Source: Minisyncoccota bacterium (GTDB taxonomy: Bacteria; Patescibacteriota; Minisyncoccia; Phycocordibacterales; Phycocordibacteraceae). Taken from it: 58,458 nt of DNA. The notes below the pieces were generated by a model. That model had not been told where the DNA came from, ran no database searches, and saw only the letters and a list, made by a program, of their open reading frames with translations. The stretch covers positions 1 through 58,458 of the forward strand of contig DASZVH010000001.1 of NCBI GenBank assembly GCA_035547315.1, read 5' to 3'. The first letter of the stretch is position 1. Each line of letters starts with the position of its first letter. The translations under genes were made by a program, and so were the position numbers. Shown here piece after piece: positions 1 to 58,458 of this stretch.

Positions 1-429
1 CGGGCGGGAAGGCGGGCGCGTCTCGACAGTGACGACGCTTTCGCCGGCGCGCCCCAGCACGTCTTCCCCGCCCGCCCCGAGGAGGCGGCTCGCGCCCGCG
101 ACGACGACGCTCGCCTGCCCCGCCCGGCGCGCCGAGAAGGTCACGACTCCGAAGGTGGTCGTGCCGGTGAAGCCGCGCGGGTAGCCGGCCGTCTCGACGA
201 GGACGCCGCGGGCGTTGTCGACGAGCTCGTAGCCGGGCTCGGGGAGCGCGAGCCACCCCGGCGCGAGCGTGAAGCGCTCGACCGAGAGGAGCGCCGGATC
301 GAAAACGAGCCGCGCCTCGACCGTGCCGATGGTGGTGGTGCCCGCCGCCGCGGAAAGCGCGAGCGTGAACTCGCTCCCGGTGGGGACGGCGAGCAGCTGC
401 GGTACGAGGAGAAGCGCGGCGAGCGTCAT
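1..429 (-). CDS. Cohesin-like domain protein (3' end runs off the window)
   Basis: Hand translation from ATG 429: MTLAALLLVPQLLAVPTGSEFTLALSAAGTTTIGTVEARLVFDPALLSVERFTLAPGW...GFTGTTTFGVVTFSARRAGQASV. The pattern G-x-EF-x-V/L...ARL-x-FDP-x-LL-x-V is cohesin-like. ATG overlaps the upstream TGA (ATGA). Not in the supplied ORF track. Confidence 0.65.
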   Translation of the reverse strand, partial: MTLAALLLVPQLLAVPTGSEFTLALSAAAGTTTIGTVEARLVFDPALLSVERFTLAPGWLALPEPGYELVDNARGVLVETAGYPRGFTGTTTFGVVTFSARRAGQASVVVAGASRLLGAGGEDVLGRAGESVVTVETRPPSRP

Positions 430-989
430 AGGGAGAAGTGGAGCAGCAGGAGGTTGAAGTCGGAGAGGCCGACGGTCCCGTCGCCGTCGAGATCCGCCGG
501 GTCGAGAAGCCCCGCGAGGCCCCAGCGCGCGAGCAGGAAGGCCAGGTCGCGCCGGTCGACGCGCCGGTCGCCGTCGAGATCGTAGTCGCGCTCCTGCGGC
601 GTGGTGCTGCCGGCGGCCGGGCCGTTCGCGTTGCCGGGCGCCGTGCTCGAGGCGCTCCCCGGCGGCAGCGCGAGGTCGAGCTCGGTGATCGCGCCGCTCT
701 CGAAGCGCGCGCTCTGCCGGGCGGCCGCGCCGCCGATGGCGAAGGTAATAGGCTCGCCCGGCTGCGCGGCGCTCACGAGGAGCAGGTGCGGCGCGCGGCC
801 GTAGGTGCCGCCCGCGAGCGTCGTCGAGGCGACGACGCGGCCGCCGACGAGCGCGTCGATCTCGCTCCCCACCCGCCCGGGCGCAGTGCCCCAGAAGAGC
901 TCGGGGATGACGGGTACCGCCGCGGCGCTCGCGCCCGCCGGCAGCGCGAGCGCGAGCGCGAGGAGCGCGCTAGAGATCGCTCGGGACAT
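426..989 (-). CDS. Secreted protein with C-terminal dockerin-like domain (two Ca-binding loops)
   Basis: C-terminal 187 aa of ORF 426..1691, from MSRAISS: signal peptide, an Ig-like domain, then DLDGDRRVDRRDLAFLLARW and DLDGDGTVGLSDFNLLL. Confidence 0.75.
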   Translation of the reverse strand: MSRAISSALLALALALPAGASAAAVPVIPELFWGTAPGRVGSEIDALVGGRVVASTTLAGGTYGRAPHLLLVSAAQPGEPITFAIGGAAARQSARFESGAITELDLALPPGSASSTAPGNANGPAAGSTTPQERDYDLDGDRRVDRRDLAFLLARWGLAGLLDPADLDGDGTVGLSDFNLLLLHFSL

Positions 990-1935
990 AGTTCTCGGGC
1001 GCGGGCGTATAGATCCAGAAGGCGGCGCCGGGCGCCACCGCGCTCGGCAGGCCGAAGGATTCGCTCCCGGGCAGGAAGGAATAGAGCGCGGTGTACTCGA
1101 TCCCGGCCCAGCCGATCGAGGCGAACGCGTCGTCGAGGTCGGCCGTCGAGGTCGCATAGCTGCCGATAAGATTCCACCCCGCGGCGAGCGCGCGCGAGGG
1201 CGGCGTGCGGCCGGGAGCGAGATAGGGCGTGCCGTTGCCGGAGAGCTGCGCCTCCGCGCGTGCGCGGACGAAGTAGCCAGCGCCCGGGGCTGTCGCGGCG
1301 AGCGTGGAGAGCTCCGGGTGCGCCGGGTCGAAGACGAGCCAGCCGCCGACCGCCGCCGGATCGGCCAGGTCGTAGCTCCAGACCGAGTCGATCGCCGGGC
1401 TCGCGAAGACCTGCGCCGCGCCCGGGTCGTCGGGTACCACCGGCAGCGAGAGCAGATTCCACCCCCGCGCGAGCGGGAGCGCGTACTCCTCGGGAGTGAA
1501 GTCGGGCGGCGGCTCCTGCGGCGGGAGCGCGACCGCGACCGTCTTGCTCGTGTCGTAGAGCGCATCGCTCTCCTGCGCGGTCGAGGTGGCGGCGAGCGCG
1601 AGCGTGTAGGTGCCGGGCGCGACCACGGCCCCGGCGGCGTCCGTGCCGTCCCAGAGCTTGGGCTCGGGGTTGGTGACGCCGCTTGAGGCATAGAGCGTGC
1701 GGATGCTCTCGCCTGAGGGGCCGAGCACCATAAGCGAGACCTTCGCCCGCTCGGAAAAGCCGAAGGTTATCGCAGTGGAGGTCGCGAGCGCCGGCGAAGA
1801 GGTCGCGGAGGGGTAGATCGTCACGGGCGCGACCTCATAGTGCGTGAGCGCAAGCGCGTCCGCGCGCGCCCAAAGCGGCGCGAGGAGCGCGAGCAAAACA
1901 GCCGATACGGTGGCGGGCCGTGCGAGCGGGGCCAT
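970..1935 (-). CDS. Secreted surface protein with FlgD-like Ig domain and two GWNL repeats
   Basis: Signal peptide from MAPLARP; FlgD-Ig-like V..GPSGESIRTL...WDGTDAAGAVVAPGTYT; repeats LARGWNLLSLP...PGAGYF and LAAGWNLIG...PGAAFW. Confidence 0.65.
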   Translation of the reverse strand: MAPLARPATVSAVLLALLAPLWARADALALTHYEVAPVTIYPSATSSPALATSTAITFGFSERAKVSLMVLGPSGESIRTLYASSGVTNPEPKLWDGTDAAGAVVAPGTYTLALAATSTAQESDALYDTSKTVAVALPPQEPPPDFTPEEYALPLARGWNLLSLPVVPDDPGAAQVFASPAIDSVWSYDLADPAAVGGWLVFDPAHPELSTLAATAPGAGYFVRARAEAQLSGNGTPYLAPGRTPPSRALAAGWNLIGSYATSTADLDDAFASIGWAGIEYTALYSFLPGSESFGLPSAVAPGAAFWIYTPAPENYVPSDL

Positions 1936-1979
1936 CGCGATACAGTCTAGCGCGCAGGGCGCGGCGCGCACGCGCGTTA

Positions 1980-2405
1980 TCAACAGCGCGCTGAGGCGCG
2001 GTCCATCGCGGCGTTGGCAAGCGAGTCGGCGTCGGCGTTAAGCTCGCGCGGGATGTGGGTGAAGATGACCGATTTGAAATTGGGGACGAGCTCTTTGACC
2101 TTTGCGGCCAAGGGCTTCATGTTCGGGTGCCTGATCTTGTACTCGCCGCGCATCTGCTTGATCACGAGCTGCGAGTCCATCTCGACGAGAATCTCCGTCT
2201 CCTTCGTGCGTTCGCCGAGGAGCTCGGCAAGGCGCTCGAGCGCGCGCAGGATAGCGGTATACTCCGCGACGTTGTTGGTGGTCTCGCCGAGGTACTCGCT
2301 GACCTCGAGCACGGTCTCCCGCCTCTCGCTATAGACGACCGCGCCGCTTCCGGCCGGCCCCGGGTTGCCGCGCGCCCCGCCGTCGGCATGGATAGTGAAC
2401 TTCAT
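1980..2405 (-). CDS. rnhA: Ribonuclease HI
   Basis: Motifs ADGGARGNPGPAG, TNNVAEY, MDSQLV, NADADSLAN. Confidence 0.95.
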   Translation of the reverse strand: MKFTIHADGGARGNPGPAGSGAVVYSERRETVLEVSEYLGETTNNVAEYTAILRALERLAELLGERTKETEILVEMDSQLVIKQMRGEYKIRHPNMKPLAAKVKELVPNFKSVIFTHIPRELNADADSLANAAMDRASARC

Positions 2406-4063
2406 GCGGGCACTATACCAATCAGGCGGAGCCGCGGCGCGCGGGAGAAGGAGTCGCGCTCGAGGTGCCCCAGGAGAGTCGCTTGCGAGCCGGGGGAGAG
2501 CGCGTCAGCGTATGTGGCGAGCGCGCCTTTGGCGAAGAAGGCGACGGCCTCGAGCGGCTTCTCGGATTCGTCGCGCGCGACCTTGAATTTCACATGCTCC
2601 TTCCCCTTGCCGAAGCGCTCGACGCGCGCGATCTCGCAGCCGTGCAACCGCAACAGGGGTTTCTCGTTCCCCTCGCCATAGGGGGCAAGCCGCTCGAGTT
2701 TGGCGAGGAGCGGGCCGTCCGCCTCGCACGGCGCGAGGTCGGCATCCGGCTCCCGCTCGACCGGCGCCTCCTCGACCGGCAAGGTGGCGAGCGCCGCGAC
2801 GAGCCGGTCCTCGAGCGAGAAGACGGCCTCATCGAGTACCGTGAACCCGCCGGAGAAAGCGTGCCCGCCGAATTCCGCAAAGGTATCCTCCGCCGCCTGC
2901 ATGAGCGCGACCATGTGGGTCGCGCCCTCGGAGCGGCACGAGCCTTTCAGGGTGTCGTTGCCCTCCCTGCCCCAGAGGAAGACGGGCCGCGCATATTCTT
3001 CCGCGATGCCGTTCGCGACGAGCCCGAGGAGCGCGGGGCGCCAGGAGGGGTCGCCGAGCGCGATGACGCTTTGCAGGTTCGAGCGATCCGCAAGCCGCTC
3101 GCGCACCGCGCGGGTGATCGCGCCCGTCTGCGCTTTGCGCTCCCGGTTCAACTTCTCCAGTTTCTTCGCGAGCGCGTCGGCCTCGCTCTCGTCGGCGGTG
3201 ATGAAGAGCCTGAACGCCTCGAGCGGGTCATCCATGCGGCTCGCGGCGTTGACGCGCGGGGCGAGCATGAAGCCGACGTCGTCCTCAGTGATGCGCGACT
3301 GCTCGAGGCGCATGAGGCGGCAGAGCTTCCCCACCCCGATACGCGGCGATTTCCGGAGCACGAGGAGGCCGTAGCGCGCGATGAGGCGATTGTCGCCTAC
3401 GAGCGGGACCATATCGGCGATAGTCGCGAGCGCCGCCATGTCGAGGAGCCACTTCTCCCAGCCCTCCGGCACGCGCTCCCGCAGCTCGGGCGCGACCGAA
3501 AGCGTCGCGCAGACGAGCTTCCAGGCGAGGCCGGCGCCGCACCAGCTCTTGAATGGCGCGGTTTCATCCGGGTGCGCGTTCGGGTCCACCACGATGCCCT
3601 CCGGCAAACCATCGCCGGGGAGATGGTGGTCGGTGACGATCGTGTCCATCCCGAGCGCGCGGGCGCGCGCGATCACCTCCGTATCCGTGATCCCGACGTC
3701 GGCGGTTATGAGGAGTTTCGCGCCGTTCTTCGCGAGCTTCTCGACCCCCGCGCTATTAACGCCGTAGCCCTCCAGATGCCGGTGCGGGATATAGTTCTCA
3801 AAATTCGCGCCCGCCTTCTTCAAGAAATCATGGAGGATGACGGCCGCGGGGATGCCGTCGCAGTCGTAGTCGGTCCACGCGGCGATTTTTTCTCCGGAAA
3901 GGATCGCAGCCGCAAGCCGCGAAGCGGCTTGCGGCATATTCTTGATCGTGAGCGGGTCGACGAGGTGCTCGTCGTAGGAGGGGTTGAGGAATTTCTCGGC
4001 CTCCTCGGTGGTCGTGATGCCGCGCTTTGCGAGCAGGAGGTTCGTCAGGTCGTCGTACGGCAT
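2402..4063 (-). CDS. recJ: ssDNA-specific exonuclease RecJ
   Basis: Motifs DYDCDG, DHH, TIADMVPL, PRVNAASR, KGSCRS, GGHAFSGG, PYGEGNEKP. Start taken at MPYDDL. Confidence 0.95.
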   Translation of the reverse strand: MPYDDLTNLLLAKRGITTTEEAEKFLNPSYDEHLVDPLTIKNMPQAASRLAAAILSGEKIAAWTDYDCDGIPAAVILHDFLKKAGANFENYIPHRHLEGYGVNSAGVEKLAKNGAKLLITADVGITDTEVIARARALGMDTIVTDHHLPGDGLPEGIVVDPNAHPDETAPFKSWCGAGLAWKLVCATLSVAPELRERVPEGWEKWLLDMAALATIADMVPLVGDNRLIARYGLLVLRKSPRIGVGKLCRLMRLEQSRITEDDVGFMLAPRVNAASRMDDPLEAFRLFITADESEADALAKKLEKLNRERKAQTGAITRAVRERLADRSNLQSVIALGDPSWRPALLGLVANGIAEEYARPVFLWGREGNDTLKGSCRSEGATHMVALMQAAEDTFAEFGGHAFSGGFTVLDEAVFSLEDRLVAALATLPVEEAPVEREPDADLAPCEADGPLLAKLERLAPYGEGNEKPLLRLHGCEIARVERFGKGKEHVKFKVARDESEKPLEAVAFFAKGALATYADALSPGSQATLLGHLERDSFSRAPRLRLIGIVPA

Positions 4064-4091
4064 GCGTCTCCCAATGATACACTGAGCGCAC

Positions 4092-4478
4092 ATGGAAAAT
4101 CCCTCGACTCCGCCCGAGACAAACTGCATCTTCTGCAAGATCGTGCGCAAGGAGATCCCGGCCGAGATCGTCTACGAGGACGACGACTTCCTCGCGTTTC
4201 TCGACATCCACCCGCAGGCACCCGGCCACGCGCAGGTGATCCCCAAGCAGCACTACCGCTGGGTCTGGGACGTCCCGAACGCAGGCGCGTATTTCGAAGT
4301 TGCCAAGAAGGTCGCGCTCGCCGAGCGCAGCGCTTTCGGCGTCGAGTGGATTCTCGCCAAGATCATCGGCGACGAAGTCCCGCATGCGCATATCTGGGTG
4401 TTTCCCGAGAATGGCGCAAAAAGCGACAAATCCGACCTCGACGGCAACGCCGCTAAGCTCCGCGCCGCACTCTCTTGA
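4092..4478 (+). CDS. HIT family nucleotide hydrolase
   Basis: N-terminal CIFCKIV and histidine triad VPHAHIW. Confidence 0.92.
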
Positions 4479-4486
4479 ATAAGAAA

Positions 4487-4512
4487 AAGCGCCGGTGTTT
4501 CCACCGGCGCTT
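4487..4512. terminator. Probably bidirectional intrinsic terminator
   Basis: AAGCGCCGGTG-TTTC-CACCGGCGCTT between convergent genes, with an A-run upstream (U-tract on the minus strand). Confidence 0.75.
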
Positions 4513-4515
4513 CAT

Positions 4516-4926
4516 TCAAGGAAAGAACTCGAGCACGAGATTCTTCGCCACGATCAGCATCGCGACGAATCCCGGCAGTATGACGATGAGCCAGGGGGTC
4601 CAGTACCCCGCATGCATCGGCCAGCCGAAGGCGCCAAGGAAAAAGGCACCGCAGGTAAGCAGTACGCCTGCCGCGACGATATCTTCGGCTTCAGAGGCGT
4701 TCGACGAATAGACATCTTCCCTTATCATTGCCCAGAATAAGAAGATTCCAGCGACGGCCGAAATCATTGCGCCAAAGACGATAAAGGACCCTTCGGTGAT
4801 AATCTTTCCTGCGACATGCTCCATACCCCAGAATAGACTGACCGACACGCTTATCGCCTCGACTCCCCACAGCGTGAGATAGGCGAACGCGAGCATGCTG
4901 AAGAAGATGAGGATCTTGTTGAACAT
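4516..4926 (-). CDS. Hypothetical multi-pass membrane protein
   Basis: 136 aa with about four hydrophobic segments; GGAGG 5 nt before ATG; more AT-rich than its flanks. Confidence 0.7.
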   Translation of the reverse strand: MFNKILIFFSMLAFAYLTLWGVEAISVSVSLFWGMEHVAGKIITEGSFIVFGAMISAVAGIFLFWAMIREDVYSSNASEAEDIVAAGVLLTCGAFFLGAFGWPMHAGYWTPWLIVILPGFVAMLIVAKNLVLEFFP

Positions 4927-4988
4927 TTCTGCCTCCGTTCATCAAGCCAAGACCGGCTCGACTCCGCGGACGAGCATATATATATTAC

Positions 4989-5053
4989 TTATTTGTCAAG
5001 CGCGGCGATGCCGGGGGGGGTGCCTGCGGCGAGGAAGTCGAGCATGGCGCCGC
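4989..5053 (-). pseudogene. Diverged duplicate of the pgk 3' end
   Basis: 4999-5053 matches 5643-5697 at 48/55 nt. Reads GAMLDFLAAGTPPGIAALDK* versus pgk GAMLDFLTSGTLPGIAALG*. Confidence 0.8.
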
Positions 5054-5316
5054 TACGAGCCGTAGAGCTCGTGATGCGTGCCGACCAGCAGCAGCACAAC
5101 ATTGCCATCATTGAGCGCGTAATAAATTACTCGGATATCTCCGGTGATATTGATGCTTCTTTGGCCTTGGTATTTGCCAGAGAGCGGATGATTCTCTAAG
5201 AGCGGATTGAAGGGATCGCGCAGAAAAAGCTCGAGACGCTCAATAACTCGGCGCTGGAGAGGCTTCGGAAGTTTCCGATATTGTTTCCTGAATCGTTGCG
5301 AGCGGAACGACTCCAT
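5053..5316 (-). CDS. Type II toxin, RelE/YafQ-like mRNA interferase
   Basis: FRKQYRKL, LENHPLSGKYQGQRSINITGDIRVIY and C-terminal VGTHHELY; 6 nt downstream of the antitoxin gene. Confidence 0.9.
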   Translation of the reverse strand: MESFRSQRFRKQYRKLPKPLQRRVIERLELFLRDPFNPLLENHPLSGKYQGQRSINITGDIRVIYYALNDGNVVLLLVGTHHELYGS

Positions 5317-5322
5317 GGATCG

Positions 5323-5592
5323 TTATGAGTCGAGATCCCGTCTCAGTTCTTCTATCGAGTGGAATTGTTTCGCCTTGCCTTCTCGGAACTCTCTCATCGC
5401 GGCGTCGATGGCGCGGCGTGTCCTCGCGTTCGGGATGAGCGGCTCAAGATCGAGGTGCGGATCGCGGACGAACGCGCGCAAGGAGGCGTTAACGACGACG
5501 GAGAGCGGAACGCCGAGTTCTTTCGCGGCCCTCTGCGCCGCCTTTTTTATCTTGGCGTCGGTACGGACGTTGAGGATGACTTTCGTGTTCAT
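5323..5592 (-). CDS. Type II antitoxin, RelB/DinJ family
   Basis: RHH-like LNVRTDAKIKKAAQRAAKELGVPLSVVVNASLRAF and PNARTRRAI. Confidence 0.88.
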   Translation of the reverse strand: MNTKVILNVRTDAKIKKAAQRAAKELGVPLSVVVNASLRAFVRDPHLDLEPLIPNARTRRAIDAAMREFREGKAKQFHSIEELRRDLDS

Positions 5593-5602
5593 CGGATAAG
5601 TA

Positions 5603-5615
5603 TATACATTGTATA
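5603..5615. promoter_or_regulatory. Candidate TA autorepression operator
   Basis: Perfect palindrome TATACA-T-TGTATA in the AT-rich spacer just upstream of the antitoxin. Confidence 0.5.
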
Positions 5616-5635
5616 CACAAAGACAAGATGAAGCG

Positions 5636-6793
5636 CTAGCCGAGCGCGGCGATGCCGGGGAGTGTGCCTGAAGTAAGGAAGTCGAGCATCGCGCCGCCGC
5701 CGGTGGAGACGAAGGAAAATTTATCTAAGATATCGAGCGCCTCGATGGCGGCGATGGTGTCGCCGCCGCCCACGACCGAATGTGCGCCGCTTCTTGCTAT
5801 CGCGACGGCGAGCGCGTCGGTCGCCTGCGTAAAGCCGTTTTCATAGTTGCCCAAGGGGCCGTTCCAAAGGATGCTCTGGGCTTTGCCCGCGACCGAGGCC
5901 AAGAGGGCCTCGGTCGCGGGGCCGTGGTCGAGGATCATCTCCTCGGGCGCGATGTCGCCGAGCGCCGCGACGCGCGCGGCGCTCGCAGGCTCGCCTTTTC
6001 TCGCGACGCGCGCGTCAAGCGGCAGGAGGAGCTTGGGGTTGGCTACGAGCGCGTGCATCTTCGCCAAGGGCGGCGGCGGCGCGGAGAGGAGCGAGGCGCC
6101 GACGCCAAAACCCTTCGCCTTGATGAAGTCGTTGGCCAGTGCGCCGCCGACGAAAACTCGGTCATAGCGCGCGAGGAGCGCGGCGACGACCGGCTCCTTG
6201 GTCGAGAACTTCGCCCCGCCGATGATGGCGAGCGAGGGCGAGGCGGGCGCGAGCGCGGCGGTGAGATTCTCTACCTCCGCAAGGAGCGTAAGCCCAGCGT
6301 AGGCGGGCAGGAGCGTCGGCAGAGAAACGATGGAGGCGTGCCTACGGTGGCAGGTGTCGAAGGAATCCTCGACGAAGGCGTCCGCGAGCGCGGCGAGGCG
6401 ATTGGCGAAGTCCGGATCGTTCTTGACCTCGCCCGGGTCGCGGCGCAGATTCTCGAGCACGAGGATATCGCCGGGCGCCATCGCGCGCACCGCCTCGCGC
6501 GCGGCCAGGTCGGCCGTCGTCGGGCAAAAGGAGGTGCGCGGGAGCAGCTCGCCGAGCTTTTTCGCCACCGGCGCGAGCGTCTCGGCGCCGCTCGCCTTGG
6601 CCCCGCCGGGCGGGTCGATATGGCTTGCGACGACGACGCGCGCCCCCGCCTCCTGGAGGAAAGAGAGCGTCGGCAGCGCGCGCCGGAGCCGGAACGTGTC
6701 GCCCACTTCCCCGCCGGAAACCGGTTCGTTGAGCGCGGCGCGCACCAAGACCGGCAGCGCCCGCAGAGCCGGAATGTCGCGGACGCTCCTCAT
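5636..6793 (-). CDS. pgk: Phosphoglycerate kinase
   Basis: ASH, LENLR, D(S)F.TCHRRHAS, GGAK, LWNGPLG, GGGDT, STGGGAML. Confidence 0.97.
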   Translation of the reverse strand: MRSVRDIPALRALPVLVRAALNEPVSGGEVGDTFRLRRALPTLSFLQEAGARVVVASHIDPPGGAKASGAETLAPVAKKLGELLPRTSFCPTTADLAAREAVRAMAPGDILVLENLRRDPGEVKNDPDFANRLAALADAFVEDSFDTCHRRHASIVSLPTLLPAYAGLTLLAEVENLTAALAPASPSLAIIGGAKFSTKEPVVAALLARYDRVFVGGALANDFIKAKGFGVGASLLSAPPPPLAKMHALVANPKLLLPLDARVARKGEPASAARVAALGDIAPEEMILDHGPATEALLASVAGKAQSILWNGPLGNYENGFTQATDALAVAIARSGAHSVVGGGDTIAAIEALDILDKFSFVSTGGGAMLDFLTSGTLPGIAALG

Positions 6794-6795
6794 CG

Positions 6796-7539
6796 CTACG
6801 CAAGCGCTTTCACCAAGGCGGAGAACATCGCCGCGTCGACCGACGCGTGCCCGACGAGGAAGCCGTCGACCTGGCTGCCGCCCGCAAGCGCGCGGATGTC
6901 GGCCGCCTCCACCGAGCCGCCGTAGAGCACGCGGGCCGTGCCGCCCTTGCCGGGCATGAGCGCGAGCGCGATCTTGCGGATATAGAGCAGCATCTCGGCG
7001 AGGTCGGCGGGCTCGATCGCCTCGGCGGCGCTCTTGCCGATGGCCCAGACGGGCTCGTAGGCGAAGATGACCGCGCGGCGCTCGCGCGGCGAGAGCGGCG
7101 CGAGCGCCGCCGTGATCTGGTCGCGGACGAAGCCGAGGTACTCGCTCGCCGCGTCGCGCTCGCGCTCGCCGACGCAGAGCACCGGCGCGAGCCCGTGCGC
7201 GATCGCGTGCTGGAGCTTCTGCGCGATCTGCGCGCCGCTCTCGCCGGCGGCGCGCCGCTCGCTATGCCCCACGATCGCGTAGGCGGCGCCGAGGTCGGCG
7301 TAGACCTGCGCGCTCACCTCGCCCGTCTGGGCGCCGCCCGTGGTGGCGGAGAGGTCCTGCGCGGCGTAGGCGATCCGCGAGCGGTTGCCCGGCGCCAGCA
7401 TGCCCAGGTGCGGCGCGCAAGGCGCGAGCGCGATCTCGATCTTTGGGTAGCGCGCCGCGAGCCGCTTGGCGGCGGCGGCGAGCCGCTTGGCGCGCGCAGC
7501 GTCTTCCACGTACGCCTTCCAGTTGGCGAGGATGAGCAT
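6796..7539 (-). CDS. tpiA: Triosephosphate isomerase
   Basis: ANWK, GHSERR, AYEPVWAIG, LYGGSV. Confidence 0.97.
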   Translation of the reverse strand: MLILANWKAYVEDAARAKRLAAAAKRLAARYPKIEIALAPCAPHLGMLAPGNRSRIAYAAQDLSATTGGAQTGEVSAQVYADLGAAYAIVGHSERRAAGESGAQIAQKLQHAIAHGLAPVLCVGERERDAASEYLGFVRDQITAALAPLSPRERRAVIFAYEPVWAIGKSAAEAIEPADLAEMLLYIRKIALALMPGKGGTARVLYGGSVEAADIRALAGGSQVDGFLVGHASVDAAMFSALVKALA

Positions 7540-7576
7540 ATGGGGAAAGTATAGCGCGGCCTGCCCGGGCGCGGGC

Positions 7577-8986
7577 TCAGTCGACCTGCCGCCAGTCGGT
7601 GAACTCGTATTGGGTCGAGGTGACGGGGGTGAAAGGCGGCGGGTCCGCCGCGTTGGCCCGGTCGAAGGAGGTGGTGCGGTCTTCGTAGCCGGAGATCGAG
7701 CCGCTGCGGCAGTAGGAGTCGCCGTAGACCCACTCGGTGCCGGGCCGGAGCGCCGAGACGATGGAGCCCAGGATCGAGAGCGTGTGCTTGTCGTCGTAGC
7801 CGCTGTAGCGGCAGTCGTAGAGATTGCGCCCGAAGGCGCCGCCCTGGGCGACGAAGATGCCGTCCATCGTGAGCGAGTCGGGCGTCGCGGGGCCGATCAG
7901 GAAATTATTCTGCGCGATGGCGGTGAGCCCGTCGCTGCCGTCGGTCGCGGTATACGCGAGATTGTCCGGGACCACGATGTTAGCGTCGACGACCGTGTCC
8001 GCGACGTCCGCGGCGACCAGCGTGACCTTGCCGTTCACGGTGCCCTCGATCCACGCGTTGTCCTCGACGAAGATGAGCCCGCAGGAGGAGGGCACGGCGT
8101 AGGTGCCGAGCGTCTTTTCCTTGTTGATGAGCGAGTAATCGTTGACGAAGCGGCCGCCCGAGGAGCCGTCCACCGGCACCGCGCTTAGGGCGGAGACCGA
8201 GGTCACCTGCTTGACCGTGACCGTGCCGTCGGCATTGAAAATGAGGTGGTAGCCCAGGTGCGTGTCGCTGCCGGTGGAGACGCGGCCGAAGTAGAGCCCG
8301 GAGGACTGCGCCGTGCTCTTGAGCGCGGCGAAGTCGGCCGCGATGCCCGCGAAGTCGACCTGCGGCGTCGGGTACTCCCAGAGGCTCTGATTGCTGCCGT
8401 CGCCCACGACGCCCGGCGCGCGCCGCTGTTCCGGGCTGCATCCGTTGGAGGGGCCGCAGTCCCAGGTCGAGAGCGAGGAGGAGACGGGCGCGTTCGGATC
8501 GCCGTCCATCCGCAGGCCGCCGTTGGTATGGAGCGGCCCGTAGGTGGTGGAGGTGAACCAAGCGTTCGTGTCCAAGATATAGGAGTAGTCGGCGATCGAG
8601 GGCTGCGCATAGGTGGCGACGATGGTCGAGGCGATGCCGGGCGCTTCGGCCGGGGCGCCGGTCGAGCGGACGGTGAGCGCGGTAGTGACGCCGCAGGCGG
8701 TGTCGGCCGCGACGGCGAGCGTGTAGGAGCCCGCCGCGCCGCCTTCCGGGTCCGCGTAGGAGAAGGTGCCGCCCGCCGTGTCGCCCGGGAAGTGCGCGAG
8801 CAGCCAACGGTAGTACTCGATGCCCGCCTCGGCGATCGCGAAGGCCTCGCTCTTCTGCCGCAGCTGGTCCTCGGCGCGATTCTCCGCCAGGACGTAGCCC
8901 GAGAGCGCGGAGAGCACGACGAAGAAGACGGCGCCGAAGACGAGCACGAGGAGGGTGATCGAGCCGCGGGAAGGAAGCGTGCTCAT
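7577..8986 (-). CDS. PilX-like minor pilin / pilus tip protein
   Basis: C-terminal part of ORF 7577..10405 from MSTLPSRGSITLLVLVFG (G then hydrophobic, no E5); A..IAEAGIEY motif; large C-terminal domain. Confidence 0.75.
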   Translation of the reverse strand: MSTLPSRGSITLLVLVFGAVFFVVLSALSGYVLAENRAEDQLRQKSEAFAIAEAGIEYYRWLLAHFPGDTAGGTFSYADPEGGAAGSYTLAVAADTACGVTTALTVRSTGAPAEAPGIASTIVATYAQPSIADYSYILDTNAWFTSTTYGPLHTNGGLRMDGDPNAPVSSSLSTWDCGPSNGCSPEQRRAPGVVGDGSNQSLWEYPTPQVDFAGIAADFAALKSTAQSSGLYFGRVSTGSDTHLGYHLIFNADGTVTVKQVTSVSALSAVPVDGSSGGRFVNDYSLINKEKTLGTYAVPSSCGLIFVEDNAWIEGTVNGKVTLVAADVADTVVDANIVVPDNLAYTATDGSDGLTAIAQNNFLIGPATPDSLTMDGIFVAQGGAFGRNLYDCRYSGYDDKHTLSILGSIVSALRPGTEWVYGDSYCRSGSISGYEDRTTSFDRANAADPPPFTPVTSTQYEFTDWRQVD

Positions 8987-9588
8987 AGCGACTGGTCGCG
9001 CAGGTTGCGCAGCGTCGCCTCGCCCGAGAGGGTGAAGGCGACCGGCGCGCGATTGATATTGACGTCCACCACCACCGTCGTCTCGACCGAAGCGACCTCC
9101 GCGATGTCGACCGGCGCGGAGAGGGGCGTGCCCGAAGCATCGTAATAGGTGAAGACGGGCGCGTCGGCGCCGTTGGTGACATAGCTCGCGATGGTAGTGG
9201 TCGCGGTGGCGCCGCCGGCGTACGAGGAGCTGGCAGGCTCGACGACCGCCGCGTAGAGCACGCCCTGCGCCACCGCGTAGGTGACCTGCTCGATCGTGCC
9301 GCCGCCGTCCAGGTCGGCGAAGAAGGTGATCGAGGAGGTCGCGGCGCTCTTGATCGGGTAGGAGCCGTCCGCGCCGTAGGAGGCCTCGCGCAGCGCGCGC
9401 ATGGAGTCGTCGAGCGCGCGCCGCGCGCTCGCGACCGCCTGCGACTCCTGGAGCGCGTAGGAGTCGGTAGCGTAGAAGTAGCGGAGGAGCTGGCCGATAG
9501 CGAGCGAGACGAGCGCGGTGAGGGCGATCGCCATGACGGTCTCGACCAGAGTGAAGCCCTTCGTCCGGCGCAGAGGAAAGCTTTTCAT
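8983..9588 (-). CDS. Prepilin-type minor pilin (PilW/GspJ-like)
   Basis: MKSFPLRRTKG-FTLVETVMAIAL class III signal peptide. Confidence 0.85.
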   Translation of the reverse strand: MKSFPLRRTKGFTLVETVMAIALTALVSLAIGQLLRYFYATDSYALQESQAVASARRALDDSMRALREASYGADGSYPIKSAATSSITFFADLDGGGTIEQVTYAVAQGVLYAAVVEPASSSYAGGATATTTIASYVTNGADAPVFTYYDASGTPLSAPVDIAEVASVETTVVVDVNINRAPVAFTLSGEATLRNLRDQSL

Positions 9589-10874
9589 GGGAAGGAGACG
9601 GCCGAGAAGGTCTGCCCCGAGACGGCGACCGACGAGCTCGCGCTCGCGTAGCCCGCGGCCGAGGCGGTGGCGACGTAGGTCGCGGACGCCAGGCCGCCGA
9701 AGTACGCGTTCCCGCACGAGCTCGTCGTCGCCGTCTCCTCGAAGCCGCTGCCGGCGAGCTCGACGGCCGCGCCCGCGACCGGCTGCCCGGCGGCGTCCGC
9801 GACCGTGAGTAGGAGCGCGTTGGCCGTCGAGCTCGCCAGATACAGCGCCGCGGAGAAGCTCTCGGCCGGCGAGAGCGCGTAGGGCGGCGCCGGGCAGGCG
9901 TCCGCGATGTCGTAACCGGGAGCGGCGAGCGCGTAGTCGTCCCACTCGAGCGATTCGTGGTCGGCTCCCGCGCCGTCGGTCGAGAGGTCGAGCGCGTTCT
10001 TGTAGATCGGCGCGCCCGCCGCGGTGGTGCCGATGGTCTTGGCGCCCGTGAGCGTATACGCCGCGTCGGCGAGCGCGGTCGAAGTGCCCGCGTAGTAGGT
10101 ATAGAGCGAGAAGGAAGCGAGGCGGTCGATCGCGAAGGTCCCGGTCGTGGTATCGTCCTTGGCGACGGTGAAATAGCCGGGCGAGGGGTTCGCATTCTCG
10201 CCGTCGCGCGCATACGTCTGCGCCGAGGAGTACCCGGCTTTGGCGACGTAGACCTGGTATTGGGCGGAGGGCAAGGCGCCGGGCAGTTCGACCCGGCCGC
10301 TCGCGTCCGTGTACGCGGTGAGGTCGACCGCGGGCGTGAGCGAGGCGTCGACGATATGCACGCTCGCGTCGGGGATGCCCGCGCCCGCCGCGTCGACGAC
10401 CTCAATCTCGAGCGTGCCGCCGCCGTCGGTGTTCTCGATCCCGGGCGGGGCGAAGGTGGAGACGAGCGCGATCTCCTCGGGCGTGCCGTAGAAGCTCCAA
10501 GAGACGCTCACTCGCGCGATTTTATAGTCGGTGGTGATCCCGTTCGTGTCGCTCGCGCCCGTGCCGTCGGCCGGGTCGTCGGCGTACTCGATGAACGTGC
10601 TCACGGCATAGGCGACGCCGTCGACGGTGCTCGCGCTTCGCTGCGCGACGGGGCCGGCGGGGATCCCGCCCTCCGTGCCGAGCGTGTCGTAGTCGAGGCC
10701 GCGCAGGTATTCCATCTGATTCTCGGCCAGCGCGGTCGCCGCCGCCTTGGTCTTGGCGAGCGCGGAGACGGCGAGCGAGGCTTTGAGCACGCCGAAGAGC
10801 GCGAGGAAAAGGATGAGAAGCAGCGCGACGCCCACGACGACGTCGATGAGGCTCATGCCGCGCGCCTTCCCCAT
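9585..10874 (-). CDS. Prepilin-type minor pilin (PilV/GspI-like) with C-terminal Ig/carboxypeptidase-regulatory-like domains
   Basis: MGKARG-MSLIDVVVG; repeats V.DAAG..I/V.GA.V.I...T...G. Confidence 0.78.
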   Translation of the reverse strand: MGKARGMSLIDVVVGVALLLILFLALFGVLKASLAVSALAKTKAAATALAENQMEYLRGLDYDTLGTEGGIPAGPVAQRSASTVDGVAYAVSTFIEYADDPADGTGASDTNGITTDYKIARVSVSWSFYGTPEEIALVSTFAPPGIENTDGGGTLEIEVVDAAGAGIPDASVHIVDASLTPAVDLTAYTDASGRVELPGALPSAQYQVYVAKAGYSSAQTYARDGENANPSPGYFTVAKDDTTTGTFAIDRLASFSLYTYYAGTSTALADAAYTLTGAKTIGTTAAGAPIYKNALDLSTDGAGADHESLEWDDYALAAPGYDIADACPAPPYALSPAESFSAALYLASSTANALLLTVADAAGQPVAGAAVELAGSGFEETATTSSCGNAYFGGLASATYVATASAAGYASASSSVAVSGQTFSAVSFP

Positions 10875-10876
10875 AC

Positions 10877-12091
10877 TCAGCCGATCGCCGATGAGAGCGA
10901 GTAGATCGGCGCGATCATCGAGACCGCGAAGACGCCCACCGCCGCGCCGATAAAGAGCATCAGCACGGGCTCGATGATCGTCGAGAGATCTTTGGTGCGC
11001 TCCTCGACGTCTTCTTCGTAGAACTCCGCGATCTTCTTCAGCATATCGGCGACCGAGCCAGTCTCCTCTCCGACCGCGGCCATGTCGCTCATGAGGACGG
11101 GATAGAGCTTGGGGTGCGCGGCGAACGCGCTCGACATCGGCTGGCCCTTCTCGACCGCGTCCTTGGCCTCGCCCACCACGCGGCCGAAGACGTTCTCTCC
11201 CACCACCTCGCTCGCGATCGCGAGCGCCTCGACCACCGGCACGCCCGAGGAGAGGAGCGAGGAGAGTGTGCGCGCGGCGCGCGCGGCGAAGGTCTCGCGC
11301 ACGAGCTCGCCCACGACCGGGACATAGAGCGCGAGCGCGAGCACCGCCTTCTTTCCCGGCCGCGAGCGGACGAAGAGCACGAGTCCCGCGCCCAAGAACG
11401 CGAGGCCGCCGAGCACCAGCGCCACGTGCGCGACCATGAAGTTCGAGACGTCGGTGATGATCCGGGTCGCGAGCGGCACCTTGACCTTGAGCGAGACGAA
11501 GGTGGCGGTCAGGGTCGGAACGACAAAGATCATCATGAGCACACCCACCACGAGGATCGCGGAGACGACGATGGCCGGGTAGATCATCGCGCCCTTGACC
11601 TTGCGGATGAGCGCGTTGCCGCGCTCCATCTGCAGCGCCACCACCGCGAGCGCGGGCGCGAGGCCGCCGGACTCCTCTCCCGCCTTGACCATCGAGATGA
11701 AGAGCTCGGAGAAGAGCTTGCGGTGCTTGCGGAGCGCCTCGTTGAAGGAGGAGCCCTGCTTCACCGATTCCTCGACGTCGGCGAGTATCGCCTTGAGCCG
11801 CTTGTTGCCGGATTGCCGCTCGAGGACCGAGAGCGCGCGTGAGAGCGAGAGCCCCGCCGAGAGCATCGCCGAGAGATTCTTGGTCATGATGATGAGCTCG
11901 GTCTCCTTGACCCCGGTGCCGAAGGTGATGTCGAGCCAGGAAGGCAGCGCGAAGCCGCCGCCCTGCGCGAGGGCGCTCACCGTGCCGCCCTCTTTCTCCA
12001 CCTGGTCATAGACCGCGAAGCGCGAGGCCGCCTCGATGACGCGCTTTTCCGCGCTGCCGTCCGCCTTCTTCACCGTGACGCGGAATTTCAT
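10877..12091 (-). CDS. pilC: Type IV pilus platform protein PilC (T2SSF)
   Basis: LSAMLSAGL, GEESGGL, YP, LLSSGVP, GEETG, IEP. Confidence 0.95.
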   Translation of the reverse strand: MKFRVTVKKADGSAEKRVIEAASRFAVYDQVEKEGGTVSALAQGGGFALPSWLDITFGTGVKETELIIMTKNLSAMLSAGLSLSRALSVLERQSGNKRLKAILADVEESVKQGSSFNEALRKHRKLFSELFISMVKAGEESGGLAPALAVVALQMERGNALIRKVKGAMIYPAIVVSAILVVGVLMMIFVVPTLTATFVSLKVKVPLATRIITDVSNFMVAHVALVLGGLAFLGAGLVLFVRSRPGKKAVLALALYVPVVGELVRETFAARAARTLSSLLSSGVPVVEALAIASEVVGENVFGRVVGEAKDAVEKGQPMSSAFAAHPKLYPVLMSDMAAVGEETGSVADMLKKIAEFYEEDVEERTKDLSTIIEPVLMLFIGAAVGVFAVSMIAPIYSLSSAIG

Positions 12092-12120
12092 TCATATAAA
12101 TCGTAGCACGCGCGACAACG

Positions 12121-12153
12121 AGCCCCGCGTCCTCGAGAGAGGAGCGCGGGGCT
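12121..12153 (-). terminator. GC-rich hairpin, probable terminator
   Basis: AGCCCCGCG...CGCGGGGCT stem just downstream of 12163..12510. Confidence 0.55.
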
Positions 12154-12162
12154 AAGGCGTGC

Positions 12163-12510
12163 TTAGTGTCCGTGGGCGGCCGAGCGCGCCTTGCGCAGCA
12201 GCAGCGGCGCCCAACCGGCGAGGGCGAAGAGCGCCGCCGCCAGGGCGAAGCGGAGCGTGGGGTCGAGCCCCGCATGACGCGGAAGCACGGCCACCATCAC
12301 GACGGCAACGCTCAGCACCATGGTCGTGGTGCTGGCGAAGTTGACGCCCTCGCTCGAGGTCGGCTTGCCCAGATAGAACGCCGGCGTCCCGACGCCGGCG
12401 CATAACGCGAGCAGCAGCGCTTCGAAGCGCGGCCCGCACAGCGCCCAGGCGACCGCTACATAGGTCGCGGCGATCGCCGCGATCACAAGCGCATTCCAGA
12501 TTATTCTCAT
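12163..12510 (-). CDS. Hypothetical small membrane protein
   Basis: 115 aa, about four hydrophobic segments; GGAGG 7 nt before ATG. Confidence 0.65.
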   Translation of the reverse strand: MRIIWNALVIAAIAATYVAVAWALCGPRFEALLLALCAGVGTPAFYLGKPTSSEGVNFASTTTMVLSVAVVMVAVLPRHAGLDPTLRFALAAALFALAGWAPLLLRKARSAAHGH

Positions 12511-12617
12511 TCAGTTCCTCCAATGAGCAGCGCCGAAGGCTTCGGCGCGTTCCTCCTCTCGCACCGTACCGCTCGCGGTGTCATATGTCAAACTGGGGAC
12601 AACCTACGGGGCCGGCA

Positions 12618-12812
12618 TCAAAGCCGGCCCCTCTCGCGCCAGCCCGCGCAGCGGAAGAGCGCGCTCCCGAACAAGAACGCGCCGACCATATACGGCCATC
12701 CGTGGGCCAGGATCGGCCGGTACTCCTGGGCGTGCGTCCCGAGGAACGCAAGGCCCAGTACCACGAGCATCATCGCGGGCGCGACGATGAGCATGGCGCC
12801 TAGTGATCTCAT
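12618..12812 (-). CDS. Hypothetical small membrane protein (2 TM)
   Basis: MRSLGAMLIVAPAMMLVVLGLAF...WPYMVGAFLFG; GGAG 8 nt before ATG. Confidence 0.45.
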   Translation of the reverse strand: MRSLGAMLIVAPAMMLVVLGLAFLGTHAQEYRPILAHGWPYMVGAFLFGSALFRCAGWRERGRL

Positions 12813-12848
12813 GCGCGTCACTCCATGTTCCTCCAAGCGATAAGCATA

Positions 12849-12871
12849 GCGCCGCTTCGCGGAAGCGGCGC
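12849..12871 (-). terminator. Hairpin after rpsG
   Basis: GCGCCGCTT-CGCGG-AAGCGGCGC, 20 nt past the rpsG stop. Confidence 0.55.
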
Positions 12872-12891
12872 CGTAATCCACAGTATTCGAA

Positions 12892-13356
12892 TTACCAGGC
12901 GAAGTGGGCGAAGGCCTTGTTCGCGTCGGCCATGCGGTGCATCTCGTCCTTCTTCTTGATGGCCTCCCCCTCGTTCTTGGCGGCGAGCGCGAGCTCCTCG
13001 GCGAGCTTGATCGCCATCGGACGCCCCTTCTTGCCGCGGGCGGCGCCGATGATCCAGCGGTAGGCGAGCGCCAGGCGCCGGTTCTGTGGCACCTCGCGCG
13101 GTACTTGGTAGTTGGCGCCTCCGACGCGGCGGCTCCGAACCTCCATCAGGGGCGAGACGTTGCGGATCGCCGCCTCGAAAGTCTCGAGCGGGTCGGCGCC
13201 GTCACCTTTCATCCGGGCGAAGGCGGCGTAGACCACCTTGCGGGCGGTGTCCTTCTTCCCGTCCCACATGACGGCGTTGATAAAACGGGTTACGCCCTCC
13301 GACTTGTACTCCGGATCGGGCTGCCAGCTGCGCTTCTTCTTGATGGGGCGGCGCAT
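12892..13356 (-). CDS. rpsG: 30S ribosomal protein S7
   Basis: GKKDTARKVVY, SRRVGGANYQVP, MADANKAFAHF. Confidence 0.98.
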   Translation of the reverse strand: MRRPIKKKRSWQPDPEYKSEGVTRFINAVMWDGKKDTARKVVYAAFARMKGDGADPLETFEAAIRNVSPLMEVRSRRVGGANYQVPREVPQNRRLALAYRWIIGAARGKKGRPMAIKLAEELALAAKNEGEAIKKKDEMHRMADANKAFAHFAW

Positions 13357-13361
13357 AGGGA

Positions 13362-13769
13362 TTATTTGGGCTTCTTCGCGCCGTAGCGGGAGCGGCCGCG
13401 GCGGCGTTTCTCTATGCCGGCGGTGTCGAGCTTGCCGCGCACGATCGTGTACTGCACGCCGATGTCCTTCACGCGGCCGCCGCGCAGCAGCACCACCGAG
13501 TGCTCCTGGAGGTTGTGGCCCTCGCCCGGGATATACGCGGTGACCTCCATGCCGTTGCTGAGGCGCACGCGCGCGATCTTGCGGATCGCCGAGTTCGGCT
13601 TGCGGGGCGTCTTGGTGGTGACCTTGGTGCAGACCCCGCGCTTGAAAGGGGCGGCGTAGTAGGTCGGGCGGTTCTTGAGTACGTTAAAGCCGCGACCAAG
13701 CGCCAAGACCTTGGTCTTGCGCTGCTTGTCCTTGCGGTGCTTCTTGGTGAGCTGGTTGATGGTAGACAT
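13362..13769 (-). CDS. rpsL: 30S ribosomal protein S12
   Basis: [38 protein letters not shown]. Confidence 0.98.
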
Positions 13770-13815
13770 GTAAAAACGACCCGAGCGCGCCTCCCGGCAG
13801 GCAGGGGTCGAGGCC

Positions 13816-13844
13816 ACTATATAGAGGTATGGCCGGAAATGCAA
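13816..13844 (-). promoter_or_regulatory. Sigma70-like promoter of rpsL-rpsG
   Basis: TTGCAT-N17-TATAGT on the minus strand. Confidence 0.6.
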
Positions 13845-13850
13845 CCGTCG

Positions 13851-15599
13851 CTACTCCGAGACCGCCCGCAGGACCTCCTCGAGCGAAGTGACGCCGCGCG
13901 CCGCTTTGTAGAGGCCGTCCTCGAGCATGGTGAGCATGCCCTCCTTGCGCGCCTCCTCTTCGATAGCGTCGGTGGTGCTCTGCTTGAGCATGATCTCGCG
14001 CAGCGCGGGCGAGACAGCGAGCACTTCGTGGATGCCGATGCGGCTCTTGTAGCCGTCCTCGCACTCGCCCGAGGGCACCGGGCGGTAGAAGGAGAGATCC
14101 TCAACACGCGCCTTCTCCTTGACGATCTTTTCCTCCCGCAGCGCCTTGAGCGCCGCGACGAAGTGGTCCGCGCCCGCCACCTTGTCCGCCGCCGCCTGGT
14201 CGAGATGGTACTCCTCCTTGCTCTCGCAGAGGCGGCGCACCAGGCGCTGGCCGACGATCACCTTGAGCGTTGAGACGAGGAGGAAGGGCTCGACGCCCAT
14301 GTCGACGAGGCGCGGGATGGCGCCGGCGGCGGAGTTGGTGTGGATGGTGGAGAGCACGAGGTGGCCGGTGAGCGCCGCGTTGATGGCGAGCGAGGCCGTT
14401 TCGCCGTCGCGGATCTCGCCGACCATGACGATGTTCGGGTCCTGGCGCAAAAGCGCCCGCAGCCCGTTCGCGAAGGTGAAGCCGATCGCCGGGTTGACCT
14501 GCGTCTGGTTGACGCGCTTCATCTGGTACTCGATCGGGTCCTCGATGGTCGAGATGTTGACGTCGGGCGTGTTCAGGATGTCGAGGATGGTGTAGAGCGT
14601 GGTCGTCTTGCCGCTCCCGGTCGGCCCGGAGATGAGGATGATGCCGGTGGTCTGCTTGATGGCGCGGTGGATGCGCTCCAAGTTCTCGCCGTGGAAGCCC
14701 AAGGCGTCGAGCGAGAACCCCTCGCCGCTCTCGCGCAGAAGGCGCATCACGATCTTCTCGCCGAAGAAGGTCGGCAGCACCGAGACGCGGAAGGAGACGC
14801 GCATGCCCTCGGTCTCCATCTTGAAGCGGCCGTCCTGCGGCAGGCGCTTCTCGTCGAGCTTCAGGCTCGAGAGCACCTTGATGCGCGCGACGATGCCCGC
14901 GGCGGCGGCGGGCGGCAGCGTCATCGCGTCGTGGAGGATGCCGTCGATGCGGTAGCGGACCAGGACCTGTTCCTCCTCTGGCTCGATATGGATATCGGAG
15001 GCGCCCTGGACGATCGCATGGCGGAGCAGGGTGTCCACGATGCGCACGATCGGGAGATCCTCGGCCATCTGCTTGAGCTCCGCGCCGGAGAGCTCTTTCC
15101 CCTTCTCTCCCACCACCCTGATCTTGCCCGACTCGCTCGCGATGATGTCGCCGAACTCGTCCTTGAGGGACTTCTGGTACTGCACCAGGGCGTGCTTGAG
15201 CGAATCGGTGTCGGTCAGGCGCGGCAATATCTTGAGGCCGGTCGACTTGCGCACCGAGTCGATCGAGGGGAGGTCCTCGACGTCGAGCATCGCGACCTCG
15301 AGCGAGTCGCCCTCTTTCTTGTACGCGACGATGTTATGAGTGCGGGCGATCGGCTCCGGGATGAGCGCCAGCGTCTCGGGCGGGATCTTGTGCTCCTTGA
15401 GGTTAACGAAGGGGATGCCGAGCGTGTAGGCCTGGATGCGCCGCAGCGCGTCCTCGGAGAGCGAGCCGCGCGAGACGAGCGTGTCGCCGAGCGGCATACC
15501 CCGCCCCTTGGCGTCTTCGGCCGCCGCGTCGATCTCCTTCTTGGCCACGAGGCCCGAGTCGATGATGAAATCCTTCAGCTCTCCCTCTGAAACGTGCAT
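13851..15599 (-). CDS. pilB: Type IV pilus assembly ATPase PilB/GspE
   Basis: ASDIHIEP, RLPQDGR, GPTGSGKTTTLY, TIEDPIEY, LRQDPN..MVGEIRD, TGHLVLSTIH. Start taken at MHVSEG. Confidence 0.96.
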   Translation of the reverse strand: MHVSEGELKDFIIDSGLVAKKEIDAAAEDAKGRGMPLGDTLVSRGSLSEDALRRIQAYTLGIPFVNLKEHKIPPETLALIPEPIARTHNIVAYKKEGDSLEVAMLDVEDLPSIDSVRKSTGLKILPRLTDTDSLKHALVQYQKSLKDEFGDIIASESGKIRVVGEKGKELSGAELKQMAEDLPIVRIVDTLLRHAIVQGASDIHIEPEEEQVLVRYRIDGILHDAMTLPPAAAAGIVARIKVLSSLKLDEKRLPQDGRFKMETEGMRVSFRVSVLPTFFGEKIVMRLLRESGEGFSLDALGFHGENLERIHRAIKQTTGIILISGPTGSGKTTTLYTILDILNTPDVNISTIEDPIEYQMKRVNQTQVNPAIGFTFANGLRALLRQDPNIVMVGEIRDGETASLAINAALTGHLVLSTIHTNSAAGAIPRLVDMGVEPFLLVSTLKVIVGQRLVRRLCESKEEYHLDQAAADKVAGADHFVAALKALREEKIVKEKARVEDLSFYRPVPSGECEDGYKSRIGIHEVLAVSPALREIMLKQSTTDAIEEEARKEGMLTMLEDGLYKAARGVTSLEEVLRAVSE

Positions 15600-15651
15600 G
15601 GATAAAAGTATAGCGCGCCGAGACTGTGTCTCGACGCGCTGCTGGTGAGAA

Positions 15652-16260
15652 CTATGCGGCAGTAACGGCGTCCCGGATCCGCCTTGCTTCTTTCCAAGGG
15701 TCGTCATGCTCCGCAGGATGCGCATGCCAGACTCGTGCACTCAACACATCGCAGGAGTGGCAGAAGCCAGCAAGCTCGTTCATCACGCGCCTTCTCGGGC
15801 TGTAGTCCGCCATCTCTCCTTCGACGTATTTGAGGGCGTTCATTTGAGCATCGGTCAGGACGATATTGTATTCGCGGAGTTTTGCGAGGCGGAATGTGTG
15901 GTCATCCTGCTTCCCTGCAAATTCCGGCTTGTGATGGAGCTGTCCGTCCGGCCGAAGCTCATATTTCCACGGCTTCTCAATGTCGTGGAGAAAAAGAATC
16001 AGGACCGCATCACCGAGCGTGAAGGGCAGCGGCCGACGCTTATTCATCCACTCGTATTGGTTGCTGGCGATGTTCAGTATCTCCTGAACATGGTCGAAAT
16101 AACCTCCAGGCCAATTTTGATGGTTATTGGTCGAACCCTGCGCCTTTTGGAAAAGCGCGCGATAATACTTGAGGATTTGGAGACACGCCTGGTTCTGGTC
16201 GTAATCCGCAATTTCTTCAAGCATCTCCTCGATTGTGTAGTACGGCTTATCGGAAGCCAT
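15652..16260 (-). CDS. HD-domain phosphohydrolase-like protein
   Basis: GSTNNHQNWPGGYFDH, LHDIEK and C-terminal HSCD; GAGGTG before ATG; AT-richer than flanks. Confidence 0.7.
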   Translation of the reverse strand: MASDKPYYTIEEMLEEIADYDQNQACLQILKYYRALFQKAQGSTNNHQNWPGGYFDHVQEILNIASNQYEWMNKRRPLPFTLGDAVLILFLHDIEKPWKYELRPDGQLHHKPEFAGKQDDHTFRLAKLREYNIVLTDAQMNALKYVEGEMADYSPRRRVMNELAGFCHSCDVLSARVWHAHPAEHDDPWKEARRIRDAVTAA

Positions 16261-16310
16261 GAGTCACCTCTTTGTTAAAGAACCGCCGCCATCCTACCGC
16301 TTCCGCTTCA

Positions 16311-16339
16311 TTGACGCAATGGGGGAGAGGTGGTAGGGT
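16311..16339 (+). promoter_or_regulatory. Possible sigma70 promoter of nusA
   Basis: TTGACG-N17-TAGGGT. Confidence 0.4.
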
Positions 16340-16416
16340 AGCGGTATGTGAATGCCCGCGAGGGCATTTCTTTATTAAGGTAAGATTAGTGCTACATACA
16401 TAACCCATATCCCGCC

Positions 16417-17775
16417 ATGCTAGACCTCAAGACCATCAACGCAGTGCTCGGAGAATTCGAAGATCGCGGCATCTCGCGCGCGACCATGGTCGACGCTATC
16501 GAGAACGCGATGGCGACCGCCTACAAGAAGGAGTACGGTAAGCGCGGCCAGGTCATACGCGCCAAGCTCGACATGAACACGGGCACAATCTCATTCGAGC
16601 AGGTGAAGACGGTCGTGGACGACACGATGGTCCGTTTCCCAGAGGAAGGGGAAGAGGCTCCCGAGCTCCACGCGCACGGCGAGGAGGAGATCGTCGTGGA
16701 GGGCCAGCTCCCGCGCTGGGACAGCGAGAAGCACATGCTCCTCGAGAACGCGCGCCGCATCAAGCGCGATGCCGCCCTCGGCGAGGAGATCGTCTTCCCG
16801 CTCGAGCCGCAGGAGGATTTCGGGCGCATCGCGGCGCAGACGGCGAAGCAGGTCGTGATCCAGAAAGTACGCGAGGCGGAGAAGATGAGCATGCTCGAGG
16901 AGTTCGGCGAGAAGAAGGGCGAGATCGTCGGCGGGATCGTGCAGCGCATGGAGCGCGGCGCGCTCTTCATCGACCTCGGCCGCACGACCGGCCTCATCCC
17001 CTACGAGGAGCAGATCCCCGGCGAGCGCTATCGCCCGGGCGAGCGCATCCGCGCGTATCTCTACTCGGTCGACGAGGGCTTCCGCGGCGTCTATCTGCGC
17101 CTCTCGAGGGCGCACCCCAAGTTCGTCGTGAAGCTCTTCGAGCAGGAGGCGCCCGAGCTCGCCGCGGGCTCTATCGAGGTCAAAGGCATCGCGCGCGAGC
17201 CCGGGAGTCGCACCAAGATCGCGGTCGCCTCGCTCGACCCGCATGTCGACCCCGTCGGCGCGCTGGTCGGCCAACGCGGCGTGCGGGTCTCGACCGTGAT
17301 GGCCGCCTTGGGCGGCGAGCGCATCGACATCATCGAGTGGAGCGAGGATCCGGTCGCGTTCATCAAAGAGGCGCTCTCGCCTGCGACCGTGATCGACGTC
17401 ACGCTCGACGAAGCCGACCACCGCGCGACCGTTTCCGTCTCCGAGGACGAGCAGTCTCTCGCGATCGGCCGTGGCGGCCAGAACGTCCGTCTCGCGGCCA
17501 AGCTTACCGGCTGGAATATCGACATCGTCTCCTCGGGAGGCGCCTCAGTCGCGGGCTCGGACGGCGACTCGGTGGATATCACGCCTGTCGAAGAGGTAAA
17601 AGATCCTGCCGTCGAGGCGGGCGTGGACCCGGGCGAGGAGGATTCCATCATCACGACCGAGGAGCAGGGCGCGGCGGAGAGCCAGCTCCCGGCCGAGGAG
17701 GAAACGACCGAAGAGGACGGCGCGCCCGTCGTTGATCAACAGGAGTCGCGCGACAAAACGGCCGCGGACGAATAA
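16417..17775 (+). CDS. nusA: Transcription factor NusA with acidic C-terminal tail
   Basis: FGRIAAQTAKQV, AREPGSRTKIAV, AIGRGGQNVRLAAKLTGWNIDI. Confidence 0.98.
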   Translation: MLDLKTINAVLGEFEDRGISRATMVDAIENAMATAYKKEYGKRGQVIRAKLDMNTGTISFEQVKTVVDDTMVRFPEEGEEAPELHAHGEEEIVVEGQLPRWDSEKHMLLENARRIKRDAALGEEIVFPLEPQEDFGRIAAQTAKQVVIQKVREAEKMSMLEEFGEKKGEIVGGIVQRMERGALFIDLGRTTGLIPYEEQIPGERYRPGERIRAYLYSVDEGFRGVYLRLSRAHPKFVVKLFEQEAPELAAGSIEVKGIAREPGSRTKIAVASLDPHVDPVGALVGQRGVRVSTVMAALGGERIDIIEWSEDPVAFIKEALSPATVIDVTLDEADHRATVSVSEDEQSLAIGRGGQNVRLAAKLTGWNIDIVSSGGASVAGSDGDSVDITPVEEVKDPAVEAGVDPGEEDSIITTEEQGAAESQLPAEEETTEEDGAPVVDQQESRDKTAADE

Positions 17776-17784
17776 TATCTCTCT

Positions 17785-18303
17785 ATGAATCTCTACAATG
17801 GAATCGAGCCCGGAACCAAGGAGGAGATGAACGTCATCATCGAGAACCCCCGCGGCAGCAAGAATAAATACGAGGTCGACAAGAAGCTCGGCATCATCGC
17901 GCTCGACCGCGTCCTCCACACCGCGCAGGATTATCCCGTCGAATACGGCTACGTCCCGCAGACGCACTGGGACGACGGCGACGCGCTCGACGTGATCTTG
18001 CTGTCGACCTATCCCTTTACGCCCGGGGTGCTCGTCAAAGCCCGCCCGATCGGCGTGCTCAAGATGGTGGACGGCGGCGACAACGATGACAAAGTGCTCG
18101 GCGTGCCGGTGGGTGATCCGCGCTTCGCGCATATCAAGGATGTCGCGGACGTGAACCCGCATACGCTCAAGGAGATCGAGCATTTCTTCGCCGTCTACAA
18201 GCAGATCCAGAAGAAGGAAGTGATCGTGAAGGGGTTCGAGGGCCGGACCGCCGGCGAAGCCGCGTTCGAACGCGCGTGCCAGATGTACGCGGAGAAGAAA
18301 TAA
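17785..18303 (+). CDS. ppa: Inorganic pyrophosphatase (family I)
   Basis: KNKYE, YGYVPQT, DGDALD, DDK. Confidence 0.97.
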   Translation: MNLYNGIEPGTKEEMNVIIENPRGSKNKYEVDKKLGIIALDRVLHTAQDYPVEYGYVPQTHWDDGDALDVILLSTYPFTPGVLVKARPIGVLKMVDGGDNDDKVLGVPVGDPRFAHIKDVADVNPHTLKEIEHFFAVYKQIQKKEVIVKGFEGRTAGEAAFERACQMYAEKK

Positions 18304-18364
18304 TTCGCAGACGCAAAGCGCGCGGCGGCCTTTGGCCGCCGCGCGCATTGCTATAATCGCGGCA

Positions 18365-18592
18365 ATGGAATCGCCGCTGCCGCCCTACAAGCCCGACCCG
18401 GCCGAGGCGCCCGCCTCTCCCGCGCCGCGCCCGCTTATAACCGCGCCCTCGCCGCGCCGGCAGAGCTGGGGCGCGGTCATCTCGATGGTCATCATCGTGC
18501 TCATGATCGTGGTGGGCGCCTTCTACGCCTGGGGCAAGCGGATAGCGCAGGAGCGCGCCGTGCAGGAGGCGGCGAGTTCGACAGCGCGATAA
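18365..18592 (+). CDS. Small single-pass membrane protein
   Basis: Pro-rich N-terminus then [25 protein letters not shown]; TATAAT 7 nt before ATG. Confidence 0.65.
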
Positions 18593-18614
18593 TTCCTGCT
18601 ATCATCCGCGTACT

Positions 18615-19223
18615 ATGACTATGAAAACCTACGCATCCCCGCGCGCCAACATGCTCGTGCCCATGGTGATCGAGAAGTCGACGCTCGGCGAGCGCGCCTA
18701 CGACATCTACTCGCGCCTCCTCAAGGACCGCATCATCTTCCTCGGCGGGCCGATCGTCGACGAAGTGGCCAATCTCGTCATCGCGCAGCTCCTCTTCCTC
18801 GAGAGCGAGGACCCGAAGAAGCCGATACAGTTCTATATCAACTCGCCGGGCGGCTCGGTCTCCGCGACGCTCGCGATGATCGACACGATGAATCACATCA
18901 AGCCGGAGGTCGCCACGGTCTGCGTCGGCATGGCGGCCTCGGGCGCGGCCTGGCTCCTCTCCTCGGGCGCGCCGGGCAAGCGCTTCGCGCTCCCCAACGC
19001 CGAGGTGATGATCCACCAGCCTTTGGGCGGCGCGGAGGGTCAGGCCTCCGACATCGCGATCACCGCCAAGCACATCATCGCGACCCGCGACCGCTTGAAC
19101 AAGATCATGGCCAAGAACACGGGCCAGCCGCTTTCGCAGATCGAGAAGGACGTCGAGCGCGACTTCTTCATGACCGCGGAGGAGGCCAAAAAGTACGGCC
19201 TCGTGGATCAGGTCTATAAATAG
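18615..19223 (+). CDS. clpP: ATP-dependent Clp protease proteolytic subunit
   Basis: DIYSRLL, YINSPGG, GMAASG (catalytic Ser), MIHQP (His), ERD. Confidence 0.98.
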
Positions 19224-19251
19224 CCGCGCCGGAAACGTCTATATTGGAGCG

Positions 19252-19578
19252 ATGAACGAGGAGAGCGGCAGTATTTCCGACGGCTACCATACCTTCGACG
19301 AACTCTATCGGCATCGCCGGGAGCTTTTCTTCGCGCTCTGTAGAAACGTACAAGGTGCCCATATCGTCTGGCGGAGCAAGCTGCACCACGAAGGCGATAA
19401 CGACATATACGAGGGCATGTTTATTGCCGGCATAGACGCGGAGCCGGGCAAGCAGATCAGCTACCATTTCGGGCTCAAGCATTGGGACGACATGGCGTTC
19501 GCGGAAACCTACGAGCGCGCGCCGAAGTGGGACGGCCACACGCCGGACGACGTGCTCGAGCGCTTGAAAAAGCTGTAA
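19252..19578 (+). CDS. Hypothetical protein, phage-associated type with SDGYHTF and WDGH motifs
   Basis: ISDGYHTFDELYRHR...QISYH...PKWDGHT. I recall this pattern from phage proteins; not verified. Confidence 0.6.
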   Translation: MNEESGSISDGYHTFDELYRHRRELFFALCRNVQGAHIVWRSKLHHEGDNDIYEGMFIAGIDAEPGKQISYHFGLKHWDDMAFAETYERAPKWDGHTPDDVLERLKKL

Positions 19579-19592
19579 GCGGCCGGGCTTCC

Positions 19593-20102
19593 ATGAAACT
19601 CATTCTTATCAACGGCCCGGCGGGAATCGGCAAGTCCGCCGTTTCCGCTCGCTTGCATGCCGAACTGCCGCAGTCGATCCTCATTGACGTGGACGAGTTG
19701 CGCCGTTCGATTCCCGAGTACAGAGAGCGCCGCAAAGAAAGTCTGCTTCTCTCCTATGAAAAGGCGCGCGAAGCCGCGGCGGAGCATCTGCAAAAGGGCG
19801 AGACCGTGATCGTAGACAAGGGGATTTCATTTTCGGAAACGCTCGATTCTTTTATAGAAATCGGCAGGAGGCTCGGGGCGGAGGTATGTGAGATACTTCT
19901 GTTCGCGGCCAAAGAAACGCTTCAAAAACGCGCTGACGCGCGCGGCTACAAACCCGGGAGCTTGCTGACGCGAGAACGCGTGGGAGAACTGTGGGATCAG
20001 TTTGACCGGCTGCGGCAGGAGCGGCCGACGGCCGTCTTTATAGACACGACCAACTTAACCGCGGAAGAAACGTACGAGCACGTAAAGCGCGCGATTGAAT
20101 AG
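19593..20102 (+). CDS. P-loop kinase / AAA_33-like protein
   Basis: MKLILINGPAGIGKS Walker A, then IDVDELR and L..R lid. Confidence 0.85.
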   Translation: MKLILINGPAGIGKSAVSARLHAELPQSILIDVDELRRSIPEYRERRKESLLLSYEKAREAAAEHLQKGETVIVDKGISFSETLDSFIEIGRRLGAEVCEILLFAAKETLQKRADARGYKPGSLLTRERVGELWDQFDRLRQERPTAVFIDTTNLTAEETYEHVKRAIE

Positions 20103-20246
20103 CTCTAGGGGAGCATTTTACCCCGATCGCGACTTATAGTAAGGTGCTTCCATACCGCCCCGCCGCACGACCGCCCCGGAAGCCTGGCCGAAGCTCCTCT
20201 TTCTTCGATCCTCGGGCGATTTTTATCGGGCTAACCGGAACGGGCT

Positions 20247-21755
20247 ATGTCGATCAAGCTCATATTGATATTGCTCGCGCTCTCGGGCGCGGGAGGGATC
20301 GCGCTCGGCTATGTCCTGCGCGTCCTGATCGGCCTCGCGCAGCGAGGCTCTTTGGAGCTCGAGATCAAGCAGAAGATGCTCGCCGCCAAAGAGGCCGCCG
20401 CCAAGGTGGTCGCCGACGCCGAGTACCGTGCGGAGGTGCTCGAGACCGAGCGGCTCGGGCCGCTCGAGGAGCGCGAGGGCAAGCTCGCGGAGGCGGCCGA
20501 GCGGCTCGGGAAGCGCGGCGAGTTCCTCGACGAGCGCCAGCGCGACCTCGACGAGAAGGAGGAGGAGGTAAAGCGCCGCGAGGCCGAGGCCGCGCGGCTC
20601 TCCGCCGCGCGCGCCAAGGAGCTCGCCAAGATCGCGCACACCACGGAGGAAAAGGCGCGCGAGGAGCTCTTCGCCGAGCTCGAGCGCGGGAACGAGGAGG
20701 CGATCCTCCTGCGGCTGCAGAAGCTCGAGGCCCACGGCCGCGAACTCCTCGAGGAGAAGGCGCGCGCCATCCTCACGGCCTCGATCCACCGGCTCGGCAA
20801 CGCCGTCAACGCCGACGTGATGAGCCTCTCGGTGGCGATTCCCTCGATCGAGATGAAGGGCAAGATCATCGGCAAGGAGGGGCGCAATATCAAGGCGTTC
20901 GAGCGCGCCACCGGCGTCGAAGTGATCATCGACGACGCGCCGGAGCGCATCACGCTCTCCTCCTTCGACCCCCTGCGCCGCCATATCGCCAAGATCGCGC
21001 TCGAGGAGCTTATCGCCGACGGCCGCATCCAGCCCGCCAAGATCGAGGAAGTGGTCGAGAAGACCAAGCAGAAGGTCCAAGAGATCGTCCGCGAGAAAGG
21101 CGAGGCCGCCTGCTACGAGGCGGGCGTCGTGGGGCTCGATCCTAAATTGGTCGCGCTCTTGGGCCGGCTCCATTTCCGCACCAGCTACGGCCAGAACGTG
21201 CTCACCCACTCGATCGAGATGGCGCATATCGCGAGCATGCTCGCCGAAGAACTCGGCGCGAACGCCGCGGTCGCGCGCGCCGGCGCCCTGCTCCACGACA
21301 TCGGCAAGGCCGTCGACCACGAGGTGCAGGGCACCCACGTCGAGATCGGCCGCCGCATCCTGGAGAAGTTCGGCGTCGCGCCGGCGGTGATCGCCGCGAT
21401 GCAGTCGCACCACGAGGAATATCCTTACGAGAGCCCGGAGGCCGTCATCGTACAGGTCGCCGACGCGATCAGCGCGGGGCGGCCGGGCGCGCGGCGCGAC
21501 ACCGTCGAGCGCTATCTCGAGCGGCTCGGCGACCTCGAGCGCATCGCGGCCGGCTTCGAGGGCGTCGAGAAGAGCTACGCGGTCTCGGCCGGCCGGGAGC
21601 TGCGCATTTTCGTGAATCCGGGCAAAGTCGGCGACCTCGCCATGCATAAGCTCGCGCGCGATATCTCCGAGCGCATCCAGAAGGAGCTCAAATACCCGGG
21701 CGAGATCAAAGTCAACGTCATCCGCGAGAACCGCGTCGTCGAGTTCGCCCGCTAG
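20247..21755 (+). CDS. rny: Ribonuclease Y
   Basis: N-terminal TM, coiled coil, KH domain (KGKIIGKEGRNI), HD domain (SYGQNVLTH, LHDIGK). Confidence 0.97.
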   Translation: MSIKLILILLALSGAGGIALGYVLRVLIGLAQRGSLELEIKQKMLAAKEAAAKVVADAEYRAEVLETERLGPLEEREGKLAEAAERLGKRGEFLDERQRDLDEKEEEVKRREAEAARLSAARAKELAKIAHTTEEKAREELFAELERGNEEAILLRLQKLEAHGRELLEEKARAILTASIHRLGNAVNADVMSLSVAIPSIEMKGKIIGKEGRNIKAFERATGVEVIIDDAPERITLSSFDPLRRHIAKIALEELIADGRIQPAKIEEVVEKTKQKVQEIVREKGEAACYEAGVVGLDPKLVALLGRLHFRTSYGQNVLTHSIEMAHIASMLAEELGANAAVARAGALLHDIGKAVDHEVQGTHVEIGRRILEKFGVAPAVIAAMQSHHEEYPYESPEAVIVQVADAISAGRPGARRDTVERYLERLGDLERIAAGFEGVEKSYAVSAGRELRIFVNPGKVGDLAMHKLARDISERIQKELKYPGEIKVNVIRENRVVEFAR

Positions 21756-21764
21756 CGCGCGGCG

Positions 21765-23783
21765 CTAGAACTCGATATAGCCGGGCACCACGTTGACGGT
21801 TACGCAGACCGGCGCGCCGCCGTCGCAGACGATGCAGTATTTGGTCTGCTGATTGACCGTGTCGGTGTCGCCGGTCTTGTCGAGACCGCAAGTCTGCCCG
21901 TCGCTTGCGAGCGTGCCCGAGTCATAGCCGTCGGAGCCGGTGACGCGGCAGGAGTCCGCGACGCTCGAGACGGCCCAAGAGAGTGCCGTTTGCCCGCCCT
22001 GCGCGACGCGCGTCGGGTTGGCGGCGATGGTGGGGGGCGCGCCAGCCTTGCAGCTGATATCGGCGAAGCACTCCACGCTGGTCGCCTTTTGATCTTGGGT
22101 GGCGGCGGTCACCTGCGCGCCGTAGTCGGAGCGTGTCGCATAGCTCACGTCCCATGGGTTGCCAGCGCCGGTGTTGCCCGCCGTGTCTTTCCAGGAGAAG
22201 CTTGGCGTTCCGTCGAAGCCGGTAGCCGAGGCGATCCAGTCCACCGAGAGGCCCGCCCCATTGCCGAGACAGCTGACGCTCGGGGTGGGCGACTCGAAGA
22301 CGGTAAGCGCGGTCCAGCTCGCGCTGCAGTTATTGTCGTAGCTGGACTCGTTCTGCACGCCCGCGCCGCCCGCCGGCGGCGTGTTGCCGGCCGTATCGGT
22401 ATTGGCGCACAGGCGCACCCACCAGCTGCCGGCCACGGGGAAAATGTAGGAGACGGTGTCGGCGCTCTGGCCGCCGCTTGCAAGCGGCGCGGATTCATCG
22501 AAGGAGCGCGTCGCCGTCAGATCGGAAAAGCGGGCGGGCGGTTCGGCGCCCTGGTAGATCTCGAAGAGGTCGTTCGCGGTGGCCGAAGCGTCGGTGCCCG
22601 CGTTGCTGACGGTCCCCGAAAGGTTCGCGGGCCGCCCCACGACCGGGGCGGCGGGCGTCGAGAGGGCGCTCGAGGCGACGAGGTCGGGCGCGTGGGAAGT
22701 CTCGCCGACGGAGAGTTCGGTCCAACTCGCGCTGCAGTTATTGTCGTAGTTGGATTCGGCGGTGCCGCCGTAGGAGGAGCCGGGCGTGTTGCCCGCCGTG
22801 TCGGTGTTGGCGCACAGGCGCACCCACCAGGTCCCCGCGTTCGGGAAGGTATAGCCGACCGCGTCGGTGACGCTCTTCCCCGCGGCGAGCGCCGCGTTGG
22901 GTCCGGCCGCTTTGACGTCGGTCAGGTCGGAAAAGCGCGCGGGCGGCTCGGCGCCCTGGTAGATCTCGAAGAGGTCGGAGAACTTCGCGCCCGTCGAAGC
23001 GTCGCCCGTGTTGTGCACGACGCCGGTGAGCGTCGCCGGGACGCCGGCGGGCGGCGCGGGCGGGGCGCTCGTTACCGAGTCGGCGGTGAGATCGGGCCCA
23101 CCCTGCGCGCCGTTGACGGTGACGGTCGCCTGGGCGGTCGCCTTATCCGGGTCGTCGCTCGCGCCATCGGTGCAAGTGATCGTGTAGACGGTGGTCTTGG
23201 CGGGCGAGACGTTCTTGGAGCCGCCCGCGGCCGAGACTTTGCCCACGCCGTTGTCGATCGAGCAGGCGGTGTCCGCGTCCTCGTCCTCGTTGTAGACGGA
23301 CCAGGTCAGGGTGGAGGAGCCGCCGGCGTCGATAGCCGCCGGCTTGGCGGCGAGCGAGACGGTGATGTCGGTGATCGCGTACCAGATCGTGTAGTCGTCG
23401 CCTTTTTGCTGCTCCTCCTTGGCGACCGGATGTGTTTGGGTCTTTGAATAGCCGTAGAGCGTGAGGTTGTAGCAAGGCGCCGTGACGGTCTCGCCGCTGC
23501 AGGTACCGGACGAACGATGCCAGGCGACGAGGTTGCACGCGTCATAGCCGGTGAGAGCGCAGGTCCTTTCGGCGCTCTGGATCGAGGAGAGGAGCTCCTC
23601 ATCTCGGACTCCGATGGGATACGGCGGGAGGAGGGTGCCGCTGCCAGAGCCGTAGGCGGCGAAACCCTTATAAGAATAGCTTCCGAGGTTGACTGAGGCC
23701 GCACGCGCATGCGGAGCGAGCGTGAGCGAGCCGATGGCAAGTACGGCAAGGAGCACCGCACGGAGCCCGGTGAGGGTAGTCAT
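21765..23783 (-). CDS. Secreted Ig-like protein with two tandem CARDB-like domains
   Basis: Signal peptide from MTTLTG; two 128-aa repeats PDL...V.N.G...WWVRLCANTD...ES.YDNNC at 22713-23096 and 22305-22688. Confidence 0.75.
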   Translation of the reverse strand: MTTLTGLRAVLLAVLAIGSLTLAPHARAASVNLGSYSYKGFAAYGSGSGTLLPPYPIGVRDEELLSSIQSAERTCALTGYDACNLVAWHRSSGTCSGETVTAPCYNLTLYGYSKTQTHPVAKEEQQKGDDYTIWYAITDITVSLAAKPAAIDAGGSSTLTWSVYNEDEDADTACSIDNGVGKVSAAGGSKNVSPAKTTVYTITCTDGASDDPDKATAQATVTVNGAQGGPDLTADSVTSAPPAPPAGVPATLTGVVHNTGDASTGAKFSDLFEIYQGAEPPARFSDLTDVKAAGPNAALAAGKSVTDAVGYTFPNAGTWWVRLCANTDTAGNTPGSSYGGTAESNYDNNCSASWTELSVGETSHAPDLVASSALSTPAAPVVGRPANLSGTVSNAGTDASATANDLFEIYQGAEPPARFSDLTATRSFDESAPLASGGQSADTVSYIFPVAGSWWVRLCANTDTAGNTPPAGGAGVQNESSYDNNCSASWTALTVFESPTPSVSCLGNGAGLSVDWIASATGFDGTPSFSWKDTAGNTGAGNPWDVSYATRSDYGAQVTAATQDQKATSVECFADISCKAGAPPTIAANPTRVAQGGQTALSWAVSSVADSCRVTGSDGYDSGTLASDGQTCGLDKTGDTDTVNQQTKYCIVCDGGAPVCVTVNVVPGYIEF

Positions 23784-23999
23784 GCGCTTATTGTATAAGG
23801 GGCGCGCCGCGGGCGGCCCCCTTGTCCACATGGAAATGCACGAGAGGACATTTCGGCCGTCTGTCGAGGGGTATTGCGCCGAAAATGGCGCATCCTATAC
23901 TTTTAGAACGCGCCTCGCCCTCGCGGCCCGGCCGCGCCCACCCGCTCGGAGCCGAGCTCAGCAAGGCGAAGGAGGGGTTTACCAGCCTCAGCACCACCC

Positions 24000-24275
24000 A
24001 TGGCCAACAAAGCAGACATCATCGACAAAGTGCACTCGACCCTCGGCACCACCAAGGCCGACGCCGAGCGCGCCGTCGAGACCATGATCGACACCATCGT
24101 CTCCTCGCTCAAGAGCGGCGAGGAGGTCTCGATCGCGGGCCTCGGCATCTTCGCGACCAAGGCGCGCCCCGCGCGCGAGGGCCGCAACCCGCGGACCGGC
24201 GAGACCATCCGCATCCCCGCGACCCGCACCGCCAAGTTCCGCGCCGCCAAAGCGCTCAAGGAAGCGGTCAAATAA
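24000..24275 (+). CDS. hup: DNA-binding protein HU
   Basis: MANKADII, GLGIF, AREGRNPRTGETI.IPA, KF.AAK.LKEAVK. Confidence 0.97.
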   Translation: MANKADIIDKVHSTLGTTKADAERAVETMIDTIVSSLKSGEEVSIAGLGIFATKARPAREGRNPRTGETIRIPATRTAKFRAAKALKEAVK

Positions 24276-24295
24276 CTCCGCATCCGGATAGCACG

Positions 24296-24317
24296 AACGG
24301 CGCCTCGAGGCGCCGTT
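24296..24317 (+). terminator. Intrinsic terminator after hup
   Basis: AACGGCGCC-TCGA-GGCGCCGTT followed by TGTTATT. Confidence 0.7.
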
Positions 24318-24319
24318 TG

Positions 24320-24859
24320 TTATTCCCATGGTTTTGCTTTCCATCGCGGCTGAATGAGTACGCGCGGTTCGACGATCGGCGCCGTCGGATCTGCGAAGTG
24401 ATTCGTCTTCAGCTCCGGGTTTGTTCCGAGATGCGGGCCGATCCACCGCTCGATAAAGTATTCGCCCCGACCCTCGCGCGAAGGCACCGGTTCTTTGATG
24501 AAGAGAACGTCTACCCCGCCGCCGGCGAGCGATTCGGCATCGCCGAGCGTTGGCGCAAAACTCGTAACGGCGACTACACCGCGTTCCGGGATCGGAATGC
24601 GCGCAAGCTCGCAGTACCCCAGGAGCACGCTCTTGGCCGCGGCGCATGCCCCCCGCGTGTCAGTATGCCCGAATGAGCACCCGATCACTTCATTGCCTGC
24701 GACAATCACCACGCTCTGCTCTGGCAGATGCCGAGCGATGCGGCGCGCGCGATGAATCCGTTTGCAATCGATTGCCGAAAGCCTCCTGACCGGCGACTCG
24801 TGTATCTCAAAGTTCTTGCTGTTGATGACGACACTGTCGTCGGACCATACGTTGGCCAT
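24320..24859 (-). CDS. Hypothetical protein; possible degenerate cytidine/dCMP deaminase fold
   Basis: Own promoter TTTACT-N17-TAGGGT and AAGGAGG RBS. Secondary-structure order resembles deaminases (VVIVAGNEVIG, VAVTSFAP, LAGGGVDVLF), but HxE and PCxxC are absent. Confidence 0.5.
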   Translation of the reverse strand: MANVWSDDSVVINSKNFEIHESPVRRLSAIDCKRIHRARRIARHLPEQSVVIVAGNEVIGCSFGHTDTRGACAAAKSVLLGYCELARIPIPERGVVAVTSFAPTLGDAESLAGGGVDVLFIKEPVPSREGRGEYFIERWIGPHLGTNPELKTNHFADPTAPIVEPRVLIQPRWKAKPWE

Positions 24860-24923
24860 CGCGTCCTCCTTTGCTTCTGCCCGTACCCTACCGCACCGGG
24901 GGAAGAGAGTAAACGCTCGATTT

Positions 24924-26072
24924 TTACTTCTCGTCTTTCAAATACTTCTTCTTTTTGAGCTTGTCGGGGAGATACGGCTCTTTGTCGTAGAGCGTGTAGC
25001 CCTTGTGGTAGCCGAGCTCTTTCATGAGCTTGGTCGGGGCGTTGCGGACCTTCATCGGGATCGGCAGATTGCCGTGCGCTTTGACGTCCGCCACGGCCTC
25101 GAAGTAGGCGTCGTAGCTCTCGCGGCTCTTTTTCGCGAGCGCGAGATAGGCGGCGCCGTGCGCGAGGTTGGTAGCGCACTCCGGGTAGCCGATAGTCTCA
25201 GAGGCGCGGAAGACGTCGTTCGCTACTTGGAGCCCGACCGGGTCGGCAAGCCCGATATCCTCGGAGGCGAAGACCACCATCCGGCGCGCGATAAAGACCG
25301 GGTCCTCGCCTGCCTCCACCATCCGCGCGAGGTAGTAGAGCGCCGCGTCCGGCTGGGATGCGCGCATGCTTTTAATAAACGCGGAGATGGTGTCGTAGTG
25401 CTCCTCGCCCTTCTTGTCGTAGCGCAGATGCGGCGACTCGAGCGCTTTCGCGAGCGATTCCTCGTCTACTTTTCCATACAGCGAGAGCGAGCCTTCTATG
25501 ATGCCGAGCGCCTTGCGCGCGTCGCCATTGGCGTAGCCGATGAGCCAGGCGACCGCATCCTTCTTTATATCGGGTGCTGCGCGGTGGATGATCTCCTCGA
25601 GATCCTTCTCGCTAAGCGGATTCAGCACGAACACGCGAGCGCGAGAGAGGAGCGCGGAGATGACCTCGAAGCTCGGATTCTCGGTGGTCGCGCCGATAAG
25701 GGTCAATTCCCCGCTCTCGACATACGGCAGGAGGAAATCCTGCTGCGCCTTGTTGAAGCGATGTATCTCATCGAGGAAGAGCACGCGCGGGCGGCTCGCG
25801 AGCAATCCGCCGCGCTTTTCTTCAACAATCTTGCGGATGTCCTCCTTCCCCGCCGAGACGGCCGAGAGCTCGTGGAGCTCGGCGTCGAGCGCCCGCGCGT
25901 AGATGCGCGCGAGCGTGGTCTTCCCGCTTCCCGGCGGCCCCCAGAGGATGAAGGAGAAGAGATGCTTCTTCTCGATTGCGACCCGGAGCGGCCTCCCTAG
26001 CCCAATCAAGTGCTCCTGCCCCACGACCTCATCGAGCGTTTGCGGGCGGACTTTGGCGGCAAGAGGCTCCAT
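24924..26072 (-). CDS. rarA: Replication-associated recombination protein A (RarA/MgsA)
   Basis: [57 protein letters not shown]. Confidence 0.96.
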
Positions 26073-26192
26073 GCCGCCTATTGTACGCCTCATCATTTCC
26101 TCGCGCTCGGGGTGAAATAATCGATGCTCCCGCGCGTATAAAATATCCCGTGCGAAATGCGGGAAGTGCGGTTATCGGCTAATGAAACCCTC

Positions 26193-26843
26193 ATGATCAC
26201 CTTGAAACATATCGCGGGCTCCGCGCTCGGCGCGGCGCTCGCTCTCGGGCTCGCGGGCACGGCTCTCGCCGCGCCTTCGAACGGCGCGACGGCGCCCTTG
26301 CGCGGCGCGAAGGTCCACGGCAGCGTCAGTGCGATCAACGGCTCGACTCTCACCCTTACCAAGAACGACGGCACGACCTACACGGTCGACACGAGCAACG
26401 CGACCTCCTTCTACTCGGTGACGCGCGCCGGCACTTCCGGCACGCGCAGCCGCAGCGCCTCGAGCCTCTCGGCAGTCGCGCTCGGCGACACCGTGACGGC
26501 CAAGGGCGAGCTGCAGAACGGCAACGTCCTTACGGCGAAGAAGGTCTTCGACATCAGCGGCGCGCGCCCGCTCCACGGCACCGTCGCCGCCGTCTCGGGC
26601 TCGACCATCACGCTCGCCGCCAAGAACGGCACGACCTACACGGTCGACACGAGCAACGCGACGCAGTTCTGGCAGGTGGTCGCTAAGGCCGGCCTCTTCG
26701 GCAAGCGCGATAAGGTCCCGAGCTCGCTCGGGGACATCGCGGTCGGCGACGTCATCAGCGTGCACGGCAGCCTAAGCACGGACAACACGGCCGTGGTCAG
26801 CGCGAGCACGGTCGTCGAGCACCTGGGCAAGAGCAACTCGTAA
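26193..26843 (+). CDS. Secreted protein with two DUF5666-like beta-barrel repeats
   Basis: Signal peptide; repeats G.V.A..GSTLTL..K.GTTYTVDTSNAT...L..(V/I)A.GD.V...G. Confidence 0.7.
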   Translation: MITLKHIAGSALGAALALGLAGTALAAPSNGATAPLRGAKVHGSVSAINGSTLTLTKNDGTTYTVDTSNATSFYSVTRAGTSGTRSRSASSLSAVALGDTVTAKGELQNGNVLTAKKVFDISGARPLHGTVAAVSGSTITLAAKNGTTYTVDTSNATQFWQVVAKAGLFGKRDKVPSSLGDIAVGDVISVHGSLSTDNTAVVSASTVVEHLGKSNS

Positions 26844-26909
26844 ACGACGCAGCAAGCGTTAGAGCGCCGGCGCGGCCCTCGGCCGCGCCGGTCGCGTATA
26901 CTTCTCTTG

Positions 26910-27935
26910 ATGCGCTACCTCCTTATCGGCGCGACCGGCGACCTCGCGCGCGGCAAGATCCTGCCCGCGCTGGCGAATCTCTTTGCAGAGGGCGCGCTCC
27001 CGAGCGGCTTCGAGCTTATCGCCTCCTCGCGCCGGCCGTGGCGAGACGCGCAGTACCGCGCCTTCATCGCGTCTGCGGTCGCGAACGAGGCCTTCCTCGC
27101 GCGCATCCGCTATCTCCCCGCGGATTTCAACGAGCCGGATTCTCTCGCGCGCCTCTACGAGGCAGCGCAGAGTGCCGCCGCGCTCCAGCTCGCCATTTCC
27201 CCCGCCGAGTATGAGCGCGTCATCGAGGGCCTCGGCGAGGCGCTCGCAAAGACGAAGCTCCTTATCGAGAAGCCCTTCGGCACGAGCGAGGTCTCGGCGC
27301 GCGCGCTCGACGCGCTCATCACCCGCTTCACGCCGGAGGAGAACATCTTCCGCGTCGATCACTACTTGGGCAAGGAGCGCGTCCGCGCGCTCGCGGGGAA
27401 AGCGCGCGGCGCGAAGCGCGTCGAGATCTACCTCGAGGAGCGGCGCGGGCTCGCCGGCCGCGGCGCGTTCTACGACCGCGTCGGCGTCTTGCGCGACGTG
27501 GTGCAGAATCACGCGCTCGAGACGCTCGCGATAGCGCTTGGTGAAGAGGATCGCGCGGCGGTTCTCGACGAGCTCCGCTATGTCGAGGGCTCCCTGCGCC
27601 TCGGGCAATATGAGGGCTATCTCGCCGAGCCCGGCGTCGTGCCCCGCTCGCAGACGCCGACCGCCGCCGCGCTCGCGCTCTCCTATCGCGATACGGCGAT
27701 CGAGATCCGCGCCGGTAAAGCGCTCGCGCAGGATAAGAACGAGCTCGTCATCGACGGCATCCCGCACCCGCTCGGAGGCGGCCGCGCGTATGAGAATCTC
27801 ATCGCCGACGCGCTTTCCGGCAATCGAGAATGGTTCCCCACTATGGAAGAAATCCTCGCGGCCTGGCGCCTCATCGACCCGCTCATCGCCTCCGCCGCCG
27901 CGCCAACCACCTACTCTCCGGGCTCCGATTTCTAA
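26910..27935 (+). CDS. zwf: Glucose-6-phosphate 1-dehydrogenase, compact form
   Basis: GATGDLARGK, IEKPFG, FRVDHYLGKE, GVLRDVVQNH, GQYEGY, YENL. Confidence 0.9.
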   Translation: MRYLLIGATGDLARGKILPALANLFAEGALPSGFELIASSRRPWRDAQYRAFIASAVANEAFLARIRYLPADFNEPDSLARLYEAAQSAAALQLAISPAEYERVIEGLGEALAKTKLLIEKPFGTSEVSARALDALITRFTPEENIFRVDHYLGKERVRALAGKARGAKRVEIYLEERRGLAGRGAFYDRVGVLRDVVQNHALETLAIALGEEDRAAVLDELRYVEGSLRLGQYEGYLAEPGVVPRSQTPTAAALALSYRDTAIEIRAGKALAQDKNELVIDGIPHPLGGGRAYENLIADALSGNREWFPTMEEILAAWRLIDPLIASAAAPTTYSPGSDF

Positions 27936-27939
27936 ACAA

Positions 27940-28108
27940 AAGTGCAGTATTCTTGAATGATAATCTTTCCGAATTGCCAACATTTCTGAAAAACATCGGC
28001 TCGAACCATATTTTACGAAACCGCCAATTCGTTTTTGCCCCAAAAATTGAATACAAATTAGTCGCCGAGCGAAGCAAGGCGAACCAAAACTCTTTGACTT
28101 TTCCTACG
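27940..28108 (+). pseudogene. AT-rich relic resembling the C-terminus of a large serine recombinase, abutting the tRNA-Gly 3' end
   Basis: Reads NLSELPTFLKNIGSNHILRNRQFVFAPKIEYKLVAERSKANQNSLTFPTW into the tRNA; no start of its own; sharp drop in GC. Confidence 0.45.
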
Positions 28109-28182
28109 TGGTGCGGACGGCGAGAATCGAACTCGCGCTATCTGCTTGGAAGGCAGAAGTTCTACCACTAAACTACGTCCGC
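28109..28182 (-). tRNA. tRNA-Gly(TCC), CCA encoded
   Basis: GCGGACG acceptor stem, anticodon arm TCTGC-CTTCCAA-GCAGA, GTTCGA T-loop, ends GCACCA. Confidence 0.95.
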
Positions 28183-28241
28183 GCAAACGGGATACAGAGC
28201 GAGGATACCATTTTTGCCGGTTCATGGGAGTATAGAGGGGC

Positions 28242-29363
28242 ATGCGCACCGATCTCCTCGCTGTCCTTGCGGCCGTGGCGGCGGCGCTTTTCGTCGGCTA
28301 TTTCAGCACCGGGGTGAGCGTCGTGCGCGGGCGCGCGGGCGCGCCGGCAGCATCGACGACGCTTGCGGGCCTCGCCCCCGCGCCCCTGCCCTCGCTCGAT
28401 CTCCCGGGGCTCGCGAGCAGCACGGAGCGCGCGGGCGCCGCGACAAGCGCCCCCGCCGAGGCGGCGCCCGCCCTCCCGCCGCCAGCGGCAGGCGCGCCGC
28501 GCCCGACAGTCGCGGCTCCCGAGCCCGCGCTCCCCGCGGGCGACCTCTCTGCCGCCTCCGACATCCTGCGCCCCGCGCTCGTTAATATCCTCTGCATCTC
28601 CCCCGCCGGCTCGGGCCTCGAGTCCATCTCGGGGAGCGGCGTCTTGATCACGAACAGCGGCATCATCCTCACCAACGCGCACATCGGCCAGTATTTCTTG
28701 CTCGCGGACAAGGGAGTTTCTTGCGCGATCCGCACCGGCAGCCCGGCCACGACGCGCTACCGCGCAGCGCCTATCTTCGTCTCTCCCGCCTGGCTCTCCG
28801 CCAACCCGAACGTCTTGGTCGAGTCCGCGCCGGTGGGCACCGGGGAGCACGACTTCGCCCTCCTCGCGATCGACGCGACGGTCGACGGGAGCCCTTTGCC
28901 GGGCGTTTTCCCCTTCGTCCCGCTCGCGCAGGATCCGCCCGTGCTCGGCGAGCCGGTGGTCATCGGCTCATACGCCGCGCAGTTCTTGAAGGCGAGCGAG
29001 GTCGAGAACGCGCTCTCCGCCACGCTCGTCTACGGCAGCGTCGCAAACGTCTACACCTTCTCGGCCAGCTCGGTCGACGTCGTCTCGCTCGGCGGCTCCG
29101 CCGCGGCGCAGGAGGGCTCTTCAGGCGGGGGCGCCGTCGACGCCTCGGGCGAGCTTGCTGCGACCATCACCACCAGCACCACCGAGGGCAACACGGCCTC
29201 GCGCGAGCTCAACGCGATTACCGCCTCGTATATCCGCCGCGACTATAGCGCTCAGGTCGGCGCGCCGCTCGGCGCGCTCCTCGCCGCTCCCGTTGAGAGC
29301 GATATTGAGAGCTTTGCCGCGCAGATCCCTGCGCTCGAGGCGAAACTCACGCTCCCCCGCTAG
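28242..29363 (+). CDS. Membrane-anchored trypsin-like (S1) serine protease
   Basis: Triad motifs LTNAHI, HDFALL and GSSGG; N-terminal TM with Pro/Ala linker. Confidence 0.88.
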   Translation: MRTDLLAVLAAVAAALFVGYFSTGVSVVRGRAGAPAASTTLAGLAPAPLPSLDLPGLASSTERAGAATSAPAEAAPALPPPAAGAPRPTVAAPEPALPAGDLSAASDILRPALVNILCISPAGSGLESISGSGVLITNSGIILTNAHIGQYFLLADKGVSCAIRTGSPATTRYRAAPIFVSPAWLSANPNVLVESAPVGTGEHDFALLAIDATVDGSPLPGVFPFVPLAQDPPVLGEPVVIGSYAAQFLKASEVENALSATLVYGSVANVYTFSASSVDVVSLGGSAAAQEGSSGGGAVDASGELAATITTSTTEGNTASRELNAITASYIRRDYSAQVGAPLGALLAAPVESDIESFAAQIPALEAKLTLPR

Positions 29364-29434
29364 TCGGGCCGCTGGGAATCGAACCCAGTCTACGTCCTCC
29401 CAAAGGACGCGTACTACCGTCATACGCCGGCCCG
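29364..29434 (-). tRNA. tRNA-Pro(TGG), CCA not encoded
   Basis: CGGGCCG acceptor, CGTCC-TTTGGGA-GGACG anticodon arm, GGTTCGATTCC; followed by CTA. Confidence 0.93.
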
Positions 29435-29445
29435 TTCGCCCCACT

Positions 29446-29841
29446 CTACACGATTTGCGGCAGGTATTTCACGAGCGCCTTGCCGTCCCGCCGCCGCAGC
29501 CACACGAGGCAGCCGTCTACTTGCCACTCCCCTTCCCAGTGCTTCTCGAGGCAATACCACTCGGCCGTGCGCGCCACTTTGCGCAGCTTCGATTCGTGCA
29601 GATTCAAGGACGGGTCGTATTCATCGCGCGCTGAGCTTTCGTCCGAGAACTCGTCGGCGAGGACCGTCTTCACCTCTACTATGTGGAGCAGGTCTCTCTC
29701 TTGCGCGACGAGGTCGAGCTCTCCGGTCTTGCGCGCGACATTGCGATCAATCACCTTGAAGCCGCGCCGCCGCAGATACTCCGCGGCAATAGCCTCGCCC
29801 AAGTTGCCGATCTCCTTTCTGGATTTGTGAGTCAAATCCAT
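29446..29841 (-). CDS. YraN family putative endonuclease
   Basis: G..GEAIAAEYL...G, RN, GELDLVA, VEVKT. Confidence 0.92.
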   Translation of the reverse strand: MDLTHKSRKEIGNLGEAIAAEYLRRRGFKVIDRNVARKTGELDLVAQERDLLHIVEVKTVLADEFSDESSARDEYDPSLNLHESKLRKVARTAEWYCLEKHWEGEWQVDGCLVWLRRRDGKALVKYLPQIV

Positions 29842-29960
29842 GCCCTTTAATTATACCGCTTAGATGCTCGGCTTTCCTCGGACAGATGAAGAGCTTCATG
29901 TCCTTTATCCCCAATGTCCACATGTTTTTGCACACCCCCCGAACTAGCGTGCCTGCGCTA

Positions 29961-29976
29961 CGAAGCCTTGGCGAAG
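29961..29976. repeat. Short interspersed REP-like element
   Basis: CGAAGCCTTGGCGAA is identical at 29961-29975 and 46986-47000; variants at 56186, 20178 and 12531. Confidence 0.6.
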
Positions 29977-29979
29977 TAG

Positions 29980-30050
29980 TGCGGTTAGGGAGAATCGAAC
30001 TCCCGTCTCGTCCTTGGCAAGGACGCGTTCTACCACTAAACCATAACCGC
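29980..30050 (-). tRNA. tRNA-Gly(GCC), CCA not encoded
   Basis: GCGGTTA acceptor, CGTCC-TTGCCAA-GGACG, GAGTTCGATTCTC; followed by CTA. Confidence 0.95.
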
Positions 30051-30069
30051 GTTAGCGAGCACTATATCA

Positions 30070-30141
30070 TGCCTCGGCCAGGAATCGAACCCAGAATTCG
30101 ACGTCCGAAGCGTCGCGTGATATCCGTTTCACCACCGAGGC
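30070..30141 (-). tRNA. tRNA-Arg(TCG), CCA not encoded
   Basis: GCCTCGG/CCGAGGC acceptor, CGACG-CTTCGGA-CGTCG anticodon arm, GGTTCGATTCC T-loop (T-stem has two G-U pairs). Confidence 0.9.
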
Positions 30142-30180
30142 GCTGTACGGAGAGTAGCATACTGATGCTAGTATCTGGCT

Positions 30181-31662
30181 ATGTCCCGCCCCGCCCCAAG
30201 CGGCTCCTTCCCTGTTCCGCCGGCGGTCGCTGCGGTCGCCCGCACGCTTGCGCAGGCCGGCCATGAGGCCTACTTCGTCGGGGGCTGCGTGCGCGATCTC
30301 CTCATCGGCCGCGAACCCAAAGATTGGGACGTGACCACCAACGCCGACCCGGCGCAGATACAGGCCCTATTCCCCGATTCCTTCTACGAGAACGACTTCG
30401 GCACCGTGGGGGTCAAGACCGGCTCGGGCGACCCGACGACGGAAATCGTAGAGGTGACTCCTTATCGCACCGAGTCGGGCTATAGCGACAAGCGTCGGCC
30501 GGACGCCGTGGCCTTCGGCCATTCGCTCGAGGAGGATCTCGCGCGGCGCGACTTTACCATCAACGCCATCGCCATGGATGTTAAGGGACATATCGTTGAC
30601 CCTTATAAAGGACAAAAGGACATAGAGACAAAGGTCATCCGCGCGGTAGGCGACCCTTTAATCCGATTCGAGGAGGATGCACTGCGGCTTATGCGGGCTG
30701 TCCGCCTGGTGGCGCAACTCGGCTTCGCTCTCGATAGCGAGACGGCGGCCGCGATACAGCAAAAGGCCGCTAATCTAAGCCATATCTCACGGGAGCGGGT
30801 ACGCGACGAGCTCATCCGCATTTTGGAGTCGCAACAGCCGATGACTGCTCTCGTGCTTGCCCAGCAGCTGGGCATTTTGGCATTTATTGCGCCCGATCTT
30901 AGCCGCGGCGTCGGCGTGGAGCAAAATCAGGCCCACAGCTACGACGTCTTCGGCCACCTTATGCGGAGCATGCAGCATGCTGCTGACAAGGGCTGGGACT
31001 TCGACATACGTCTTGCCGCCCTCTTCCACGATGTCTCTAAGCCGGAGACCCGTCGTTGGTCTGATGAAAAGAAGGACTGGACCTTTCATGGGCATGAGGT
31101 AGTCGGTTCACGTGTAACGAAAAAAGCTCTCGAAGACCTTCATTTTTCACGCGAAACAATAGAAAGAGTCGTGAAACTCGTGCGATGGCACATGTTTTTC
31201 TCCGATCCAGACCAGGTGACCCTCTCCGCAGTGCGGCGCGTGATTACCAATGTTGGGAAGGAGAATATCGATGACCTCCTTAAGCTCCGCATCTGCGACC
31301 GCATCGGGACGGGGCGGCCCAAGGAGCAGCCCTTTCGCCTGCGTAAGTACATGGCGATGGTGGATCAGGCGCTCCGCGATCCGATCAGCGTTGGGATGCT
31401 CAAGACTAACGGCAGCCAGATCATGGAGAAGTTCCACGTGCAACCGGGGCCGGTCATCGGCTGGACCTTGAACGCGCTCCTCGAAGAGGTCCTCGATGAC
31501 CCTAAGCGCAATACTCCCGATTATCTCGATAATCGAACAGCCGAGCTGCTCGCGATGCCGCCTGAGGAGCTCAGGACGCTGGGCGAATCCGGCAAGCAAA
31601 AGAGGGAAGAACGCGAGGATCAGGAAGTGCGCGAAATAATGGAGAAGCATCACGTGTGCTAG
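30181..31662 (+). CDS. cca: CCA tRNA nucleotidyltransferase with HD domain
   Basis: VGGCVRDLL, DWD, EEDLARRDFTINA, EDALRLMRAVR, SRERV, HD domain (H.YDV..H, HDVSK, HGHE). Confidence 0.93.
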   Translation: MSRPAPSGSFPVPPAVAAVARTLAQAGHEAYFVGGCVRDLLIGREPKDWDVTTNADPAQIQALFPDSFYENDFGTVGVKTGSGDPTTEIVEVTPYRTESGYSDKRRPDAVAFGHSLEEDLARRDFTINAIAMDVKGHIVDPYKGQKDIETKVIRAVGDPLIRFEEDALRLMRAVRLVAQLGFALDSETAAAIQQKAANLSHISRERVRDELIRILESQQPMTALVLAQQLGILAFIAPDLSRGVGVEQNQAHSYDVFGHLMRSMQHAADKGWDFDIRLAALFHDVSKPETRRWSDEKKDWTFHGHEVVGSRVTKKALEDLHFSRETIERVVKLVRWHMFFSDPDQVTLSAVRRVITNVGKENIDDLLKLRICDRIGTGRPKEQPFRLRKYMAMVDQALRDPISVGMLKTNGSQIMEKFHVQPGPVIGWTLNALLEEVLDDPKRNTPDYLDNRTAELLAMPPEELRTLGESGKQKREEREDQEVREIMEKHHVC

Positions 31663-31721
31663 CCGTAATGGCTAGCACATACCGAGGCAGGCGGGAGATC
31701 AGGTTCCACGCGGAACGAGTA

Positions 31722-31975
31722 AACAAAAAGCCGCCCTATGACTTAGAGGTCGAAGGAGCGGGGCAAATATGATGACCTCTTAGGAGTGGGCGGGCGGCTT
31801 TTAGTTGCACAAAGAGCAGAGCGTTTCGCGTGAACCAGGACCCAAAGGCAGGTTCGTGGATGCGCCACGGCGTTGGCCAGGCCACGGATCAGCTGACTGA
31901 TGAAAGATCGCGCAAAGAACAGCCGAAAGCCAGCTGTCCTTGTGCGAGCTCAAGGTTAGCCAACCTCCTTTGCGT
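31722..31975 (-). ncRNA. Candidate structured small RNA (or small-peptide mRNA)
   Basis: Lies between a predicted promoter (31976-32003) and a terminator-like stem AAAAGCCGCCC/GGGCGGCTTTT. Includes a 13-bp helix (31911-31946) whose wobble pair forms only on the minus strand. Confidence 0.5.
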
Positions 31976-32030
31976 ATTCTAATGTCCTTTATCCTCGTGT
32001 AAAGGACACCCCTGTGGACAATGTCCTTTA
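31976..32030 (-). promoter_or_regulatory. Promoter overlapped by a triple TGTCCTTTA repeat
   Basis: Minus-strand TTTACA-N16-TAGAAT. TGTCCTTTA at 31983-31991 and 32022-32030, inverted TAAAGGACA at 32000-32008. Confidence 0.5.
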
Positions 32031-32828
32031 ATCGAGCGTGAGAGAAACAGGACAGTGGTCGGAGCCCATGAGCTCGGGGTGGATCTCGGCCTTTTTGATC
32101 TTGCGCGCGAGGGCGTGGCTCGCGAAGAGGTAGTCGATGCGCCAGCCCACGTTGCGCTCGCGCGCGTGCTGCCAGTGGGTCCACCAGGTGTAGGCGTCTT
32201 TTTCTTCGGGATGCAGATGCCGGAAGGTGTCAACGAAGCCGGCCTTGATGATCGCTTCTGCGCCCGCGCGCTCCTCTTTGGTGTAGCCGTGCTCGCCCTC
32301 GTTCTCCTTGGGGTGGGCGAGATCGATGGGGGAGCGGGCGACGTTCAAATCCCCGCCGAAGATGACAGGCTTTTCTTCCTCCAGCCGCTTCATGTATTCG
32401 AGGAAGGCCGGATCCCACTGCTTGTGGCGGAGCGCGAGGCGGGAGAGGTCGCCCTTGGAGTTGGGAGTGTAGACCGAGACGGCGAAAAGGTCGCCCAGAT
32501 CGGCCGCGATGACGCGGCCTTCTTCCGCCGGGTTGCCATAGTCGTCGCCCGCGAGCGTATATTTCTCGACTAGATCCGCCGGGAGGCCGAAGCGCACGTC
32601 TTCCGGCGTGCGCTTGGTGAAGACGGCGACGCCGCTGTAGCCCTTCTTATGTTTTGCCGACTCCCAGAACTCCTCATAGGCGGGGAGGTCGAGCGGCGAC
32701 TCGTGCTCCTGCGCCTTCGTCTCCTGCAGGAGGAGAATGTCCGGCTTCAAGGCCTTGAGCATGTGCTCAAAATCGCCCTTCTTGTGCACGGCGCGGATGC
32801 CGTTGACGTTCCAGGAGACGATCCGCAT
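32028..32828 (-). CDS. xth: Exodeoxyribonuclease III / AP endonuclease
   Basis: SWNVNGIRA, LQETK, GYSGVA, EGR, YTPNS, GDLNVA, GWRIDY, SDHCP. Confidence 0.97.
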   Translation of the reverse strand: MRIVSWNVNGIRAVHKKGDFEHMLKALKPDILLLQETKAQEHESPLDLPAYEEFWESAKHKKGYSGVAVFTKRTPEDVRFGLPADLVEKYTLAGDDYGNPAEEGRVIAADLGDLFAVSVYTPNSKGDLSRLALRHKQWDPAFLEYMKRLEEEKPVIFGGDLNVARSPIDLAHPKENEGEHGYTKEERAGAEAIIKAGFVDTFRHLHPEEKDAYTWWTHWQHARERNVGWRIDYLFASHALARKIKKAEIHPELMGSDHCPVSLTLD

Positions 32829-32889
32829 ACGCAACCGATGGTAGCACAACGCGGTTTATAAAGACGGACGCACTCAAGAGGAGCTACCC

Positions 32890-33204
32890 ATGTGCGACAT
32901 ACGCGAAGCGCGGCGCGTGCGGAACGCGCAGTTCCTCGCCTCGATACCCAAACGGCGGGAGCTGACAAAGGAGGAAACGGAGCGCGCGCTCAGAGCCTGC
33001 AATCTGCTCAACGCAATGCGCGAGACCTTCGGCATGGGCGACATCGCGTCGCTCGGGGCCGCCGGGCTCAAAGGACCCTATTGCCGGTATCTGCACGATC
33101 TCTCACTCATCCCCGACGCGGCGCTCGAATTCTTCCGCGAGGCGCTGCTGCCCGCATCCGATTTCCGTATCGCGCGCATCAAACGCAACGAGGTCCCGAC
33201 CTAG
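32890..33204 (+). CDS. Hypothetical protein
   Basis: 104-aa ORF with GAGGAG RBS, followed by hairpin GAGGTCCCGAC/GTCGGGGCCTC. Confidence 0.55.
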   Translation: MCDIREARRVRNAQFLASIPKRRELTKEETERALRACNLLNAMRETFGMGDIASLGAAGLKGPYCRYLHDLSLIPDAALEFFREALLPASDFRIARIKRNEVPT

Positions 33205-33213
33205 TCGGGGCCT

Positions 33214-34128
33214 CTAGCTATGCGAGTGGTACTTCTTATGCACCTCGCGCAGGTGGGAGTCGGTGATATGCGTGTAGATCTGCGTGGTGTTGATGGAGGC
33301 GTGGCCGAGGAGCTGCTGGACGCTCCGTAAATCGGCGCCGTTCCCGAGGAGGTCGGTCGCGAAAGCGTGGCGCAGGATGTGCGGCGTGACCTTCTTTGTG
33401 ATGCCGGCCATCGCGGCGTATGTTTTCAAATGCCGCTGGACGTCGCGCGGCGTGATGCGGTGCAGTTTGGTCTCCCGCCCGTCGAGGAAGAGCGCCTCCT
33501 CCATATCCTTGCGCGCCTTGAGATACTCGCGCACCGCCTGCTTGGCGCTCTCGGAGAGGAAGACGACGCGCACTTTCTCGCCCTTGCCGCGCACCGAGAG
33601 GTCGTCGCGCGAGAGGTCGAGGTCGCTGTCGAGCGCGCAGAGCTCGGAGACGCGCAGCCCGGTGGAGAAGAGGAGCTCGAGTATGGCTTTATCGCGAAGA
33701 TACGCGCGCCGTTTGTGCTCGTCTTTCTCCTTCGCGAGCGCCTCGGCGGGCGCTTTCATTAGTCGGGAGAGTTCCGCGGTTGTAATCAGCGTGATCTCGC
33801 GCTCAGGGAGCTTGGCGAGCTCGATGCGCTCCGGAGAGAGCGCCTCGACGCCGCGCTTGCGCAGATATTTGAGGAATGCGCGCAGCGCGATCATGTAGTA
33901 GTTCTGGGTGCGGCGCTTCATCGGGCCGTTCTGCGCTCCCGGCTGCCGGTTGAGCCAGAGGCGGAACTCGCGCACGTTCTGCTCGGTGATCTCGCTCGTA
34001 TCCTTGACGCCCATCTGGGCGAAGTAGCGGGTGAGATAGCGCTCATAGTTCTCGGTCGTCTTGACCGCGCGGCCGCGCTCGATCTCGAGATGCTCCAGAA
34101 ACTCTCGCTTGGCGCGCATCGACTCCAT
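33214..34128 (-). CDS. XerC/XerD-like tyrosine recombinase
   Basis: STGLRVSEL (R), GKGEKVR (K), TPHILRH (HxxR), LLGHA (H), TTQIYTH (Y). Confidence 0.95.
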   Translation of the reverse strand: MESMRAKREFLEHLEIERGRAVKTTENYERYLTRYFAQMGVKDTSEITEQNVREFRLWLNRQPGAQNGPMKRRTQNYYMIALRAFLKYLRKRGVEALSPERIELAKLPEREITLITTAELSRLMKAPAEALAKEKDEHKRRAYLRDKAILELLFSTGLRVSELCALDSDLDLSRDDLSVRGKGEKVRVVFLSESAKQAVREYLKARKDMEEALFLDGRETKLHRITPRDVQRHLKTYAAMAGITKKVTPHILRHAFATDLLGNGADLRSVQQLLGHASINTTQIYTHITDSHLREVHKKYHSHS

Positions 34129-34162
34129 GGGGCCATTCTACCCTGGCGCGCCGCGCGCGATA

Positions 34163-34597
34163 CTAGGCCGCGGGCTTGCGGAGCTTGCCGGCAAGCACGA
34201 TGCCGAGCGCGGCGAGCGCGTAGAGGACGGCGAGCGCGCGGGCGGCTGCGGCGCTCTCGATCGCGCCGCCGAGCGGGAGCCCGACAGGGAAGATGCCGAA
34301 GATGATGAAAAGCATCAGCGGCACATACCAGAGCGAGAATTTCACGAAACGACTGAACGCGCGCTCATCGGCGAGGAGGAGGATGAGAGCGGTGGGAAGA
34401 AGCCACTCGCCGAGGATCATTAATGTAAGGCCCAGATTTAAATTTGGTGAGTTGCAAAACTTCCCCCACTGATCGTAACTAAATTCGCATGAATTTATAG
34501 TAAGGTTCTGGAACCAGGGGCCTCGAAAATACTGCCCGACTAAATAAATTAAACCGGCGATACCAAATGCCGATGCTTTCTTAAGCGCGAGCTTCAT
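34163..34597 (-). CDS. Small multi-pass membrane protein, candidate immunity protein
   Basis: From MKLALKK (144 aa), about four TM segments, ATG overlaps the lipase TGA (ATGA); 5' half AT-rich. Confidence 0.7.
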   Translation of the reverse strand: MKLALKKASAFGIAGLIYLVGQYFRGPWFQNLTINSCEFSYDQWGKFCNSPNLNLGLTLMILGEWLLPTALILLLADERAFSRFVKFSLWYVPLMLFIIFGIFPVGLPLGGAIESAAAARALAVLYALAALGIVLAGKLRKPAA

Positions 34598-37500
34598 AAC
34601 TTCAAGTATTGTATCAGCCCGAGCATCGAAGCCGCTTGATCCTCGCTTAGTTTCACCCCCGCTTGAGCGCCGATGAGCGTTTCGAGCCAGGAGACATCGG
34701 CTTGCGCGCTCGCGAGCTCGCCCGCCTCGCCCGCGAGCTTCTCGATCTGCGCGAGGAGGCGATTCTTCACCCCCGGCCGCGCCGAGAGCGCCGCGACCTC
34801 CTGCCGCAGGAGCGAGAGCGCGTCGGCCGGCGCGAGCGCTGCGGGGGTGTCGCTCGCCACCTCGAGGTCGATGACGCCGTCGCCGTCGATATCCACTTGC
34901 GGCTCGCTCGCCGCGCCGCCCTCGATTGAGAAGGCCATCGTCGTCGAGGCCGTGGTCGGGATCGCAGCGAAGCTCTCCTCGCTCTGCACCGCGCCCTCCG
35001 CGTCTACCTCCTCGACCTCGAGCGTGGTGGGGCCCTGCGCATAGCCGGCCGCCGCGACGGAGTATGAGCCCTCTTGCGGGAGCGTCAGATACTCCTCGCC
35101 GCTCTCGAGGTCGACGGCGCTCTCGGGGATATGCGCGACCGTGAGCGCGAGGCCGGTCCCGGCGGCCGGCACGACGCCGGTCTCGTTGCCCGAGGCGTCG
35201 GTCGCGATGATATTGACGGGAGAGTGAGAGCTGATGATGACAAGAGGATCTTTTTTGGTCGAGGGCTTTAATGAGGTCAGATAAAAATTCGAGATGGGTT
35301 GTCCCTTTATCAAATCGCTGAGTGTTTCTTGAATAGGCTGGGCAGAGGTAAGATCCTGATGAGAGAAATTTTGATGGAAGTCCGTTCCGTATTTTTTCAA
35401 ATTGAAATACCACGCATCGGCGATGTCGCCGAGCGCGGAGGGCGAGACAACGGTGCCATCGCCGTCCTCCGTCTTCTTTTCGGTGTGCTGGAGGATCGGC
35501 TTGAGCTCGCAATGGGCCGGATTAAGCGGGTCCGAGCGGCCGCAGGAGAGGATGTTGAAGGCGGCTTTGGTGTAGTCGAGCGTCGCGGGAGTGAGCGAGC
35601 CCCACCCGGCGATGGCGCTCACCGCGATCCCTGCGGGCGGCTGCCAGGAGTCGAGCGCTTGGTGGCCCTCTTCCGCTTTCTGGATCGCGGAGACCGGCAG
35701 CGGCAGCGGCGCCTTCAGCGTCGAATTGTCGAACTGCTCGTCGATGCCTTTTCCGTCGTCGATGAAAGACTCGAATGCGCCGAAGGCGCTGATCGCGCTG
35801 CCGTATGCGTCGACGAACGGCTTGAGCAGCGCGTTGTCGGAAAACTCGACGACCGGCGTCGCCACGTGCGTGAAGTAGGCGGGCGAGGGCAGGAGCGCGT
35901 AGGCGTCGGGAATGACCTCGGCCTCGGCGCGCACCGCCTTGGCCGAGACCAGGTCGAGCCCGAAGCCGAGCCCGATCGACTGGCCGTCGCCATGGAGGAG
36001 CGAGCCGACCGCGGCGGGCGTGCCGAACTGCGGCGTGCCGACCAGGATGATGCGGTCGATATAATCGGCGGCGCTCGGGCCAAGCTCCTGCGTCAGCGCT
36101 TTGGCGAGGAGGCCGCCGTTGCTGTGCGCGATGATAGTGACTTTGCCGGTGGGGGAGGAGCTCGCCATCTGCGCGACGACGTCGGCGAGATAGACGCGCG
36201 CGATCGAGCCGTCGGGCTCCTCGGTGAGCGTGCCGTTCTTGACCACGTCGAGCGGGTCATAGCGCCAGTCGTAGGGATACGCGCGCCACTCCTTGATCGT
36301 GCTCGAGGCGACGAGCCCGTCGAGGAATTGCTCGAGCCCGCCGTAGACCTCGAGGTCGCCCGGCGCGATCGCTTTGACGAGGCGCGCGATGATGCCCGGG
36401 TCCTGGCTCCAGATCGAGTCGATTATGTCTTTGGTGTAGAGATTGTTCGCGCTCGAGCCGTCCAGGTTGATGGCGAGATACTTGAGGTCCGCGTCGCTCG
36501 CGGGCTCCCAGACCCGCTTCTCCGTGTTACTCGAGAGCTTCATATATAAGCGGCTCGCCTCGGTGCCGGGGATAAAGAGGACGCTCGAGTGCCCTGGCGG
36601 GGGCGCGAGGAACGGGTCGGCGGAGAGCCAGGGAGCATAGGAGACCGCGCCGCTTACGCTCGCTCCCGCGCCTTCCGGATTCCCTGCGGGCTCGGCGGGG
36701 CCGCTCGGGTCGCCCCAGTAGTCGTCTTCAGCCGAGGTGGTGGCGCTGCCGTCGTTCTCGATGCCGAAAGCGCCGGCCGCGCCGATATCGCTCTCGTGGA
36801 TCGTGAGCTCGCCCGAGGCCACGCGCGCGCCGGCGGGCAGATGCACGCGCTCGAGGTCGCTCGCGCCCTCCTCCTCGAGCACGTCCCGGCCGATCGAGCC
36901 CGAGAAGGAGGTGTCGCTGATCGAGAGCGTCCCGCCGGCGTTGAAGAGGGCGCTCGAGCAGGGGCTCGCGTCGACCGAGTCGTCCGCGCAGAGGCTCCGA
37001 TCCCACTCCTCGCCGCCGTGATCGAGAGCCGCGTGCGCGAGCGAGAGCGTGCCTCCGCTCTCGATCGCGATGCCGGGCCAGCCGGCGGCCTGCGCCTGCG
37101 CGCTCGGCGCAAGCGTCACCGGCGCCTCCGCGTTCCCCTGAGCGGAGAACGCGCCGGAGATATCGAGCCCGCCGTGCGGGCCGAAGGCGAGCGTCGCCCC
37201 CGGCGCGGCCGAAACGCTCGTGCCCTCGTCTACCGCGATGTACTCCTCGATCTCGTTAGCATAGGGCGGCGGCGGAAAGACCTGGGTATCGGCGAGATCG
37301 CTCGCGTCCCACTCGAGCGCAAGCGGCGCGGACTCCGGCCCTGCGAGCAGGAGCCCGCCCTCCACCGAGCTCGCCTCCGCAATAGTATCCTCGGCGAGCC
37401 TGAGCGTGCCGCCCGCCAGGTCGACGCCGCGGCCGCCCTTCTGCGAGGCGCCGATGGTCGTGCCCTCGATCGTGGTCGAGGCGGTATCTTCGCCGAACCA

Positions 37501-38046
37501 GCCGGAGAGGACGCCGCCTGCCAGGCCGTGCTCGAGGATTGACTCGCTGATGAAGAGCTCGCCGCGGCTCTGGATCATCGGCGGGAAGAAGAGCGTGTCG
37601 CCGCCCGAGCCCTCCGGCAGCGCGACGCCGTCGTAGCGCAGCCGCGCGTGCGCAAGCGAGAGGCGCGCCCCCGGCTCGACCACGATCGTGTTCACGTTGA
37701 AGACGCTCGGCGCCGAGGTCGCGGCGAGCGCGGCGGTATCGCCGCCGTAGCTCGCGTCGGCGATATCGGCGAAGACGACCTCCTCGGAACTCGAGGCGCT
37801 TCCCGCGACGAGCGCTCCCGAGATGTCGAAGGCGCCCTGCGGGTCGAGCTTGACCACGACGCCCGGCTCGATCGTGAGCGTCGCGCCCGCGGCGATCGAG
37901 AGGTCGGTATAGACGAGATACGGGCTCCGGTCGGGGGTCCAGGTGGCGTCGCTCGCGATGGATTCGGGCGCGACGGTGGCGGCGCGCGCGGAGAAAGGCG
38001 CGAGACAAAGGAGAAGCCCTGCGAGCATGAGCGTGCGAGCGCGCAT
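34594..38046 (-). CDS. Large secreted protein: beta-helix N-terminus plus LCAT/PLA2-like alpha/beta hydrolase
   Basis: Signal peptide from MRARTL; oxyanion FIPGTEASRL, PYDWR, nucleophile AHSNGG, GTPQFGTP, GDGTV (Asp), HQDL (His); DIDGDGVID near the C-terminus. Confidence 0.85.
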   Translation of the reverse strand: MRARTLMLAGLLLCLAPFSARAATVAPESIASDATWTPDRSPYLVYTDLSIAAGATLTIEPGVVVKLDPQGAFDISGALVAGSASSSEEVVFADIADASYGGDTAALAATSAPSVFNVNTIVVEPGARLSLAHARLRYDGVALPEGSGGDTLFFPPMIQSRGELFISESILEHGLAGGVLSGWFGEDTASTTIEGTTIGASQKGGRGVDLAGGTLRLAEDTIAEASSVEGGLLLAGPESAPLALEWDASDLADTQVFPPPPYANEIEEYIAVDEGTSVSAAPGATLAFGPHGGLDISGAFSAQGNAEAPVTLAPSAQAQAAGWPGIAIESGGTLSLAHAALDHGGEEWDRSLCADDSVDASPCSSALFNAGGTLSISDTSFSGSIGRDVLEEEGASDLERVHLPAGARVASGELTIHESDIGAAGAFGIENDGSATTSAEDDYWGDPSGPAEPAGNPEGAGASVSGAVSYAPWLSADPFLAPPPGHSSVLFIPGTEASRLYMKLSSNTEKRVWEPASDADLKYLAINLDGSSANNLYTKDIIDSIWSQDPGIIARLVKAIAPGDLEVYGGLEQFLDGLVASSTIKEWRAYPYDWRYDPLDVVKNGTLTEEPDGSIARVYLADVVAQMASSSPTGKVTIIAHSNGGLLAKALTQELGPSAADYIDRIILVGTPQFGTPAAVGSLLHGDGQSIGLGFGLDLVSAKAVRAEAEVIPDAYALLPSPAYFTHVATPVVEFSDNALLKPFVDAYGSAISAFGAFESFIDDGKGIDEQFDNSTLKAPLPLPVSAIQKAEEGHQALDSWQPPAGIAVSAIAGWGSLTPATLDYTKAAFNILSCGRSDPLNPAHCELKPILQHTEKKTEDGDGTVVSPSALGDIADAWYFNLKKYGTDFHQNFSHQDLTSAQPIQETLSDLIKGQPISNFYLTSLKPSTKKDPLVIISSHSPVNIIATDASGNETGVVPAAGTGLALTVAHIPESAVDLESGEEYLTLPQEGSYSVAAAGYAQGPTTLEVEEVDAEGAVQSEESFAAIPTTASTTMAFSIEGGAASEPQVDIDGDGVIDLEVASDTPAALAPADALSLLRQEVAALSARPGVKNRLLAQIEKLAGEAGELASAQADVSWLETLIGAQAGVKLSEDQAASMLGLIQYLKL

Positions 38047-38146
38047 GAACTCATACAGGATACGACGAATACGCCCGGCGCGTGTAGAGAAGGTTATCCC
38101 CAGTTCTTGGGCAGCGGCGGCGCGCATGAGGTATACTGGCTGCACC

Positions 38147-41100
38147 ATGCCGTCGTTCTCAAAGCGGTTCGTTTTCGCGGCAGCCGTGCTCCTTCTTCCG
38201 CTCTCCTTCGCCCTCCCCGCGCACGCCGCCGAGCTCTCCGAGGACCAAATCAACTCGCTCCTCGCGCTCCTGACCTCCTTCGGCGTCGACCAAGCCACGC
38301 TCACTACCGTCGACGACATCCTCCACGGCATCACGCCGCCCGCCGCCAACTGCCCTGACCTCGAGCGTACCTTGGGCGAGGGGATGAGCGGCGCCGACGT
38401 TACCGCGCTTCAGCAGTTCCTCGCGGCGGACCCGACCGTCTATCCCGAGGGCCTCGTTACCGGCTATTTCGGCTCTTTGACGCAGGCCGCGGTACAGCGT
38501 TTCCAAGCCAAGCAAGGCATCATCAACTACGGTACTCCCGCCACCACAGGCTACGGCCTCGTGGGGCCTAAGACGCGCGCGACTATCGCCTCGGTCTGCC
38601 AGTTGAGCACCGTTGGTACGGGCGGCTACACAGGCGGTGGCGAGGGCGGAGGGGGTGGCGGCGGTGGTGGTGGCGGTGGTGGCGGAGGAGGAGGGGGCGG
38701 CGGGGGAGGAGGAGGGGGCGGCGGAGGGGGCGGAGGCGGCGACACTAACCCGCCCACGACGCCCGGCAATCTCCAGGGTACGCCGACCACCACGACCGTC
38801 GCGCTCTCCTGGAACGCCTCGAGCGACGACACGGGCGTCGCCGGCTATGACGTCTACGAAAACGGCAGCATGATCGCCTCGGGCTCGGACACGAGCTATG
38901 TCGCGGCAGGTCTTACCTGCGCTACGAGCTACACCTTCGCGGTCGACGCCTACGATGCCGCCGGCAACCGCTCGGGCCAGGCGAATATCCAGGTAACCAC
39001 CCAGGACTGCGGCGGAGGGGGCGACACCAACCCGCCCACGACGCCCGGCAGCTTCGGCGCGAGCGGCGTTACCGCCTCGCAGGTCCAGCTCTCCTGGGGC
39101 GCCTCGAGCGACGACACGGGTGTTGCGGGCTACGACATATATAAGAACGGAGTTTCCTCCTGGTCGACCGCCTCGACCAGCTATTCCTTCACCGGCCTTA
39201 CCTGCGCGACCTCCTACACCTTCGGCGTCGACGCCTACGACGCCGCGGGCAACCACTCGGGCCAGGCGACCACCGCGACCACGACGCTCCCCTGCGTCGA
39301 CACGCAGCCGCCCTCCACCCCTGCGCCCGCCGTGGCCAGCTCATCGTCCGACTCGATAACGGCGCAGTGGAGCGCCTCGAGCGACGATACCGGCGTCGCG
39401 GGCTATGACGTCTACGAGAACGGCACCAAACTCGGCAGCACGACGAACCTCTCTTACGCCTTTACCGGCCTCTCCTGCGGTACGAGCTACACGCTCGGCG
39501 TCGACGCCTACGACGGCGCGGGCAATCACTCCGCGATCGGCACGGTGCAGGGCTCGACGCTCTCGTGCGGCGGCGGGGGCGGCAGTGGCGCGCAGATCGC
39601 CATCCCGACCTATCCGGAGAAGTCAGTGGTCATCGCGACGACGAACGTCCTCAACTACGGCGCCGACCCGACCGGGAAGACCGACTCGACCAACGCCTTC
39701 CAGCAGGCGCTCGATGCCGCGTTCGCCAAGGGCGGCGGCACGGTCTGGGCGCCGGCGGGCACGTACCGCTTCAACGGCCAGATCACGGTCCCCTCGAGCG
39801 TTACGCTGCGCGGCGACTGGAAACAGCCCACCGACTCCGACAAATCGGTTGGCGGTACCATCCTTGCGATTTACAACACGAGCAGCAGCTTCGTCCTCCT
39901 CGACGGTGCCGGTGGGCTCGAGGATTTGAATTTTTGGTATCCTTCGCAATCTATCACGAGCATTAATACGGCAGTTCCAGTGACGGTAGCGCTCGATCCG
40001 GACGCGCCGCACTCCTTGCGCAATCCTTCGGTTCTGGACAGCACATTCGTCAATCCGACCATGATTTTCGACGCGCGCGGAGCCTCTGGTAAGGGGATTG
40101 AACTTGACAATATATACGGTTCGCCGCTCGTGACCGGTGTCATCCTGGCCGACACGACAAGCGCTTGCCGTGTAAGCGACCTCCACCTCGGCGCCGTCTA
40201 TTGGGCCTCCTCGGGCCTCTCCGGCGCACCCTCGTATTCCGCGCTCGCGGACTACACCCGCACGCACACGATCGGCGCGGAGTATGACGATAATTGGCTC
40301 TCCTCGAACGTCTCACTCGATGACTTCGAGATAGGGCTCTATTATGCCGGCAAGTACAAGGGACCTAACAATCCGGTCGTGACCGGCGAGACCATCACGG
40401 GGCTCGAGATCAGTGGCGCCAATATCGGCATCAAGATCAGCCAGTACAACTTTTTCATGAGCGTTGCGTCGATAAGCGCTACCGCGGGCACGAATCCAAC
40501 CGCGATACTGATCACAAAGAATGATGCGAAGGGTAACCCTACCACGGGCCGGTTGGTGTTTGACGACACCACGCTCTCCTCGAGCGGCGCGGACATCACG
40601 AACCAATCGTCATCCTTCGATATCGACGCGGCCAATGACACCTTTGCCTCATGGGGCGGGTATGCGATCACCGTTGCCGGCGGCCTTGCGCTCGAGGGCG
40701 ATCACTTCTCTCAAGCGGCTTCGGGCAACACCAAGGATCTGTCGCTTGGAAGCTCAGTGCCGCGGGCCTTTATCGTCGGCAATACCTATCCGAGTGGGCA
40801 AAGCGCGATCGCCATGGATAGCGCGGCGAATCCGAGCAATGTTTGGGTTGCCGAGGGCCTCACTGATACAGTGCTTGCTGCACTCGGTATAAGCGGGTTT
40901 CCGAGCTCAGGCTACACGGTTGATGCGCTTGCCCACCTCGCGCCGCCGCAGCCCAAGCCCGCCCGCACTGGTACCGACTCCCTTTATGATGTCACCGCCT
41001 ACGGCGCGAAGGCAGACTGTATCGACAGCGATTTCAACGATTCGGGCATTATGACCGGCGGTTGCACCGACAACACAGCAGCATTCCAAGCGGCGCTCAA

Positions 41101-43624
41101 TGCGGCCGGTAATGCAGGCGGCGGCACCGTGTATGTGCCCGGCAGTCCGGCGACCGGCATGGGGTACTTTTTCACCGGCAACCTCCGTGTGCCCACGGGA
41201 GTTGAGCTTACCGGTGCGCCACAGGATTCCGCATTCCACACGCTTGATACGCAGACCGCGCTTTTCGTGCAAGGGAATTCTTCACCCTTCATCGCGCTTT
41301 CCTCGAATGCGGGCGTGCGTGGCCTCGCGTTCTGGTATACCAACCAAGACGCCTATCATCAGGCGCCGTACAATGGGCCGCAGCCTTTCGGCTACACCAT
41401 TCAGGCGCAAGGCGCCGGGGATTGGGTCGAGAATGTCGTTAACGCAAATGCGACCTATGGACTCGATTTCGGCACTTACGGCTCGACCGGCCACTTTATC
41501 GACAACTACCAAGCAGCGGTGCTCCGCGACGGTATCTTCGTGAGCAAGAGCACGAGCGGTTTTATTGGGAATCTGCAGACAGTCTTTACTTTCTGGCTCG
41601 ACCTTGGGAAAGGCTCCGGCGACAACCAGAAAATTCTCTCGTACCCCGAGCCTTTCGGGAATCCTCCCTCAGACTTGGATCAAAACGGAAACAGAGATAC
41701 TGACACCGGCGAACCCGCGGATGCGTATGCTTCGGGGAGTGGGCTTCTTTTGGGGAGTGCCAAGAACGAAGTCATCCAGAGCGTGTATCTCCACGGCCCC
41801 CATTACGGTATCCAGACAGTAAACGACAACGGCGGGCCCAGCTTCACGCTTCTTAATTTCGGCTCTGAGACGTATACCGGCCTTGATGTCGAGGCGCTCG
41901 ATCCGGCCGGCGCCAAGATACTCGCGGCCCAGTACCACACGATCGCGGACAGCTGCTATCCCGCCAGCTGCGGCGACGCGGTGGGCAAGCCTTATCTCAT
42001 CGTCGGCAGCGGCGTCGCGCCGACCACGCCGATCACCTTCTTCTCCTACGCCAATCATTCGATGACGCCGATCGGCTTCGATCTCTCCGGAGGAAAAACC
42101 ATCATCGAGCAATACTCAAGCGACCTGCAGGCTAACACAATCGCGAGCATTCAGACGGCAGCGGCAATCCACGGGGCTCTGACCGGCTTCGCGCTTCTCG
42201 ACGGGAAATTCCTCAATTCGCTCACCGCGCCGGCTCGGCAAGGCGGTCCGAGCAATCCGAACGCGACGGTCGTTTCCGACGACCTGAGTCCCAATGTTGC
42301 GCTCGTGGGCATCTGGGCGGTCGATAATCCGGCTCAAGTGAGCGGTCCGGTTGATCTCACCTACCAGCCTTGGTTCACGGGCGGAGGCAGCGGCCCCGAT
42401 ACGACGCCGCCTTCCGCGCCGACCAATCTTGCCGGCACCGGCGCGGGGGGCGTGGCGGCGCTCACCTGGACTGCCTCCACCGACGACGTTGGTGTCGCGG
42501 GCTACAAGGTGATCCGCGACGGCGCGCAGATCGCGACCACCACGCTCGCGCTCTACACGGATCTTGGGGTAACGGTCGGTCAGACTTACACTTATAAAGT
42601 CAAGGCCTTCGACGCGGCGGGCAATGTCTCAGGCGCTTCCAATGCGGCGCAGGTGACGATCCTCGGCCACAGCGGTCTTGGCACCCCTTCAGGCGGAGGC
42701 AGCTCGCAGCTTCAGGAGGGTGCCGGCACCTGCAACGCACCGGCAGCAAACCTCGCGTTTGGCGCCACCGGCGCGGCGGTGACCACCCTCCAGCAAGCGC
42801 TCATCGCGCTCGGCTACTCGCTCCCGGCCGGCGCCACCGGCTACTACGGCAGCCAGACCGTCGCGGCGGTCGAGGCCTTCCAAGCCGCGCACGGGATCGT
42901 CTCCTCGGGGAGCGCCGCGACGACCGGCTTCGGCGCCGCGGGCCCCACCACGCGCGCGGCGCTCGAGAGCGTCTGCGGCAGCGCGCCCTCCTCTCCTGTG
43001 AGCGGCACCGGCGCGGCCGGCGGCACCTCGGGCGCGGCCGGCGGCACCGGCGGCTCGGCCCCGGCGAGCGGCGCGGGGAGCGCCGGCGGCGGCAGCTGCC
43101 CGCTGCTGCCTACGACGCTCGCCGAGGGCTCCTCGGGCACCGCGGTCACCGCGCTGCAGCAGCTCCTGCTCGCGCTCGGCTACTCGCTCCCGGCCGGCGC
43201 CACCGGCTACTACGGCAGCCAGACCGTCGCGGCGGTCGAGGCCTTCCAGATTTCCCATACGATCGTCTACTCGGGCACGCCGGCCTCCACCGGCTTCGGC
43301 GCCGCGGGGCCGCGTACCGTCGCTGCGCTCGCTGCCGCATGTGGCTCCTCCTCGAACAGCCCAACCAACCCCTCTTCGGAGACTTCGGGCGGTCTCGGCA
43401 CGTCGACGCAATCGGGCACCGGCGCCGTCGGCGGAGTGAGCTCGGGCACGGGCACGGGCGGCACCGGCGCGGCCGGCGGCACCTCGGGCGCGGCCGGCAG
43501 CACCAGCTCCGGCACCGGCACCTCGGGCGCAGCCGACAGCACCAGCACCAGCTCCGGCACCGGCACGGCGACCTCGACGAGCAAGGGTTCTGCGGTCGGC
43601 GGCCTCAGCCCCTCCTCGCGCTAG
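38147..43624 (+). CDS. Giant secreted protein (1825 aa): 3 peptidoglycan-binding domains, 4 FN3, two Pectate_lyase_3-like beta-helix glycosidase modules
   Basis: PG-binding DVTALQQFL...TGYFGSLT.AAV..FQ (x3); FN3 DT.PP..P...W.AS.DD.GVAGY (x4); NVLNYGADPTGKTDSTNAFQ and YDVTAYGAK...DNTAAFQ with GGGTV..P.G.Y; poly-Gly linker. Confidence 0.85.
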   Translation: MPSFSKRFVFAAAVLLLPLSFALPAHAAELSEDQINSLLALLTSFGVDQATLTTVDDILHGITPPAANCPDLERTLGEGMSGADVTALQQFLAADPTVYPEGLVTGYFGSLTQAAVQRFQAKQGIINYGTPATTGYGLVGPKTRATIASVCQLSTVGTGGYTGGGEGGGGGGGGGGGGGGGGGGGGGGGGGGGGGGGGDTNPPTTPGNLQGTPTTTTVALSWNASSDDTGVAGYDVYENGSMIASGSDTSYVAAGLTCATSYTFAVDAYDAAGNRSGQANIQVTTQDCGGGGDTNPPTTPGSFGASGVTASQVQLSWGASSDDTGVAGYDIYKNGVSSWSTASTSYSFTGLTCATSYTFGVDAYDAAGNHSGQATTATTTLPCVDTQPPSTPAPAVASSSSDSITAQWSASSDDTGVAGYDVYENGTKLGSTTNLSYAFTGLSCGTSYTLGVDAYDGAGNHSAIGTVQGSTLSCGGGGGSGAQIAIPTYPEKSVVIATTNVLNYGADPTGKTDSTNAFQQALDAAFAKGGGTVWAPAGTYRFNGQITVPSSVTLRGDWKQPTDSDKSVGGTILAIYNTSSSFVLLDGAGGLEDLNFWYPSQSITSINTAVPVTVALDPDAPHSLRNPSVLDSTFVNPTMIFDARGASGKGIELDNIYGSPLVTGVILADTTSACRVSDLHLGAVYWASSGLSGAPSYSALADYTRTHTIGAEYDDNWLSSNVSLDDFEIGLYYAGKYKGPNNPVVTGETITGLEISGANIGIKISQYNFFMSVASISATAGTNPTAILITKNDAKGNPTTGRLVFDDTTLSSSGADITNQSSSFDIDAANDTFASWGGYAITVAGGLALEGDHFSQAASGNTKDLSLGSSVPRAFIVGNTYPSGQSAIAMDSAANPSNVWVAEGLTDTVLAALGISGFPSSGYTVDALAHLAPPQPKPARTGTDSLYDVTAYGAKADCIDSDFNDSGIMTGGCTDNTAAFQAALNAAGNAGGGTVYVPGSPATGMGYFFTGNLRVPTGVELTGAPQDSAFHTLDTQTALFVQGNSSPFIALSSNAGVRGLAFWYTNQDAYHQAPYNGPQPFGYTIQAQGAGDWVENVVNANATYGLDFGTYGSTGHFIDNYQAAVLRDGIFVSKSTSGFIGNLQTVFTFWLDLGKGSGDNQKILSYPEPFGNPPSDLDQNGNRDTDTGEPADAYASGSGLLLGSAKNEVIQSVYLHGPHYGIQTVNDNGGPSFTLLNFGSETYTGLDVEALDPAGAKILAAQYHTIADSCYPASCGDAVGKPYLIVGSGVAPTTPITFFSYANHSMTPIGFDLSGGKTIIEQYSSDLQANTIASIQTAAAIHGALTGFALLDGKFLNSLTAPARQGGPSNPNATVVSDDLSPNVALVGIWAVDNPAQVSGPVDLTYQPWFTGGGSGPDTTPPSAPTNLAGTGAGGVAALTWTASTDDVGVAGYKVIRDGAQIATTTLALYTDLGVTVGQTYTYKVKAFDAAGNVSGASNAAQVTILGHSGLGTPSGGGSSQLQEGAGTCNAPAANLAFGATGAAVTTLQQALIALGYSLPAGATGYYGSQTVAAVEAFQAAHGIVSSGSAATTGFGAAGPTTRAALESVCGSAPSSPVSGTGAAGGTSGAAGGTGGSAPASGAGSAGGGSCPLLPTTLAEGSSGTAVTALQQLLLALGYSLPAGATGYYGSQTVAAVEAFQISHTIVYSGTPASTGFGAAGPRTVAALAAACGSSSNSPTNPSSETSGGLGTSTQSGTGAVGGVSSGTGTGGTGAAGGTSGAAGSTSSGTGTSGAADSTSTSSGTGTATSTSKGSAVGGLSPSSR
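42804..43248 (+). repeat. 79-bp exact direct repeat (42804-42882 and 43170-43248)
   Basis: TCGCGCTCGGCTACTCG...GAGGCCTTCCA occurs twice, within the duplicated PG-binding domains. Confidence 0.9.
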
Positions 43625-43651
43625 CGTTTCCTCGGATGCGGCGCGCGCGCC

Positions 43652-43680
43652 TTGCACGGCGCGCGCGTTCTTGCTACATT
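43652..43680 (+). promoter_or_regulatory. Sigma70-like promoter of tuf
   Basis: TTGCAC-N17-TACATT. Confidence 0.55.
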
Positions 43681-43752
43681 CTTTAGTAACGCTTTCGGCG
43701 TCACTCGGCTCTTGCCGGGGTTTATTCGTGTCTTAGCAATAATTTATCCACC

Positions 43753-44952
<1,200 letters not shown>

Positions 44953-44972
44953 GCCTCTCCCGATTCTCAATC

Positions 44973-45006
44973 CAAGAACCCGCGGCCTTCCGGTCGCGGG
45001 TTCTTG
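44973..45006 (+). terminator. Intrinsic terminator after tuf
   Basis: CAAGAACCCGCG...CGCGGGTTCTTG followed by CGTTTTT. Confidence 0.75.
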
Positions 45007-45048
45007 CGTTTTTAATGGGCATAGTGCATACTCGGCTGTACACGTTCT

Positions 45049-45441
45049 ATGACAGCGGCAACGGCAACCAAAGAGCCTAAGACGCGCGCGGCGAAGCCGC
45101 GCGCGAAGAAAGCTGCTGCCGACGCCGCTTCTCAGGAGCACAAGCTCCGCATTCGGGTAAAGGCCTACGAGCACAAGATCCTCGACGTCTCCGTGAAGCA
45201 GATCATGGACACCGCGGCGCGCTTCGACGCGAAAGTCGTCGGCCCCGTGCCGCTCCCGACCGAGATCAAGCGCTGGACGGTCAATCGCTCCACCTTCGTC
45301 CACAAGGACGCGCGCGAGCAGTTCGAGATGCGCATCCACAAGCGCCTCATAGACATTTTGAATCCCTCGCCGAAGGTCATCGAAGCGCTCACCAATCTCA
45401 ATCTCCCCTCGGGCGTTTCCATCGACGTGAAGATGGTCTGA
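45049..45441 (+). CDS. rpsJ: 30S ribosomal protein S10 with Lys/Ala-rich N-terminal extension
   Basis: [32 protein letters not shown]. Confidence 0.98.
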
Positions 45442-45549
45442 GGAATCGAATGAGCCGCAGGCCGGGAACCGCCCGCGGCTTTTTGCTGCGGTTGCATTTG
45501 CTCGCGAAGCGCGTAGGCTGAGCGCGGAAACCACAGGGAGCAATAGAAG

Positions 45550-46098
45550 ATGGGGAAAATACTTGCGATCTTTACCGCATCCTCCGCCGGTGCGCCGATG
45601 GAGTCGGTGCGCTACGCGGCGCTTATCGCGGGGGCGGGCATCGCGGGCGACCGCTATGCGCTCGGCACCGGGAAGTATTCGCACTCGACCCCGCCGAAGA
45701 TACGCCACGTGACCTTCATCGCTCGCGAGGCGATCGAGCGAGCGAACCGGGAACTGCCCGCGGGCACACATTTCGCCCCGATCGACACGCGCCGCAACGT
45801 GCTCGTGGAGGGAATCGAGCTCAACGGCCTTGTTGGGCGCTTCTTCGGCAACAAGAAGGTGCTCTTCGAGGGCGTCGAACTCGCCGAGCCGTGCCTGCGG
45901 CCGCCCGCGCTGCTCAATCGGCGTTGGGCTGAGGTACGGAATGCCGCCATAGGAAGGGCCTTCGTTACGGCCTTTCGGCATCGGGGCGGCCTGCGCGCGG
46001 CGATCTATATGGACGCGCGTATCGCCGTCGACGATCCGCTCTGGGCCTTCAGCGAAGCGGAGGCGCGCCAGCGCTTCCCGGGCTTGGCGAGATCGTGA
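45550..46098 (+). CDS. MOSC domain-containing protein
   Basis: GIAGDRY, RRNVLVEGI.LN.LVG, EPC. Confidence 0.8.
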   Translation: MGKILAIFTASSAGAPMESVRYAALIAGAGIAGDRYALGTGKYSHSTPPKIRHVTFIAREAIERANRELPAGTHFAPIDTRRNVLVEGIELNGLVGRFFGNKKVLFEGVELAEPCLRPPALLNRRWAEVRNAAIGRAFVTAFRHRGGLRAAIYMDARIAVDDPLWAFSEAEARQRFPGLARS

Positions 46099-46263
46099 AC
46101 CAGGGGCCGCGAGCGCAAGCTCGCGGCCCGTTTCATACCCGATTCATCCGCGCCCTGCTAGAGTGGCCGCAACGCCGATCCGGATCGAGTTCTCTCGGGA
46201 ATTCTCAATGGATCGGCGGGACCAGCCGCCGCCTCCGGGCGGCGGCCGCGTACCCGGGAGGAC

Positions 46264-46292
46264 TTGCAATTTTACCGCACTAGTGCTATAGT
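46264..46292 (+). promoter_or_regulatory. Sigma70-like promoter of the small ORF at 46316
   Basis: TTGCAA-N17-TATAGT, then AGGAGG before ATG. Confidence 0.6.
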
Positions 46293-46315
46293 CTTTTCTA
46301 GAAAAGGAGGACAAA

Positions 46316-46549
46316 ATGTTCAAACAATTTTTGTTTTTCGCCAGCAGCGAGGCCCTCCGGGCCGAGCTGGAAGAGATCAACGGCAAGATCGGGGCGGTGC
46401 TTTCCGTGCTTGAGCAGCATCTCAAGCAGGGCAGCGACGACCACCGATCCGCCAGGTTGAACTGGGGACTCCTCGAACGGCTCCTGGAGCGGCGCTATGC
46501 CCTCTGCGAGCGACTCGAGATCCCGGTGCCCCTTCTCCGGCAGCGCTGA
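46316..46549 (+). CDS. Hypothetical helical protein (77 aa)
   Basis: Own promoter and strong RBS; amphipathic Leu-rich sequence. Confidence 0.65.
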   Translation: MFKQFLFFASSEALRAELEEINGKIGAVLSVLEQHLKQGSDDHRSARLNWGLLERLLERRYALCERLEIPVPLLRQR

Positions 46550-46605
46550 CGAATCACCTTTTTGAAGCCGGAGCTTTATCTGAAAAATGATGAAGCTTCG
46601 GCTTC

Positions 46606-46734
46606 TTGCATTTCCAGAGCGGGCACGGTAGAGTGCTCGGGTCGCTATGTCCTCCCGAGCCCTCGACGGGTTCTCGGGCAGGACCTCCAGCAAATCGCCC
46701 CGAAGCGATGCGCTGAGGGGCGATTTGTCTACCC
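46606..46734 (+). promoter_or_regulatory. rplC promoter and two-hairpin 5' leader
   Basis: TTGCAT-N17-TAGAGT (46606-46634); hairpins at 46649-46684 and 46691-46727 (11-bp perfect stem). Confidence 0.6.
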
Positions 46735-47367
46735 ATGAAATTCATCCTCGCGCGCAAGATCGAGATGACCCGAGTATTCGGGGAGGATGGCCGTGCGCAC
46801 GCGGGCACCGTGCTTGCCGCGGCGCCAGTCGTCGTGACCCAGGTCAAGACCGCGGCGGGCGCGGACAAATACGACGCCGTGCAGGTTGGCGAGGGCTCCC
46901 GCAAGGCCAAGAACGTCTCGAAGGCCGTCCTCGGCCACACCAAGAGCAAGGCTTTCTCGGCGCTGCGCGAGTTCCGGGTCCCCTCCGAAGCCTTGGCGAA
47001 AGAGGGCGCTGCGGCCGGCGCCGAGATCACGGTCGAAGCGTTCGCGGTCGGCGACTCGGTCGTGGTGTCCGGCCTCTCCAAGGGCAAAGGCTTCGCGGGC
47101 GTGGTGAAGCGCCACGGCTTCCACGGCGGGCGCCGCTCCCACGGCCAGAAGCACTCGGAGCGCGAGCCCGGCTCGATCGGCGGCTCGGGCGGCCGCGCGG
47201 GCGGCCGCGTCGCCAAGGGCATCCGCATGGCCGGGCGCCTGGGCGGCGCGCGCGTGACGGTCAAGAACCTCAAAGTGCTCGCGGTGGACGCGGCGAATCA
47301 TCGCCTGATCGTCTCCGGCGCGGTGCCGGGCGCGCGCGGCACGCTGCTCGAGGTCGTTTCCGCATAA
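46735..47367 (+). CDS. rplC: 50S ribosomal protein L3
   Basis: KIEMT.VF, SKGKGFAG..KRHGF, H.HREPGSIG-like HSEREPGSIG, MAGRLG. Confidence 0.97.
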   Translation: MKFILARKIEMTRVFGEDGRAHAGTVLAAAPVVVTQVKTAAGADKYDAVQVGEGSRKAKNVSKAVLGHTKSKAFSALREFRVPSEALAKEGAAAGAEITVEAFAVGDSVVVSGLSKGKGFAGVVKRHGFHGGRRSHGQKHSEREPGSIGGSGGRAGGRVAKGIRMAGRLGGARVTVKNLKVLAVDAANHRLIVSGAVPGARGTLLEVVSA

Positions 47368-47374
47368 TTTACGT

Positions 47375-48082
47375 ATGGCAACCACCCGCAAAACGCAAAA
47401 GAGCTCGGGGCCTTCGGCTCCGGCACCCATCTACTCGATGAGCGGCGCCTCCGTTGGGACCATCGAGCTCCCGGCAGAGCTCTTCGGCGCCGCGTGGCGC
47501 GCCGACTTGGTACACCAGGTCGCGACCGCGCTTGCCGCCAACAAGCGGCAGAACCGCGCGCACACCAAGGACCGCGCCGAGGTGGCGGGCGGCGGCAAGA
47601 AGCCGTGGAAGCAGAAGGGCACCGGCCAGGCCCGCCACGGCTCTACCCGCTCGCCGATCTGGCGGCATGGCGGCGTCACCTTCGGCCCGCGCAAGGAGCG
47701 CGACTACTCCGAGAAGGTGAACAAGAAGATGCGCGCGCAGGCCTTGGCGAGCGTCCTCTCCAAGAAGGCGCAAGACGGCGAGCTCATCCTGGTGGAGAAG
47801 CTCTCCTTCGCGGCGCCCAAGACCAAGGAGGCTGTCGCCGCGCTCGCGGCGCTCGGCAAGGGCGCGGGCGCGGCGATCTTCGGCAAGCGCAAGAACGCCA
47901 TGCTCCTCGCGCTCGCGCGCTACGACGCGAACGTGGTGAAGTCGCTGCGCAACGTGGGCGCGGTCGCCACCGAGGAGGCCCGCAACTTGAATCCGCTCGA
48001 CCTCCTCACCTACCGCTATCTCGTCATCGAGGATCCGGAGGAGTCCTTCAAGCAGCTCGCCGCTAAATTCTCTAAGAAATAA
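47375..48082 (+). CDS. rplD: 50S ribosomal protein L4
   Basis: TKDRAEVAGGGKKPWKQKGTGQARHGS.RSP.WRHGG..FGP. Confidence 0.98.
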   Translation: MATTRKTQKSSGPSAPAPIYSMSGASVGTIELPAELFGAAWRADLVHQVATALAANKRQNRAHTKDRAEVAGGGKKPWKQKGTGQARHGSTRSPIWRHGGVTFGPRKERDYSEKVNKKMRAQALASVLSKKAQDGELILVEKLSFAAPKTKEAVAALAALGKGAGAAIFGKRKNAMLLALARYDANVVKSLRNVGAVATEEARNLNPLDLLTYRYLVIEDPEESFKQLAAKFSKK

Positions 48083-48085
48083 TCT

Positions 48086-48448
48086 ATGGCTATCTTCGGC
48101 GGCAATAAAAAGGAGGGGAAGAAGGAGAAACGCATATCGCGTGCGCGGGCGGCGGCGCTCGCTCCCGGCCGCGCGCACGCGATCGTGCTTCACCCCTGGT
48201 ACACCGAGAAGGCGCTCCTCGCCACCGACACGGGCGTCTACGGCTTCGCGGTCGCCCGGGACGCCACCAAGCCGCAGATCGCCGCGGCGATCAAGGAGCT
48301 CTACGGCGTCGCGCCGCGCAAGGTGGCCATCGTGAACACGCCGGGGAAGCGCGTCTCTAAGCGCACGCGCCCGGGCAAAGCGACTCGCGCCGCGCGCCGC
48401 AAAGCGTACGTCTACCTCAACGCCGGCGAGAAGATCGAGTTCGCCTAA
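48086..48448 (+). CDS. rplW: 50S ribosomal protein L23
   Basis: P..TEK, ATKPQIAAA, RKAYV.L...I; position in the S10 cluster. Confidence 0.9.
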   Translation: MAIFGGNKKEGKKEKRISRARAAALAPGRAHAIVLHPWYTEKALLATDTGVYGFAVARDATKPQIAAAIKELYGVAPRKVAIVNTPGKRVSKRTRPGKATRAARRKAYVYLNAGEKIEFA

Positions 48449-48473
48449 TATCTAGAACCTAGCGCCTAACTCC
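48446..48473 (+). repeat. 28-nt intergenic motif repeated at 55437-55464
   Basis: TAATATCTAGAACCTAGCGCCTAACTCC vs TAACATCTAGAACCTAACCGCTAACACC, 23/28 identical. Confidence 0.75.
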
Positions 48474-48478
48474 TGTTT

Positions 48479-49327
48479 ATGAAATCTTATCGCCCCACCA
48501 CCAAGTCCCGCCGCTTCATGACCACGCTGCCGTATCGGCAGCTGCTCTCGGGCGACGCGCCGCACAAGCCGCTCTTGAAGAACAAGAAGGACCGCGCGGG
48601 CCGCAACGGCTTCGGCCGTATCACGACGCGCCACCAGGGCGGCGGCAACAAGAAGCGCCTGCGCGAGGTCGACTTCCGCTTCGATAAGCTCGATATCCCC
48701 GCCCGATTCGAGACCGTCGAGTACGACCCGTACCGCTCCGCGTTCATCGCGCTCGCGCTCTACGCCGACGGCGAGCGCCGCTACCACATCGTCCCCAAGG
48801 GCGCCAAGGTCGGCGATACGTTCGTAACGGGCGAGAACGCTCCGCTTAAGGACGGCAACCGCATGCCGCTCGGCAAGATCCCGGTGGGCACTTTCGTCTA
48901 CAATATCGAGCTCAAGCCGCGCGCAGGCGGCGTCCTGGTGCGTTCCGCGGGCTCCTTCGCCGAGGTGGTGGCGCACGATGCGGGCTACGCGCAAGTGAAG
49001 CTTCCCTCGAGCGAGGTGCGCCGCGTCAGCGACCTCTGCTACGCCTCGGTCGGCTCGGTCGGCAACGAGGAGTACAACCTCGTGGTCATCGGCAAGGCCG
49101 GCCGCTCCCGCTGGCTCGGCATCCGCCCGACGGTGCGCGGCTCGGCGATGAACCCGGTAGACCACCCGCACGGCGGCGGCGAGGGCAAGCAGGGCCGCGG
49201 CCTCCGGCGCGCGAAGTCCCTCTGGGGCAAGCCGACCGGCAAGGGGCAGAAGACCCGCACGCCGAAGAAGTACTCCAATGTCTTCATCGTCTCCCGCCGC
49301 CACGCCGGCAAGCGCAAGAAGGGCTAA
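48479..49327 (+). CDS. rplB: 50S ribosomal protein L2
   Basis: GRNGFGRIT.RHQGGG, EYDPYRSA.IA, RP.VRGSAMNPVDHPHGGGEG. Confidence 0.99.
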   Translation: MKSYRPTTKSRRFMTTLPYRQLLSGDAPHKPLLKNKKDRAGRNGFGRITTRHQGGGNKKRLREVDFRFDKLDIPARFETVEYDPYRSAFIALALYADGERRYHIVPKGAKVGDTFVTGENAPLKDGNRMPLGKIPVGTFVYNIELKPRAGGVLVRSAGSFAEVVAHDAGYAQVKLPSSEVRRVSDLCYASVGSVGNEEYNLVVIGKAGRSRWLGIRPTVRGSAMNPVDHPHGGGEGKQGRGLRRAKSLWGKPTGKGQKTRTPKKYSNVFIVSRRHAGKRKKG

Positions 49328-49337
49328 TCAATCTTTT

Positions 49338-49366
49338 GAAGAAACCCGCCGGCGGCGGGTTTCTTC
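49338..49366. terminator. Hairpin after rplB
   Basis: GAAGAAACCCGCC-GGC-GGCGGGTTTCTTC. Confidence 0.7.
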
Positions 49367-49384
49367 TTGCGCTATACTCCCGGC

Positions 49385-50215
49385 ATGAATCTGGCGGAGC
49401 TCAAGAGGGAGGGCCGGCTCTATGTGAAATATCCGGAGGAACTGCGCGCCGGGGTCGAGGAGGCCGTCGAGGCTTGGAGGAGATTCTGCGCGCTCTCGCG
49501 GGAACAAAAGCTCAAGTTCCCATATGCGGGCGACACCAACGTCTCGGGCAACGGCTACGAGCTCAAGGAGGGCGAGGCGATCGACCTCAAGGAGAACTTC
49601 CATCTGCGCGCCTCGGGCAAAGACGAGCTCGCGCGCAAAGCGGAGCGCGTGGACGACTTCATCACGCCTGCCTTCGTCAAGAAGGCGACCGCGCTCCCTG
49701 CGCTCATGGCACCTCTCTTGCAGGAATTCGGGCGCCAGGTGGAAGAGGAGCTCGGCGTCGAGGGCTTCGAGGAGGATCTGATGAGCATGCAAGAGAATTG
49801 GCTCGTGCGCTTCCTCCATTATTTCCCCGCACGCAGCGCAGGCGAGGAGATCGCCGCGCCGCACAACGATAAAGGCGGCTTCACCCTCCACCTCTACGAG
49901 AGCCATCCGGGCGTCGAGCGGCTCACCTTCGATACTAAGGAGTGGGTGCCGATGGATTTGGACCCTGGCGAGACCGTCATCTTCGCGGGCAATGGGCTCC
50001 AGCATCGTTCTAAGAATCAACTGCGCGCGCTCTCGCATCGCGTCCTCGCGACGCCCGAGACCGCTACGGAGGGCCGCTACTCGGCAGTCTGCTTCTTCTC
50101 CTTCAAGAACGCGAAATATTTCGACAAGTCGCGCTTCGGCTCCCAGCAGCTCTATCCGCCGGGCTCCTTCTACGACATGCCCTTCGAGAAGTTCGACGAG
50201 TTCTTCATCTCCTAA
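49385..50215 (+). CDS. 2-oxoglutarate/Fe(II)-dependent oxygenase (IPNS-like)
   Basis: HxD (PHNDKGGFTL), distal His (LSHRV), RxS (GRYS), DLKE; TATACT 6 nt before ATG. Confidence 0.85.
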   Translation: MNLAELKREGRLYVKYPEELRAGVEEAVEAWRRFCALSREQKLKFPYAGDTNVSGNGYELKEGEAIDLKENFHLRASGKDELARKAERVDDFITPAFVKKATALPALMAPLLQEFGRQVEEELGVEGFEEDLMSMQENWLVRFLHYFPARSAGEEIAAPHNDKGGFTLHLYESHPGVERLTFDTKEWVPMDLDPGETVIFAGNGLQHRSKNQLRALSHRVLATPETATEGRYSAVCFFSFKNAKYFDKSRFGSQQLYPPGSFYDMPFEKFDEFFIS

Positions 50216-50219
50216 AGAA

Positions 50220-50245
50220 AAAGGCCGCCCGAGAGGGCGGCCTTT
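50220..50245. terminator. Bidirectional terminator
   Basis: AAAGGCCGCCC-GAGA-GGGCGGCCTTT between convergent genes. Confidence 0.75.
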
Positions 50246-50256
50246 GCAGTGAATTC

Positions 50257-50673
50257 TCAAAGAGAATTCTTCGGGACGATGAAGTGATAGACCGCAAGAG
50301 CTCGTATAGTTCCGTCAGAGAAACGGACCTTGAGCTTCGGTTGTTCGATCGCGGAGCGCAGATCGTAGAGCATATCCGGCGCCGTCGGCTTCGCTCTGTC
50401 GACAAAAGTAAGCAGCCGACATTCCTGGCCCGCGTACTTCTTGCAGAAGTCGCTCTTCTCGCGGTTGTCTCCGCTATAGACGGTTGCCTCGAGTGGCGGA
50501 TCAAAGAGCAGAACAGTTCCCGCGCGTAGGGTAATCTCGCACCGAATTACGAGCCGTTCCGGCGGGACCAGGCCGCCCACAAGGCGCTCCGTATCCTCTT
50601 CGCGTGACGCACGCGTCTCGTCGAGAATGCGTAGCCCGCGCTCGAACTCCTCTTCGTTTGAAGAAGGATTCAT
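50257..50673 (-). CDS. Hypothetical protein
   Basis: From MNPSSNEEEF; GGAGG 7 nt before ATG. Confidence 0.6.
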   Translation of the reverse strand: MNPSSNEEEFERGLRILDETRASREEDTERLVGGLVPPERLVIRCEITLRAGTVLLFDPPLEATVYSGDNREKSDFCKKYAGQECRLLTFVDRAKPTAPDMLYDLRSAIEQPKLKVRFSDGTIRALAVYHFIVPKNSL

Positions 50674-50779
50674 CTGAGGCCTCCACCTCTTCCGCTTCTG
50701 CGTACATCCCAACACAAATTGACAAACATACGCAAAGATAGTATTTAAGTTGCAGAAACTAAAAGAAAGGAGCCTTAGC

Positions 50780-51340
50780 GTGCTCTCGATCTTTATAGGA
50801 ACGGGGAAACGTCAGATCATAACTCTAGACGGCGCAGGGATGACGGTACGCCCCTTGCTCGTACGCGTTGGAGGTAAAGTTTCTTGTCTCGAAGATGCCG
50901 AACTCGACGAAATCGACGAGGTGGAATTCATATACCGCTCTAGACTTCTCGGGCTCGGCAGAGTTCTTGCGCTGCCGAAGCCGGTGCTTGTCGGCGTGAG
51001 CGAATTCCTTCGGCGATACCACACCCAACCAGACTTGTTCTTCGACTGCTACGCATTCGTATGCATGGTGTACGGGATCCAACCGCACGCCAAATACGAT
51101 CTTGCCCACCACTGGACCGCGAAGAAGTTTCGCCGCAAACGCCGCGGCGACGTTGTTCTGCTAGATACCAAGCAGATGGACGACACAGCTCTCCTGCATC
51201 ACGTCGCAGTTTACATTGGTCGCGGCTTGTATCTCTCGGTATATGGCGTGGGCGGGTATATCGAGGTGACTAGTCTCGAAGAAATGATGGCCGATTACGG
51301 GGCCGAGTCTGTAATCTGTCTGACTCCCCGCAAAAGATAA
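50780..51340 (+). CDS. NlpC/P60-like (papain-fold) protein
   Basis: FDCYAFVCMVYG, GDVVLL and HHVAVYIGRG match the NlpC/P60 Cys/His layout. Promoter TTGACA-N17-TATTTA (50719-50747), AAGGAG and GTG start. Confidence 0.65.
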   Translation: MLSIFIGTGKRQIITLDGAGMTVRPLLVRVGGKVSCLEDAELDEIDEVEFIYRSRLLGLGRVLALPKPVLVGVSEFLRRYHTQPDLFFDCYAFVCMVYGIQPHAKYDLAHHWTAKKFRRKRRGDVVLLDTKQMDDTALLHHVAVYIGRGLYLSVYGVGGYIEVTSLEEMMADYGAESVICLTPRKR

Positions 51341-51364
51341 GGCCGCCGAGAAATTGGCGGCCTT
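51339..51364. terminator. Bidirectional terminator
   Basis: AAGGCCGCC-GAGAAATT-GGCGGCCTT followed by TT. Confidence 0.7.
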
Positions 51365-51371
51365 TTCGTAT

Positions 51372-51596
51372 TTAGTGATGATGGACGGGCGGGGGGAAGA
51401 GATAGCGGAGTACTCGATCAATCCCGGGGAAGCGCGAATAGCGCGGGCATCCGCAATCGAGGAGTCTGCGCACCTTGGCGCTCGCTTTCTCCAGATCGGC
51501 TTTGATCAGAGAATGCAGCCGATCTCGAATTTCTCTGTCGCGCGCCTCCTTTTCGGGCGAGCGCGTGCGCTGCGGTTCGATGCAATATTCGCACAT
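51372..51596 (-). CDS. Small hypothetical protein with CxxC and CxC
   Basis: MCEYCIEP...DCGCP; AAGGAG 7 nt before ATG and an extended -10 upstream. Confidence 0.5.
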   Translation of the reverse strand: MCEYCIEPQRTRSPEKEARDREIRDRLHSLIKADLEKASAKVRRLLDCGCPRYSRFPGIDRVLRYLFPPPVHHH

Positions 51597-51640
51597 GTCT
51601 GAACTCCTTTCCGCCCGCACTCTAGCATAGAAAAAGGCCG

Positions 51641-52408
51641 CTAGGGGTAGCCCGCCTTGAGGCCGGTCACTTGGGAAAGGGGGATGTCGAGCTCGATGGT
51701 GCCGGCAGCATAAGGTGCGACGGCGTAGGGAGGGAAAAGGAGCACGAGGTCGCCGTTCGCGAGATAGAACCATTGGAAGTTGGCGGCGTCCGGCGCCGTA
51801 CCCTCGTCGAGCATCTGCGAGTCAACCTCGTCGGGCGATACGCCCTCATGCGCGGCGATGACAGCGGGAAGATTTGCTCGGGCGTAGGCGCTCAAGAACC
51901 CCACATAGTTCGTGCTGATGGTGAAGAGGTCCGAGAGCGAGAGCGGCGCGCCGGTTTTAGCATCGAAGGTGTAGGTGAGGTAGGTGCCGTTCCCGTGCGC
52001 GCCGAGCGTATCCGCGTAGAGCGAGAAGATATAGGAGACGGTCGTCGGCGAGGAGGTCGCCTCATATGAAACGTCGAAGGTGTATTTGCGACCATCTTGC
52101 CCGAGCCCTATATACGCGGCGTCCGCCGGGATGATGGAGCCGTAGTCCGTGTCGCTCTTGAACTGCGCGACGGCGTTTTGGACTCCGGCGGCCATGAGCG
52201 CGACGGCCGCCTTGTCCGCGGCCGCCCCCGCAGAGGCCTTAAGGGACGTGGTGGCCGGCCACTTTGCGTCTATCGAGAAATAGGGGCTCTCCTCAGTAAT
52301 CGCCGAGGTGCCGGGTGCCGCCACCGGGGCAGGGCGCAAGAGGGCATAGGTGGCGATGCCGCTCACGATGACCACGAGGGCGATGGTGCCGATGAGGGTG
52401 TGTTTCAT
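51641..52408 (-). CDS. Membrane-anchored DUF3298/RsiV-PdaC-like protein
   Basis: N-terminal TM; GAHGN...TYTFDAKTG..LSLSDLF; F......L.L.F.PY.VAPYA.G...L.IP. Confidence 0.8.
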   Translation of the reverse strand: MKHTLIGTIALVVIVSGIATYALLRPAPVAAPGTSAITEESPYFSIDAKWPATTSLKASAGAAADKAAVALMAAGVQNAVAQFKSDTDYGSIIPADAAYIGLGQDGRKYTFDVSYEATSSPTTVSYIFSLYADTLGAHGNGTYLTYTFDAKTGAPLSLSDLFTISTNYVGFLSAYARANLPAVIAAHEGVSPDEVDSQMLDEGTAPDAANFQWFYLANGDLVLLFPPYAVAPYAAGTIELDIPLSQVTGLKAGYP

Positions 52409-52438
52409 CTCCCTAGGATAGCAGGGGGGCGGCCGGAT

Positions 52439-52467
52439 TTGACGATTATCCGCCTCTCCTGTATCTT
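52439..52467 (+). promoter_or_regulatory. Sigma70-like promoter of rpsS
   Basis: TTGACG-N17-TATCTT. Confidence 0.55.
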
Positions 52468-52502
52468 TCATGCATCCCGCTTCGCGGGCTTTTCATTGCT
52501 TT

Positions 52503-52841
52503 ATGGCGCGATCGCTCAAGAAGGGACCCTATGTGGATGCAAAACTCCTCAAGAAGGTCGCCAAACAGCCCTCCCGCGCCGCGGGAGTGATCAACACGTG
52601 GGCGCGCGGGAGCCAGATCAGCCCCGAGATGGTCGGCTATACCTTCGGCGTCCACAACGGCAAGCAGCATGTCGAGGTCCTGGTCTCCGAGGAGATGGTG
52701 GGGCACCGCTTGGGCGAGTTCTCGCCGACCAAGAAGTTCACCCGCCACGGCGGCAAGATGCAGAAGGAGCTCGAGCAGAAGCAGCAGGAGTCCGCTATCG
52801 CCGCCGCCAAGGCCGCGAGCGCCGCAGGGGAGAAGAAATAG
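52503..52841 (+). CDS. rpsS: 30S ribosomal protein S19 with C-terminal extension
   Basis: [38 protein letters not shown]. Confidence 0.98.
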
Positions 52842-52844
52842 ACC

Positions 52845-53165
52845 ATGAAAGCCACCCTCGATAGCTACAATCAATCCCCGCGCAAGGTCCGCCTCGTGGC
52901 AGGGCTCGTCAAGGGAAAGCGGGTCGAGGAGGCGCTTGCCGCGCTCTCCTTCCTGCCCAAGCGCGCCTCGATGCCGGTCGCCAAGCTCATCAAGAGCGCC
53001 GCCGCCAACGCCAAGGACCGCGGCGAGAAGGCCGCGAGCCTCACGATCAAGAACATCACGGTCGAGAGCGCCGGGATGGCCAAGCGCTGGATGCCCCGCG
53101 CCATGGGCCGCGCGACCCCGATACGCCGCAAGAAGAGCCGCGTGATCGTCGAGCTGTCTTCCTAG
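52845..53165 (+). CDS. rplV: 50S ribosomal protein L22
   Basis: QSPRKVRLVA, KRWMPRAMGRA. Confidence 0.97.
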   Translation: MKATLDSYNQSPRKVRLVAGLVKGKRVEEALAALSFLPKRASMPVAKLIKSAAANAKDRGEKAASLTIKNITVESAGMAKRWMPRAMGRATPIRRKKSRVIVELSS

Positions 53166-53182
53166 CATCTGAAGCCTGCGCC

Positions 53183-53860
53183 ATGACTCACACCGTACAT
53201 CCCTACGCGCATCGCCTCGGCATCATCCGGGACTGGAAGAGCCGCTGGTTCGCCGCCGACAAGAAGAGCTACCGCGAGAACATCCGCGTGGACGAGGCTA
53301 TCCGCGCCTTCCTCAAAAAGCGCCTCAAGGGCACCTACACCAGCAACGTCGAGATCGAGCGCTCCGCCGCCGAGCTGCGGGTCATCGCCACCACGGCGCG
53401 CCCCGGCCTCGTTATCGGCCGCTCGGGTGAGAACGCCGCCAAGCTGCGCAAGGAACTCACCGCGGTGATCCGCGCCGCGGCGCCGGCCGACCGCCGCGCG
53501 GTCAAGCTCGATATCGTCGAGATCCGCCAGCCCGAGCTCGACGCGGCGGTGGTCGCTTTCATGGTGGTCGAGGGGCTGGAGAAGCGCATGCCCTTCCGCC
53601 GCGTTCTCAAGCAGACCGCGGAGAAAGTGAAGGCGGTCCGCGAAGTCGAGGGCGTGCGCATCGTGATCTCCGGCCGCCTCGGCGGCGCGGACATGAGCCG
53701 CAAGGAGGAGGTCAAGCGCGGCCGCATCCCGCTCCAGACCTTCCGCGCGGATATCGACTTCGCGCACGAGGAGGCACTCCTGCCCTACGGCATCATCGGG
53801 GTGAAGGTCTGGATCTATAAGGGCAACGTCTACGGAGCTAAGGCGACCGCTCGCCCCTAA
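53183..53860 (+). CDS. rpsC: 30S ribosomal protein S3
   Basis: VHP...RLGI.RDW.SRWFA, ARPG.VIG, SGRLGGA, GRIPLQTFRADID, YG.IGVKVWIY. Confidence 0.98.
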   Translation: MTHTVHPYAHRLGIIRDWKSRWFAADKKSYRENIRVDEAIRAFLKKRLKGTYTSNVEIERSAAELRVIATTARPGLVIGRSGENAAKLRKELTAVIRAAAPADRRAVKLDIVEIRQPELDAAVVAFMVVEGLEKRMPFRRVLKQTAEKVKAVREVEGVRIVISGRLGGADMSRKEEVKRGRIPLQTFRADIDFAHEEALLPYGIIGVKVWIYKGNVYGAKATARP

Positions 53861-53871
53861 TATCTGCCGCC

Positions 53872-54291
53872 ATGCTTTTCCCTAAGAAAGTCAAACACCG
53901 CAAGTGGCAGACGCACCGCAAGAGCCCGGCGCGGCTCGCGCGCCCCGATACGCGCGGCACCACCGTCGCCTTCGGCAGCTGGGCGCTCAAGGCGACCACG
54001 CCCGCGCGCATCACCAGCAACCAGATCGAGAGCGCCCGCAAGGTGCTCACCCGCGCCACCGCCAAGGGCGGCAAGCTGTGGATCCGCATCTTCCCGGATC
54101 GCCCCGTGACCGCCAAGCCGGCGGAGGTCGGCATGGGCAGCGGCAAGGGCGACCCGGCGAAATACGTCTTCGAGGTGCGCCCCGGGCGTGTCCTCTTCGA
54201 GCTCGATGGCGTCGCGGAGGCCTCCGCCAAGGAGCACCTGCGCCAGGCGGGCATGAAGCTGCCGGTCAAGACCGCGATCGTCACCCGCTAG
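53872..54291 (+). CDS. rplP: 50S ribosomal protein L16
   Basis: MLFPKKVKHRK, QIESAR, RIFPD.P.T, MG.GKG. Confidence 0.98.
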   Translation: MLFPKKVKHRKWQTHRKSPARLARPDTRGTTVAFGSWALKATTPARITSNQIESARKVLTRATAKGGKLWIRIFPDRPVTAKPAEVGMGSGKGDPAKYVFEVRPGRVLFELDGVAEASAKEHLRQAGMKLPVKTAIVTR

Positions 54292-54307
54292 CTATTTCAT
54301 ACGAAAT

Positions 54308-54532
54308 ATGGCAAAACGTAAGACTATGCGCAGCGAGATCAAGAAGGCGTCCGACGCCGAGCTCCGGACGCTCCTCGTCGAGGAGCGCGGGCGGCTGCGC
54401 GAGGAGCGCTTCGCCGCGGCCGGGAGCCGGCCCAAGGACACCAACGCGCCGGCCAAGCACCGCCGGCAGATCGCGCGCATCCTGACCGAGCAGCGCGCGC
54501 GTTCGCTCCGCTCAGCATCTTCGACCGACTAA
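54308..54532 (+). CDS. rpmC: 50S ribosomal protein L29
   Basis: RRQIARILT; position after rplP. Confidence 0.9.
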   Translation: MAKRKTMRSEIKKASDAELRTLLVEERGRLREERFAAAGSRPKDTNAPAKHRRQIARILTEQRARSLRSASSTD

Positions 54533-54535
54533 ATT

Positions 54536-54814
54536 ATGGAAACCAGGCACCCCCGGCCCCAGACTTTCCGCGGCGTCGTCGTCAAGACGGCGATGAAGGA
54601 CACGGCGACCGTCCGCGTCGACCGCTACGTCAAGCACCCTAAATACAAGAAGTACTTCACTCGCTCCAAGAAGTACCTGGTCCACGACCCGGGCAACACC
54701 GCCCAAGTGGGGGAGCGCGTGACCATCGCCGCCACGCGGCCGATCAGCAAGCGCAAGCGTTTCGCTCTCGTCGCGAACGCCTCGGCGCCTTCGCGCCCGA
54801 GCGCCGCGGAATAA
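54536..54814 (+). CDS. rpsQ: 30S ribosomal protein S17
   Basis: GVVV...MKDT, HPKYKK, KKY.VHD, RPISKRKRF. Confidence 0.97.
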   Translation: METRHPRPQTFRGVVVKTAMKDTATVRVDRYVKHPKYKKYFTRSKKYLVHDPGNTAQVGERVTIAATRPISKRKRFALVANASAPSRPSAAE

Positions 54815-54816
54815 CT

Positions 54817-55194
54817 ATGTTGCAGGCCCAATCCATCGTGCGCGTTGCGGACAACTCCGGCGGTGCCATCGCGCGGGTCTTCAAGGTGCCGGGCGGCTCT
54901 AAGCGCCGCTACGCCGCCATCGGCGACACCGTCATCGTCTCGATCCAGGTCGCCGAGCCCCGCAAGCAGGTGAAGAAGAAGGAGATCTACCGCGCGGTCG
55001 TCGTGCGGCAGAAGCAGCCCTTCGCCCGCAAGGACGGCTCCTACATCCGCTTCGACGAGAACGCGGTCGTACTGGTCGAGAAGCAGGGCAAGGAGATGGC
55101 TCCGAAGGGCAACCGCGTCTTCGGGCCGGTGCCGCGCGAGCTCACCGAGCGGGGCTGGCACGCGATCGCCTCGCTCGCGCCCGAGGTCGTATGA
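54817..55194 (+). CDS. rplN: 50S ribosomal protein L14
   Basis: VADNSG, IRFDENAVVL, RVFGPVPREL, SLAPEV. Confidence 0.98.
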   Translation: MLQAQSIVRVADNSGGAIARVFKVPGGSKRRYAAIGDTVIVSIQVAEPRKQVKKKEIYRAVVVRQKQPFARKDGSYIRFDENAVVLVEKQGKEMAPKGNRVFGPVPRELTERGWHAIASLAPEVV

Positions 55195-55214
55195 CGAGAC
55201 GACAGAACACAATT

Positions 55215-55439
55215 ATGAAACTCCACGTTAAAAAAGGCGACAAGGTGAAGGTCCTCTCCGGCAAGGATAAGGGGAAGGTGGGCGTGATCGCGCGCGCGCT
55301 CCCCAAGGAGGGCAAAGTGGTGGTCGAGGGCGTCGCTATCGCCAAGCGTTCGATCCGCTCGCGCGTCTCCGGGCAGTCGGGCCGCATCGTGGAGACGGAG
55401 CGCCCTATCGACGCCTCGAACGTGGCTAAGGTTGCCTAA
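55215..55439 (+). CDS. rplX: 50S ribosomal protein L24 (short)
   Basis: KKGDKVKVLSGKDKGKVG, VVVEGV, PIDASNV. Confidence 0.95.
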   Translation: MKLHVKKGDKVKVLSGKDKGKVGVIARALPKEGKVVVEGVAIAKRSIRSRVSGQSGRIVETERPIDASNVAKVA

Positions 55440-55471
55440 CATCTAGAACCTAACCGCTAACACCCGCCCTT

Positions 55472-56020
55472 ATGATGTTGACCAAAGCCCGCCAGCAGAC
55501 CGCCTATGAAGCTCTCTCGCCGAGCTTCGGCTATACCTCGCGCATGCAGGCGCCGCGCGTTCTCAAGGTCGTGATCTCCTCGGGCGTCGGCAAGAAGCGG
55601 GACCAGAAGCAGGTCGCGCTCATCACCGAGCGCCTCGCGCGCATCACGGGCCAGGCGCCCGCGCCGCGCGCCGCCAAGCAGTCGATCGCCTCCTTCAAGG
55701 TGCGCGCGGGCGACACCGTCGGGCTCCAAGTCACGCTGCGCGGAGGGCGGATGTTCGACTTCCTCGATAAGCTCGTTCATATCGCGCTGCCCCGCACGCG
55801 CGACTTCCGCGGCCTCGCGGCCTCCGCCGTCGACGACATGGGCAACCTCACGATCGGCATCAAGGAGCACACTATCTTCCCGGAGACCTCGGATGAGGAC
55901 TTGAAGGACGTCTTCGGCCTCGCGATCACGATCGTCACGACCGCCAAGAACAAGGCGGAGGCCGAGGCCTTCTTCCGCCACCTGGGCTTCCCGCTCCGCT
56001 CCGCCGAGAGCAAGAAATAA
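55472..56020 (+). CDS. rplE: 50S ribosomal protein L5
   Basis: ITGQ.P, KQSIASFKVRAG, VTLRG..M..FLDKL, LPRTRDFRG, IFPE. Confidence 0.98.
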   Translation: MMLTKARQQTAYEALSPSFGYTSRMQAPRVLKVVISSGVGKKRDQKQVALITERLARITGQAPAPRAAKQSIASFKVRAGDTVGLQVTLRGGRMFDFLDKLVHIALPRTRDFRGLAASAVDDMGNLTIGIKEHTIFPETSDEDLKDVFGLAITIVTTAKNKAEAEAFFRHLGFPLRSAESKK

Positions 56021-56303
56021 TCGCTGTAACAAAAACGAGTGCGGCTCTGCGAGCTTGGTTGTAGTCCTTCGAATTGCTATAATCGCTCTGATGGTTTCGC
56101 AAAAGGACAAAACGGAAGCGGAAGCGCGCAAAAAGGAGATTCAGGCCTTTGCGCGTGATTTTATTCGCCGCTATAGGCCTTGTTTCGAAGCGCTGGCGAA
56201 GAAATAATTTCGTTCAAACGAATAGCACGGCGCCGGAGGCGCCGCGTTGCGTTTAGCGGGGGGAAGGCATAGGATTATCGCCGGATACCAAGGAGCCGAA
56301 CCA

Positions 56304-56687
56304 ATGCCGCAGTCGAAACTCGCAGGACTCGAGAAAGAGAACCTGCAGAAAATATGCCGCTCGGTCATCAGGCCGTATGCGGAGCTCGCCGTCCATGTGA
56401 GCAAGATGATACGGACGAGCCATTTCTCCGCCGACCCCGCAAGTAAGGTCGAGCGGTTGATGGAGAAATTCCGCACCGCCTGGCTGCCCGAAATCTTCGC
56501 GAAGGCGATCACGGGCTCGATGGTGGCAGATGTCGTCACCGACATCCCCGCGAACGAACCGATCCGCGAGGAGGTCGAGATGCTCCTCGAGGGCACCGGC
56601 TTCGTCGTGAAGGAATTTGGACAATATCATCTGCACCCCAAGTTTGCCGTCCATCGTCTCACCATCTCCTGGTTGGTAGCCGGCTAG
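56304..56687 (+). CDS. Hypothetical protein inserted between rplE and rpsN
   Basis: From MPQSKL with AAGGAG RBS; followed by hairpin GGCCCCGC/GCGGGGCC and a T-run. Confidence 0.6.
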   Translation: MPQSKLAGLEKENLQKICRSVIRPYAELAVHVSKMIRTSHFSADPASKVERLMEKFRTAWLPEIFAKAITGSMVADVVTDIPANEPIREEVEMLLEGTGFVVKEFGQYHLHPKFAVHRLTISWLVAG

Positions 56688-56732
56688 TGAATAATCGGCC
56701 CCGCCTCGTGCGGGGCCTTCTTTTGGGCTGGT

Positions 56733-56761
56733 TTGACGCCTGAATGCCCAGGTGATACATT
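56733..56761 (+). promoter_or_regulatory. Sigma70-like promoter of rpsN
   Basis: TTGACG-N17-TACATT. Confidence 0.6.
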
Positions 56762-56790
56762 GTTTTCACGCTCTTCGGAGCTTTTTATTT

Positions 56791-57060
56791 ATGGCGAAAA
56801 AGTCCCAGCTTGCCCGACAAGCCAAGCGCGAGCGCTTGGTCAAGAAGTACGCCGCCAAGCGCGCGGCGTTTAAGGCTGCGGGCGACTCCGAGGGTCTCCA
56901 GAAGCTCCCCAAGAACTCCTCGCCGGTCCGCCTCAAGAACCGCTCCGCGATCTCCGGCCGCTCGCGCGGCTATATGCGCGCCTTCGGCGTCTCGCGCATC
57001 GACTTCCGCGAGCTCGCGCGGCAGGGCAAGATCCCGGGGGTCAAGAAGGCTTCGTGGTAA
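56791..57060 (+). CDS. rpsN: 30S ribosomal protein S14, zinc-free 89-aa type
   Basis: MAKKS...[22 protein letters not shown]...IPGVKKASW; contains no Cys. Confidence 0.97.
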
Positions 57061-57073
57061 GCATTTCTATACT

Positions 57074-57469
57074 ATGACCAGCGACCGCGTCGGCGACTTC
57101 ATCACTCGGCTCGTGAACGCGAGCGCGATCGGCAAGCGCGCCGTCGAGCTGCCGTACGCCAAGCATCTGGAGGCGATCGCCCGCAAGCTCTCGGCGCTCG
57201 GTTTCGTCGGCTCGGTCTCGGTGCAAGGGGAGGCTCCCAAGAAGGCGCTTGCGGTCGAGCTCCTCTACGCGCCCTCCGGCGAGCCCAAGATCCGCGGCGT
57301 CAAGCGCCTCTCCAAGCCCGGCCGCCGTCTCTACGCGCCCCACACCGAGGCGCACCGGGTCGCCGGCGGCACCGGCGCGCGGCTCTTCTCGACCTCCAAG
57401 GGCATCCTCGCGGACGCCGAGGCGCGCCGCGACCGCGCCGGCGGGGAGGCGCTCTTCGAGATCTGGTAA
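57074..57469 (+). CDS. rpsH: 30S ribosomal protein S8
   Basis: D.VGDFITR..NA, KRLSKPGRR.Y, STSKGIL, GGE.L. Confidence 0.97.
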   Translation: MTSDRVGDFITRLVNASAIGKRAVELPYAKHLEAIARKLSALGFVGSVSVQGEAPKKALAVELLYAPSGEPKIRGVKRLSKPGRRLYAPHTEAHRVAGGTGARLFSTSKGILADAEARRDRAGGEALFEIW

Positions 57470-57473
57470 TGCC

Positions 57474-58004
57474 ATGAGCCGCCTCGCCAAAAAGCCGATC
57501 GCTCCAGGGAAAGCCGAGGTCTCGGTCGCGGCCGGCACCTTGACCGTCAAGGGCCCCAAGGCGACGCTCACCAAGCGCGTCCACCCGGCGGTCGCGATCA
57601 CGGTCGGGAGCGAGGGCGTCTCGGTCGCCGCCAAGGACAATTCGCGGCTGGCCAAGGCGCTGGTCGGCACCTACGCCTCCCACCTCAAGAACATGGTCGC
57701 GGGCGTCTCGAAGCCCTTTGTCCGCAAGCTCATTCTCGAGGGCGTCGGCTACAAGGTCGAAGTCAAGGGTAAAGAGCTCAATTTCCAGGTCGGGAAGTCG
57801 CACCCGGTCAAGCTCGCTATACCCGAGGGGGTTGCGGCCGCGGTGGAGAAGAATGCGATCACGCTTGAGAGCGCGGACAAGGAGACGGTCGGGCAGTTCG
57901 CCGCGAACATCCGCCGCGTGAAGCCGCCCGAGCCGTATCTGGGCAAAGGCATCCGCTACGAGGGCGAGGTTATCCGACGCAAGCAAGGCAAAAAGGCGGT
58001 TTAA
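57474..58004 (+). CDS. rplF: 50S ribosomal protein L6
   Basis: MSRLAKKPI, VKGPK, L.LEGVGYK, GKSHPV, PPEPYLGKGIRY. Confidence 0.98.
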   Translation: MSRLAKKPIAPGKAEVSVAAGTLTVKGPKATLTKRVHPAVAITVGSEGVSVAAKDNSRLAKALVGTYASHLKNMVAGVSKPFVRKLILEGVGYKVEVKGKELNFQVGKSHPVKLAIPEGVAAAVEKNAITLESADKETVGQFAANIRRVKPPEPYLGKGIRYEGEVIRRKQGKKAV

Positions 58005-58031
58005 TAGGCGCGAGGATTCCAGGCACCAGCT

Positions 58032-58382
58032 ATGAAAAATCAACCTGCAACCAAGAACGCGAAACGGCAGCGCCGCCATCGGCGCCTGCGCGCGCGCGTA
58101 TCCGGCACCGCCGCGCGCCCGCGCCTCGCGGTTTTCAAGAGCAACCGTTTCCTCTCTGCCCAGCTTATCGACGACGCGGCGGGGAAGACGCTCGCCGCGG
58201 CGCACGGGCGCACCGCGGGCGGCCCGCCCGGCAAACAGGCGGCCTATGTCGGCGAGGCGATCGCTCAGGCAGCCAAGAAGCAGGGCATCGAGAGGGCCGT
58301 CTTCGATCGCGGGGGCTACCGTTACGCCGCGCAGATCAAAGCGCTCGCGGAGGCGGCGCGCGCGGGCGGCTTGCGCTTTTAA
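58032..58382 (+). CDS. rplR: 50S ribosomal protein L18
   Basis: RPRLAVFKSN, AQLIDD, VFDRGGYRY, AR.GGL.F. Confidence 0.97.
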   Translation: MKNQPATKNAKRQRRHRRLRARVSGTAARPRLAVFKSNRFLSAQLIDDAAGKTLAAAHGRTAGGPPGKQAAYVGEAIAQAAKKQGIERAVFDRGGYRYAAQIKALAEAARAGGLRF

Positions 58383-58385
58383 GCC

Positions 58386-58458
58386 ATGACTGATACCACC
58401 ACTACCATGCCCGAGGGGACCAAGCAGGAGGCGCCGCGCGCGCCGGAGGCCCGCGCGG
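58386..58458 (+). CDS. rpsE: 5' fragment of probable S5 (N-terminal extension)
   Basis: ATG 3 nt after the rplR stop, reading MTDTTTTMPEGTKQEAPRAPEAR. Identity from canonical gene order only. Confidence 0.55.
   Translation, partial: MTDTTTTMPEGTKQEAPRAPEARA

What the first reader, a model, noticed from the sequence alone, without database searches (positions are those of the whole stretch)
1..1935. Coupled FlgD-Ig / dockerin / cohesin operon: a possible non-cellulosomal surface assembly
Seen: three overlapping minus-strand genes (20-nt and ATGA overlaps). They encode a FlgD-Ig protein with GWNL repeats, a secreted protein ending in two DxDGDxxV Ca-loop repeats, and a cohesin-like protein missing from the ORF track. 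Known: cohesin-dockerin pairs are Ca-dependent modules that build cellulosomes, and they also occur in non-cellulolytic microbes with unclear roles. Inference: with no adjacent glycosidase, this pair may scaffold adhesins or an S-layer-like coat on an ultrasmall episymbiont. The rest of the operon lies left of the window.
Basis: partly seen in the sequence, partly recalled or inferred. Interest (0 to 1): 0.72.

Follow-up and report, generated by a model that had tools for sequence, protein, structure and literature searches.

The report
Three-gene cohesin–dockerin surface-anchor cassette
Three overlapping genes encode a secreted Ig-domain protein, a small secreted adaptor ending in a calcium-binding "plug" (dockerin) and a tethered "socket" (cohesin); the same plug-socket gene pair sits next to large adhesin-like proteins in many uncultured, probably ultra-small bacteria, which suggests an undescribed way of fastening surface proteins to the cell.

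Summary
Three minus-strand genes (A 970-1935, B 426-989, C 1-429) overlap by 20 nt and by ATGA. A carries a FlgD-type Ig domain and two GWNL motifs. B has a signal peptide and ends in two 12-residue Ca loops. C is cut by the contig end.

C folds as a cohesin: AlphaFold2 pLDDT 97, and the 33 best PDB matches are all cohesins. It belongs to a family of 782 cluster representatives. The usual layout is signal peptide, cohesin, linker, C-terminal membrane helix. One member is labelled Minisyncoccota (CPR).

In 80 metagenome loci, 72 of 74 testable cohesin domains have a dockerin-ending gene directly upstream, and no dockerin lies elsewhere. So this is a dedicated 1:1 pair, not a multi-client scaffold.

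A's C-terminal GWNL domain ends the protein upstream of B, several of them over 900 aa and Ig-rich, in about 20 loci. These are nearly the same loci whose B shares the window's B N-domain. I infer a chain: surface protein, adaptor, anchor.

Nothing of the cassette lies left of the window. A near-identical strain shows 53 more codons of C, then fusA.

One puzzle remains: C in this sub-clade has no signal peptide. No binding was tested.

The parts
970..1935 (-). Gene A: secreted 321-aa protein (signal peptide, FlgD-type Ig domain, Pro-rich linker, C-terminal GWNL domain)
   Evidence: Translation. Homologues at 56-66% identity. The start at 1935 is supported by the alignment.
1531..1848 (-). A residues 30-135: Ig-like beta-sandwich of the FlgD_ig type
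   Evidence: Pfam FlgD_ig E 5.6e-6, 26.7 bits against a cut-off of 27. AF2 pLDDT above 90 over this stretch. Foldseek gives only generic Ig/Fn3-like hits, including FlgD hook cap at ranks 28-37.
973..1494 (-). A residues 148-321: C-terminal 'GWNL' domain (GWNL at residues 158 and 253; ends YVPSDL)
   Evidence: phmmer and a custom HMM find it at the extreme C-terminus of the protein directly upstream of the dockerin gene in about 20 loci, E 1e-46 to 1e-72 for full tails. No Pfam match. The AF2 model of this part is unreliable.
970..989 (-). 20-nt overlap of A's stop with B's start
   Evidence: Read directly. The same 20-nt overlap is called in L007, L009, L012, L013 and L098.
426..989 (-). Gene B: secreted 187-aa adaptor (signal peptide, about 85-aa N-domain, Pro/Ser/Gly linker, dockerin)
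   Evidence: Translation. Homologues P0013 and P0014. Family alignment A7.
666..923 (-). B residues 23-108: conserved N-domain (IPELFWG...GGTYG...ITFAIGG...F.SG)
   Evidence: Homologous to the N-domains of dockerin proteins in 22 loci (custom HMM, E down to 1e-55). No Pfam family.
429..599 (-). B residues 131-187: two-repeat dockerin (Ca loops DLDGDRRVDRRD and DLDGDGTVGLSD, each followed by a helix)
   Evidence: Pfam Dockerin_1 22.1 bits against a cut-off of 22.9, plus EF-hand hits. 14 of 15 family members hit Dockerin_1, best E 1.4e-7. It is the only dockerin in the window by custom HMM.
426..429 (-). ATGA overlap of B's stop with C's start
   Evidence: Read directly. Across 75 pairs, 10 have the same 4-nt overlap and 51 have a gap of 9 nt or less, overlaps included.
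1..429 (-). Gene C, first 143 of 196 codons: cohesin domain (residues about 1-137) and the start of the Pro-rich linker; cut by the contig end
   Evidence: AF2 pLDDT 97.1, pTM 0.89. Foldseek top 33 PDB hits are all cohesins, best E 8.7e-10, TM 0.76.

Best explanation
This is a self-contained three-gene surface-display cassette.

Gene C is the anchor. It is a single cohesin domain on a low-complexity stalk that ends in a hydrophobic C-terminal segment. In most of the family that segment is a clear transmembrane helix followed by basic residues.

Gene B is an adaptor. It is a small Sec-exported protein whose C-terminal two-repeat, Ca-binding dockerin plugs into C's cohesin.

Gene A is the displayed protein. 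It is secreted, has an Ig-like domain, and its C-terminal GWNL domain is held by B's N-terminal domain.

The overlapping stops and starts (20 nt and ATGA) couple translation, so the three parts would be made in matched amounts. In relatives the A position holds proteins that run past 900 aa and are rich in Ig, YDG, MBG or beta-helix domains. The likely role is therefore to tether adhesin-like surface proteins non-covalently to the cell, probably for attachment to surfaces or host cells.

Shown here: the gene structure, the cohesin fold, the dockerin motifs, the strict 1:1 adjacency, and the matching of A-tail type to B N-domain type.

Inferred: dockerin-cohesin binding, A-B binding, surface location, and the adhesive role.
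For: Cohesin:
- AF2 model pLDDT 97.1.
- The 33 best PDB matches are all cohesins, including anchoring and non-cellulosomal ones (3ul4, 4dh2, 2xdh, 2vo8, 4iu3).
- 29 of 60 family members hit Pfam Cohesin, best E 3.9e-9.
- NCBI names member P0039 'cohesin domain-containing protein'.

Anchor:
- The family has 782 representatives.
- The usual layout is signal peptide, cohesin, P/T/S linker, C-terminal TM helix and basic tail.
- 126 of 149 members pass a hydrophobicity test for a C-terminal TM helix.

Dockerin:
- Ca-loop residues are read directly.
- Pfam Dockerin_1 hits 14 of 15 relatives.

Pairing:
- 72 of 74 evaluable cohesin domains have a dockerin-terminated ORF directly upstream on the same strand.
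- The 2 exceptions look like extra hits to a second ORF fragment of the cohesin gene.
- All 75 dockerin ORFs in 353 kb of loci lie directly upstream of the cohesin gene (72 paired by the test; 3 in loci with under 200 nt upstream), and none lies elsewhere.
- These pairs comprise 36 distinct cohesins at 70% identity.
- The B-to-C gap is 9 nt or less in 51 of 75 pairs.
- The same pair occurs in L014 and L017.

A-B link:
- A same-strand ORF, often over 900 aa, precedes B in nearly all loci.
- All 20 loci with a GWNL-type A tail have the window-type B N-domain.
- Other tail types go with other B types: counts 11+5, 4 and 2, confirmed with HMMs.
- A-position proteins carry YDG, MBG_2, Big_5/12/13, PKD, Invasin_D3 and beta-helix domains.

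Hint of co-variation:
- The cohesin change K to E in [K/E]TAGYP occurs only in the five pairs whose first dockerin repeat is non-canonical, for example RRDLA.
Against: - No binding was predicted or measured. No multimer prediction was available.
- The association of A-tail type with B N-domain type could be shared ancestry rather than a physical fit. The K/E co-variation may be a single evolutionary event.
- In the window's own sub-clade (window, P0178, P0016, P0020-22, L012), C has no N-terminal signal peptide. The protein starts at beta-strand 1. Its tail (…AAAAAASAPHVWLAAIWGWFARHLPF) is only weakly hydrophobic. Export and outward topology of this particular cohesin are therefore unexplained.
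- The first Ca loop is degenerate in some close relatives, such as L007 and L009.
- The window's own Pfam scores are below the cut-offs.
- No expression data exist.
- The GWNL domain could not be modelled.
Confidence: 0.6

Rival explanations
1. It is a two-part system only. B is itself the displayed protein: its N-domain acts as a small coat, wall-binding or glycan-binding module, docked on C. The upstream surface protein A is just a co-transcribed neighbour that works independently.
For: The B-C adjacency is the invariant feature. The gene upstream of B varies in size and family, and in a few loci it is not an obvious surface protein (L053/L063, L055, L032). There is no direct evidence for A-B contact.
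Against: A same-strand ORF, often cut by the locus edge at over 900 aa, precedes B at short distance in nearly all loci. Its C-terminal domain type tracks B's N-domain type: 20/20 for the GWNL type. The GWNL domain always sits at the extreme C-terminus and ends in a conserved Y-x-P-S-N/D-L. The 20-nt A/B overlap is conserved in the window's clade.
Confidence: 0.22
2. The two modules do not bind each other. The cohesin-fold domain would be a generic beta-sandwich stalk or ligand-binding domain. The dockerin-like tail would be a Ca-binding EF-hand-type module with another partner, such as a wall polymer. The adjacency would then reflect a shared pathway, not a complex.
For: Sequence identity to solved cohesins is only 8-15%. 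Profile searches of PDB sequences find no cohesin. Non-cohesin beta-sandwiches (CLIPPER, YcnI) follow in the fold list. Dockerin-like modules without known cohesin partners are common (established knowledge; Peer et al. 2009, not read here).
Against: The 33 top fold matches are exclusively cohesins, and Pfam Cohesin is the only recurrent family. A strict 1:1, same-strand, tightly coupled dockerin-cohesin gene pair holds across 36 clusters at 70% identity. That is hard to explain otherwise.
Confidence: 0.1
3. In this high-G+C soil sub-clade the module has changed function or is decaying. C lacks a signal peptide and a clear TM helix, so it may be cytoplasmic or tail-anchored facing inward. It would then no longer meet the exported B.
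For: There is no signal peptide in the window's C, P0016, P0020-22 or L012's C. No in-frame upstream start offers one. The linker is Arg-rich. The first dockerin loop is degenerate in L007 and L009.
Against: The cohesin domain, the dockerin's second repeat and both overlaps are conserved among members 46-66% identical. That argues for purifying selection on a working trio. The tail motif APH.W…R.L(H/P)F is itself conserved.
Confidence: 0.12
4. It is a minimal cellulosome-like system that organises polysaccharide-degrading enzymes.
For: Cohesin and dockerin are the cellulosome's defining modules. The window encodes a 1893-aa pectate-lyase-like, PG-binding protein 36 kb away.
Against: There is one cohesin and one dockerin in 58 kb. 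The dockerin sits on a 187-aa protein with no catalytic domain. No CAZyme domain was found in the eight A-position proteins scanned or in the L014 gene record; those hold Ig-like, YDG/MBG and beta-helix domains. No dockerin lies away from the cohesin in 353 kb of flanks.
Confidence: 0.03

Closest known systems
Ruminococcus flavefaciens ScaE cohesin with the XDoc of the adhesin CttA / ScaB (PDB 4iu2, 4iu3)
   Same: A single cell-surface-anchored cohesin holds a dockerin-bearing non-enzymatic adhesin on the cell. These cohesins are among the fold matches (ranks 44-45; ScaE 2zf9 at ranks 27-35).
   Different: ScaE is attached to the wall covalently by sortase. Here the family uses a C-terminal membrane helix. 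CttA carries its own dockerin. Here a separate small adaptor (B) carries it, and the large protein has a GWNL tail instead. There is no X module and no link to cellulose.
Clostridium thermocellum OlpA / OlpC single type-I cohesin anchoring proteins (PDB 3ul4, 4dh2)
   Same: One cohesin per protein on the cell surface, binding one dockerin directly. TM-scores are 0.67-0.71 to the model.
   Different: These anchor by SLH repeats to the wall, not by a TM helix. Their clients are many different enzymes, not one dedicated neighbour gene.
Non-cellulosomal cohesin-dockerin modules: Archaeoglobus fulgidus cohesin (PDB 2xdh) and Clostridium perfringens glycosidase/toxin complexes (PDB 2vo8, 2jh2, 2w1n)
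   Same: Cohesin fold used outside cellulose degradation. TM-scores are 0.74 and 0.75.
   Different: Those modules sit inside larger enzymes or in proteins of unknown context. No conserved three-gene cassette, no adaptor logic and no TM-anchored single cohesin has been described for them, to my knowledge.
FlgD flagellar hook cap (Pfam FlgD_ig, PF13860)
   Same: A's residues 30-135 match the FlgD Ig-like domain.
   Different: A has no FlgD N-terminal domain, and no flagellar genes were seen nearby. The domain here is a generic Ig-like spacer, as in many non-flagellar surface proteins.
Dockerin-domain protein SEML1_0315 of the cultivated saccharibacterium Southlakia epibionticum (PMC10633639)
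   Same: A dockerin-bearing envelope protein in a Patescibacteria epibiont, reported essential and thought to act in host interaction.
   Different: That paper mentions no cohesin partner or cassette. I did not compare the sequences, so any relationship is unknown.

Membership tests
Cohesin domain (Pfam PF00963) | About 140-residue nine-stranded beta-sandwich (jelly-roll) fold | tested here: met
   AF2 pLDDT 97.1, pTM 0.89. Foldseek ranks 1-33 are all cohesins, best E 8.7e-10, TM 0.64-0.76 for most.
Cohesin domain (Pfam PF00963) | Sequence score above Pfam's gathering threshold (24.1 bits) | tested here: not met
   Window C scores 14.8 bits and its orthologue P0002 22.1 bits. At family level, 29 of 60 members match with E below 0.01, best 3.9e-9. 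It is a divergent branch rather than a core member.
Cohesin domain (Pfam PF00963) | Binds a cognate dockerin | not testable with these tools
   Only genomic evidence is available: a dockerin-ending gene directly upstream for 72 of 74 evaluable cohesin domains.
Dockerin type I (Pfam PF00404) | Two tandem segments of about 22 residues, each a 12-residue Ca-binding loop (Asp/Asn at positions 1, 3, 5, 12) followed by a helix | tested here: met
   The loops DLDGDRRVDRRD…LAFLLARWG and DLDGDGTVGLSD…FNLLLLHF are read. The pattern is conserved in 75 relatives.
Dockerin type I (Pfam PF00404) | Sequence score above the gathering threshold (22.9 bits) | tested here: not met
   Window B scores 22.1 bits, 0.8 bit short. 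14 of 15 relatives match, best E 1.4e-7.
Dockerin type I (Pfam PF00404) | Ca2+-dependent folding and cohesin binding | not testable with these tools
   Needs ITC or a pull-down with and without EDTA.
Cellulosome | Scaffoldin with several cohesins that gathers several dockerin-bearing carbohydrate-active enzymes, usually with a CBM | tested here: not met
   One cohesin and one dockerin in 58 kb. B has no catalytic domain. The pairing is strictly 1:1 across loci. No CAZyme or CBM domains were found in the cassette proteins scanned.
Cell-surface anchoring scaffoldin (OlpA/OlpC/SdbA/ScaE type) | Cohesin plus a wall-anchoring module (SLH repeats or a sortase LPXTG signal) | tested here: not met
   No SLH or sortase motif was found. 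The family uses a C-terminal TM helix with a basic tail. The window's sub-clade has a weaker hydrophobic tail. It works like an anchoring scaffoldin but is not a member by anchor type.
FlgD flagellar hook-capping protein | FlgD N-terminal domain plus Ig-like domain, encoded among flagellar genes | tested here: not met
   Only the Ig-like domain matches. The NCBIfam FlgD equivalogs score 14-24 bits against cut-offs of 230-383. The neighbours are RNase H, RecJ and fusA.

The most novel reading that the evidence does not exclude
A modular, non-covalent anchoring system, widespread in Patescibacteria, for fibrillar adhesins. A cargo protein's C-terminal sorting or attachment domain (GWNL type or one of at least three other types) is recognised by the N-domain of a cognate small adaptor. 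The adaptor's dockerin locks into a membrane-anchored single cohesin. Cargo-adaptor types are exchanged while the dockerin-cohesin joint stays constant. This apparatus would be a main means by which ultra-small episymbionts hold their attachment fibres.
Probability: 0.3. Interest if true: 0.8.

Novelty: new variant of a known kind. Interest (0 to 1): 0.62.

Why it matters
Cohesin-dockerin pairs are well understood as cellulosome connectors, but their roles outside polysaccharide degradation are mostly unknown.

Here the pair appears as a dedicated, tightly coupled gene couple in a large family: 782 cluster representatives and 217 metagenome loci. It sits beside large adhesin-like proteins in lineages that include Minisyncoccota (CPR). 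The surface biology and host attachment of those bacteria are poorly understood.

If the inferred chain of surface protein, adaptor and anchor is real, three things follow:
- It names the anchoring mechanism for a class of large CPR surface proteins.
- It gives a simple genomic marker for finding those proteins.
- It offers small, well-defined interaction pairs (B-C and A tail-B) that can be tested in vitro without culturing the organism.

Full-text searches of the held literature for cohesin or dockerin together with CPR, Patescibacteria, Parcubacteria, Saccharibacteria or DPANN found no description of such a cassette. That is absence from that library, not proof of novelty.

Tried and rejected
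Searches that led nowhere:
- Exact look-ups of window proteins A and B found no recorded contig.
- The genome-contig scan with B returned only unrelated dockerin tails in Phycisphaerae, Hyphomicrobiaceae and Oscillospiraceae, with no orthologues.
- Sequence-profile searches of PDB with C (A1, A4) found no cohesin, only spurious Ig or SGBP-B matches. Only the fold comparison showed the relationship.
A closer set, A6, worked.
- With the allowed 9 rows, the Ig domain was confident but the GWNL domain was not (pLDDT 30-55). Its fold remains unknown, and Foldseek hits reflect the Ig domain only.
- Organism names for the window's clade could not be obtained from cluster look-ups of housekeeping proteins.
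- No RNA run holds the region.

Readings rejected:
- A cellulosome or enzyme scaffold: single cohesin, single non-catalytic dockerin protein.
- A flagellar FlgD role: only the Ig domain matches.
- A multi-client scaffold: the pairing is strictly 1:1.
- More cassette genes left of the window: fusA follows.
- The 421-aa ORF 426-1691 and the plus-strand ORFs in 438-1686: artefacts of 74% G+C.
- An upstream alternative start that would give C a signal peptide: the in-frame upstream sequence is Arg/Pro-rich and not hydrophobic.
- A Tat 'hitchhiker' export of C bound to B. I considered this because L012's B begins MRRAISS, but the twin arginine is not conserved (the window has SR). I left it as speculation.
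Full report
**1. What is in the sequence**

The first 2 kb of the window is 74% G+C. Long ORFs therefore appear in several frames, and ORF length alone is no evidence of a gene. Three minus-strand frames are real genes.

- Gene A: 970-1935, 321 aa.
- Gene B: 426-989, 187 aa.
- Gene C: 1-429, 143 codons, running off the end.

B's ATG lies 20 nt before A's TAG. C's ATG shares ATGA with B's TGA. C is absent from the ORF list only because ORFs that run off the source are not listed.

A and B both begin with ordinary signal peptides. A has GWNL at residues 158 and 253. B ends in DLDGDRRVDRRD and DLDGDGTVGLSD, each followed by a short helix-like stretch.

| Protein | Family | Score (bits) | Cut-off (bits) |
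|---|---|---|---|
| A | FlgD_ig | 26.7 | 27 |
| B | Dockerin_1 | 22.1 | 22.9 |
| C | Cohesin | 14.8 | 24.1 |

**2. The genes are conserved as a unit**

The window is the entire contig. Five distinct relatives (L007, L009/L010/L011, L012, L013) and a near-identical strain (L098) carry A-B-C in the same order. They have the same 20-nt and 4-nt overlaps. Protein identities are 46-66%.

L012 also shares the upstream genes TIM-PGK-HIT-RecJ-RNase H with the window.

Downstream of C, relatives have rpsL-rpsG(-fusA), or fusA directly.

A soil-metagenome strain differs at 2 of the first 1200 bases. It supplies the missing end of C: P0178, 196 aa. fusA starts 78 nt later. So only 53 codons of C are missing, and no further cassette gene lies to the left.

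**3. C is a cohesin**

A profile of C and its orthologue found 782 representatives at E ≤ 1e-3 in the 50%-identity library, 531 of them at E ≤ 1e-10.

- Of 60 members sampled, 29 match Pfam Cohesin (best E 3.9e-9), and no other family recurs.
- With 150 family sequences as alignment, AlphaFold2 models the window's 143 residues at pLDDT 97.1 and pTM 0.89, as an all-beta domain.
- Foldseek against the PDB returns cohesins at ranks 1-33, best E 8.7e-10 and TM 0.76. These include cellulosomal type I, II and III cohesins, the anchoring cohesins OlpA and OlpC, and the non-cellulosomal cohesins of Archaeoglobus fulgidus and Clostridium perfringens.

Sequence-only searches of the PDB miss the relationship.

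**4. Family architecture and origin**

The typical member is about 250 aa. It has a signal peptide, the cohesin, a Pro/Thr/Ser-rich linker, a C-terminal hydrophobic helix and a basic tail. 126 of 149 members pass a simple C-terminal TM test.

One member carries the NCBI name 'cohesin domain-containing protein [Minisyncoccota bacterium]'. Minisyncoccota is the phylum that holds Patescibacteriia.

Many metagenome loci have contig names such as Hain-H51-01um. I read these as 0.1-µm groundwater filter fractions, but that reading rests on the names and on my own knowledge.

The window itself occurs in soil metagenomes. Its gene content includes type IV pilus ATPase and platform genes, RNase Y and large wall-binding surface proteins. 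This is compatible with such a lineage, but it is not diagnostic. Whether this contig comes from an ultra-small episymbiont remains unproven.

**5. The dockerin-cohesin gene pair is nearly invariant and 1:1**

A scan of JGI metagenomes with a cohesin alignment confirmed 217 relatives, and I kept 80 loci. I built HMMs from the family's dockerin tails and cohesin domains and searched those loci.

- 72 of 74 cohesin domains with at least 200 nt of upstream sequence have an ORF on the same strand that ends in a dockerin directly before them. The two exceptions look like extra hits to a second ORF fragment of the cohesin gene in loci L060 and L079, whose main cohesin hit is paired.
- All 75 dockerin ORFs in the 353 kb of loci lie next to the cohesin, and none lies elsewhere among 3602 ORFs.
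- The pairs represent 53 distinct cohesins at 90% identity and 36 at 70%.
- The B-to-C gap is 9 nt or less in 51 of 75 pairs, and 10 share the 4-nt overlap.
- The same pair occurs in L014, the Minisyncoccota genome, and in L017.
- In the window there is exactly one dockerin and one cohesin in 58 kb.

It also argues against a cellulosome-like scaffold with many clients.

**6. A third, matched component**

The gene directly upstream of B is almost always on the same strand. In many loci it reaches or exceeds 900 aa while still cut by the 4-kb flank.

The window's A is short, but its C-terminal 170 residues (the GWNL domain) are homologous to the extreme C-terminus of those upstream proteins in about 20 loci. 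These are nearly the same loci whose dockerin protein shares the window's B N-domain.

Clustering A tails and B N-domains independently gives these combinations:

| A-tail type | B N-domain type | Loci |
|---|---|---|
| GWNL | window type | 20 |
| second | second | 11 |
| second | third | 5 |
| third | fourth | 4 |
| fourth | fifth | 2 |
| four singleton tails | various | 4 (one each) |

The GWNL-tailed proteins carry YDG, MBG_2, Big_5/12/13, PKD, Invasin_D3 or beta-helix domains. The L014 protein of the second tail type carries Big, PKD, HYR and fn3 domains. This is the make-up of fibrillar adhesins.

I infer that B is an adaptor. Its N-domain holds the cargo's C-terminal domain and its dockerin plugs into the anchored cohesin. 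This step is inference, because shared descent could produce the same association.

A weak hint of a direct dockerin-cohesin contact also exists. The conserved Lys of the cohesin motif KTAGYPGG is Glu in five pairs. Exactly those five pairs have a non-canonical first dockerin repeat, RRDLA or YRDLA in place of (V/I)(L/F)DFN. This may be a single evolutionary event.

**7. What does not fit**

In the window's sub-clade (window/P0178, P0016, P0020-22, L012), C starts directly with beta-strand 1. The spacing L-x-P-x3-x-V-x2-G-x2-F matches the family consensus for that strand, not a signal peptide. No upstream in-frame start offers a signal peptide.

The tail of C in this sub-clade is a Pro/Ala/Arg-rich linker plus APHVWLAAIWGWFARHLPF. 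That motif is conserved but only weakly hydrophobic. How this cohesin reaches an exported dockerin is unexplained.

The first Ca loop is also degenerate in some close relatives (L007, L009).

The GWNL domain could not be modelled with the shallow alignment I was allowed to use. No transcript data exist.

**8. Comparison with known systems**

Functionally the closest analogues are single-cohesin anchoring proteins. These are ScaE, which holds the adhesin CttA through an XDoc in Ruminococcus flavefaciens, and OlpA and OlpC in Clostridium thermocellum.

The differences here are:
- the anchor is a membrane helix, not sortase or SLH;
- the pairing is a dedicated 1:1 gene couple;
- a separate small adaptor is interposed;
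- there is no link to glycoside hydrolases.

It is not a cellulosome. A is not FlgD: only the Ig domain matches, and the FlgD equivalog models score far below their cut-offs.

A dockerin-domain envelope protein was reported essential in a cultivated saccharibacterium, without a cohesin partner being discussed (PMC10633639). I did not test whether it is related.

Literature searches found no description of this cassette.

**9. Verdict**

| Question | Verdict |
|---|---|
| Observation | Confirmed |
| Interpretation | Partly supported |
| Cohesin fold in C | about 0.95 |
| Dockerin in B | about 0.9 |
| B and C bind each other | about 0.7 |
| A is tethered through B | about 0.45 |
| Best explanation as a whole (as scored in the report section) | 0.6 |

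- Supported: a non-cellulosomal cohesin-dockerin pair linked to adhesin-like surface proteins.
- Not supported: more operon genes to the left, a multi-client scaffold, and an S-layer-like coat.
- Not shown: the episymbiont identity of this contig.

The modules are known. The compact, widely conserved cargo-adaptor-anchor arrangement appears to be a new variant of their use.

Noticed in passing
window 5053-5316 (-) and 5323-5592 (-); also 4516-4926 (-): A YafQ/ParE-family toxin (E 2.3e-9) and a RelB-type antitoxin (22.4 bits, at the cut-off) lie with a 136-aa hydrophobic protein of no known family. They sit between PGK and HIT in a lower-G+C stretch (0.58 against about 0.65-0.74). In relative L012, PGK and HIT are adjacent, so this looks like an insertion.
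   Followed up: partly
window 37943-43624 (+): A 1893-aa protein has three PG_binding_1 repeats, fn3 domains and a pectate-lyase-like beta-helix. It could be a large wall-binding or wall-degrading surface protein. It has no dockerin.
   Followed up: partly
window 10877-12091 (-) and 13851-15740 (-): Type IV pilus genes lie about 9-14 kb from the cassette: a T2SSF-like platform protein (assigned by synteny with L012, not scanned here) and a PilB-like ATPase with an MshEN domain. The same neighbourhood is kept in L012 but not in L007, L009 or L013.
   Followed up: partly
window 1-429 (-) and L098 1365-1955: C of this sub-clade lacks a signal peptide and ends in a conserved motif, APH.W(L)..(I/L)..W/F..R.L(H/P)F, instead of the family's clear TM helix plus basic tail. 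Its export route and topology are unknown.
   Followed up: partly
window 58 and 733; runs X2, X3; locus L098: A second strain in other soil metagenomes differs by C>T at positions 58 and 733. The change at 733 makes Gly86Asp in B (P0179). Its contig gave the full-length C.
   Followed up: yes
pairs in the window, L007, L009, L012, L027 against about 75 others: The cohesin motif is [E]TAGYP instead of [K]TAGYP only where the first dockerin repeat is non-canonical (RRDLA, YRDLA, AADLS, MQDAE). This could be a compensatory change at the interface or a single clade-specific event.
   Followed up: partly
L057, L033, L041, L042 (B genes of about 350 aa); L061, L069, L088, L025 (about 400-475 aa): Some adaptor proteins carry an extra conserved domain of about 140 aa between the N-domain and the dockerin. 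No Pfam family recurred among the family members scanned.
   Followed up: no
window 21765-23831 (-) and 7577-10405 (-): Further large predicted proteins: one of 688 aa with a CARDB domain, and a 942-aa ORF with no Pfam match. At the matching position, relative L012 has three smaller genes, one with CarboxypepD_reg domains.
   Followed up: no
window 28112-30141 (-): A cluster of four tRNA genes.
   Followed up: no

Follow-up and report, generated by a model that had tools for sequence, protein, structure and literature searches.

The closest described systems are the 'group C' genomes of GeneMarkS-2, which show frequent leaderless transcription and in which 25-50% of operons are predicted to be leaderless; examples come from Actinobacteria (Mycobacterium tuberculosis, Streptomyces) and Deinococcus-Thermus (Deinococcus deserti) (PMC6028130). 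CPR bacteria are not named in that paper (PMC6028130). A subgroup of Parcubacteria lacking both the anti-Shine-Dalgarno (anti-SD) sequence and uL1 was described by Tsurumaki, Saito, Tomita and Kanai (RNA 2022, PMC9297842). The losses of rRNA and r-protein elements were reported there, the consequence for initiation was left open, and the word 'leaderless' is absent from the text (PMC9297842).

The window studied here, that is, the whole stretch of 58,458 nt, comes from a genome of Candidatus Kaiserbacteria (Parcubacteria/Paceibacteria, CPR) of 641 kb, with 65% GC and 98.8% completeness. The nearest loci of its uS3 were in Candidatus Kaiserbacteria, Paceibacterota and Parcubacteria MAGs, with identity up to 82%. 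These Kaiserbacteria are ultra-small and uncultured. Genes and starts were called with our own crude caller, which covered 81% of the genome, and start codons were picked by coding potential only, blind to upstream sequence. Gene names in the window were confirmed by Pfam, whose domains began no more than a few residues away from the N-termini proposed (e.g., TIM at 1-245 versus profile positions 1-244). A gene was called boxed when a TANNNT hexamer began at -16 to -12 relative to its start codon.

The first-pass annotation had listed 17 sites, many of them at core genes, with a -10 box 6-9 nt before the ATG. All 17 proved exact in hexamer, spacing and ATG, and 8 extra sites brought the count to 25 boxed genes among the 58 called in the window. 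The following sites were read from the sequence, the distance being that from hexamer to ATG.

1933..1949, minus strand: TAGACT (1944-1949), 8 nt, ATG of ORF 970-1935
2403..2417, minus strand: TGg-TATAGT (2412-2417), 6 nt, ATG of rnhA (1980-2405); box inside the recJ 3' end
4061..4079, minus strand: TATCAT, 10 nt, ATG of recJ (2402-4063); extra site, long spacing, weaker
4078..4094, plus strand: TGa-TACACT, 8 nt, ATG of the HIT-family gene (4092-4478)
5590..5604, minus strand: TATACT, 6 nt, ATG of small ORF 5323-5592; extra site
7537..7553, minus strand: TATACT, 8 nt (or TACTTT, 6 nt), ATG of tpiA (6796-7539)
12089..12105, minus strand: TGc-TACGAT, 8 nt, ATG of pilC (T2SSF, 10877-12091)
15597..15640, minus strand: GC-rich hairpin (15640-15612) abutting TATACT (15607-15612), 7 nt, ATG of pilB (T2SSE, 13851-15599)
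18352..18367, plus strand: TGc-TATAAT, 7 nt, ATG of ORF 18365-18592; hairpin directly before
18600..18617, plus strand: TGc-TATCAT, 9 nt, ATG of ORF 18615-19223; extra site
19240..19254, plus strand: TATATT, 6 nt, ATG of the WDGH-domain gene (19252-19578)
23781..23795, minus strand: TACAAT, 6 nt, ATG of a 672-aa CARDB-domain protein (21765-23783)
26070..26085, minus strand: TACAAT, 7 nt, ATG of rarA/mgsA (24924-26072)
26897..26912, plus strand: TATACT, 7 nt, ATG of zwf (G6PD, 26910-27935)
29839..29855, minus strand: TATAAT, 8 nt, ATG of yraN/UPF0102 (29446-29841)
30169..30183, plus strand: TGc-TAGTAT, 6 nt, ATG of the CCA-adding enzyme (30181-31662); extra site
32826..32843, minus strand: TGc-TACCAT, 9 nt, ATG of xth (32028-32828)
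34126..34140, minus strand: TAGAAT, 6 nt, ATG of a xerC-type recombinase (33214-34128)
38044..38062, minus strand: TATCCT, 10 nt, ATG of a 1150-aa LCAT-like protein (34594-38046); extra site, weaker
38132..38149, plus strand: TATACT, 9 nt, ATG of a 1825-aa surface protein (38147-43624)
43740..43755, plus strand: TAATTT, 7 nt, ATG of ORF 43753-44952; extra site
49373..49387, plus strand: TATACT, 6 nt, ATG of the 2OG-Fe(II) oxygenase gene (49385-50215)
52406..52420, minus strand: TGc-TATCCT, 6 nt, ATG of the DUF3298 gene (51641-52408)

The HIT-family gene is divergent from recJ, and their boxes overlap back to back. The site of ORF 18615-19223 has a -35-like TCGACA 16 nt upstream, and a terminator-like hairpin with a T-run stands immediately upstream of that of the oxygenase gene. 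Some boxes are probably coincidental, for instance the TAATAT before rplP at 53858, which holds the rpsC stop codon.

A genome-wide search against shuffled controls had been proposed in the first pass, and positional enrichment of TANNNT was indeed strong at -12 to -16. With blind starts, 210 of 573 genes were boxed, as compared with 25.5 ± 4.8 (at most 37) when the 60 nt upstream of each gene were shuffled 200 times, which translated into a z-score of ~38. Hexamer start positions peaked sharply at -12 (87 genes), followed by -13 (50), -14 (32), -15 (29), and -16 (20), over a background of 4-5 per position; only 6 were found at -11. Boxed starts comprised 192 ATG (92%), 14 GTG, and 2 TTG, and ATG made up 73% of unboxed starts. 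When any 5'-proximal ATG or GTG was allowed, 280 of 582 genes were boxed, for ~12 candidates expected by chance (1.4% of 873); the exact boxed fraction (37-48% of genes) varies with the method of start choice. Divergently oriented genes were boxed in 60% of cases. Pooling six same-order genomes gave 50 hexamers at -12 versus a background of ~6.5; TANNNT is common in AT-rich relatives, and the per-genome signal is noisy there.

Both this noise and the crudeness of our gene caller could suggest that composition or start-codon choice created the pattern as an artefact. Starts, however, were chosen blind to upstream sequence, 43% of the genes with unambiguous starts (n=139) were boxed, and internal ATGs were boxed at 1.4%. 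A caller-free test agreed: TANNNT-N6-7-ATG occurred 134 times per spacing versus 49-60 at control spacings, and 64% of the ATGs so found opened a coding ORF, versus 18% of all ATGs. Likewise, TGNTANNNT-N6-ATG was found 39 times in the genome, whereas its reverse never occurred and a spacing of 13 gave 3 cases, and the geometry was conserved in orthologues (see below). The shuffle, internal-ATG and spacing controls were in agreement, and together these checks ruled out such an artefact, whose probability we consider very small.

Extended -10 (TGn) sigma-70 promoters are found in E. coli and Gram-positive bacteria. Judged by its sequence, the box of this genome is an extended -10 promoter element: as in those promoters, it follows TGnTAnnnT, comes with a -35 that is weak or dispensable, and is accompanied by a sigma factor that has region 3. 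In the logo, 48% T and 62% G precede the hexamer at -3/-2, and the -35 site expected for a 17-nt spacer holds only a weak TT; TGCTA was seen 61 times for 1.8 expected, and TATACT 49 times for 0.7 expected. A single sigma-70 gene is present in the genome, and it includes region 3 (Sigma70_r3 once). The -12 peak is the position of a -12..-7 hexamer relative to a +1 start site. Boxes often directly follow a terminator-like hairpin. Upstream of the 16S gene lies TTGACT-N17-TAGGAT, and 24 of the 45 tRNA genes have the same box, which begins 14-16 nt ahead of the mature 5' end, as at these two sites of the window.

29435..29448, minus strand: TAGAGT starting 14 nt before the mature 5' end of tRNA-Pro (29363-29434)
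30051..30066, minus strand: TGa-TATAGT starting 16 nt before tRNA-Gly (29979-30050)

Unlike the known extended -10 promoters, those of this genome appear to be placed with +1 on the start codon, and they dominate among its promoters.

A different view is that TANNNT acts on RNA, as an A/U-rich non-SD ribosome-binding or unstructured 'standby' signal within a longer 5' UTR, in the style of GeneMarkS-2 group B/Bacteroidetes, rather than as a promoter. Since the genome has no SD system, leadered genes need some non-SD signal, and a mild upstream G depletion was observed at unboxed starts. Yet tRNA genes, which are untranslated, carry the same TGn-extended box at a fixed distance; the hexamer is fixed at T, A, and T with TG two bases upstream, like the sigma-70 extended -10; and the peak, a single base in width, stands at the canonical -10-to-+1 spacing, with a collapse at -11 and often a terminator-like hairpin right before the box. 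We therefore regard an RNA signal as very unlikely.

Orthologous loci across the order pointed to the promoter as well. For tpiA, the box stayed 6-9 nt before an in-frame ATG in 29 of 30 loci, and 26 of these had TGn; in six other families the ATG stood 5-8 codons more upstream, and its box had shifted along with it. For xth, the box was present in 26 of 28 loci, with a spacing of exactly 6 nt in 22. In both sets the flanks diverge and the box-ATG distance (6-9 nt) is kept, which supports a promoter role of the box.

It might also be that the promoters are real but give mostly leaders of 1-4 nt, so that messages would be near-leaderless and translated other than by classical 5'-AUG recognition. 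Of the 280 boxed genes, 46 have a spacing of 8 nt, 36 one of 9 nt, and 25 one of 10 nt (~38% together), and tRNA boxes lie 2-4 nt further upstream than ATG boxes, so that the polymerase can be positioned with a few bases left over. Against this, the modal spacing is 6 (102 genes), then 7 (71 genes), the xth orthologues favor exactly 6 nt (22/26), and the gap between a -10 box and its start site is known to vary by 1-2 nt. As a general rule for boxed genes, short leaders thus seem unlikely to us, although spacings of 8-10 nt may give leaders of 1-4 nt, not none.

The first-pass annotation had further stated that most boxed genes have no SD motif and had called for a check of the 16S tail. Neither GGAG, GAGG, AGGA nor GGAGG showed positional enrichment, and this held before unboxed starts too. 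The 16S tail reads GGAACAAUUCCAAA as compared with the consensus GGAUCACCUCCUUU, hence without CCUCC, and the Rfam alignment places GGAACAAUUCCAAA opposite GGAUcACCUCCUUu. CCUCC was absent from the tail in 24 of 24 sampled same-order relatives with a 16S. For uL1, PF00687 had no match in this 98.8%-complete genome, and 14 of 14 control genomes were matched. With its 16S 3' tail lacking CCUCCU, its missing uL1 and its small CPR genome, the source genome is a member of the Parcubacteria subgroup of PMC9297842. The class-wide link between anti-SD loss and box signal is only modest: 17 genomes without the anti-SD had an N6/N13 count ratio of 2.0, and 11 genomes with it had one of 1.17 (p = 0.02 in a one-sided test, phylogenetically uncorrected).

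The genome thus resembles group C in having a Pribnow-type -10 box 6-8 nt before the start in a large share of genes (37-48% of all genes, 60% of divergent genes, peak spacing 6-7 nt) and a strong AUG preference. In contrast, group C genomes have SD sites on their leadered genes and an anti-SD in 16S, whereas this genome has neither, the genes without a box included. Bacteroidota (GeneMarkS-2 group B) likewise make no use of SD genome-wide and have G-poor upstream regions, but they keep the anti-SD and leadered mRNAs, whereas the present genome lacks the anti-SD and about half of its genes are predicted to be leaderless.

A second difference from group C is that boxes also precede many closely spaced genes of one strand, where they lie within the gene before. 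Own boxes for operonic-looking genes had been claimed in the first pass, and this was borne out, rnhA with its box inside recJ being one example: 40% of genes 1-15 nt behind a same-strand neighbor were boxed, and 58% of those 16-40 nt behind, the box lying wholly or partly inside the upstream gene. Among unboxed same-strand genes (n=229), 31 had a 4-nt overlap, 39 a gap of 0-5 nt and 14 a gap of 6-15 nt. Many operon-internal genes lie ≤15 nt from the upstream stop, which fits translational coupling. About 90 unboxed genes with long upstream gaps showed no recognizable signal, and their starts may be miscalled. A leadered contrast is provided by two ribosomal protein genes.

48444..48481, plus strand: G-poor spacer before rplB with heptameric CCTRANN repeats
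55427..55474, plus strand: heptamer-repeat spacer, as at rplB, before rplE (55472-56020)

The repeats put stop codons in all three frames of the rplB spacer, in which neither a -10 box nor an SD was found.

From the motif geometry, its statistics and conservation, the anti-SD loss and the SD absence, we infer where transcription starts and how ribosomes initiate. A single sigma-70-type RNA polymerase would use extended -10 promoters (TGnTAtAaT/TATACT) with a weak -35, the hexamer ending 6-10 nt, mostly 6-7 nt, before the ATG in ~40-50% of genes. Because of this distance, transcription should start on the A of the start codon or 1-3 nt before it, and the messages of most genes probably begin at or beside the AUG. 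As 16S lacks CCUCC in this organism and in all sampled relatives of its order, these leaderless or near-leaderless mRNAs would have to be translated with no Shine-Dalgarno pairing; if the bacteria studied so far are a guide, the 5'-terminal AUG may be bound directly by the 70S ribosome, or by 30S with IF2 and fMet-tRNA. Genes without a box would be mainly operon-internal, with a 4-nt overlap or ≤15 nt from the upstream stop, or would lie behind G-poor unstructured spacers, and could rely on termination-reinitiation or SD-independent entry. Promoter geometry and anti-SD loss thus support the leaderless initiation put forward in the first-pass annotation, and each sequence-based check suggested there agreed with it. 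Extended -10 promoters at the ATG, ~40-50% of genes leaderless or near-leaderless, and SD-free translation form, on these sequence grounds, a highly probable account.

The mechanism is known from other bacteria, and literature searches found no description of it for the Kaiserbacteria lineage. On the mRNA side, the placing of promoters at the ATG supplies the missing counterpart of the losses reported in PMC9297842.

The genome to which the window belongs (contig C1, 58,458 bp) comprised 641 kb in 13 contigs, with 65% GC and 98.8% completeness. Its closest public uS3 loci came from Candidatus Kaiserbacteria, Paceibacterota and Parcubacteria MAGs, with up to 82% identity. This placed it within the CPR/Patescibacteria, which account for a large part of bacterial diversity, are nearly all uncultured and normally have genomes of this size.

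The first-pass annotation had listed 17 starts in the window bearing a TANNNT hexamer, hereafter the box, a few nucleotides 5' of the start codon, and had read them as leaderless. On printing the 45 nt 5' of each start, we found every hexamer and every spacing as claimed. Pfam confirmed rnhA, HIT, tpiA, pilC (T2SSF), pilB (T2SSE), rarA (MgsA), xth and xerC, and also recovered zwf, at 26910 as originally described, yraN (UPF0102), a WDGH-domain protein, a CARDB-domain protein, a 2OG oxygenase and DUF3298; the gene at 30181 was identified as a CCA-adding enzyme. Domains began only a few residues after the proposed Met (TIM at residues 1-245 versus profile 1-244, Exo_endo_phos at residue 4, G6PD_N at residue 5), which supports those ATGs as true starts. 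Eight further boxed starts were found in the window, giving 25 of its 58 called genes. Incidentally, we noticed that recJ and HIT are divergent and 28 nt apart (window 4061-4094), with overlapping boxes, so that the entire bidirectional control region spans ~30 nt:

4074-4079, minus strand: -10 box of the recJ/HIT pair
4078-4083, plus strand: -10 box of the same pair, overlapping the former back to back

Another divergent pair, of very large genes with boxed starts, may encode cell-surface or host-interaction proteins:

34594-38046, minus strand: 1150 aa, LCAT/PGAP1-like alpha/beta-hydrolase domain
38147-43624, plus strand: 1825 aa, fn3, pectate-lyase-like and three peptidoglycan-binding domains

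Genome-wide, genes were called with our own simple caller, which scores codon log-odds alone and chooses each start by coding potential, blind to the upstream sequence. Among 573 genes, the first base of TANNNT lay at -12 relative to the A of ATG in 87, at -13 in 50, at -14 in 32, at -15 in 29 and at -16 in 20, over a background of 4-5 genes per position; at -11 there were just 6. The positional enrichment that the first-pass annotation had anticipated was indeed present, with 210 of the 573 genes boxed versus 25.5 ± 4.8 (maximum 37) when the 60 nt before each gene were shuffled in place 200 times. Internal ATGs were boxed in 1.4% of cases, and boxes preceded 60 (43%) of 139 genes for which the ORF by itself leaves no doubt about the start. 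Counts made without any caller gave 134 TANNNT-N6-7-ATG per spacing versus 49-60 at control spacings, and 64% of these ATGs opened a coding ORF versus 18% of all ATGs. The strict pattern TGNTANNNT-N6-ATG occurred 39 times, its reversed form 0 times, and the same pattern at spacing 13 three times. When any 5'-proximal ATG or GTG was permitted, 280 of 582 genes (48%) had a box, with ~12 boxed candidates expected by chance; spacings were 6 nt in 102, 7 nt in 71, 8 nt in 46, 9 nt in 36 and 10 nt in 25.

Several independent observations indicate, at the level of sequence, that the box is a promoter. Aligned on the hexamer, bases -3 and -2 were T in 48% and G in 62%, that is, the extended -10 motif TGn, while the -35 location at a 17-nt spacer showed a weak TT alone. 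TGCTA was found 61 times versus 1.8 expected, and TATACT 49 times versus 0.7. The genome contains one sigma-70 gene, with region 3, and a hexamer at -12 to -7 from the A of ATG occupies the canonical location relative to a +1 start site. Start codons were 192 ATG, 14 GTG and 2 TTG at boxed genes versus 263, 69 and 29 at unboxed ones, a bias expected if +1 must be a purine and leaderless translation needs AUG. A promoter scan requiring a -35 match returned just 7 sites in 20 kb versus 2.3 in shuffles; most sites escape it, being of the extended -10 type with a weak -35 element. About 140 nt upstream of the 16S gene lies a complete TTGACT-N17-TAGGAT promoter. The most telling evidence came from tRNA genes, 24 of 45 of which carried the same box, often with TGn, starting 14-16 nt 5' of the mature end, showing that the element is not tied to translation. 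These boxes sit 2-4 nt further off than those before ATGs, and the primary tRNA transcripts would bear leaders of ~2-4 nt, though RNase P RNA is present (C4:115824-116187). In the window, this concerns the following tRNA genes:

29363-29434, minus strand: tRNA-Pro
29979-30050, minus strand: tRNA-Gly
30070-30141, minus strand: tRNA-Arg

Many boxes stood immediately 3' of a GC-rich hairpin, as at pilB, 18365 and 49385. The following abut the next gene's -10 box or overlap it by a few bases:

15612-15640, minus strand: GC-rich hairpin
18320-18350, plus strand: GC-rich hairpin
49340-49372, plus strand: GC-rich hairpin

Some such hairpins have a terminator-like T-run. Terminator and promoter thus appear fused within ~45 nt, the intergenic unit being a terminator, a -10 box and an ATG.

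The box was conserved in relatives. We took the orthologous loci of tpiA and xth from 40 of them. For tpiA (loci from 24 species in the genus and from 6 further families in the order), TANNNT preceded an in-frame ATG by 6-9 nt in 29 of 30 loci, the spacing being 6 nt in 18, 7 in 8, 8 in 2 and 9 in 1, with TGn in 26; the surrounding sequence was unconserved. Proteins from those six families are 5-8 residues longer at the N terminus, and there the box has shifted along with the ATG. At xth, 26 of 28 loci were boxed, 22 at exactly 6 nt, the +9 of the window being an outlier. AT-rich relatives taken singly (40-60 kb samples) were too noisy, and pooled genomes and whole-genome counts with reversed-pattern and spacing controls were used instead. 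In six pooled genomes of the order (60-kb samples, 327 genes), 50 boxes lay at -12 versus a background of ~6.5.

We then considered the ribosome. In the 16S tail, which the first-pass annotation had singled out for inspection, the CCUCC core is gone: the tail reads GGAACAAUUCCAAA versus the consensus GGAUcACCUCCUUu in the Rfam alignment. CCUCC was found in 0 of 24 genus and order relatives with an assembled 16S, and their tails vary (GGAACAUAUCCAA, GGAAUAUUUCCAA, GGAUUAUUUCAAA and others). No k-mer of Shine-Dalgarno (SD) type was enriched before boxed or unboxed starts, nor was a replacement SD matching the altered tail (GGAAU-type) enriched upstream of starts. Pairing of ACCUAA-type leaders with the 16S trailer past the Rfam 3' end (AAAUUGGGU) was set aside, as the relatives' tails differ. 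Protein uL1 is absent from the genome, and a bS1-like protein with four domains is present. The tail, the lack of SD and the lack of uL1 assign the genome to the anti-SD-less, uL1-less subgroup of Parcubacteria of Tsurumaki et al. 2022, a study that does not mention leaderless mRNAs (PMC9297842). The clean TGNTANNNT-N6-ATG signal, 39 versus 0 for the reversed pattern, means that the mRNA side matches the rRNA side.

Across the class, 28 genomes had a readable 16S tail; CCUCC was kept in 11 and lost in 17, in agreement with a published detection rate of ~48%. The TGNTANNNT-N6-ATG pattern exceeded its reversed control in 80 of 81 genomes (72 genera), overall 3203 versus 1095. Its excess over spacing 13 was 2.0-fold where the anti-SD is missing (17 genomes) and 1.17-fold where it is kept (11 genomes), with a one-sided Mann-Whitney p of 0.02, uncorrected for phylogeny. 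Pooled ORF-based profiles gave a clear peak in the order of the window genome, a weaker one in other anti-SD-less orders (26 at -12 and 24 at -13 versus ~10.5) and none in anti-SD-bearing genomes. Thus, the association between the box and anti-SD loss is present but modest. One class-level genome, G082, whose 16S tail (locus L126) lacks CCUCC, had a perfect AAGGAGG 5-8 nt before ~8 of 37 sampled starts (sampled genes of loci L197 and L198, C1:17001-57000), and genome G079 showed a weaker form of this pattern. In G082 the discrepancy may stem from a gene cluster of foreign or mobile origin, from a second rRNA gene or from mis-binning of the 16S.

Of the unboxed genes, 229 follow a neighbour on the same strand: 31 share 4 nt with that neighbour (ATGA type), 39 start 0-5 nt past its stop and 14 start 6-15 nt past, which fits termination-reinitiation. 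Upstream of unboxed starts, G was depleted and -1 was C or T in 82%. Roughly 90 of the unboxed genes lie behind long gaps that show no recognisable signal; either their starts are miscalled or they are leadered genes using an SD-independent entry. Between some cistrons, ahead of highly expressed genes, we noticed spacers of 3-5 tandem heptamers CCT(A/G)ANN, the genes behind them being rplB, rplE, groEL, rpsD, rpsK, a secF-like gene and an NYN-domain gene:

window 48444-48478: heptamer spacer
window 55427-55471: heptamer spacer
C4:19425-19459: heptamer spacer
C6:88238-88280, minus strand: heptamer spacer
C6:88713-88760, minus strand: heptamer spacer
C8:58600-58629: heptamer spacer
C12:40666-40700, minus strand: heptamer spacer

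They are weakly structured, with a G content of 7-15% and an MFE of -2 to -7 kcal/mol in 6 of 7 and -13.8 for the NYN-gene spacer, compared with a mean of ~-15. Because the repeat is 7 nt long, all three reading frames meet a stop immediately 5' of the ATG. Four other Kaiserbacteria MAGs (L014, L041, L061, L067) have comparable runs at further r-protein junctions. These spacers may be reinitiation pads.

Collectively, the leaderless interpretation of the first-pass annotation is supported as far as sequence analysis reaches: about half of the genes (37-48% boxed) would have no room for a leader. A more speculative proposal, which we consider rather improbable, is that Kaiserbacteria and their order initiate without any mRNA-rRNA pairing, by two routes. 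By the first, the extended -10 promoter would create a 5'-terminal AUG at which first cistrons, along with many packed genes, begin. By the second, the intercistronic CCU(A/G)ANN element would give access to highly expressed genes inside operons (r-proteins, GroEL, SecF); its run of 3-5 G-poor, unstructured heptamers would serve, before the next AUG, as a pad for termination in every frame and for reinitiation. Half of the tRNA genes would follow the same logic, their promoter abutting the mature 5' end. On this two-route reading, the heptamer element may be previously undescribed.

The layout resembles that of GeneMarkS-2 'group C', mostly Actinobacteria and Deinococcus-Thermus, with a Pribnow box 6-8 nt before starts and 25-50% of operons leaderless (PMC6028130). 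Unlike group C, however, leadered genes here are without SD and the rRNA is without anti-SD; packed genes are boxed too, as had been proposed for genes that look operonic, their boxes lying inside the upstream coding sequence. A full-text search found no paper on leaderless genes in CPR, Patescibacteria or Parcubacteria within the literature searched. Anti-SD loss in part of the Parcubacteria has been published, its consequence for gene expression being left open (PMC9297842). A known mechanism, which appears undescribed in this lineage, would complement the published rRNA observation, and this high-GC genome yields an unusually clean signal. For gene-start prediction in such MAGs, this means a leaderless, promoter-at-start model with the SD term dropped; intergenic regions become readable as compact modules, each made up of a terminator hairpin, a -10 box and an ATG, and expression of Kaiserbacteria genes in other hosts requires that translation signals be added. 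While the mechanism itself is not new, the finding adds a free-living or episymbiotic lineage to the few systems that apparently do without SD pairing.

Follow-up and report, generated by a model that had tools for sequence, protein, structure and literature searches.

The 15-mer CGAAGCCTTGGCGAA forms the core of a small palindromic DNA element that is scattered through genomes of Candidatus Kaiserbacteria and related Paceibacteria. The observations are probably best explained by a family of 30-nt selfish hairpins, one copy of which lies in frame in the gene for ribosomal protein L3, most likely with a small GIY-YIG nuclease as partner.

Within the 58,458-nt stretch of DNA that was analysed (the window), the 15-mer occurs exactly at 29961-29975 and 46986-47000, on the + strand in both cases, as the earlier note had claimed. 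The first occurrence belongs to an intergenic copy, GCCTG-CGCTA-CGAAGCCTTGGCGAAG-TAGTGC (29951..29982, + strand; structure-model match 45.2 bits), which is antisense to its flanking genes. As had also been noted, it adjoins tRNA-Gly(GCC) (29979/80-30050, - strand; ARAGORN; Rfam RF00005, 72.7 bits), with 3-4 nt between the 15-mer and the tRNA 3′ end and with the outer stem of the hairpin overlapping the last 3 nt of the tRNA gene. Downstream of this copy and of a TATAAT box lies a YraN/UPF0102-family small nuclease-like gene (131 aa; 29446..29841, - strand; PF02021, E = 4e-16), which is tied to the element by position alone. The second occurrence lies inside rplC (46735..47367, + strand), which encodes ribosomal protein L3 (210 aa), is intact and is followed by rplD, rplW and rplB, as judged by translation, alignment, the operon open reading frames and PF00297 matches of homologues. 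Here the sequence is flanked by CCCTC/GAGGG and encodes P-S-E-A-L-A-K-E-G, in agreement with the original description, and the full in-frame 30-nt unit spans 46978..47007 (+ strand; structure-model match 41.7 bits at 46976-47011).

With respect to the three variants listed previously, two are non-members. The one at 20178 has no flanking complementarity and was unreported by the structure model even at E <= 10, and the one at 12531-12547 is a simple palindrome, GCGCCGAAG-G-CTTCGGCGC, which is unrelated to the element and has no structure-model match. The third, at 56186, may be part of a degenerate copy, GGCCTTGTTT-CGAAGCGCTGGCGAAG-AAATAATTTC (56176..56211, + strand; 19.9 bits, E ~0.01 in a search of the window only), which pairs through an A/T stem of 6 bp (TTGTTT/AAATAA) and is located just 3′ of rplE and a promoter-like TTGCTATAAT box. 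On contig C3 of the same genome, a further copy (7694-7729) coincides with a segment of equal length in the orthologue of the congener G062, and may be old or native sequence.

The repeated 15-mer is, taken alone, no more than chance would provide, and it gains significance only through structure and comparison with other genomes. Specifically, a second-order Markov model of the window predicts ~17 direct and ~21 inverted exact 15-mer pairs, and a genome-wide count gave two exact occurrences in 641 kb and three at one mismatch. Because this genome holds only ~5-6 copies of the element, counting the motif here alone would resemble a refutation. That no two of these copies are identical over their full length counts against our main explanation and limits any claim of recent activity in this genome. 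One could therefore argue that there is no element at all, the 15-mer having recurred by chance and the longer L3 loop being an ordinary indel. The folding energies of four copies would sit well with such a view, as they are unremarkable (DNA -3.2 to -8.4 kcal/mol, z -1.05 to +1.36 by nearest-neighbour calculation, the L3 copy being the weakest). Nonetheless, we consider this extremely improbable, as it is contradicted by all of the comparative results, including the recurrence of this 30-nt unit, with compensatory changes, at the identical codon of L3 in four further lineages.

In terms of structure, the canonical unit consists of a 3-nt 5′ tail, N-T-G, followed by a 5-bp stem (consensus CCCTN / N′AGGG), inside which two copies of C-G-N-A-G close a symmetric G-N-A/G-N-A internal loop beneath a 3-bp apical helix and a 2-nt loop; some copies are longer, with a bigger apical hairpin. 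Across the family, the core CG-N-AG-C..G-CG-N-AG is flanked by stems of 5-7 bp that differ between copies yet remain complementary. A sequence-only search for the core at one mismatch returned 33 matches in 15 of 31 related genomes versus 5 for a backwards control, and 18 of the 29 matches examined had at least 5 complementary flanking positions with differing sequences. In the 18 stem-bearing copies, 86.9% of cells are paired in the true register versus 36-56% in slid registers, 6 of 8 outer pairs have changed on both sides, and the covariation score was reached by none of 500 shuffles; these copies, on which the model is also built, were chosen for having stems, and the statistics accordingly lean towards structure. 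The apical helix covaries as well (GCC/GGC, GCT/AGC, GTC/GAC, GTT/AAC). No target-site duplication was seen at the copies.

The unit in L3 (GTC CCC TCC GAA GCC TTG GCG AAA GAG GGC; stem CCCTC/GAGGG, core CGAAG-CC-TT-GG-CGAAa) comprises 10 codons specifying V82 through G91 and lies directly 3′ of the Arg codon of the EFR motif. Alignment with relatives bears out the claim that the loop is lengthened, with 26 residues from REFR to the next conserved F versus 20 in most congeners; the corresponding number in E. coli and B. subtilis L3 is 22. The 20-residue baseline is present in 55 of the 121 nearest L3 proteins, and the unit is absent from 17 congeners. Variants of the 30-nt unit were found in four other L3 lineages (P0003, P0025, P0007 and P0074), at the same CGN (Arg) codon and in the same orientation and frame, and the units of all five carriers differ by compensatory stem and apex changes. 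The sister lineages of these four have an empty site; the flanks of the P0074 unit, T-D-N-T-A-T-V-G, are the same as the unoccupied sites in G010 and G006. In an L3 tree with the loop masked, the filled P0003 and the empty P0004 form a sister pair (support 100/96), and the carriers require at least four gains or losses. These alignments show the L3 copy to be a genuine insertion, specific to its lineage, in a loop that varies. One unit entered rplC after the EFR Arg codon, adding V-P-S-E-A-L-A-K-E-G, with 12 nt of the native loop lost later. P0025 and P0074 keep all 8 native residues after the unit, and the window protein keeps 4 of the usual 8 (A92-A-A-G95; 47008..47019, + strand), by loop arithmetic against these two and against a baseline of REFR + 8 + 4 + 4 residues, which points to a 12-nt deletion after insertion. 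In the AlphaFold2 model, residues 84-89 form a short helix, predicted with lower confidence than the strands on either side, which are well modelled. The suggestion that the element remodels ribosomal proteins holds for L3, the only ribosomal protein of this genome in which an effect was seen.

The same L3 codon also holds unrelated palindromes elsewhere, namely a CCGAC double hairpin (G001, G014), AACTTCA-tcgac-TGAAGTT (L150) and a TTGCCTG...CAGGCGA type. This recurrence would fit a reading in which the copies spread and are homogenised with no enzyme of their own, through recombination or gene conversion between copies, uptake of foreign DNA, and template-switch "correction" of quasi-palindromes, so that stems stay paired and a few loops become hot spots. 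Stems that vary between copies and remain paired are what template switching within a hairpin would yield, and the core is identical between L3 genes with only 71% protein identity. Enzyme-free spread nevertheless leaves unexplained the conserved unpaired 5′ tail and invariant G..A positions, the conservation of the core across the order and the fact that a single nuclease gene family is specifically linked to the hairpin, as described below, and we regard it as quite unlikely.

Looking beyond L3, a structure-model search of 61 congeners found from 0 to 41 copies per genome, and the range for the genus is put at 0 to ~45. Across the order, 44 of 201 genomes and 38 of 155 genera gave matches, the highest count being 31. 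Approximately half of the copies are intragenic, mostly antisense to genes, and both orientations relative to transcription are seen. In G062, the congener with ~45 copies, no fewer than 12 are inserted in frame within housekeeping genes, each at a site where the orthologue in the present genome has a gap of 6-14 residues. From their sequences, the host genes read as rpoA-, murF-, ksgA-, nusB-, ddl- and xerC-like. This pattern matches that described for Rickettsia palindromic elements, and the earlier note's proposal of a comparable miniature mobile palindromic family, with both intergenic and in-frame copies, is supported. Selfish DNA would here be reshaping essential proteins in the minimal genomes of ultra-small Kaiserbacteria.

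We also considered whether the hairpin is a cellular RNA or DNA signal rather than a selfish element, such as a protein-binding or translational operator, its 3′ arm GGAGG masking the ribosome-binding site, or a tRNA-processing signal. Several copies lie 0-20 nt ahead of a start codon with a Shine-Dalgarno-like 3′ arm, some adjoin tRNA genes, and a protein could plausibly bind an RNA with a G-N-A/G-N-A internal loop and a C-U-U-G tip. A role of this kind is difficult to reconcile with the largely antisense intragenic placement and mixed orientations, with the variation in copy number among congeners, whose copy positions are non-orthologous, or with the lack of any matching family in an Rfam search, and it appears very unlikely.

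The sole GIY-YIG gene of this genome, on contig C6, encodes a small single-domain protein of 81 aa; it is preceded by an inverted pair of hairpin copies, and a hairpin abuts its ATG. In G062 a copy lies within 130 nt of 3 of 6 GIY-YIG genes, and the arrangement recurs in G009, G050, G219, G172 and G101. The antisense copy heading GIY-YIG cassettes in relatives has the same placement after a tRNA 3′ end as the intergenic copy of the window. For the stem sub-variant TGCACYGCGNAGC, 7 of 23 genus-wide matches are within 130 nt of a GIY-YIG gene versus ~0.04 expected. The linked cases may represent one cassette lineage and hence not be independent. Also against the link, GIY-YIG genes occur in many genomes that lack hairpins, G048 has 7 hairpin matches and no detectable GIY-YIG gene, and in ten copy-rich genomes of the order only ~4 of 36 small GIY-YIG genes have a model match within 400 nt.

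A different candidate enzyme is the RAYT-like Y1 (HUH) transposase, which would move the hairpin in trans as a REP/REPIN-type repeat, and the nearness of GIY-YIG genes would then be incidental, both clustering where the DNA is permissive. Y1_Tnp (PF01797) genes occur in 15 of the 20 genomes that were tested, with 1-2 in this genome, and one of these (C6:43627-44319) has HUH and Tyr motifs and a weak match to the NCBIfam REP-associated tyrosine transposase model. Many hairpin copies contain C-GTAG, reminiscent of the REP GTAG tag, and the single RAYT-like gene of G062 has two copies ~500 nt away. The search for such a transposase suggested earlier was nonetheless negative for the 30-nt family: the RAYT-like genes are flanked by different, perfect palindromes of their own (ATATCGAGGTTTAAACCTCGATAT and TACGGAAGTCSGACTTCCGTA in this genome, TGTGAAGGTCWGACCTTCACA in G062). 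With G062 as the exception, none of those in G001, G009, G010, G045 and G048 is within 2 kb of a hairpin match, and G035, G042 and G013 have 3-8 RAYT-like genes each and zero matches. Mobilization by RAYT is therefore, in our view, unlikely.

For the selfish hairpin with a GIY-YIG partner, we propose a mechanism by analogy with the Ssn nucleases. These are single-domain GIY-YIG proteins of ~94 aa whose genes have dispersed hairpin repeats of defined orientation (NTS) on their flanks, and they cleave these repeats only when the DNA is single-stranded (PMC11893778). The present nuclease would recognise the hairpin folded in single-stranded DNA and cleave next to it, and this cut would start copying or excision; the physical linkage to GIY-YIG genes is shown, and both the recognition and the way copies arise are inferred. 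The element would multiply within genomes, landing between genes, frequently at the 3′ ends of tRNAs or ahead of start codons, and could also enter protein loops because the unit equals 10 codons and is mostly stop-free.

Ssn/NTS (SsnA of Neisseria meningitidis; Chenal et al. 2025, PMC11893778) shares with the present system a single-domain GIY-YIG protein of ~80-95 aa, a nuclease gene with dispersed hairpin repeats of 20-50 nt on its flanks, orientation of the repeat by a conserved unpaired 5′ flank and a copy number that varies greatly between related genomes. In contrast to NTS, of which only 2% are reported to be intragenic (PMC11893778), about half of the Kaiserbacteria copies are intragenic; they number tens rather than hundreds and lie mainly 5′ of the GIY-YIG gene, as an inverted pair around the promoter. 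The published degenerate Ssn-related motif (SRM) matches 0 of 40 hairpin copies and is unenriched in either genome, and the best solved-structure match of the GIY-YIG protein is the UPF0213 protein 1ZG2 (E = 2e-8), which makes it no more than a candidate member of Ssn clade cd10448.

REP/REPIN elements with RAYT (PMC3116915, PMC3337134; GTAG- and CGTC-tagged REPs, Di Nocera et al. 2013) are likewise short imperfect palindromes with a conserved unpaired tag, scattered alone or in inverted pairs and associated with a single small enzyme gene, but are extragenic by definition and usually number in the hundreds. RAYT-like genes here flank palindromes other than the 30-nt hairpin, which keeps its loop and internal loop and varies its stem, whereas typical REP families do the reverse.

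Rickettsia palindromic elements measure ~100-150 bp, so the present hairpin, at 30 nt and from a different phylum, is far smaller, and the likeness is one of behaviour. In published accounts (Ogata et al. 2000, via PMC10969869 and PMC1779305), those elements are selfish palindromic repeats that occupy intergenic DNA and also sit in frame within housekeeping genes, where they are tolerated as extra peptide segments, in a host with a reduced genome. What sets the Kaiserbacteria element apart is that one codon of one gene, that of L3, has been struck repeatedly in separate lineages.

The exact pair of 15-mers on which the earlier note had built its case, CGAAGCCTTGGCGAA at 29961 and 46986, is real. 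The first copy lies 3-4 nt past the 3′ end of tRNA-Gly(GCC), with the tRNA on the opposite strand, whereas the second falls within rplC (46735-47367), where CCCTC and GAGGG lie on either side and the reading is PSEALAKEG, as that note described. Taken alone, this pair is not significant, since the 641-kb assembly (13 contigs, 65% G+C) holds only these two exact copies and one with a single mismatch, and a second-order Markov model of the window predicts approximately 17 direct and 21 inverted exact 15-mer pairs. The over-representation that the note had looked to was likewise not found by counting in this genome, in which the top k-mers were exclusively GC-rich codon repeats. The hairpin element was also ruled out as the source of the general surplus of long exact repeats in the window, which stems from the repeat domains of large surface-protein genes. 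With respect to the listed variants, 56186, which scores 19.9 bits and has an A/T stem, may be a degenerate copy, but 20178 and 12531 are not members of the family. Separately, a promoter-like block, TTGCTATAATCGC, was observed at two unrelated window sites (18344-18374 and 56070-56100).

Comparison with related L3 proteins demonstrates both the insertion and its recurrence. The loop from REFR to the next conserved F spans 26 residues in the window L3 versus 20 in 17 congeners that lack the segment, and this 20-residue baseline is seen in 55 of the nearest 121 L3 proteins from a 5.8-billion-protein collection. Alignment with relatives therefore bears out a lineage-specific insertion, and it revealed four other carriers among these nearest L3 proteins: P0003 (SAEALAKAG), P0025 (LPSEALAKEG), P0007 (LPSEVSAKEG) and P0074 (VPFVASAKEG). 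The DNA of all four contains an exact 30-nt unit, N-TG-CCCTN-CGNAG-C..G-CGNAG-N'AGGG-N, placed straight after the EFR Arg codon in constant orientation and frame. The P0003 stem carries a compensatory T:A to G:C change, and the P0074 unit is a different variant, CGTAG-CT-TC-AG-CGAAG, whose flanks equal the empty sites of two related genomes (G010 and G006). In P0025 and P0074, all eight native loop residues are retained 3′ of the unit. In the window L3 the unit occupies 46978-47007 (V82-G91), and because only four native loop residues follow it, 12 nt were lost after insertion, for a net gain of 18 nt.

We also considered whether the stems were derived from the target, as GAG GGC pre-exists in relatives. 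This possibility was dropped, as P0025 and P0074 add the full 30-nt unit with both arms to a native loop that is still intact. No target-site duplication of the kind that bounds a MITE (miniature inverted-repeat transposable element) is visible at the one base-resolved site, in which P0074 reads CGC-(30 nt)-ACT GAC and its empty counterpart in G010 and G006 reads CGC-ACC GAC; the other filled and empty pairs (filled in the copy-rich congener G062, empty in this genome) are too diverged in sequence for this comparison. When the loop is masked, the L3 tree requires at least four gains or losses to account for the five carriers. The filled P0003 is sister (100/96 support) to P0004, whose site is empty and whose native loop is intact, and the window L3 is the next branch outside them. 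These relationships imply either independent hits on the same codon or precise excision. With respect to the protein, AlphaFold2 predicts a short helix for residues 84-89, with a confidence of ~73 compared to ~92 in the flanks and well-modelled strands on either side.

The same L3 site is occupied by other palindromes. A CCGAC double hairpin is found there in G001 and G014 (loci L003 and L011), in frame in rplC and with the form CCCCGAC-loop-GTCGGGG-AG-CCGAC-CGAAGC-GTCGG-CT; this double hairpin also occurs in the D-loop of partial 5′ tRNA copies (L060, L061 and L065, in G010, G005 and G014), just upstream of intact tRNA genes. The palindrome AACTTCA-tcgac-TGAAGTT is present at the site in locus L150, and an imperfect palindrome, TTGCCTG...CAGGCGA, underlies the common LPEGSSEQEQ L3 peptides in the one DNA example (L238). 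Inserts of the LPEG[GS]SEQEQ type at this codon are carried by roughly one in four of the nearest L3 proteins (among P0006-P0085) and are scattered over the L3 tree.

The rpsJ-rplC junction of the window (45550-46735) has features of its own. It is broken up by a 182-aa gene at 45550-46098, MOSC-like in our reading, a terminator-like hairpin (46102-46131) and, at 46317-46550, an ORF of 77 aa whose ribosome-binding site is strong. A MOSC gene with a weak Pfam match also lies just 5′ of rplC in the P0003 and P0004 contigs. In the P0025 contig (locus L234, 185-439), a YoeB/YafQ-type toxin gene and a small upstream ORF immediately precede rplC, which is another sign of this junction accepting foreign DNA.

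In terms of structure, all three near-exact copies in this genome carry different flanking inverted repeats (GCGCTA/TAGTGC, CCCTC/GAGGG and GTCCCG/TGGGAC). A search of 31 related genomes with the core sequence alone gave 33 matches versus 5 for a backwards control, and 18 of the 29 matches examined had at least five complementary flanking positions of differing sequence. Within those 18 stem-bearing copies, 86.9% of cells were paired, as compared to 36-56% in slid registers, both-side changes were found in 6 of 8 outer pairs and the covariation score was reached by none of 500 shuffles; these copies were picked for having stems, so that the statistics lean towards structure and the unbiased part is the tally of 18 in 29. 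A structure model built on these copies gave 48 matches in the whole genome of G062 (823 kb, 55% G+C). In the G062 copies the apical helix covaries (GCC/GGC, GCT/AGC, GTC/GAC and GTT/AAC) and the apex extends up to ~25 nt. The unit is 30 nt and its long forms measure at most ~60 nt; the long-apex forms are mostly intergenic. The constant parts are two C-G-N-A-G words, a CCCTN/N'AGGG stem consensus and an unpaired 5′ tail, S-C-K-T-G, at positions -10 to -6. Positions -10 to -7 have no complementary 3′ partner, and the G at -6 is able to pair with a C at +6. Nearest-neighbour folding energies of the copies were unremarkable and not significant, and no Rfam family was found at either window copy, eight related loci or the rpsJ-rplC interval.

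The source organism, a Candidatus Kaiserbacteria bacterium (Paceibacteria, Patescibacteria), has four strong model matches and one weaker one. The strong copies are the two in the window and those at C3:7694-7729 and C6:28558-28593 on two further contigs, and the weaker one (C3:44669) lies in a ParB tail; a long-apex copy at ~C6:28445-28511 was not picked up by the model. The segment around the C3:7694 copy is also found in the G062 orthologue, at equal length and in degenerate form, and this copy may be either old or native sequence. Copy number ranges from 0 to 41 among 61 congeners. Of the 201 genomes and 155 genera searched across the order, 44 and 38, respectively, gave matches at E <= 1e-4, the maximum being 31 copies. 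Such a patchy occurrence, with copy numbers that vary and positions that are not orthologous, is better explained by an element that proliferates than by a housekeeping signal.

The in-frame behaviour extends well beyond L3. In G062, 26 of the 48 matches are inside predicted genes, and for at least 12 of these tblastn identified a conserved orthologue in this genome with a 6-14-residue gap exactly at the hairpin. The interrupted genes are read, by inspection of their sequences, as rpoA-, murF-, ksgA-, nusB-, ddl- and xerC-like, among others. Most of the gap-validated copies are antisense to the gene and are translated in one reading frame, S-[FYS]-A-K-A-T-E-[DG]. Antisense copies outnumber sense copies inside G062 genes by approximately 16 to 10, which may reflect TAG codons in the sense frames of CGTAG variants. 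Across all six frames, the copies were no more open than random 36-mers of G062, and their orientation showed no clear bias with GC skew or local gene direction in that genome.

Regarding an enzyme, the copy at C6:28558-28593 ends at the ATG of the only GIY-YIG gene in this genome (C6:28590-28835). The encoded protein is 81 aa long, and its single domain is PF01541, at residues 1-70; its best solved-structure match is the UPF0213 protein BH0048 (1ZG2, E = 2e-8), and an NCBIfam search gave no match. In the typical cassette, the 3′ end of a tRNA or gene is followed by an antisense long-apex copy, then by a TATAAT box and a sense copy, and finally by the GIY-YIG ORF. At C6:28420-28900 the cassette lies between two diverged 3′-end copies of a neighbouring 95-aa gene, a ~60-nt duplicate (WWEIDPKKH[V/I]PEN..PF*) with a 24-nt perfect core. 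This bracketing duplicate suggests that the cassette itself moved, and it looks as if it integrated into the end of the 95-aa gene, bringing or creating a replacement end. The intergenic copy in the window is placed as a cassette antisense copy would be, right after tRNA-Gly, with a TATAAT box and then a YraN/UPF0102 gene downstream of it. This nuclease-like gene (29446-29841, between tRNA-Gly and tRNA-Pro) occupies the slot held by GIY-YIG in the cassettes of relatives.

Similar linkage was found elsewhere. GIY-YIG genes are flanked by hairpin copies in this genome and in G062, G009 (on both sides), G050, G219, G172 and G101, with distances in other families of 9 nt (G219), 35 nt (G172) and 127 nt (G101), and three of the six GIY-YIG genes of G062 have a copy within 130 nt. 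When the four closest GIY-YIG homologues were picked on similarity alone, clear upstream copies were present in three (G062, G050 and G009), with an ambiguous picture in the fourth, G015. An unbiased genus-wide pattern search for the stem sub-variant TGCACYGCGNAGC placed 7 of 23 matches within 130 nt of a GIY-YIG gene, where ~0.04 would be expected. In copy-rich genomes, the majority of small GIY-YIG genes lack a nearby model match, and one genome (G048) has hairpins and no GIY-YIG gene; the linked cases may represent one cassette lineage. Taken together, physical linkage of hairpin and nuclease gene is well supported, and a mechanistic partnership between them is putative.

The earlier note had instead suggested a RAYT/Y1 transposase. 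RAYT-like genes are indeed present in these genomes, but in this genome and in G062 the repeats on either side of them are separate, perfect palindromes and not the hairpin. In five genomes compared, no hairpin match lies within 2 kb of a RAYT-like gene; the single close case, at ~500 nt, is in G062. The gene at C6:43627-44319 (231 aa, with HUH and Tyr motifs) has ATATCGAGGTTTAAACCTCGATAT on both sides, a separate palindrome family with five copies in the genome, and a degenerate second Y1 match at C13:14053-14681 is flanked by TACGGAAGTCSGACTTCCGTA, another separate family with six genomic copies. Downstream of the RAYT-like gene in G062, the interval C2:27800-28700 is crowded with palindromic repeats of at least five kinds, among them two copies of a ~60-nt GGAGGCTAGAAGCTGG... 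unit, and appears to be a place where small elements accumulate.

Dispersed, oriented hairpin repeats (NTS/SRM) flank the genes of the Ssn enzymes, single-domain GIY-YIG nucleases of ~94 aa, which cut these repeats solely as single-stranded DNA (Chenal et al. 2025, PMC11893778). The same authors remark on the IS-like layout and find the repeats to be rarely intragenic (2%) (PMC11893778). The system described here resembles Ssn in layout, with a single-domain GIY-YIG enzyme of comparable size (81 aa vs ~90), copies of a dispersed hairpin on the flanks of its gene and an unpaired conserved 5′ flank that orients the hairpin; the enzyme would be a possible member of the Ssn clade, cd10448 (GIY-YIG_unchar_3). 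In contrast, about half of the hairpin copies are intragenic. The published SRM motif, HGTCWY..RNCYNB, is overlapped by none of 40 G062 copies, and its genome counts match those of shuffled controls (7 vs 3-10 in this genome, 3 vs 4 in G062).

As a larger, tentative reading that we regard as less likely than not, Paceibacteria could carry a nuclease-linked, ten-codon, frame-neutral hairpin specialized on protein loops, which an Ssn-like nuclease inserts and excises. The unit may be exactly ten codons and largely stop-free, such that any insertion would be frame-neutral and the element a protein-loop specialist. By analogy with Ssn, a GIY-YIG nuclease specific for single-stranded DNA may insert and cleanly excise the hairpin at preferred sites, which may include the L3 codon behind EFR, and a 10-residue cassette may thereby be repeatedly gained and lost on the ribosome surface and in many essential proteins. 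If true, these would be the first Ssn-type repeats acting as mobile translated protein modules, and would offer a mechanism for the unexplained spread of Ssn repeats.

The host genomes are only ~0.6-0.8 Mb, with few spare genes, yet a selfish 30-nt hairpin is tolerated in the ribosome and, in a relative, in RNA polymerase, cell-wall and cell-division genes. The use of one L3 codon by several palindrome families, repeatedly and independently, shows that protein loop lengths in this radiation are set partly by mobile DNA and not only by point indels, with consequences for alignments, ribosomal-protein phylogenies and structural work on candidate phyla radiation ribosomes. Through the GIY-YIG linkage, the Ssn/NTS idea, which dates only from 2025, is also extended to another superphylum and into coding DNA, and the protein and hairpin form a testable enzyme/substrate pair for the question of repeat spread.

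A full-text literature search found no paper on in-frame palindromes or such elements in the candidate phyla radiation. Among known elements, the hairpin shares with REP/RAYT the general logic of a short imperfect palindrome with a conserved tag; it departs from that system in two defining respects, extragenic location and RAYT flanking. It shares with the Rickettsia palindromic elements (RPE) the combination of in-frame insertion in housekeeping proteins (rplC here, at least 12 genes in G062) and intergenic copies, and the RPE-like interpretation of the earlier note is supported by the comparative evidence. The distinction from RPE is drawn on length (~100-150 bp versus a 30-nt unit). Overall, the element combines RPE-like behaviour with an Ssn/REP-like organization.

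Follow-up and report, generated by a model that had tools for sequence, protein, structure and literature searches.

Small RNAs of the RsaE/RoxS type in Gram-positive bacteria are stand-alone genes with their own promoter and intrinsic terminator, and a hairpin close to their 3' end displays a C-rich loop motif that is complementary to the G-rich Shine-Dalgarno (SD) sequence. Promoters regulated through DnaA boxes are familiar from mioC, nrdAB and dnaA of Escherichia coli and from sda of Bacillus subtilis. The leaders of rRNA operons (rrn) and the lambda nut sites present a boxB hairpin followed by a boxA for NusB-NusE binding, and the chromosomal parS sites of ParABS systems are clustered palindromes. 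CPR/Patescibacteria account for a large share of bacterial diversity and, to our knowledge, almost no regulatory RNAs are known from them. The RNA gene analyzed here shares with RsaE/RoxS the stand-alone organization and the C-rich 3' loop, but it differs in its length (~250 nt, as opposed to ~100 nt) and multi-branched fold, has no sequence or Rfam similarity to them, and additionally carries boxA-like motifs and a parS site.

The window (the whole stretch of 58,458 nucleotides that was analyzed) belongs to a genome of 641 kb in 13 contigs, with 64.6% G+C and a completeness of 98.8%, from an ultra-small soil bacterium of the Candidatus Kaiserbacteria / Paceibacteria (Patescibacteria, CPR). 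DNA runs with the window sequence were soil metagenomes, and no RNA run with the sequence of the RNA gene was found among the sequence runs searched. A gap of 365 bp separates the convergent genes cca (30181-31662, plus strand) and xth (32849-32028, minus strand). It holds a stand-alone, single-copy gene on the minus strand whose predicted product is a structured non-coding RNA of ~250 nt. The predicted transcript comprises the following elements, with P and T denoting hairpins and stems:

31721 to 31969, minus strand: predicted transcript of ~249 nt, its 5' end placed by the -10 hexamer and its 3' end by the U-tract.
31970-31964, minus strand: AAGGAGG, the SD-like 5' end.
31953 to 31966, minus strand: 5'-proximal hairpin AGGUU-GGCU-AACCU, matching in position a variable hairpin before boxA in relatives.
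31911 to 31946, minus strand: 13-bp helix from the fold (31946-31933 with 31923-31911), whose 3' strand is boxA-like motif 1.
31888 to 31901, minus strand: hairpin AUCAG-UCAG-CUGAU from the fold, in a variable region.
31856 to 31876, minus strand: conserved CCAACG followed by hairpin P3, GUGG-CGCAU-CCAC (stem 31868-31856), with compensatory changes.
31832 to 31855, minus strand: hairpin P4, GAACC...GGUUC, from the fold, in a variable region.
31726 to 31802, minus strand: 3' domain formed by T1, T2 and the apical loop, with compensatory changes in T1 and T2.
31802-31792 with 31736-31726, minus strand: outer stem T1 of 11 bp, the terminator, followed by a U-tract.
31780-31774 with 31751-31745, minus strand: inner stem T2 of 7 bp, enclosed by T1.
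31752 to 31773, minus strand: apical loop AUCAUAUUUGCCCCGCUCCUUC of 22 nt, C-rich and anti-SD-like, a candidate seed that contains CUCCUU and is unpaired in the MFE and centroid folds.
31721 to 31725, minus strand: rest of the U-tract after T1.

Folding of the minus strand gave an MFE of -96.4 kcal/mol (z = -3.3), with 1 of 200 shuffles equally good, and the plus strand of the same region gave z = -1.9. A sequence-only reading of this DNA had proposed that the minus strand encodes a novel structured RNA, transcribed from a promoter of its own and ended by its own terminator. All of the features it listed were found on that strand where it had placed them, and the proposal itself is borne out by the missing Rfam match and by homologues with compensatory changes. 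The boxA-like motifs, parS sites, DnaA-type box and TGTCCTTTA promoter boxes described below are new relative to that reading.

When the region was compared with 60 relatives by blastn, just 33 nt were aligned, corresponding to the promoter stretch after the xth stop codon, and homology of the RNA body was therefore recovered by alignment and covariance models (CMs). Alignment of ~360 nt downstream of this 33-nt anchor produced conserved blocks split by indels, and a covariance model (R1) was built from the alignment of 17 genus-level sequences. R1 matched positions 31943-31721 of the window (104 bits, E = 2.6e-43). It also matched over its full length at 73 of the 80 Kaiserbacteria-type loci that were collected through Cca similarity (E = 1e-83 to 1e-4), in every case directly after cca and on the other strand. 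Covariation was counted on a 78-row alignment fitted to the model, which favors the model's structure. On this alignment, P3, T1 and T2 together showed compensatory changes in 17/17 pairs, with 95.5% of cells paired across the 78 sequences. Double-change cells numbered 271 compared to 63 ± 8 in shuffles, and none of 500 shuffles reached 271. When the 3' partners were slid by 1-3 columns, 41-56% of cells still paired and the covariation score, 0.556 in register, was at most 0.126. At the level of single helices, P3 was paired in 100% of cells (78 sequences) with compensatory changes in 4/4 pairs (GGGG/CCCC, GAGG/CCUC, GGAG/CUCC, GCGG/CCGC, GUGG/CCAC and others), the 8 pairs of T1 were 97-99% paired with compensatory changes in all, and in T2 (5 pairs) 88% of cells were paired, a single position showing as many as 6 pair types. 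G-U pairs occur on the strand of the RNA gene and are A-C mismatches on the opposite strand. The search for homologues and covariation invited by the sequence-only reading thus came out in its favor: homologues in 73/80 loci and compensatory changes in all 17 tested pairs are proof that the locus is beyond chance. The gene represents an undescribed RNA family of Kaiserbacteria-type Paceibacteria (CPR).

At 30 loci that belong to other families, neither R1 nor a family-level model (R2) detected the RNA body behind the same promoter; homology across the order is thus demonstrated for the promoter alone and not for the body. Compared by eye, these other-family loci contain a unit of similar size that also ends in a terminator and has comparable pyrimidine boxes and parS-like sites, and at ~13 of the 30 the convergent downstream gene shares a C-terminal peptide pattern.

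Within the family, the body consists of variable hairpins, the conserved CCAACG, P3 with its conserved loop CGUAU, and a parS-matching site. The 3' domain that follows has T1 with the family sequence AAAGCCGCCC/GGGCGGCUUU and a U-tract, and a conserved internal loop with UUUCUC on one side and CCACCA on the other. On the plus strand the terminator hairpin is followed by TTTT, so the same hairpin can, as judged from its sequence, also terminate the convergent cca. A column-wise search of the MAFFT and CM alignments for further helices (P1, P2 and P4) returned nothing reliable because these regions are full of indels. Inspection by eye noted stems comparable to P4 at the same position in relatives and a long-range pairing GCRY/RYGC in their sequences. 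CCAACG, the P3 loop CGUAU and CACCA, which occurs twice, are unpaired motifs as conserved as the apical loop.

Coding capacity was considered next to this structure, as the sequence-only reading had offered a type I toxin or other translation-locked mRNA as one of two possibilities. A 50-codon frame starting with TTG is present (31953-31801) with AAGGAGG 10 nt before the start, and the CUCCUU of the apical loop could pair with this 5' end to lock a small-protein or toxin mRNA. Among 12 close homologues, however, start, frame, length and peptide all differ, the matching frame often has no start codon, and conservation follows indel-separated blocks instead of a codon pattern. The purine-rich 5' end is not kept as an SD either, reading AAGGAG, AAGACG, ACAGAG or CCAGAGGC. 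Sequestration of the 5' SD by the 3' loop found no support in co-variation, with equally stable duplexes at -8.7 kcal/mol for cognate and -8.5 kcal/mol for non-cognate combinations (p = 0.43) in a test that is weak (28 sequences, with 5' ends placed only approximately and loops detected imperfectly); the same 28-sequence test, equally weak, gave no signal for co-variation between the 5' end and boxA. Since no ORF is conserved, the toxin or small-protein reading fails, and we regard a locked mRNA as extremely improbable.

Known RNA identities were addressed by homology search. In keeping with the novelty that had been claimed, the Rfam scan (Rfam 15) gave no match in the region at the gathering threshold, and at E <= 10 the sole match was a chance similarity to mir-341 (15 bits, where the gathering score is 90). 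tmRNA and RNase P RNA were both rejected as identities, being encoded elsewhere in the genome (C4:94176-94593, 72 bits in the Rfam scan, and C4:115824-116187, 115 bits, respectively). ARAGORN missed the tmRNA that Rfam located. A divergent housekeeping RNA missed by the Rfam models, such as a second 6S-type or an SRP RNA, would suit a single-copy, clade-wide gene with a strong promoter, all the more as RF00013 proved insensitive (matches in 5/14 control genomes) and the SRP RNA models RF00169 and RF01854 had no match in 12 genomes of the order. The SRP partner proteins, however, are missing as well: PF00448 (Ffh/FtsY, SRP54-type GTPase) was absent from 17 genomes of 7 genera of the order and present in 14/14 controls, a tblastn search for Ffh/FtsY agreed in finding nothing. 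An SRP RNA would thus be without its protein partner in this lineage, and this identity is excluded. A 6S identity was rejected, as RF00013 had no match at this locus and the RNA folds into several branches, its 3' hairpin standing alone, its 5' and 3' ends not paired with each other and no central bubble present. A weak RF00013 match in a relative (G005) led to a rod-shaped 6S-like RNA with its own promoter and terminator, whose separate homologue in this genome lies at C11:4708-4855. A housekeeping RNA in disguise is therefore, in our view, very improbable.

The control region upstream of the RNA gene contains the following elements:

31998 to 32003, minus strand: -35 hexamer TTTACA, from the promoter scan.
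31976 to 31981, minus strand: -10 hexamer TAGAAT, from the promoter scan, with a spacer of 16 nt to the -35.
32022 to 32030, minus strand: TAAAGGACA box 1, overlapping the xth stop codon (TAA, 32030-32028) and kept upstream of the RNA gene in relatives.
32013 to 32021, minus strand: DnaA-box-like TTGTCCACA, an 8/9 match to TTATCCACA that starts 40 nt upstream of the -10.
32000 to 32008, minus strand: TGTCCTTTA box 2, overlapping the -35 hexamer.
31983 to 31991, minus strand: TAAAGGACA box 3 within the promoter spacer, inverted here and TGTCCTTTA in most relatives.

The promoter TTTACA-N16-TAGAAT named in the sequence-only reading was the sole promoter-like match in 31400-32300, compared to 0.3 in shuffles. 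This simple consensus scan, which a weak promoter could escape, revealed only this minus-strand promoter and none for an antisense partner. Among 72 related loci, TTTACN followed by 15-17 nt and TAnnnT was retained in 67, and two to four TGTCYTTTA/TAAAGGACA boxes lie over or around the promoter, with at least two boxes in 65. Most relatives carry TTATCCACA itself at the position of the DnaA-type box. In the order as a whole, the pattern TTRTCCMCA-N3-5-TGTCCTTTAC was single-copy in 114 of 401 genomes (71 of 223 genera), the reversed-control pattern had 0 matches in the same 401 genomes, and the promoter pattern was not found in 117 genomes from other orders of the class. As at the E. coli and B. 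subtilis promoters introduced above, a (near-)consensus DnaA box, here with no more than one mismatch to TTATCCACA, stands directly upstream of a sigma-70-type -35. The locus differs from them in that the box is combined with three TGTCCTTTA boxes and recurs, spaced alike, at unrelated promoters: at least seven other promoters of the same genome have a TATCCACA-type motif 38-40 nt before a -10-like hexamer. Given this recurrence, the DnaA-type box may serve promoters of the lineage in general as a proximal element, recognized either by DnaA in the role of a transcription factor or by some other protein. Both the DnaA-box function and the operator function of the promoter boxes are putative and assigned by resemblance. 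One candidate for the protein that binds the TGTCCTTTA boxes is encoded by a small wHTH-like ORF on contig C8 (~39.52 kb), which itself has three such boxes in front of it.

Downstream of the promoter, three boxA-like motifs were recognized in the transcript:

31921-31913, minus strand: boxA-like motif 1, UGUUCUUUG, in the 3' strand of the 13-bp helix; family consensus uGUUCUUUg.
31899 to 31909, minus strand: boxA-like motif 2, GAUCUUUCAUC, with GAUCUUUC at 31909-31902; family consensus aGnUCUUUC.
31808 to 31819, minus strand: boxA-like motif 3, CUGCUCUUUGUG, specific to this genome.

Motifs 1 and 2 match the core (GYTCTTT) of the published boxA consensus GYTCTTTAANA (PMC5725501). The motifs of the RNA gene also match the boxA position of the lineage's own 16S leaders, where a hairpin is followed by AUUCUUUUGAC in this genome and by GUUUCUUUGACA or GGUCUUUGACAA in relatives. 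GYTCTTT occurs 1-3 times within the first 190 nt in 65 of 73 RNAs and at least twice in 34, at a density of ~7 per kb compared to 0.30 per kb in the flanks (~25-fold enrichment), and NusB is encoded in the genome (C5:8948-9337). Like an rrn leader or lambda nut site, the gene thus presents a hairpin and then the GYUCUUU core near the 5' end of an untranslated transcript. It departs from both in that the motif is duplicated or triplicated, and from rrn leaders in that a 250-nt RNA with an intrinsic terminator follows instead of an rRNA operon. On this likeness, the boxA-like motifs are putative loading sites for Nus factors.

The same motifs could alternatively be the business end of a protein-binding or decoy RNA, in which boxA copies and single-stranded motifs would titrate or deliver NusB-S10 or another factor, linking Nus-factor availability and rRNA synthesis to the promoter signals without any pairing to mRNA. 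The tandem arrangement, conservation and enrichment of the motifs would fit such a role, as would the presence of NusB, the many conserved unpaired motifs that have no obvious RNA partner, and a genome scan for extended complementarity that found no mRNA target. However, a single 5' boxA is needed by any Nus-loaded transcript, so a decoy role does not follow from its presence, and boxA-like motif 1 is sequestered in the 13-bp helix in this window. We consider a decoy function unlikely.

A further group of elements concerns the DNA itself:

31821 to 31836, no strand: parS-like site GGUUCACGCGAAACGC within the RNA gene, with 2 mismatches to GTTNCACGTGNAAC, forming a short hairpin as RNA.
31703 to 31716, no strand: perfect palindrome GTTCCGCGTGGAAC that resembles parS, lying in the stretch from the cca stop codon to the terminator.
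31105 to 31444, no strand: three parS-like sites in the 3' part of cca (starts 31105, 31144 and 31431), from a pattern scan.

With up to 2 mismatches allowed, GTTNCACGTGNAAC had 8 matches in the 641-kb genome, of which 5 fall within 31105-31836, and ParB is encoded (C3:43744). The RNA gene therefore lies within the genome's only parS (centromere) cluster, and one of its helices is itself parS-like. Among the 73 related loci, 4-10 parS-like sites were found per 3.8 kb, with a site internal to the RNA gene in 52 (family consensus GUUCCACGUGAAAG); relatives without the internal site retain a hairpin there. The sites agree with chromosomal parS of ParABS systems as 14-16-bp palindromes that match GTTNCACGTGNAAC, cluster (5 within 730 bp) and coexist with ParB. 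In contrast to the usual situation, one site is transcribed within a structured RNA and the cluster straddles cca and the RNA gene instead of parB or oriC genes. That the synteny with cca extends further is probably due to the bidirectional terminator that both genes share and to the centromere cluster. A replication origin at this locus was considered but not retained; GC skew in the window is uninformative, and a single DnaA box here compares to a cluster on another contig (C8, ~104.7-105.9 kb).

This setting raises the question of whether the act of transcription outweighs its product, with RNA polymerase driven from a tightly regulated promoter through one parS site and on towards the others to modulate ParB loading or sliding, or to keep the centromere open, and with conservation of the RNA being in part a constraint on the DNA. 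The position in the only parS cluster, the frequent internal site, an encoded ParB and a promoter whose conservation across the order far exceeds that of the RNA body all lend themselves to this explanation. It is countered by P3, T1 and T2, which covary as RNA with G-U pairs that are mismatched on the other strand, by the hairpin that persists where the internal parS is missing, and by the strong terminator, which halts transcription before the next parS site. A primary role for transcription through parS is decidedly unlikely.

Among the unpaired parts of the 3' hairpin, the apical loop is conserved best; it spans 20-26 nt in the family with a conserved CCAUC...GCCCCnGCUCCUUUU and retains the core gCCCcngCuCc while the flanking T2 stem varies. 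A loop held fixed on a stem that is free to vary is the pattern of a base-pairing seed, and the complement of this loop is a G-rich SD. As in C-rich-seed sRNAs, a conserved C-rich motif is thus placed in an unpaired loop, and the exposed loop is the best functional lead. The other possibility offered by the sequence-only reading, an sRNA with an exposed anti-SD loop, holds in part: owing to the conservation of the loop it stays the leading mechanistic idea, but the strict CUCCUU form is restricted to one sub-clade, others having GCCCGCCCCC or GCCCCUUCCCC, so that 'anti-SD' applies in the loose sense of C-rich only. When the genome was scanned for mRNA targets with extended complementarity to the loop, just the gene's own antisense and scattered coding matches were returned.

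Following this reasoning, we tentatively favor a gated, Nus-loaded and parS-embedded trans-acting RNA that uses its C-rich loop, an account to which we would grant somewhat less than an even chance as a whole. DnaA and a TGTCCTTTA-binding repressor would gate transcription from the promoter, the boxA-like motifs would probably load NusB-S10 and other Nus factors so that the untranslated RNA is completed and folded like rRNA, and transcription would end at the long terminator hairpin shared with the convergent cca. The C-rich loop (GCCCCnGCUCC) on its freely varying stem would then pair with G-rich ribosome-binding sites of mRNAs, and this pairing would lower translation of the targets in the manner of RsaE/RoxS-type C-rich seeds. 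The seed function taken by itself we hold to be less likely than not, given that no target was found, the CUCCUU form is sub-clade-specific and several other unpaired motifs are equally conserved.

A broader proposal that we judge to be quite unlikely makes the RNA the effector of a chromosome-cycle module particular to these ultra-small bacteria, in which a promoter controlled by DnaA and the TGTCCTTTA-binding factor would drive a Nus-loaded transcript through a parS site of the centromere cluster, and the RNA would then act on translation, NusB-S10 or ParB. If this were true, the status of replication initiation would be coupled to segregation and ribosome output. The family is small and covaries well, and it could therefore be modeled and deposited at once. 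Kaiserbacteria-type genomes carry the gene almost without exception, its control region surpasses most of the lineage's proteins in conservation, and the gene joins at the sequence level three systems that are normally separate, namely a DnaA box, rRNA-type boxA motifs and parS. If expressed as predicted, the RNA gene would be a test case for the use of Nus factors outside rRNA operons and would offer a handle on how replication, segregation and translation are coordinated in genomes of ~0.6 Mb.

The stretch at 31105-31836 of the window, which spans the 3' part of cca and reaches into the gene for the predicted structured RNA between cca and xth, is the sole parS cluster of the 641 kb genome (G000), with five sites carrying no more than two mismatches to GTTNCACGTGNAAC. 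Across the other 640 kb, the same pattern gave only three parS-like matches, all of them weak. The sites within the cluster are distributed as follows.

Three parS-like sites in the 3' part of cca
One parS-like site between cca and the RNA terminator
One parS-like site within the RNA gene

In the 3' domain of this RNA, the family consensus carries two copies of a CACCA/CCACCA motif, and the window sequence (31773-31737) has diverged from it at both places.

Copy that opens the apical loop
Copy on the 3' side of the internal loop between the outer (T1) and inner (T2) stems

These motifs are reminiscent of tRNA 3' ends. The RNA gene also adjoins the gene for the CCA-adding enzyme.

Boxes of the kind repeated around the RNA gene promoter were observed elsewhere as well. 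On contig C8 (39442-39650), a 43-codon winged-helix-like ORF (MKDISTVVRGVSEKTIQRELASLIGEGVVAREGERRWTLYYLP) has three AAAGGAC(A) boxes upstream of it, and its product could be the autoregulated binder of the TGTCCTTTA boxes. Inside cca (window 30606-30622), two AAAGGACA boxes lie in the codons of the conserved peptide YKGQKDIE, which may reflect coincidence or a dual-use sequence.

Further RNA loci were located in the genome.

C11:4708-4855, plus strand: 6S-like RNA of rod shape, flanked by a TATAAT promoter and a terminator
C4:94176-94593: tmRNA, 72 bits with the Rfam tmRNA model
C8:60770-61074: 16S rRNA leader, with promoter TTGACT-17-TAGGAT, then hairpin CACCUCGAAAGAGGUG, then boxA-like AUUCUUUUGAC

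The 6S-like RNA is homologous to a weak RF00013 match in the relative G005 and was not called at the Rfam gathering threshold. ARAGORN reported no tmRNA over the whole genome and appears to be insensitive for this lineage. At the boxA-like position of the 16S leader, relatives carry GUUUCUUUGACA and GGUCUUUGACAA.

Neither SRP54-family GTPases (Ffh, FtsY; PF00448; G000 and 16 relatives from seven genera of the order) nor SRP RNA (RF00169, RF01854; 12 genomes of the order) were detected, whereas Ffh/FtsY proteins were present in all 14 control genomes. The SRP pathway appears to be wholly absent from the order.

Perfect DnaA boxes (TTATCCACAGAG twice and TAGTGGATAA) cluster at C8:104741-105960, accompanied by an AAGGACA-N8-TGTCCTT palindrome. 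As a possible oriC, this region ranks above the gap between cca and xth. Separately, a DnaA-box-like motif, TATCCACA, recurs in at least seven promoters of the genome, each time with a -10-like hexamer 38-40 nt downstream of it.

C4:29836
C5:6945
C5:18691
C5:19348
C8:39670
C13:3410
Window 32021

Many promoters with this motif have no recognisable -35, and the motif may be a promoter-proximal element typical of the lineage.
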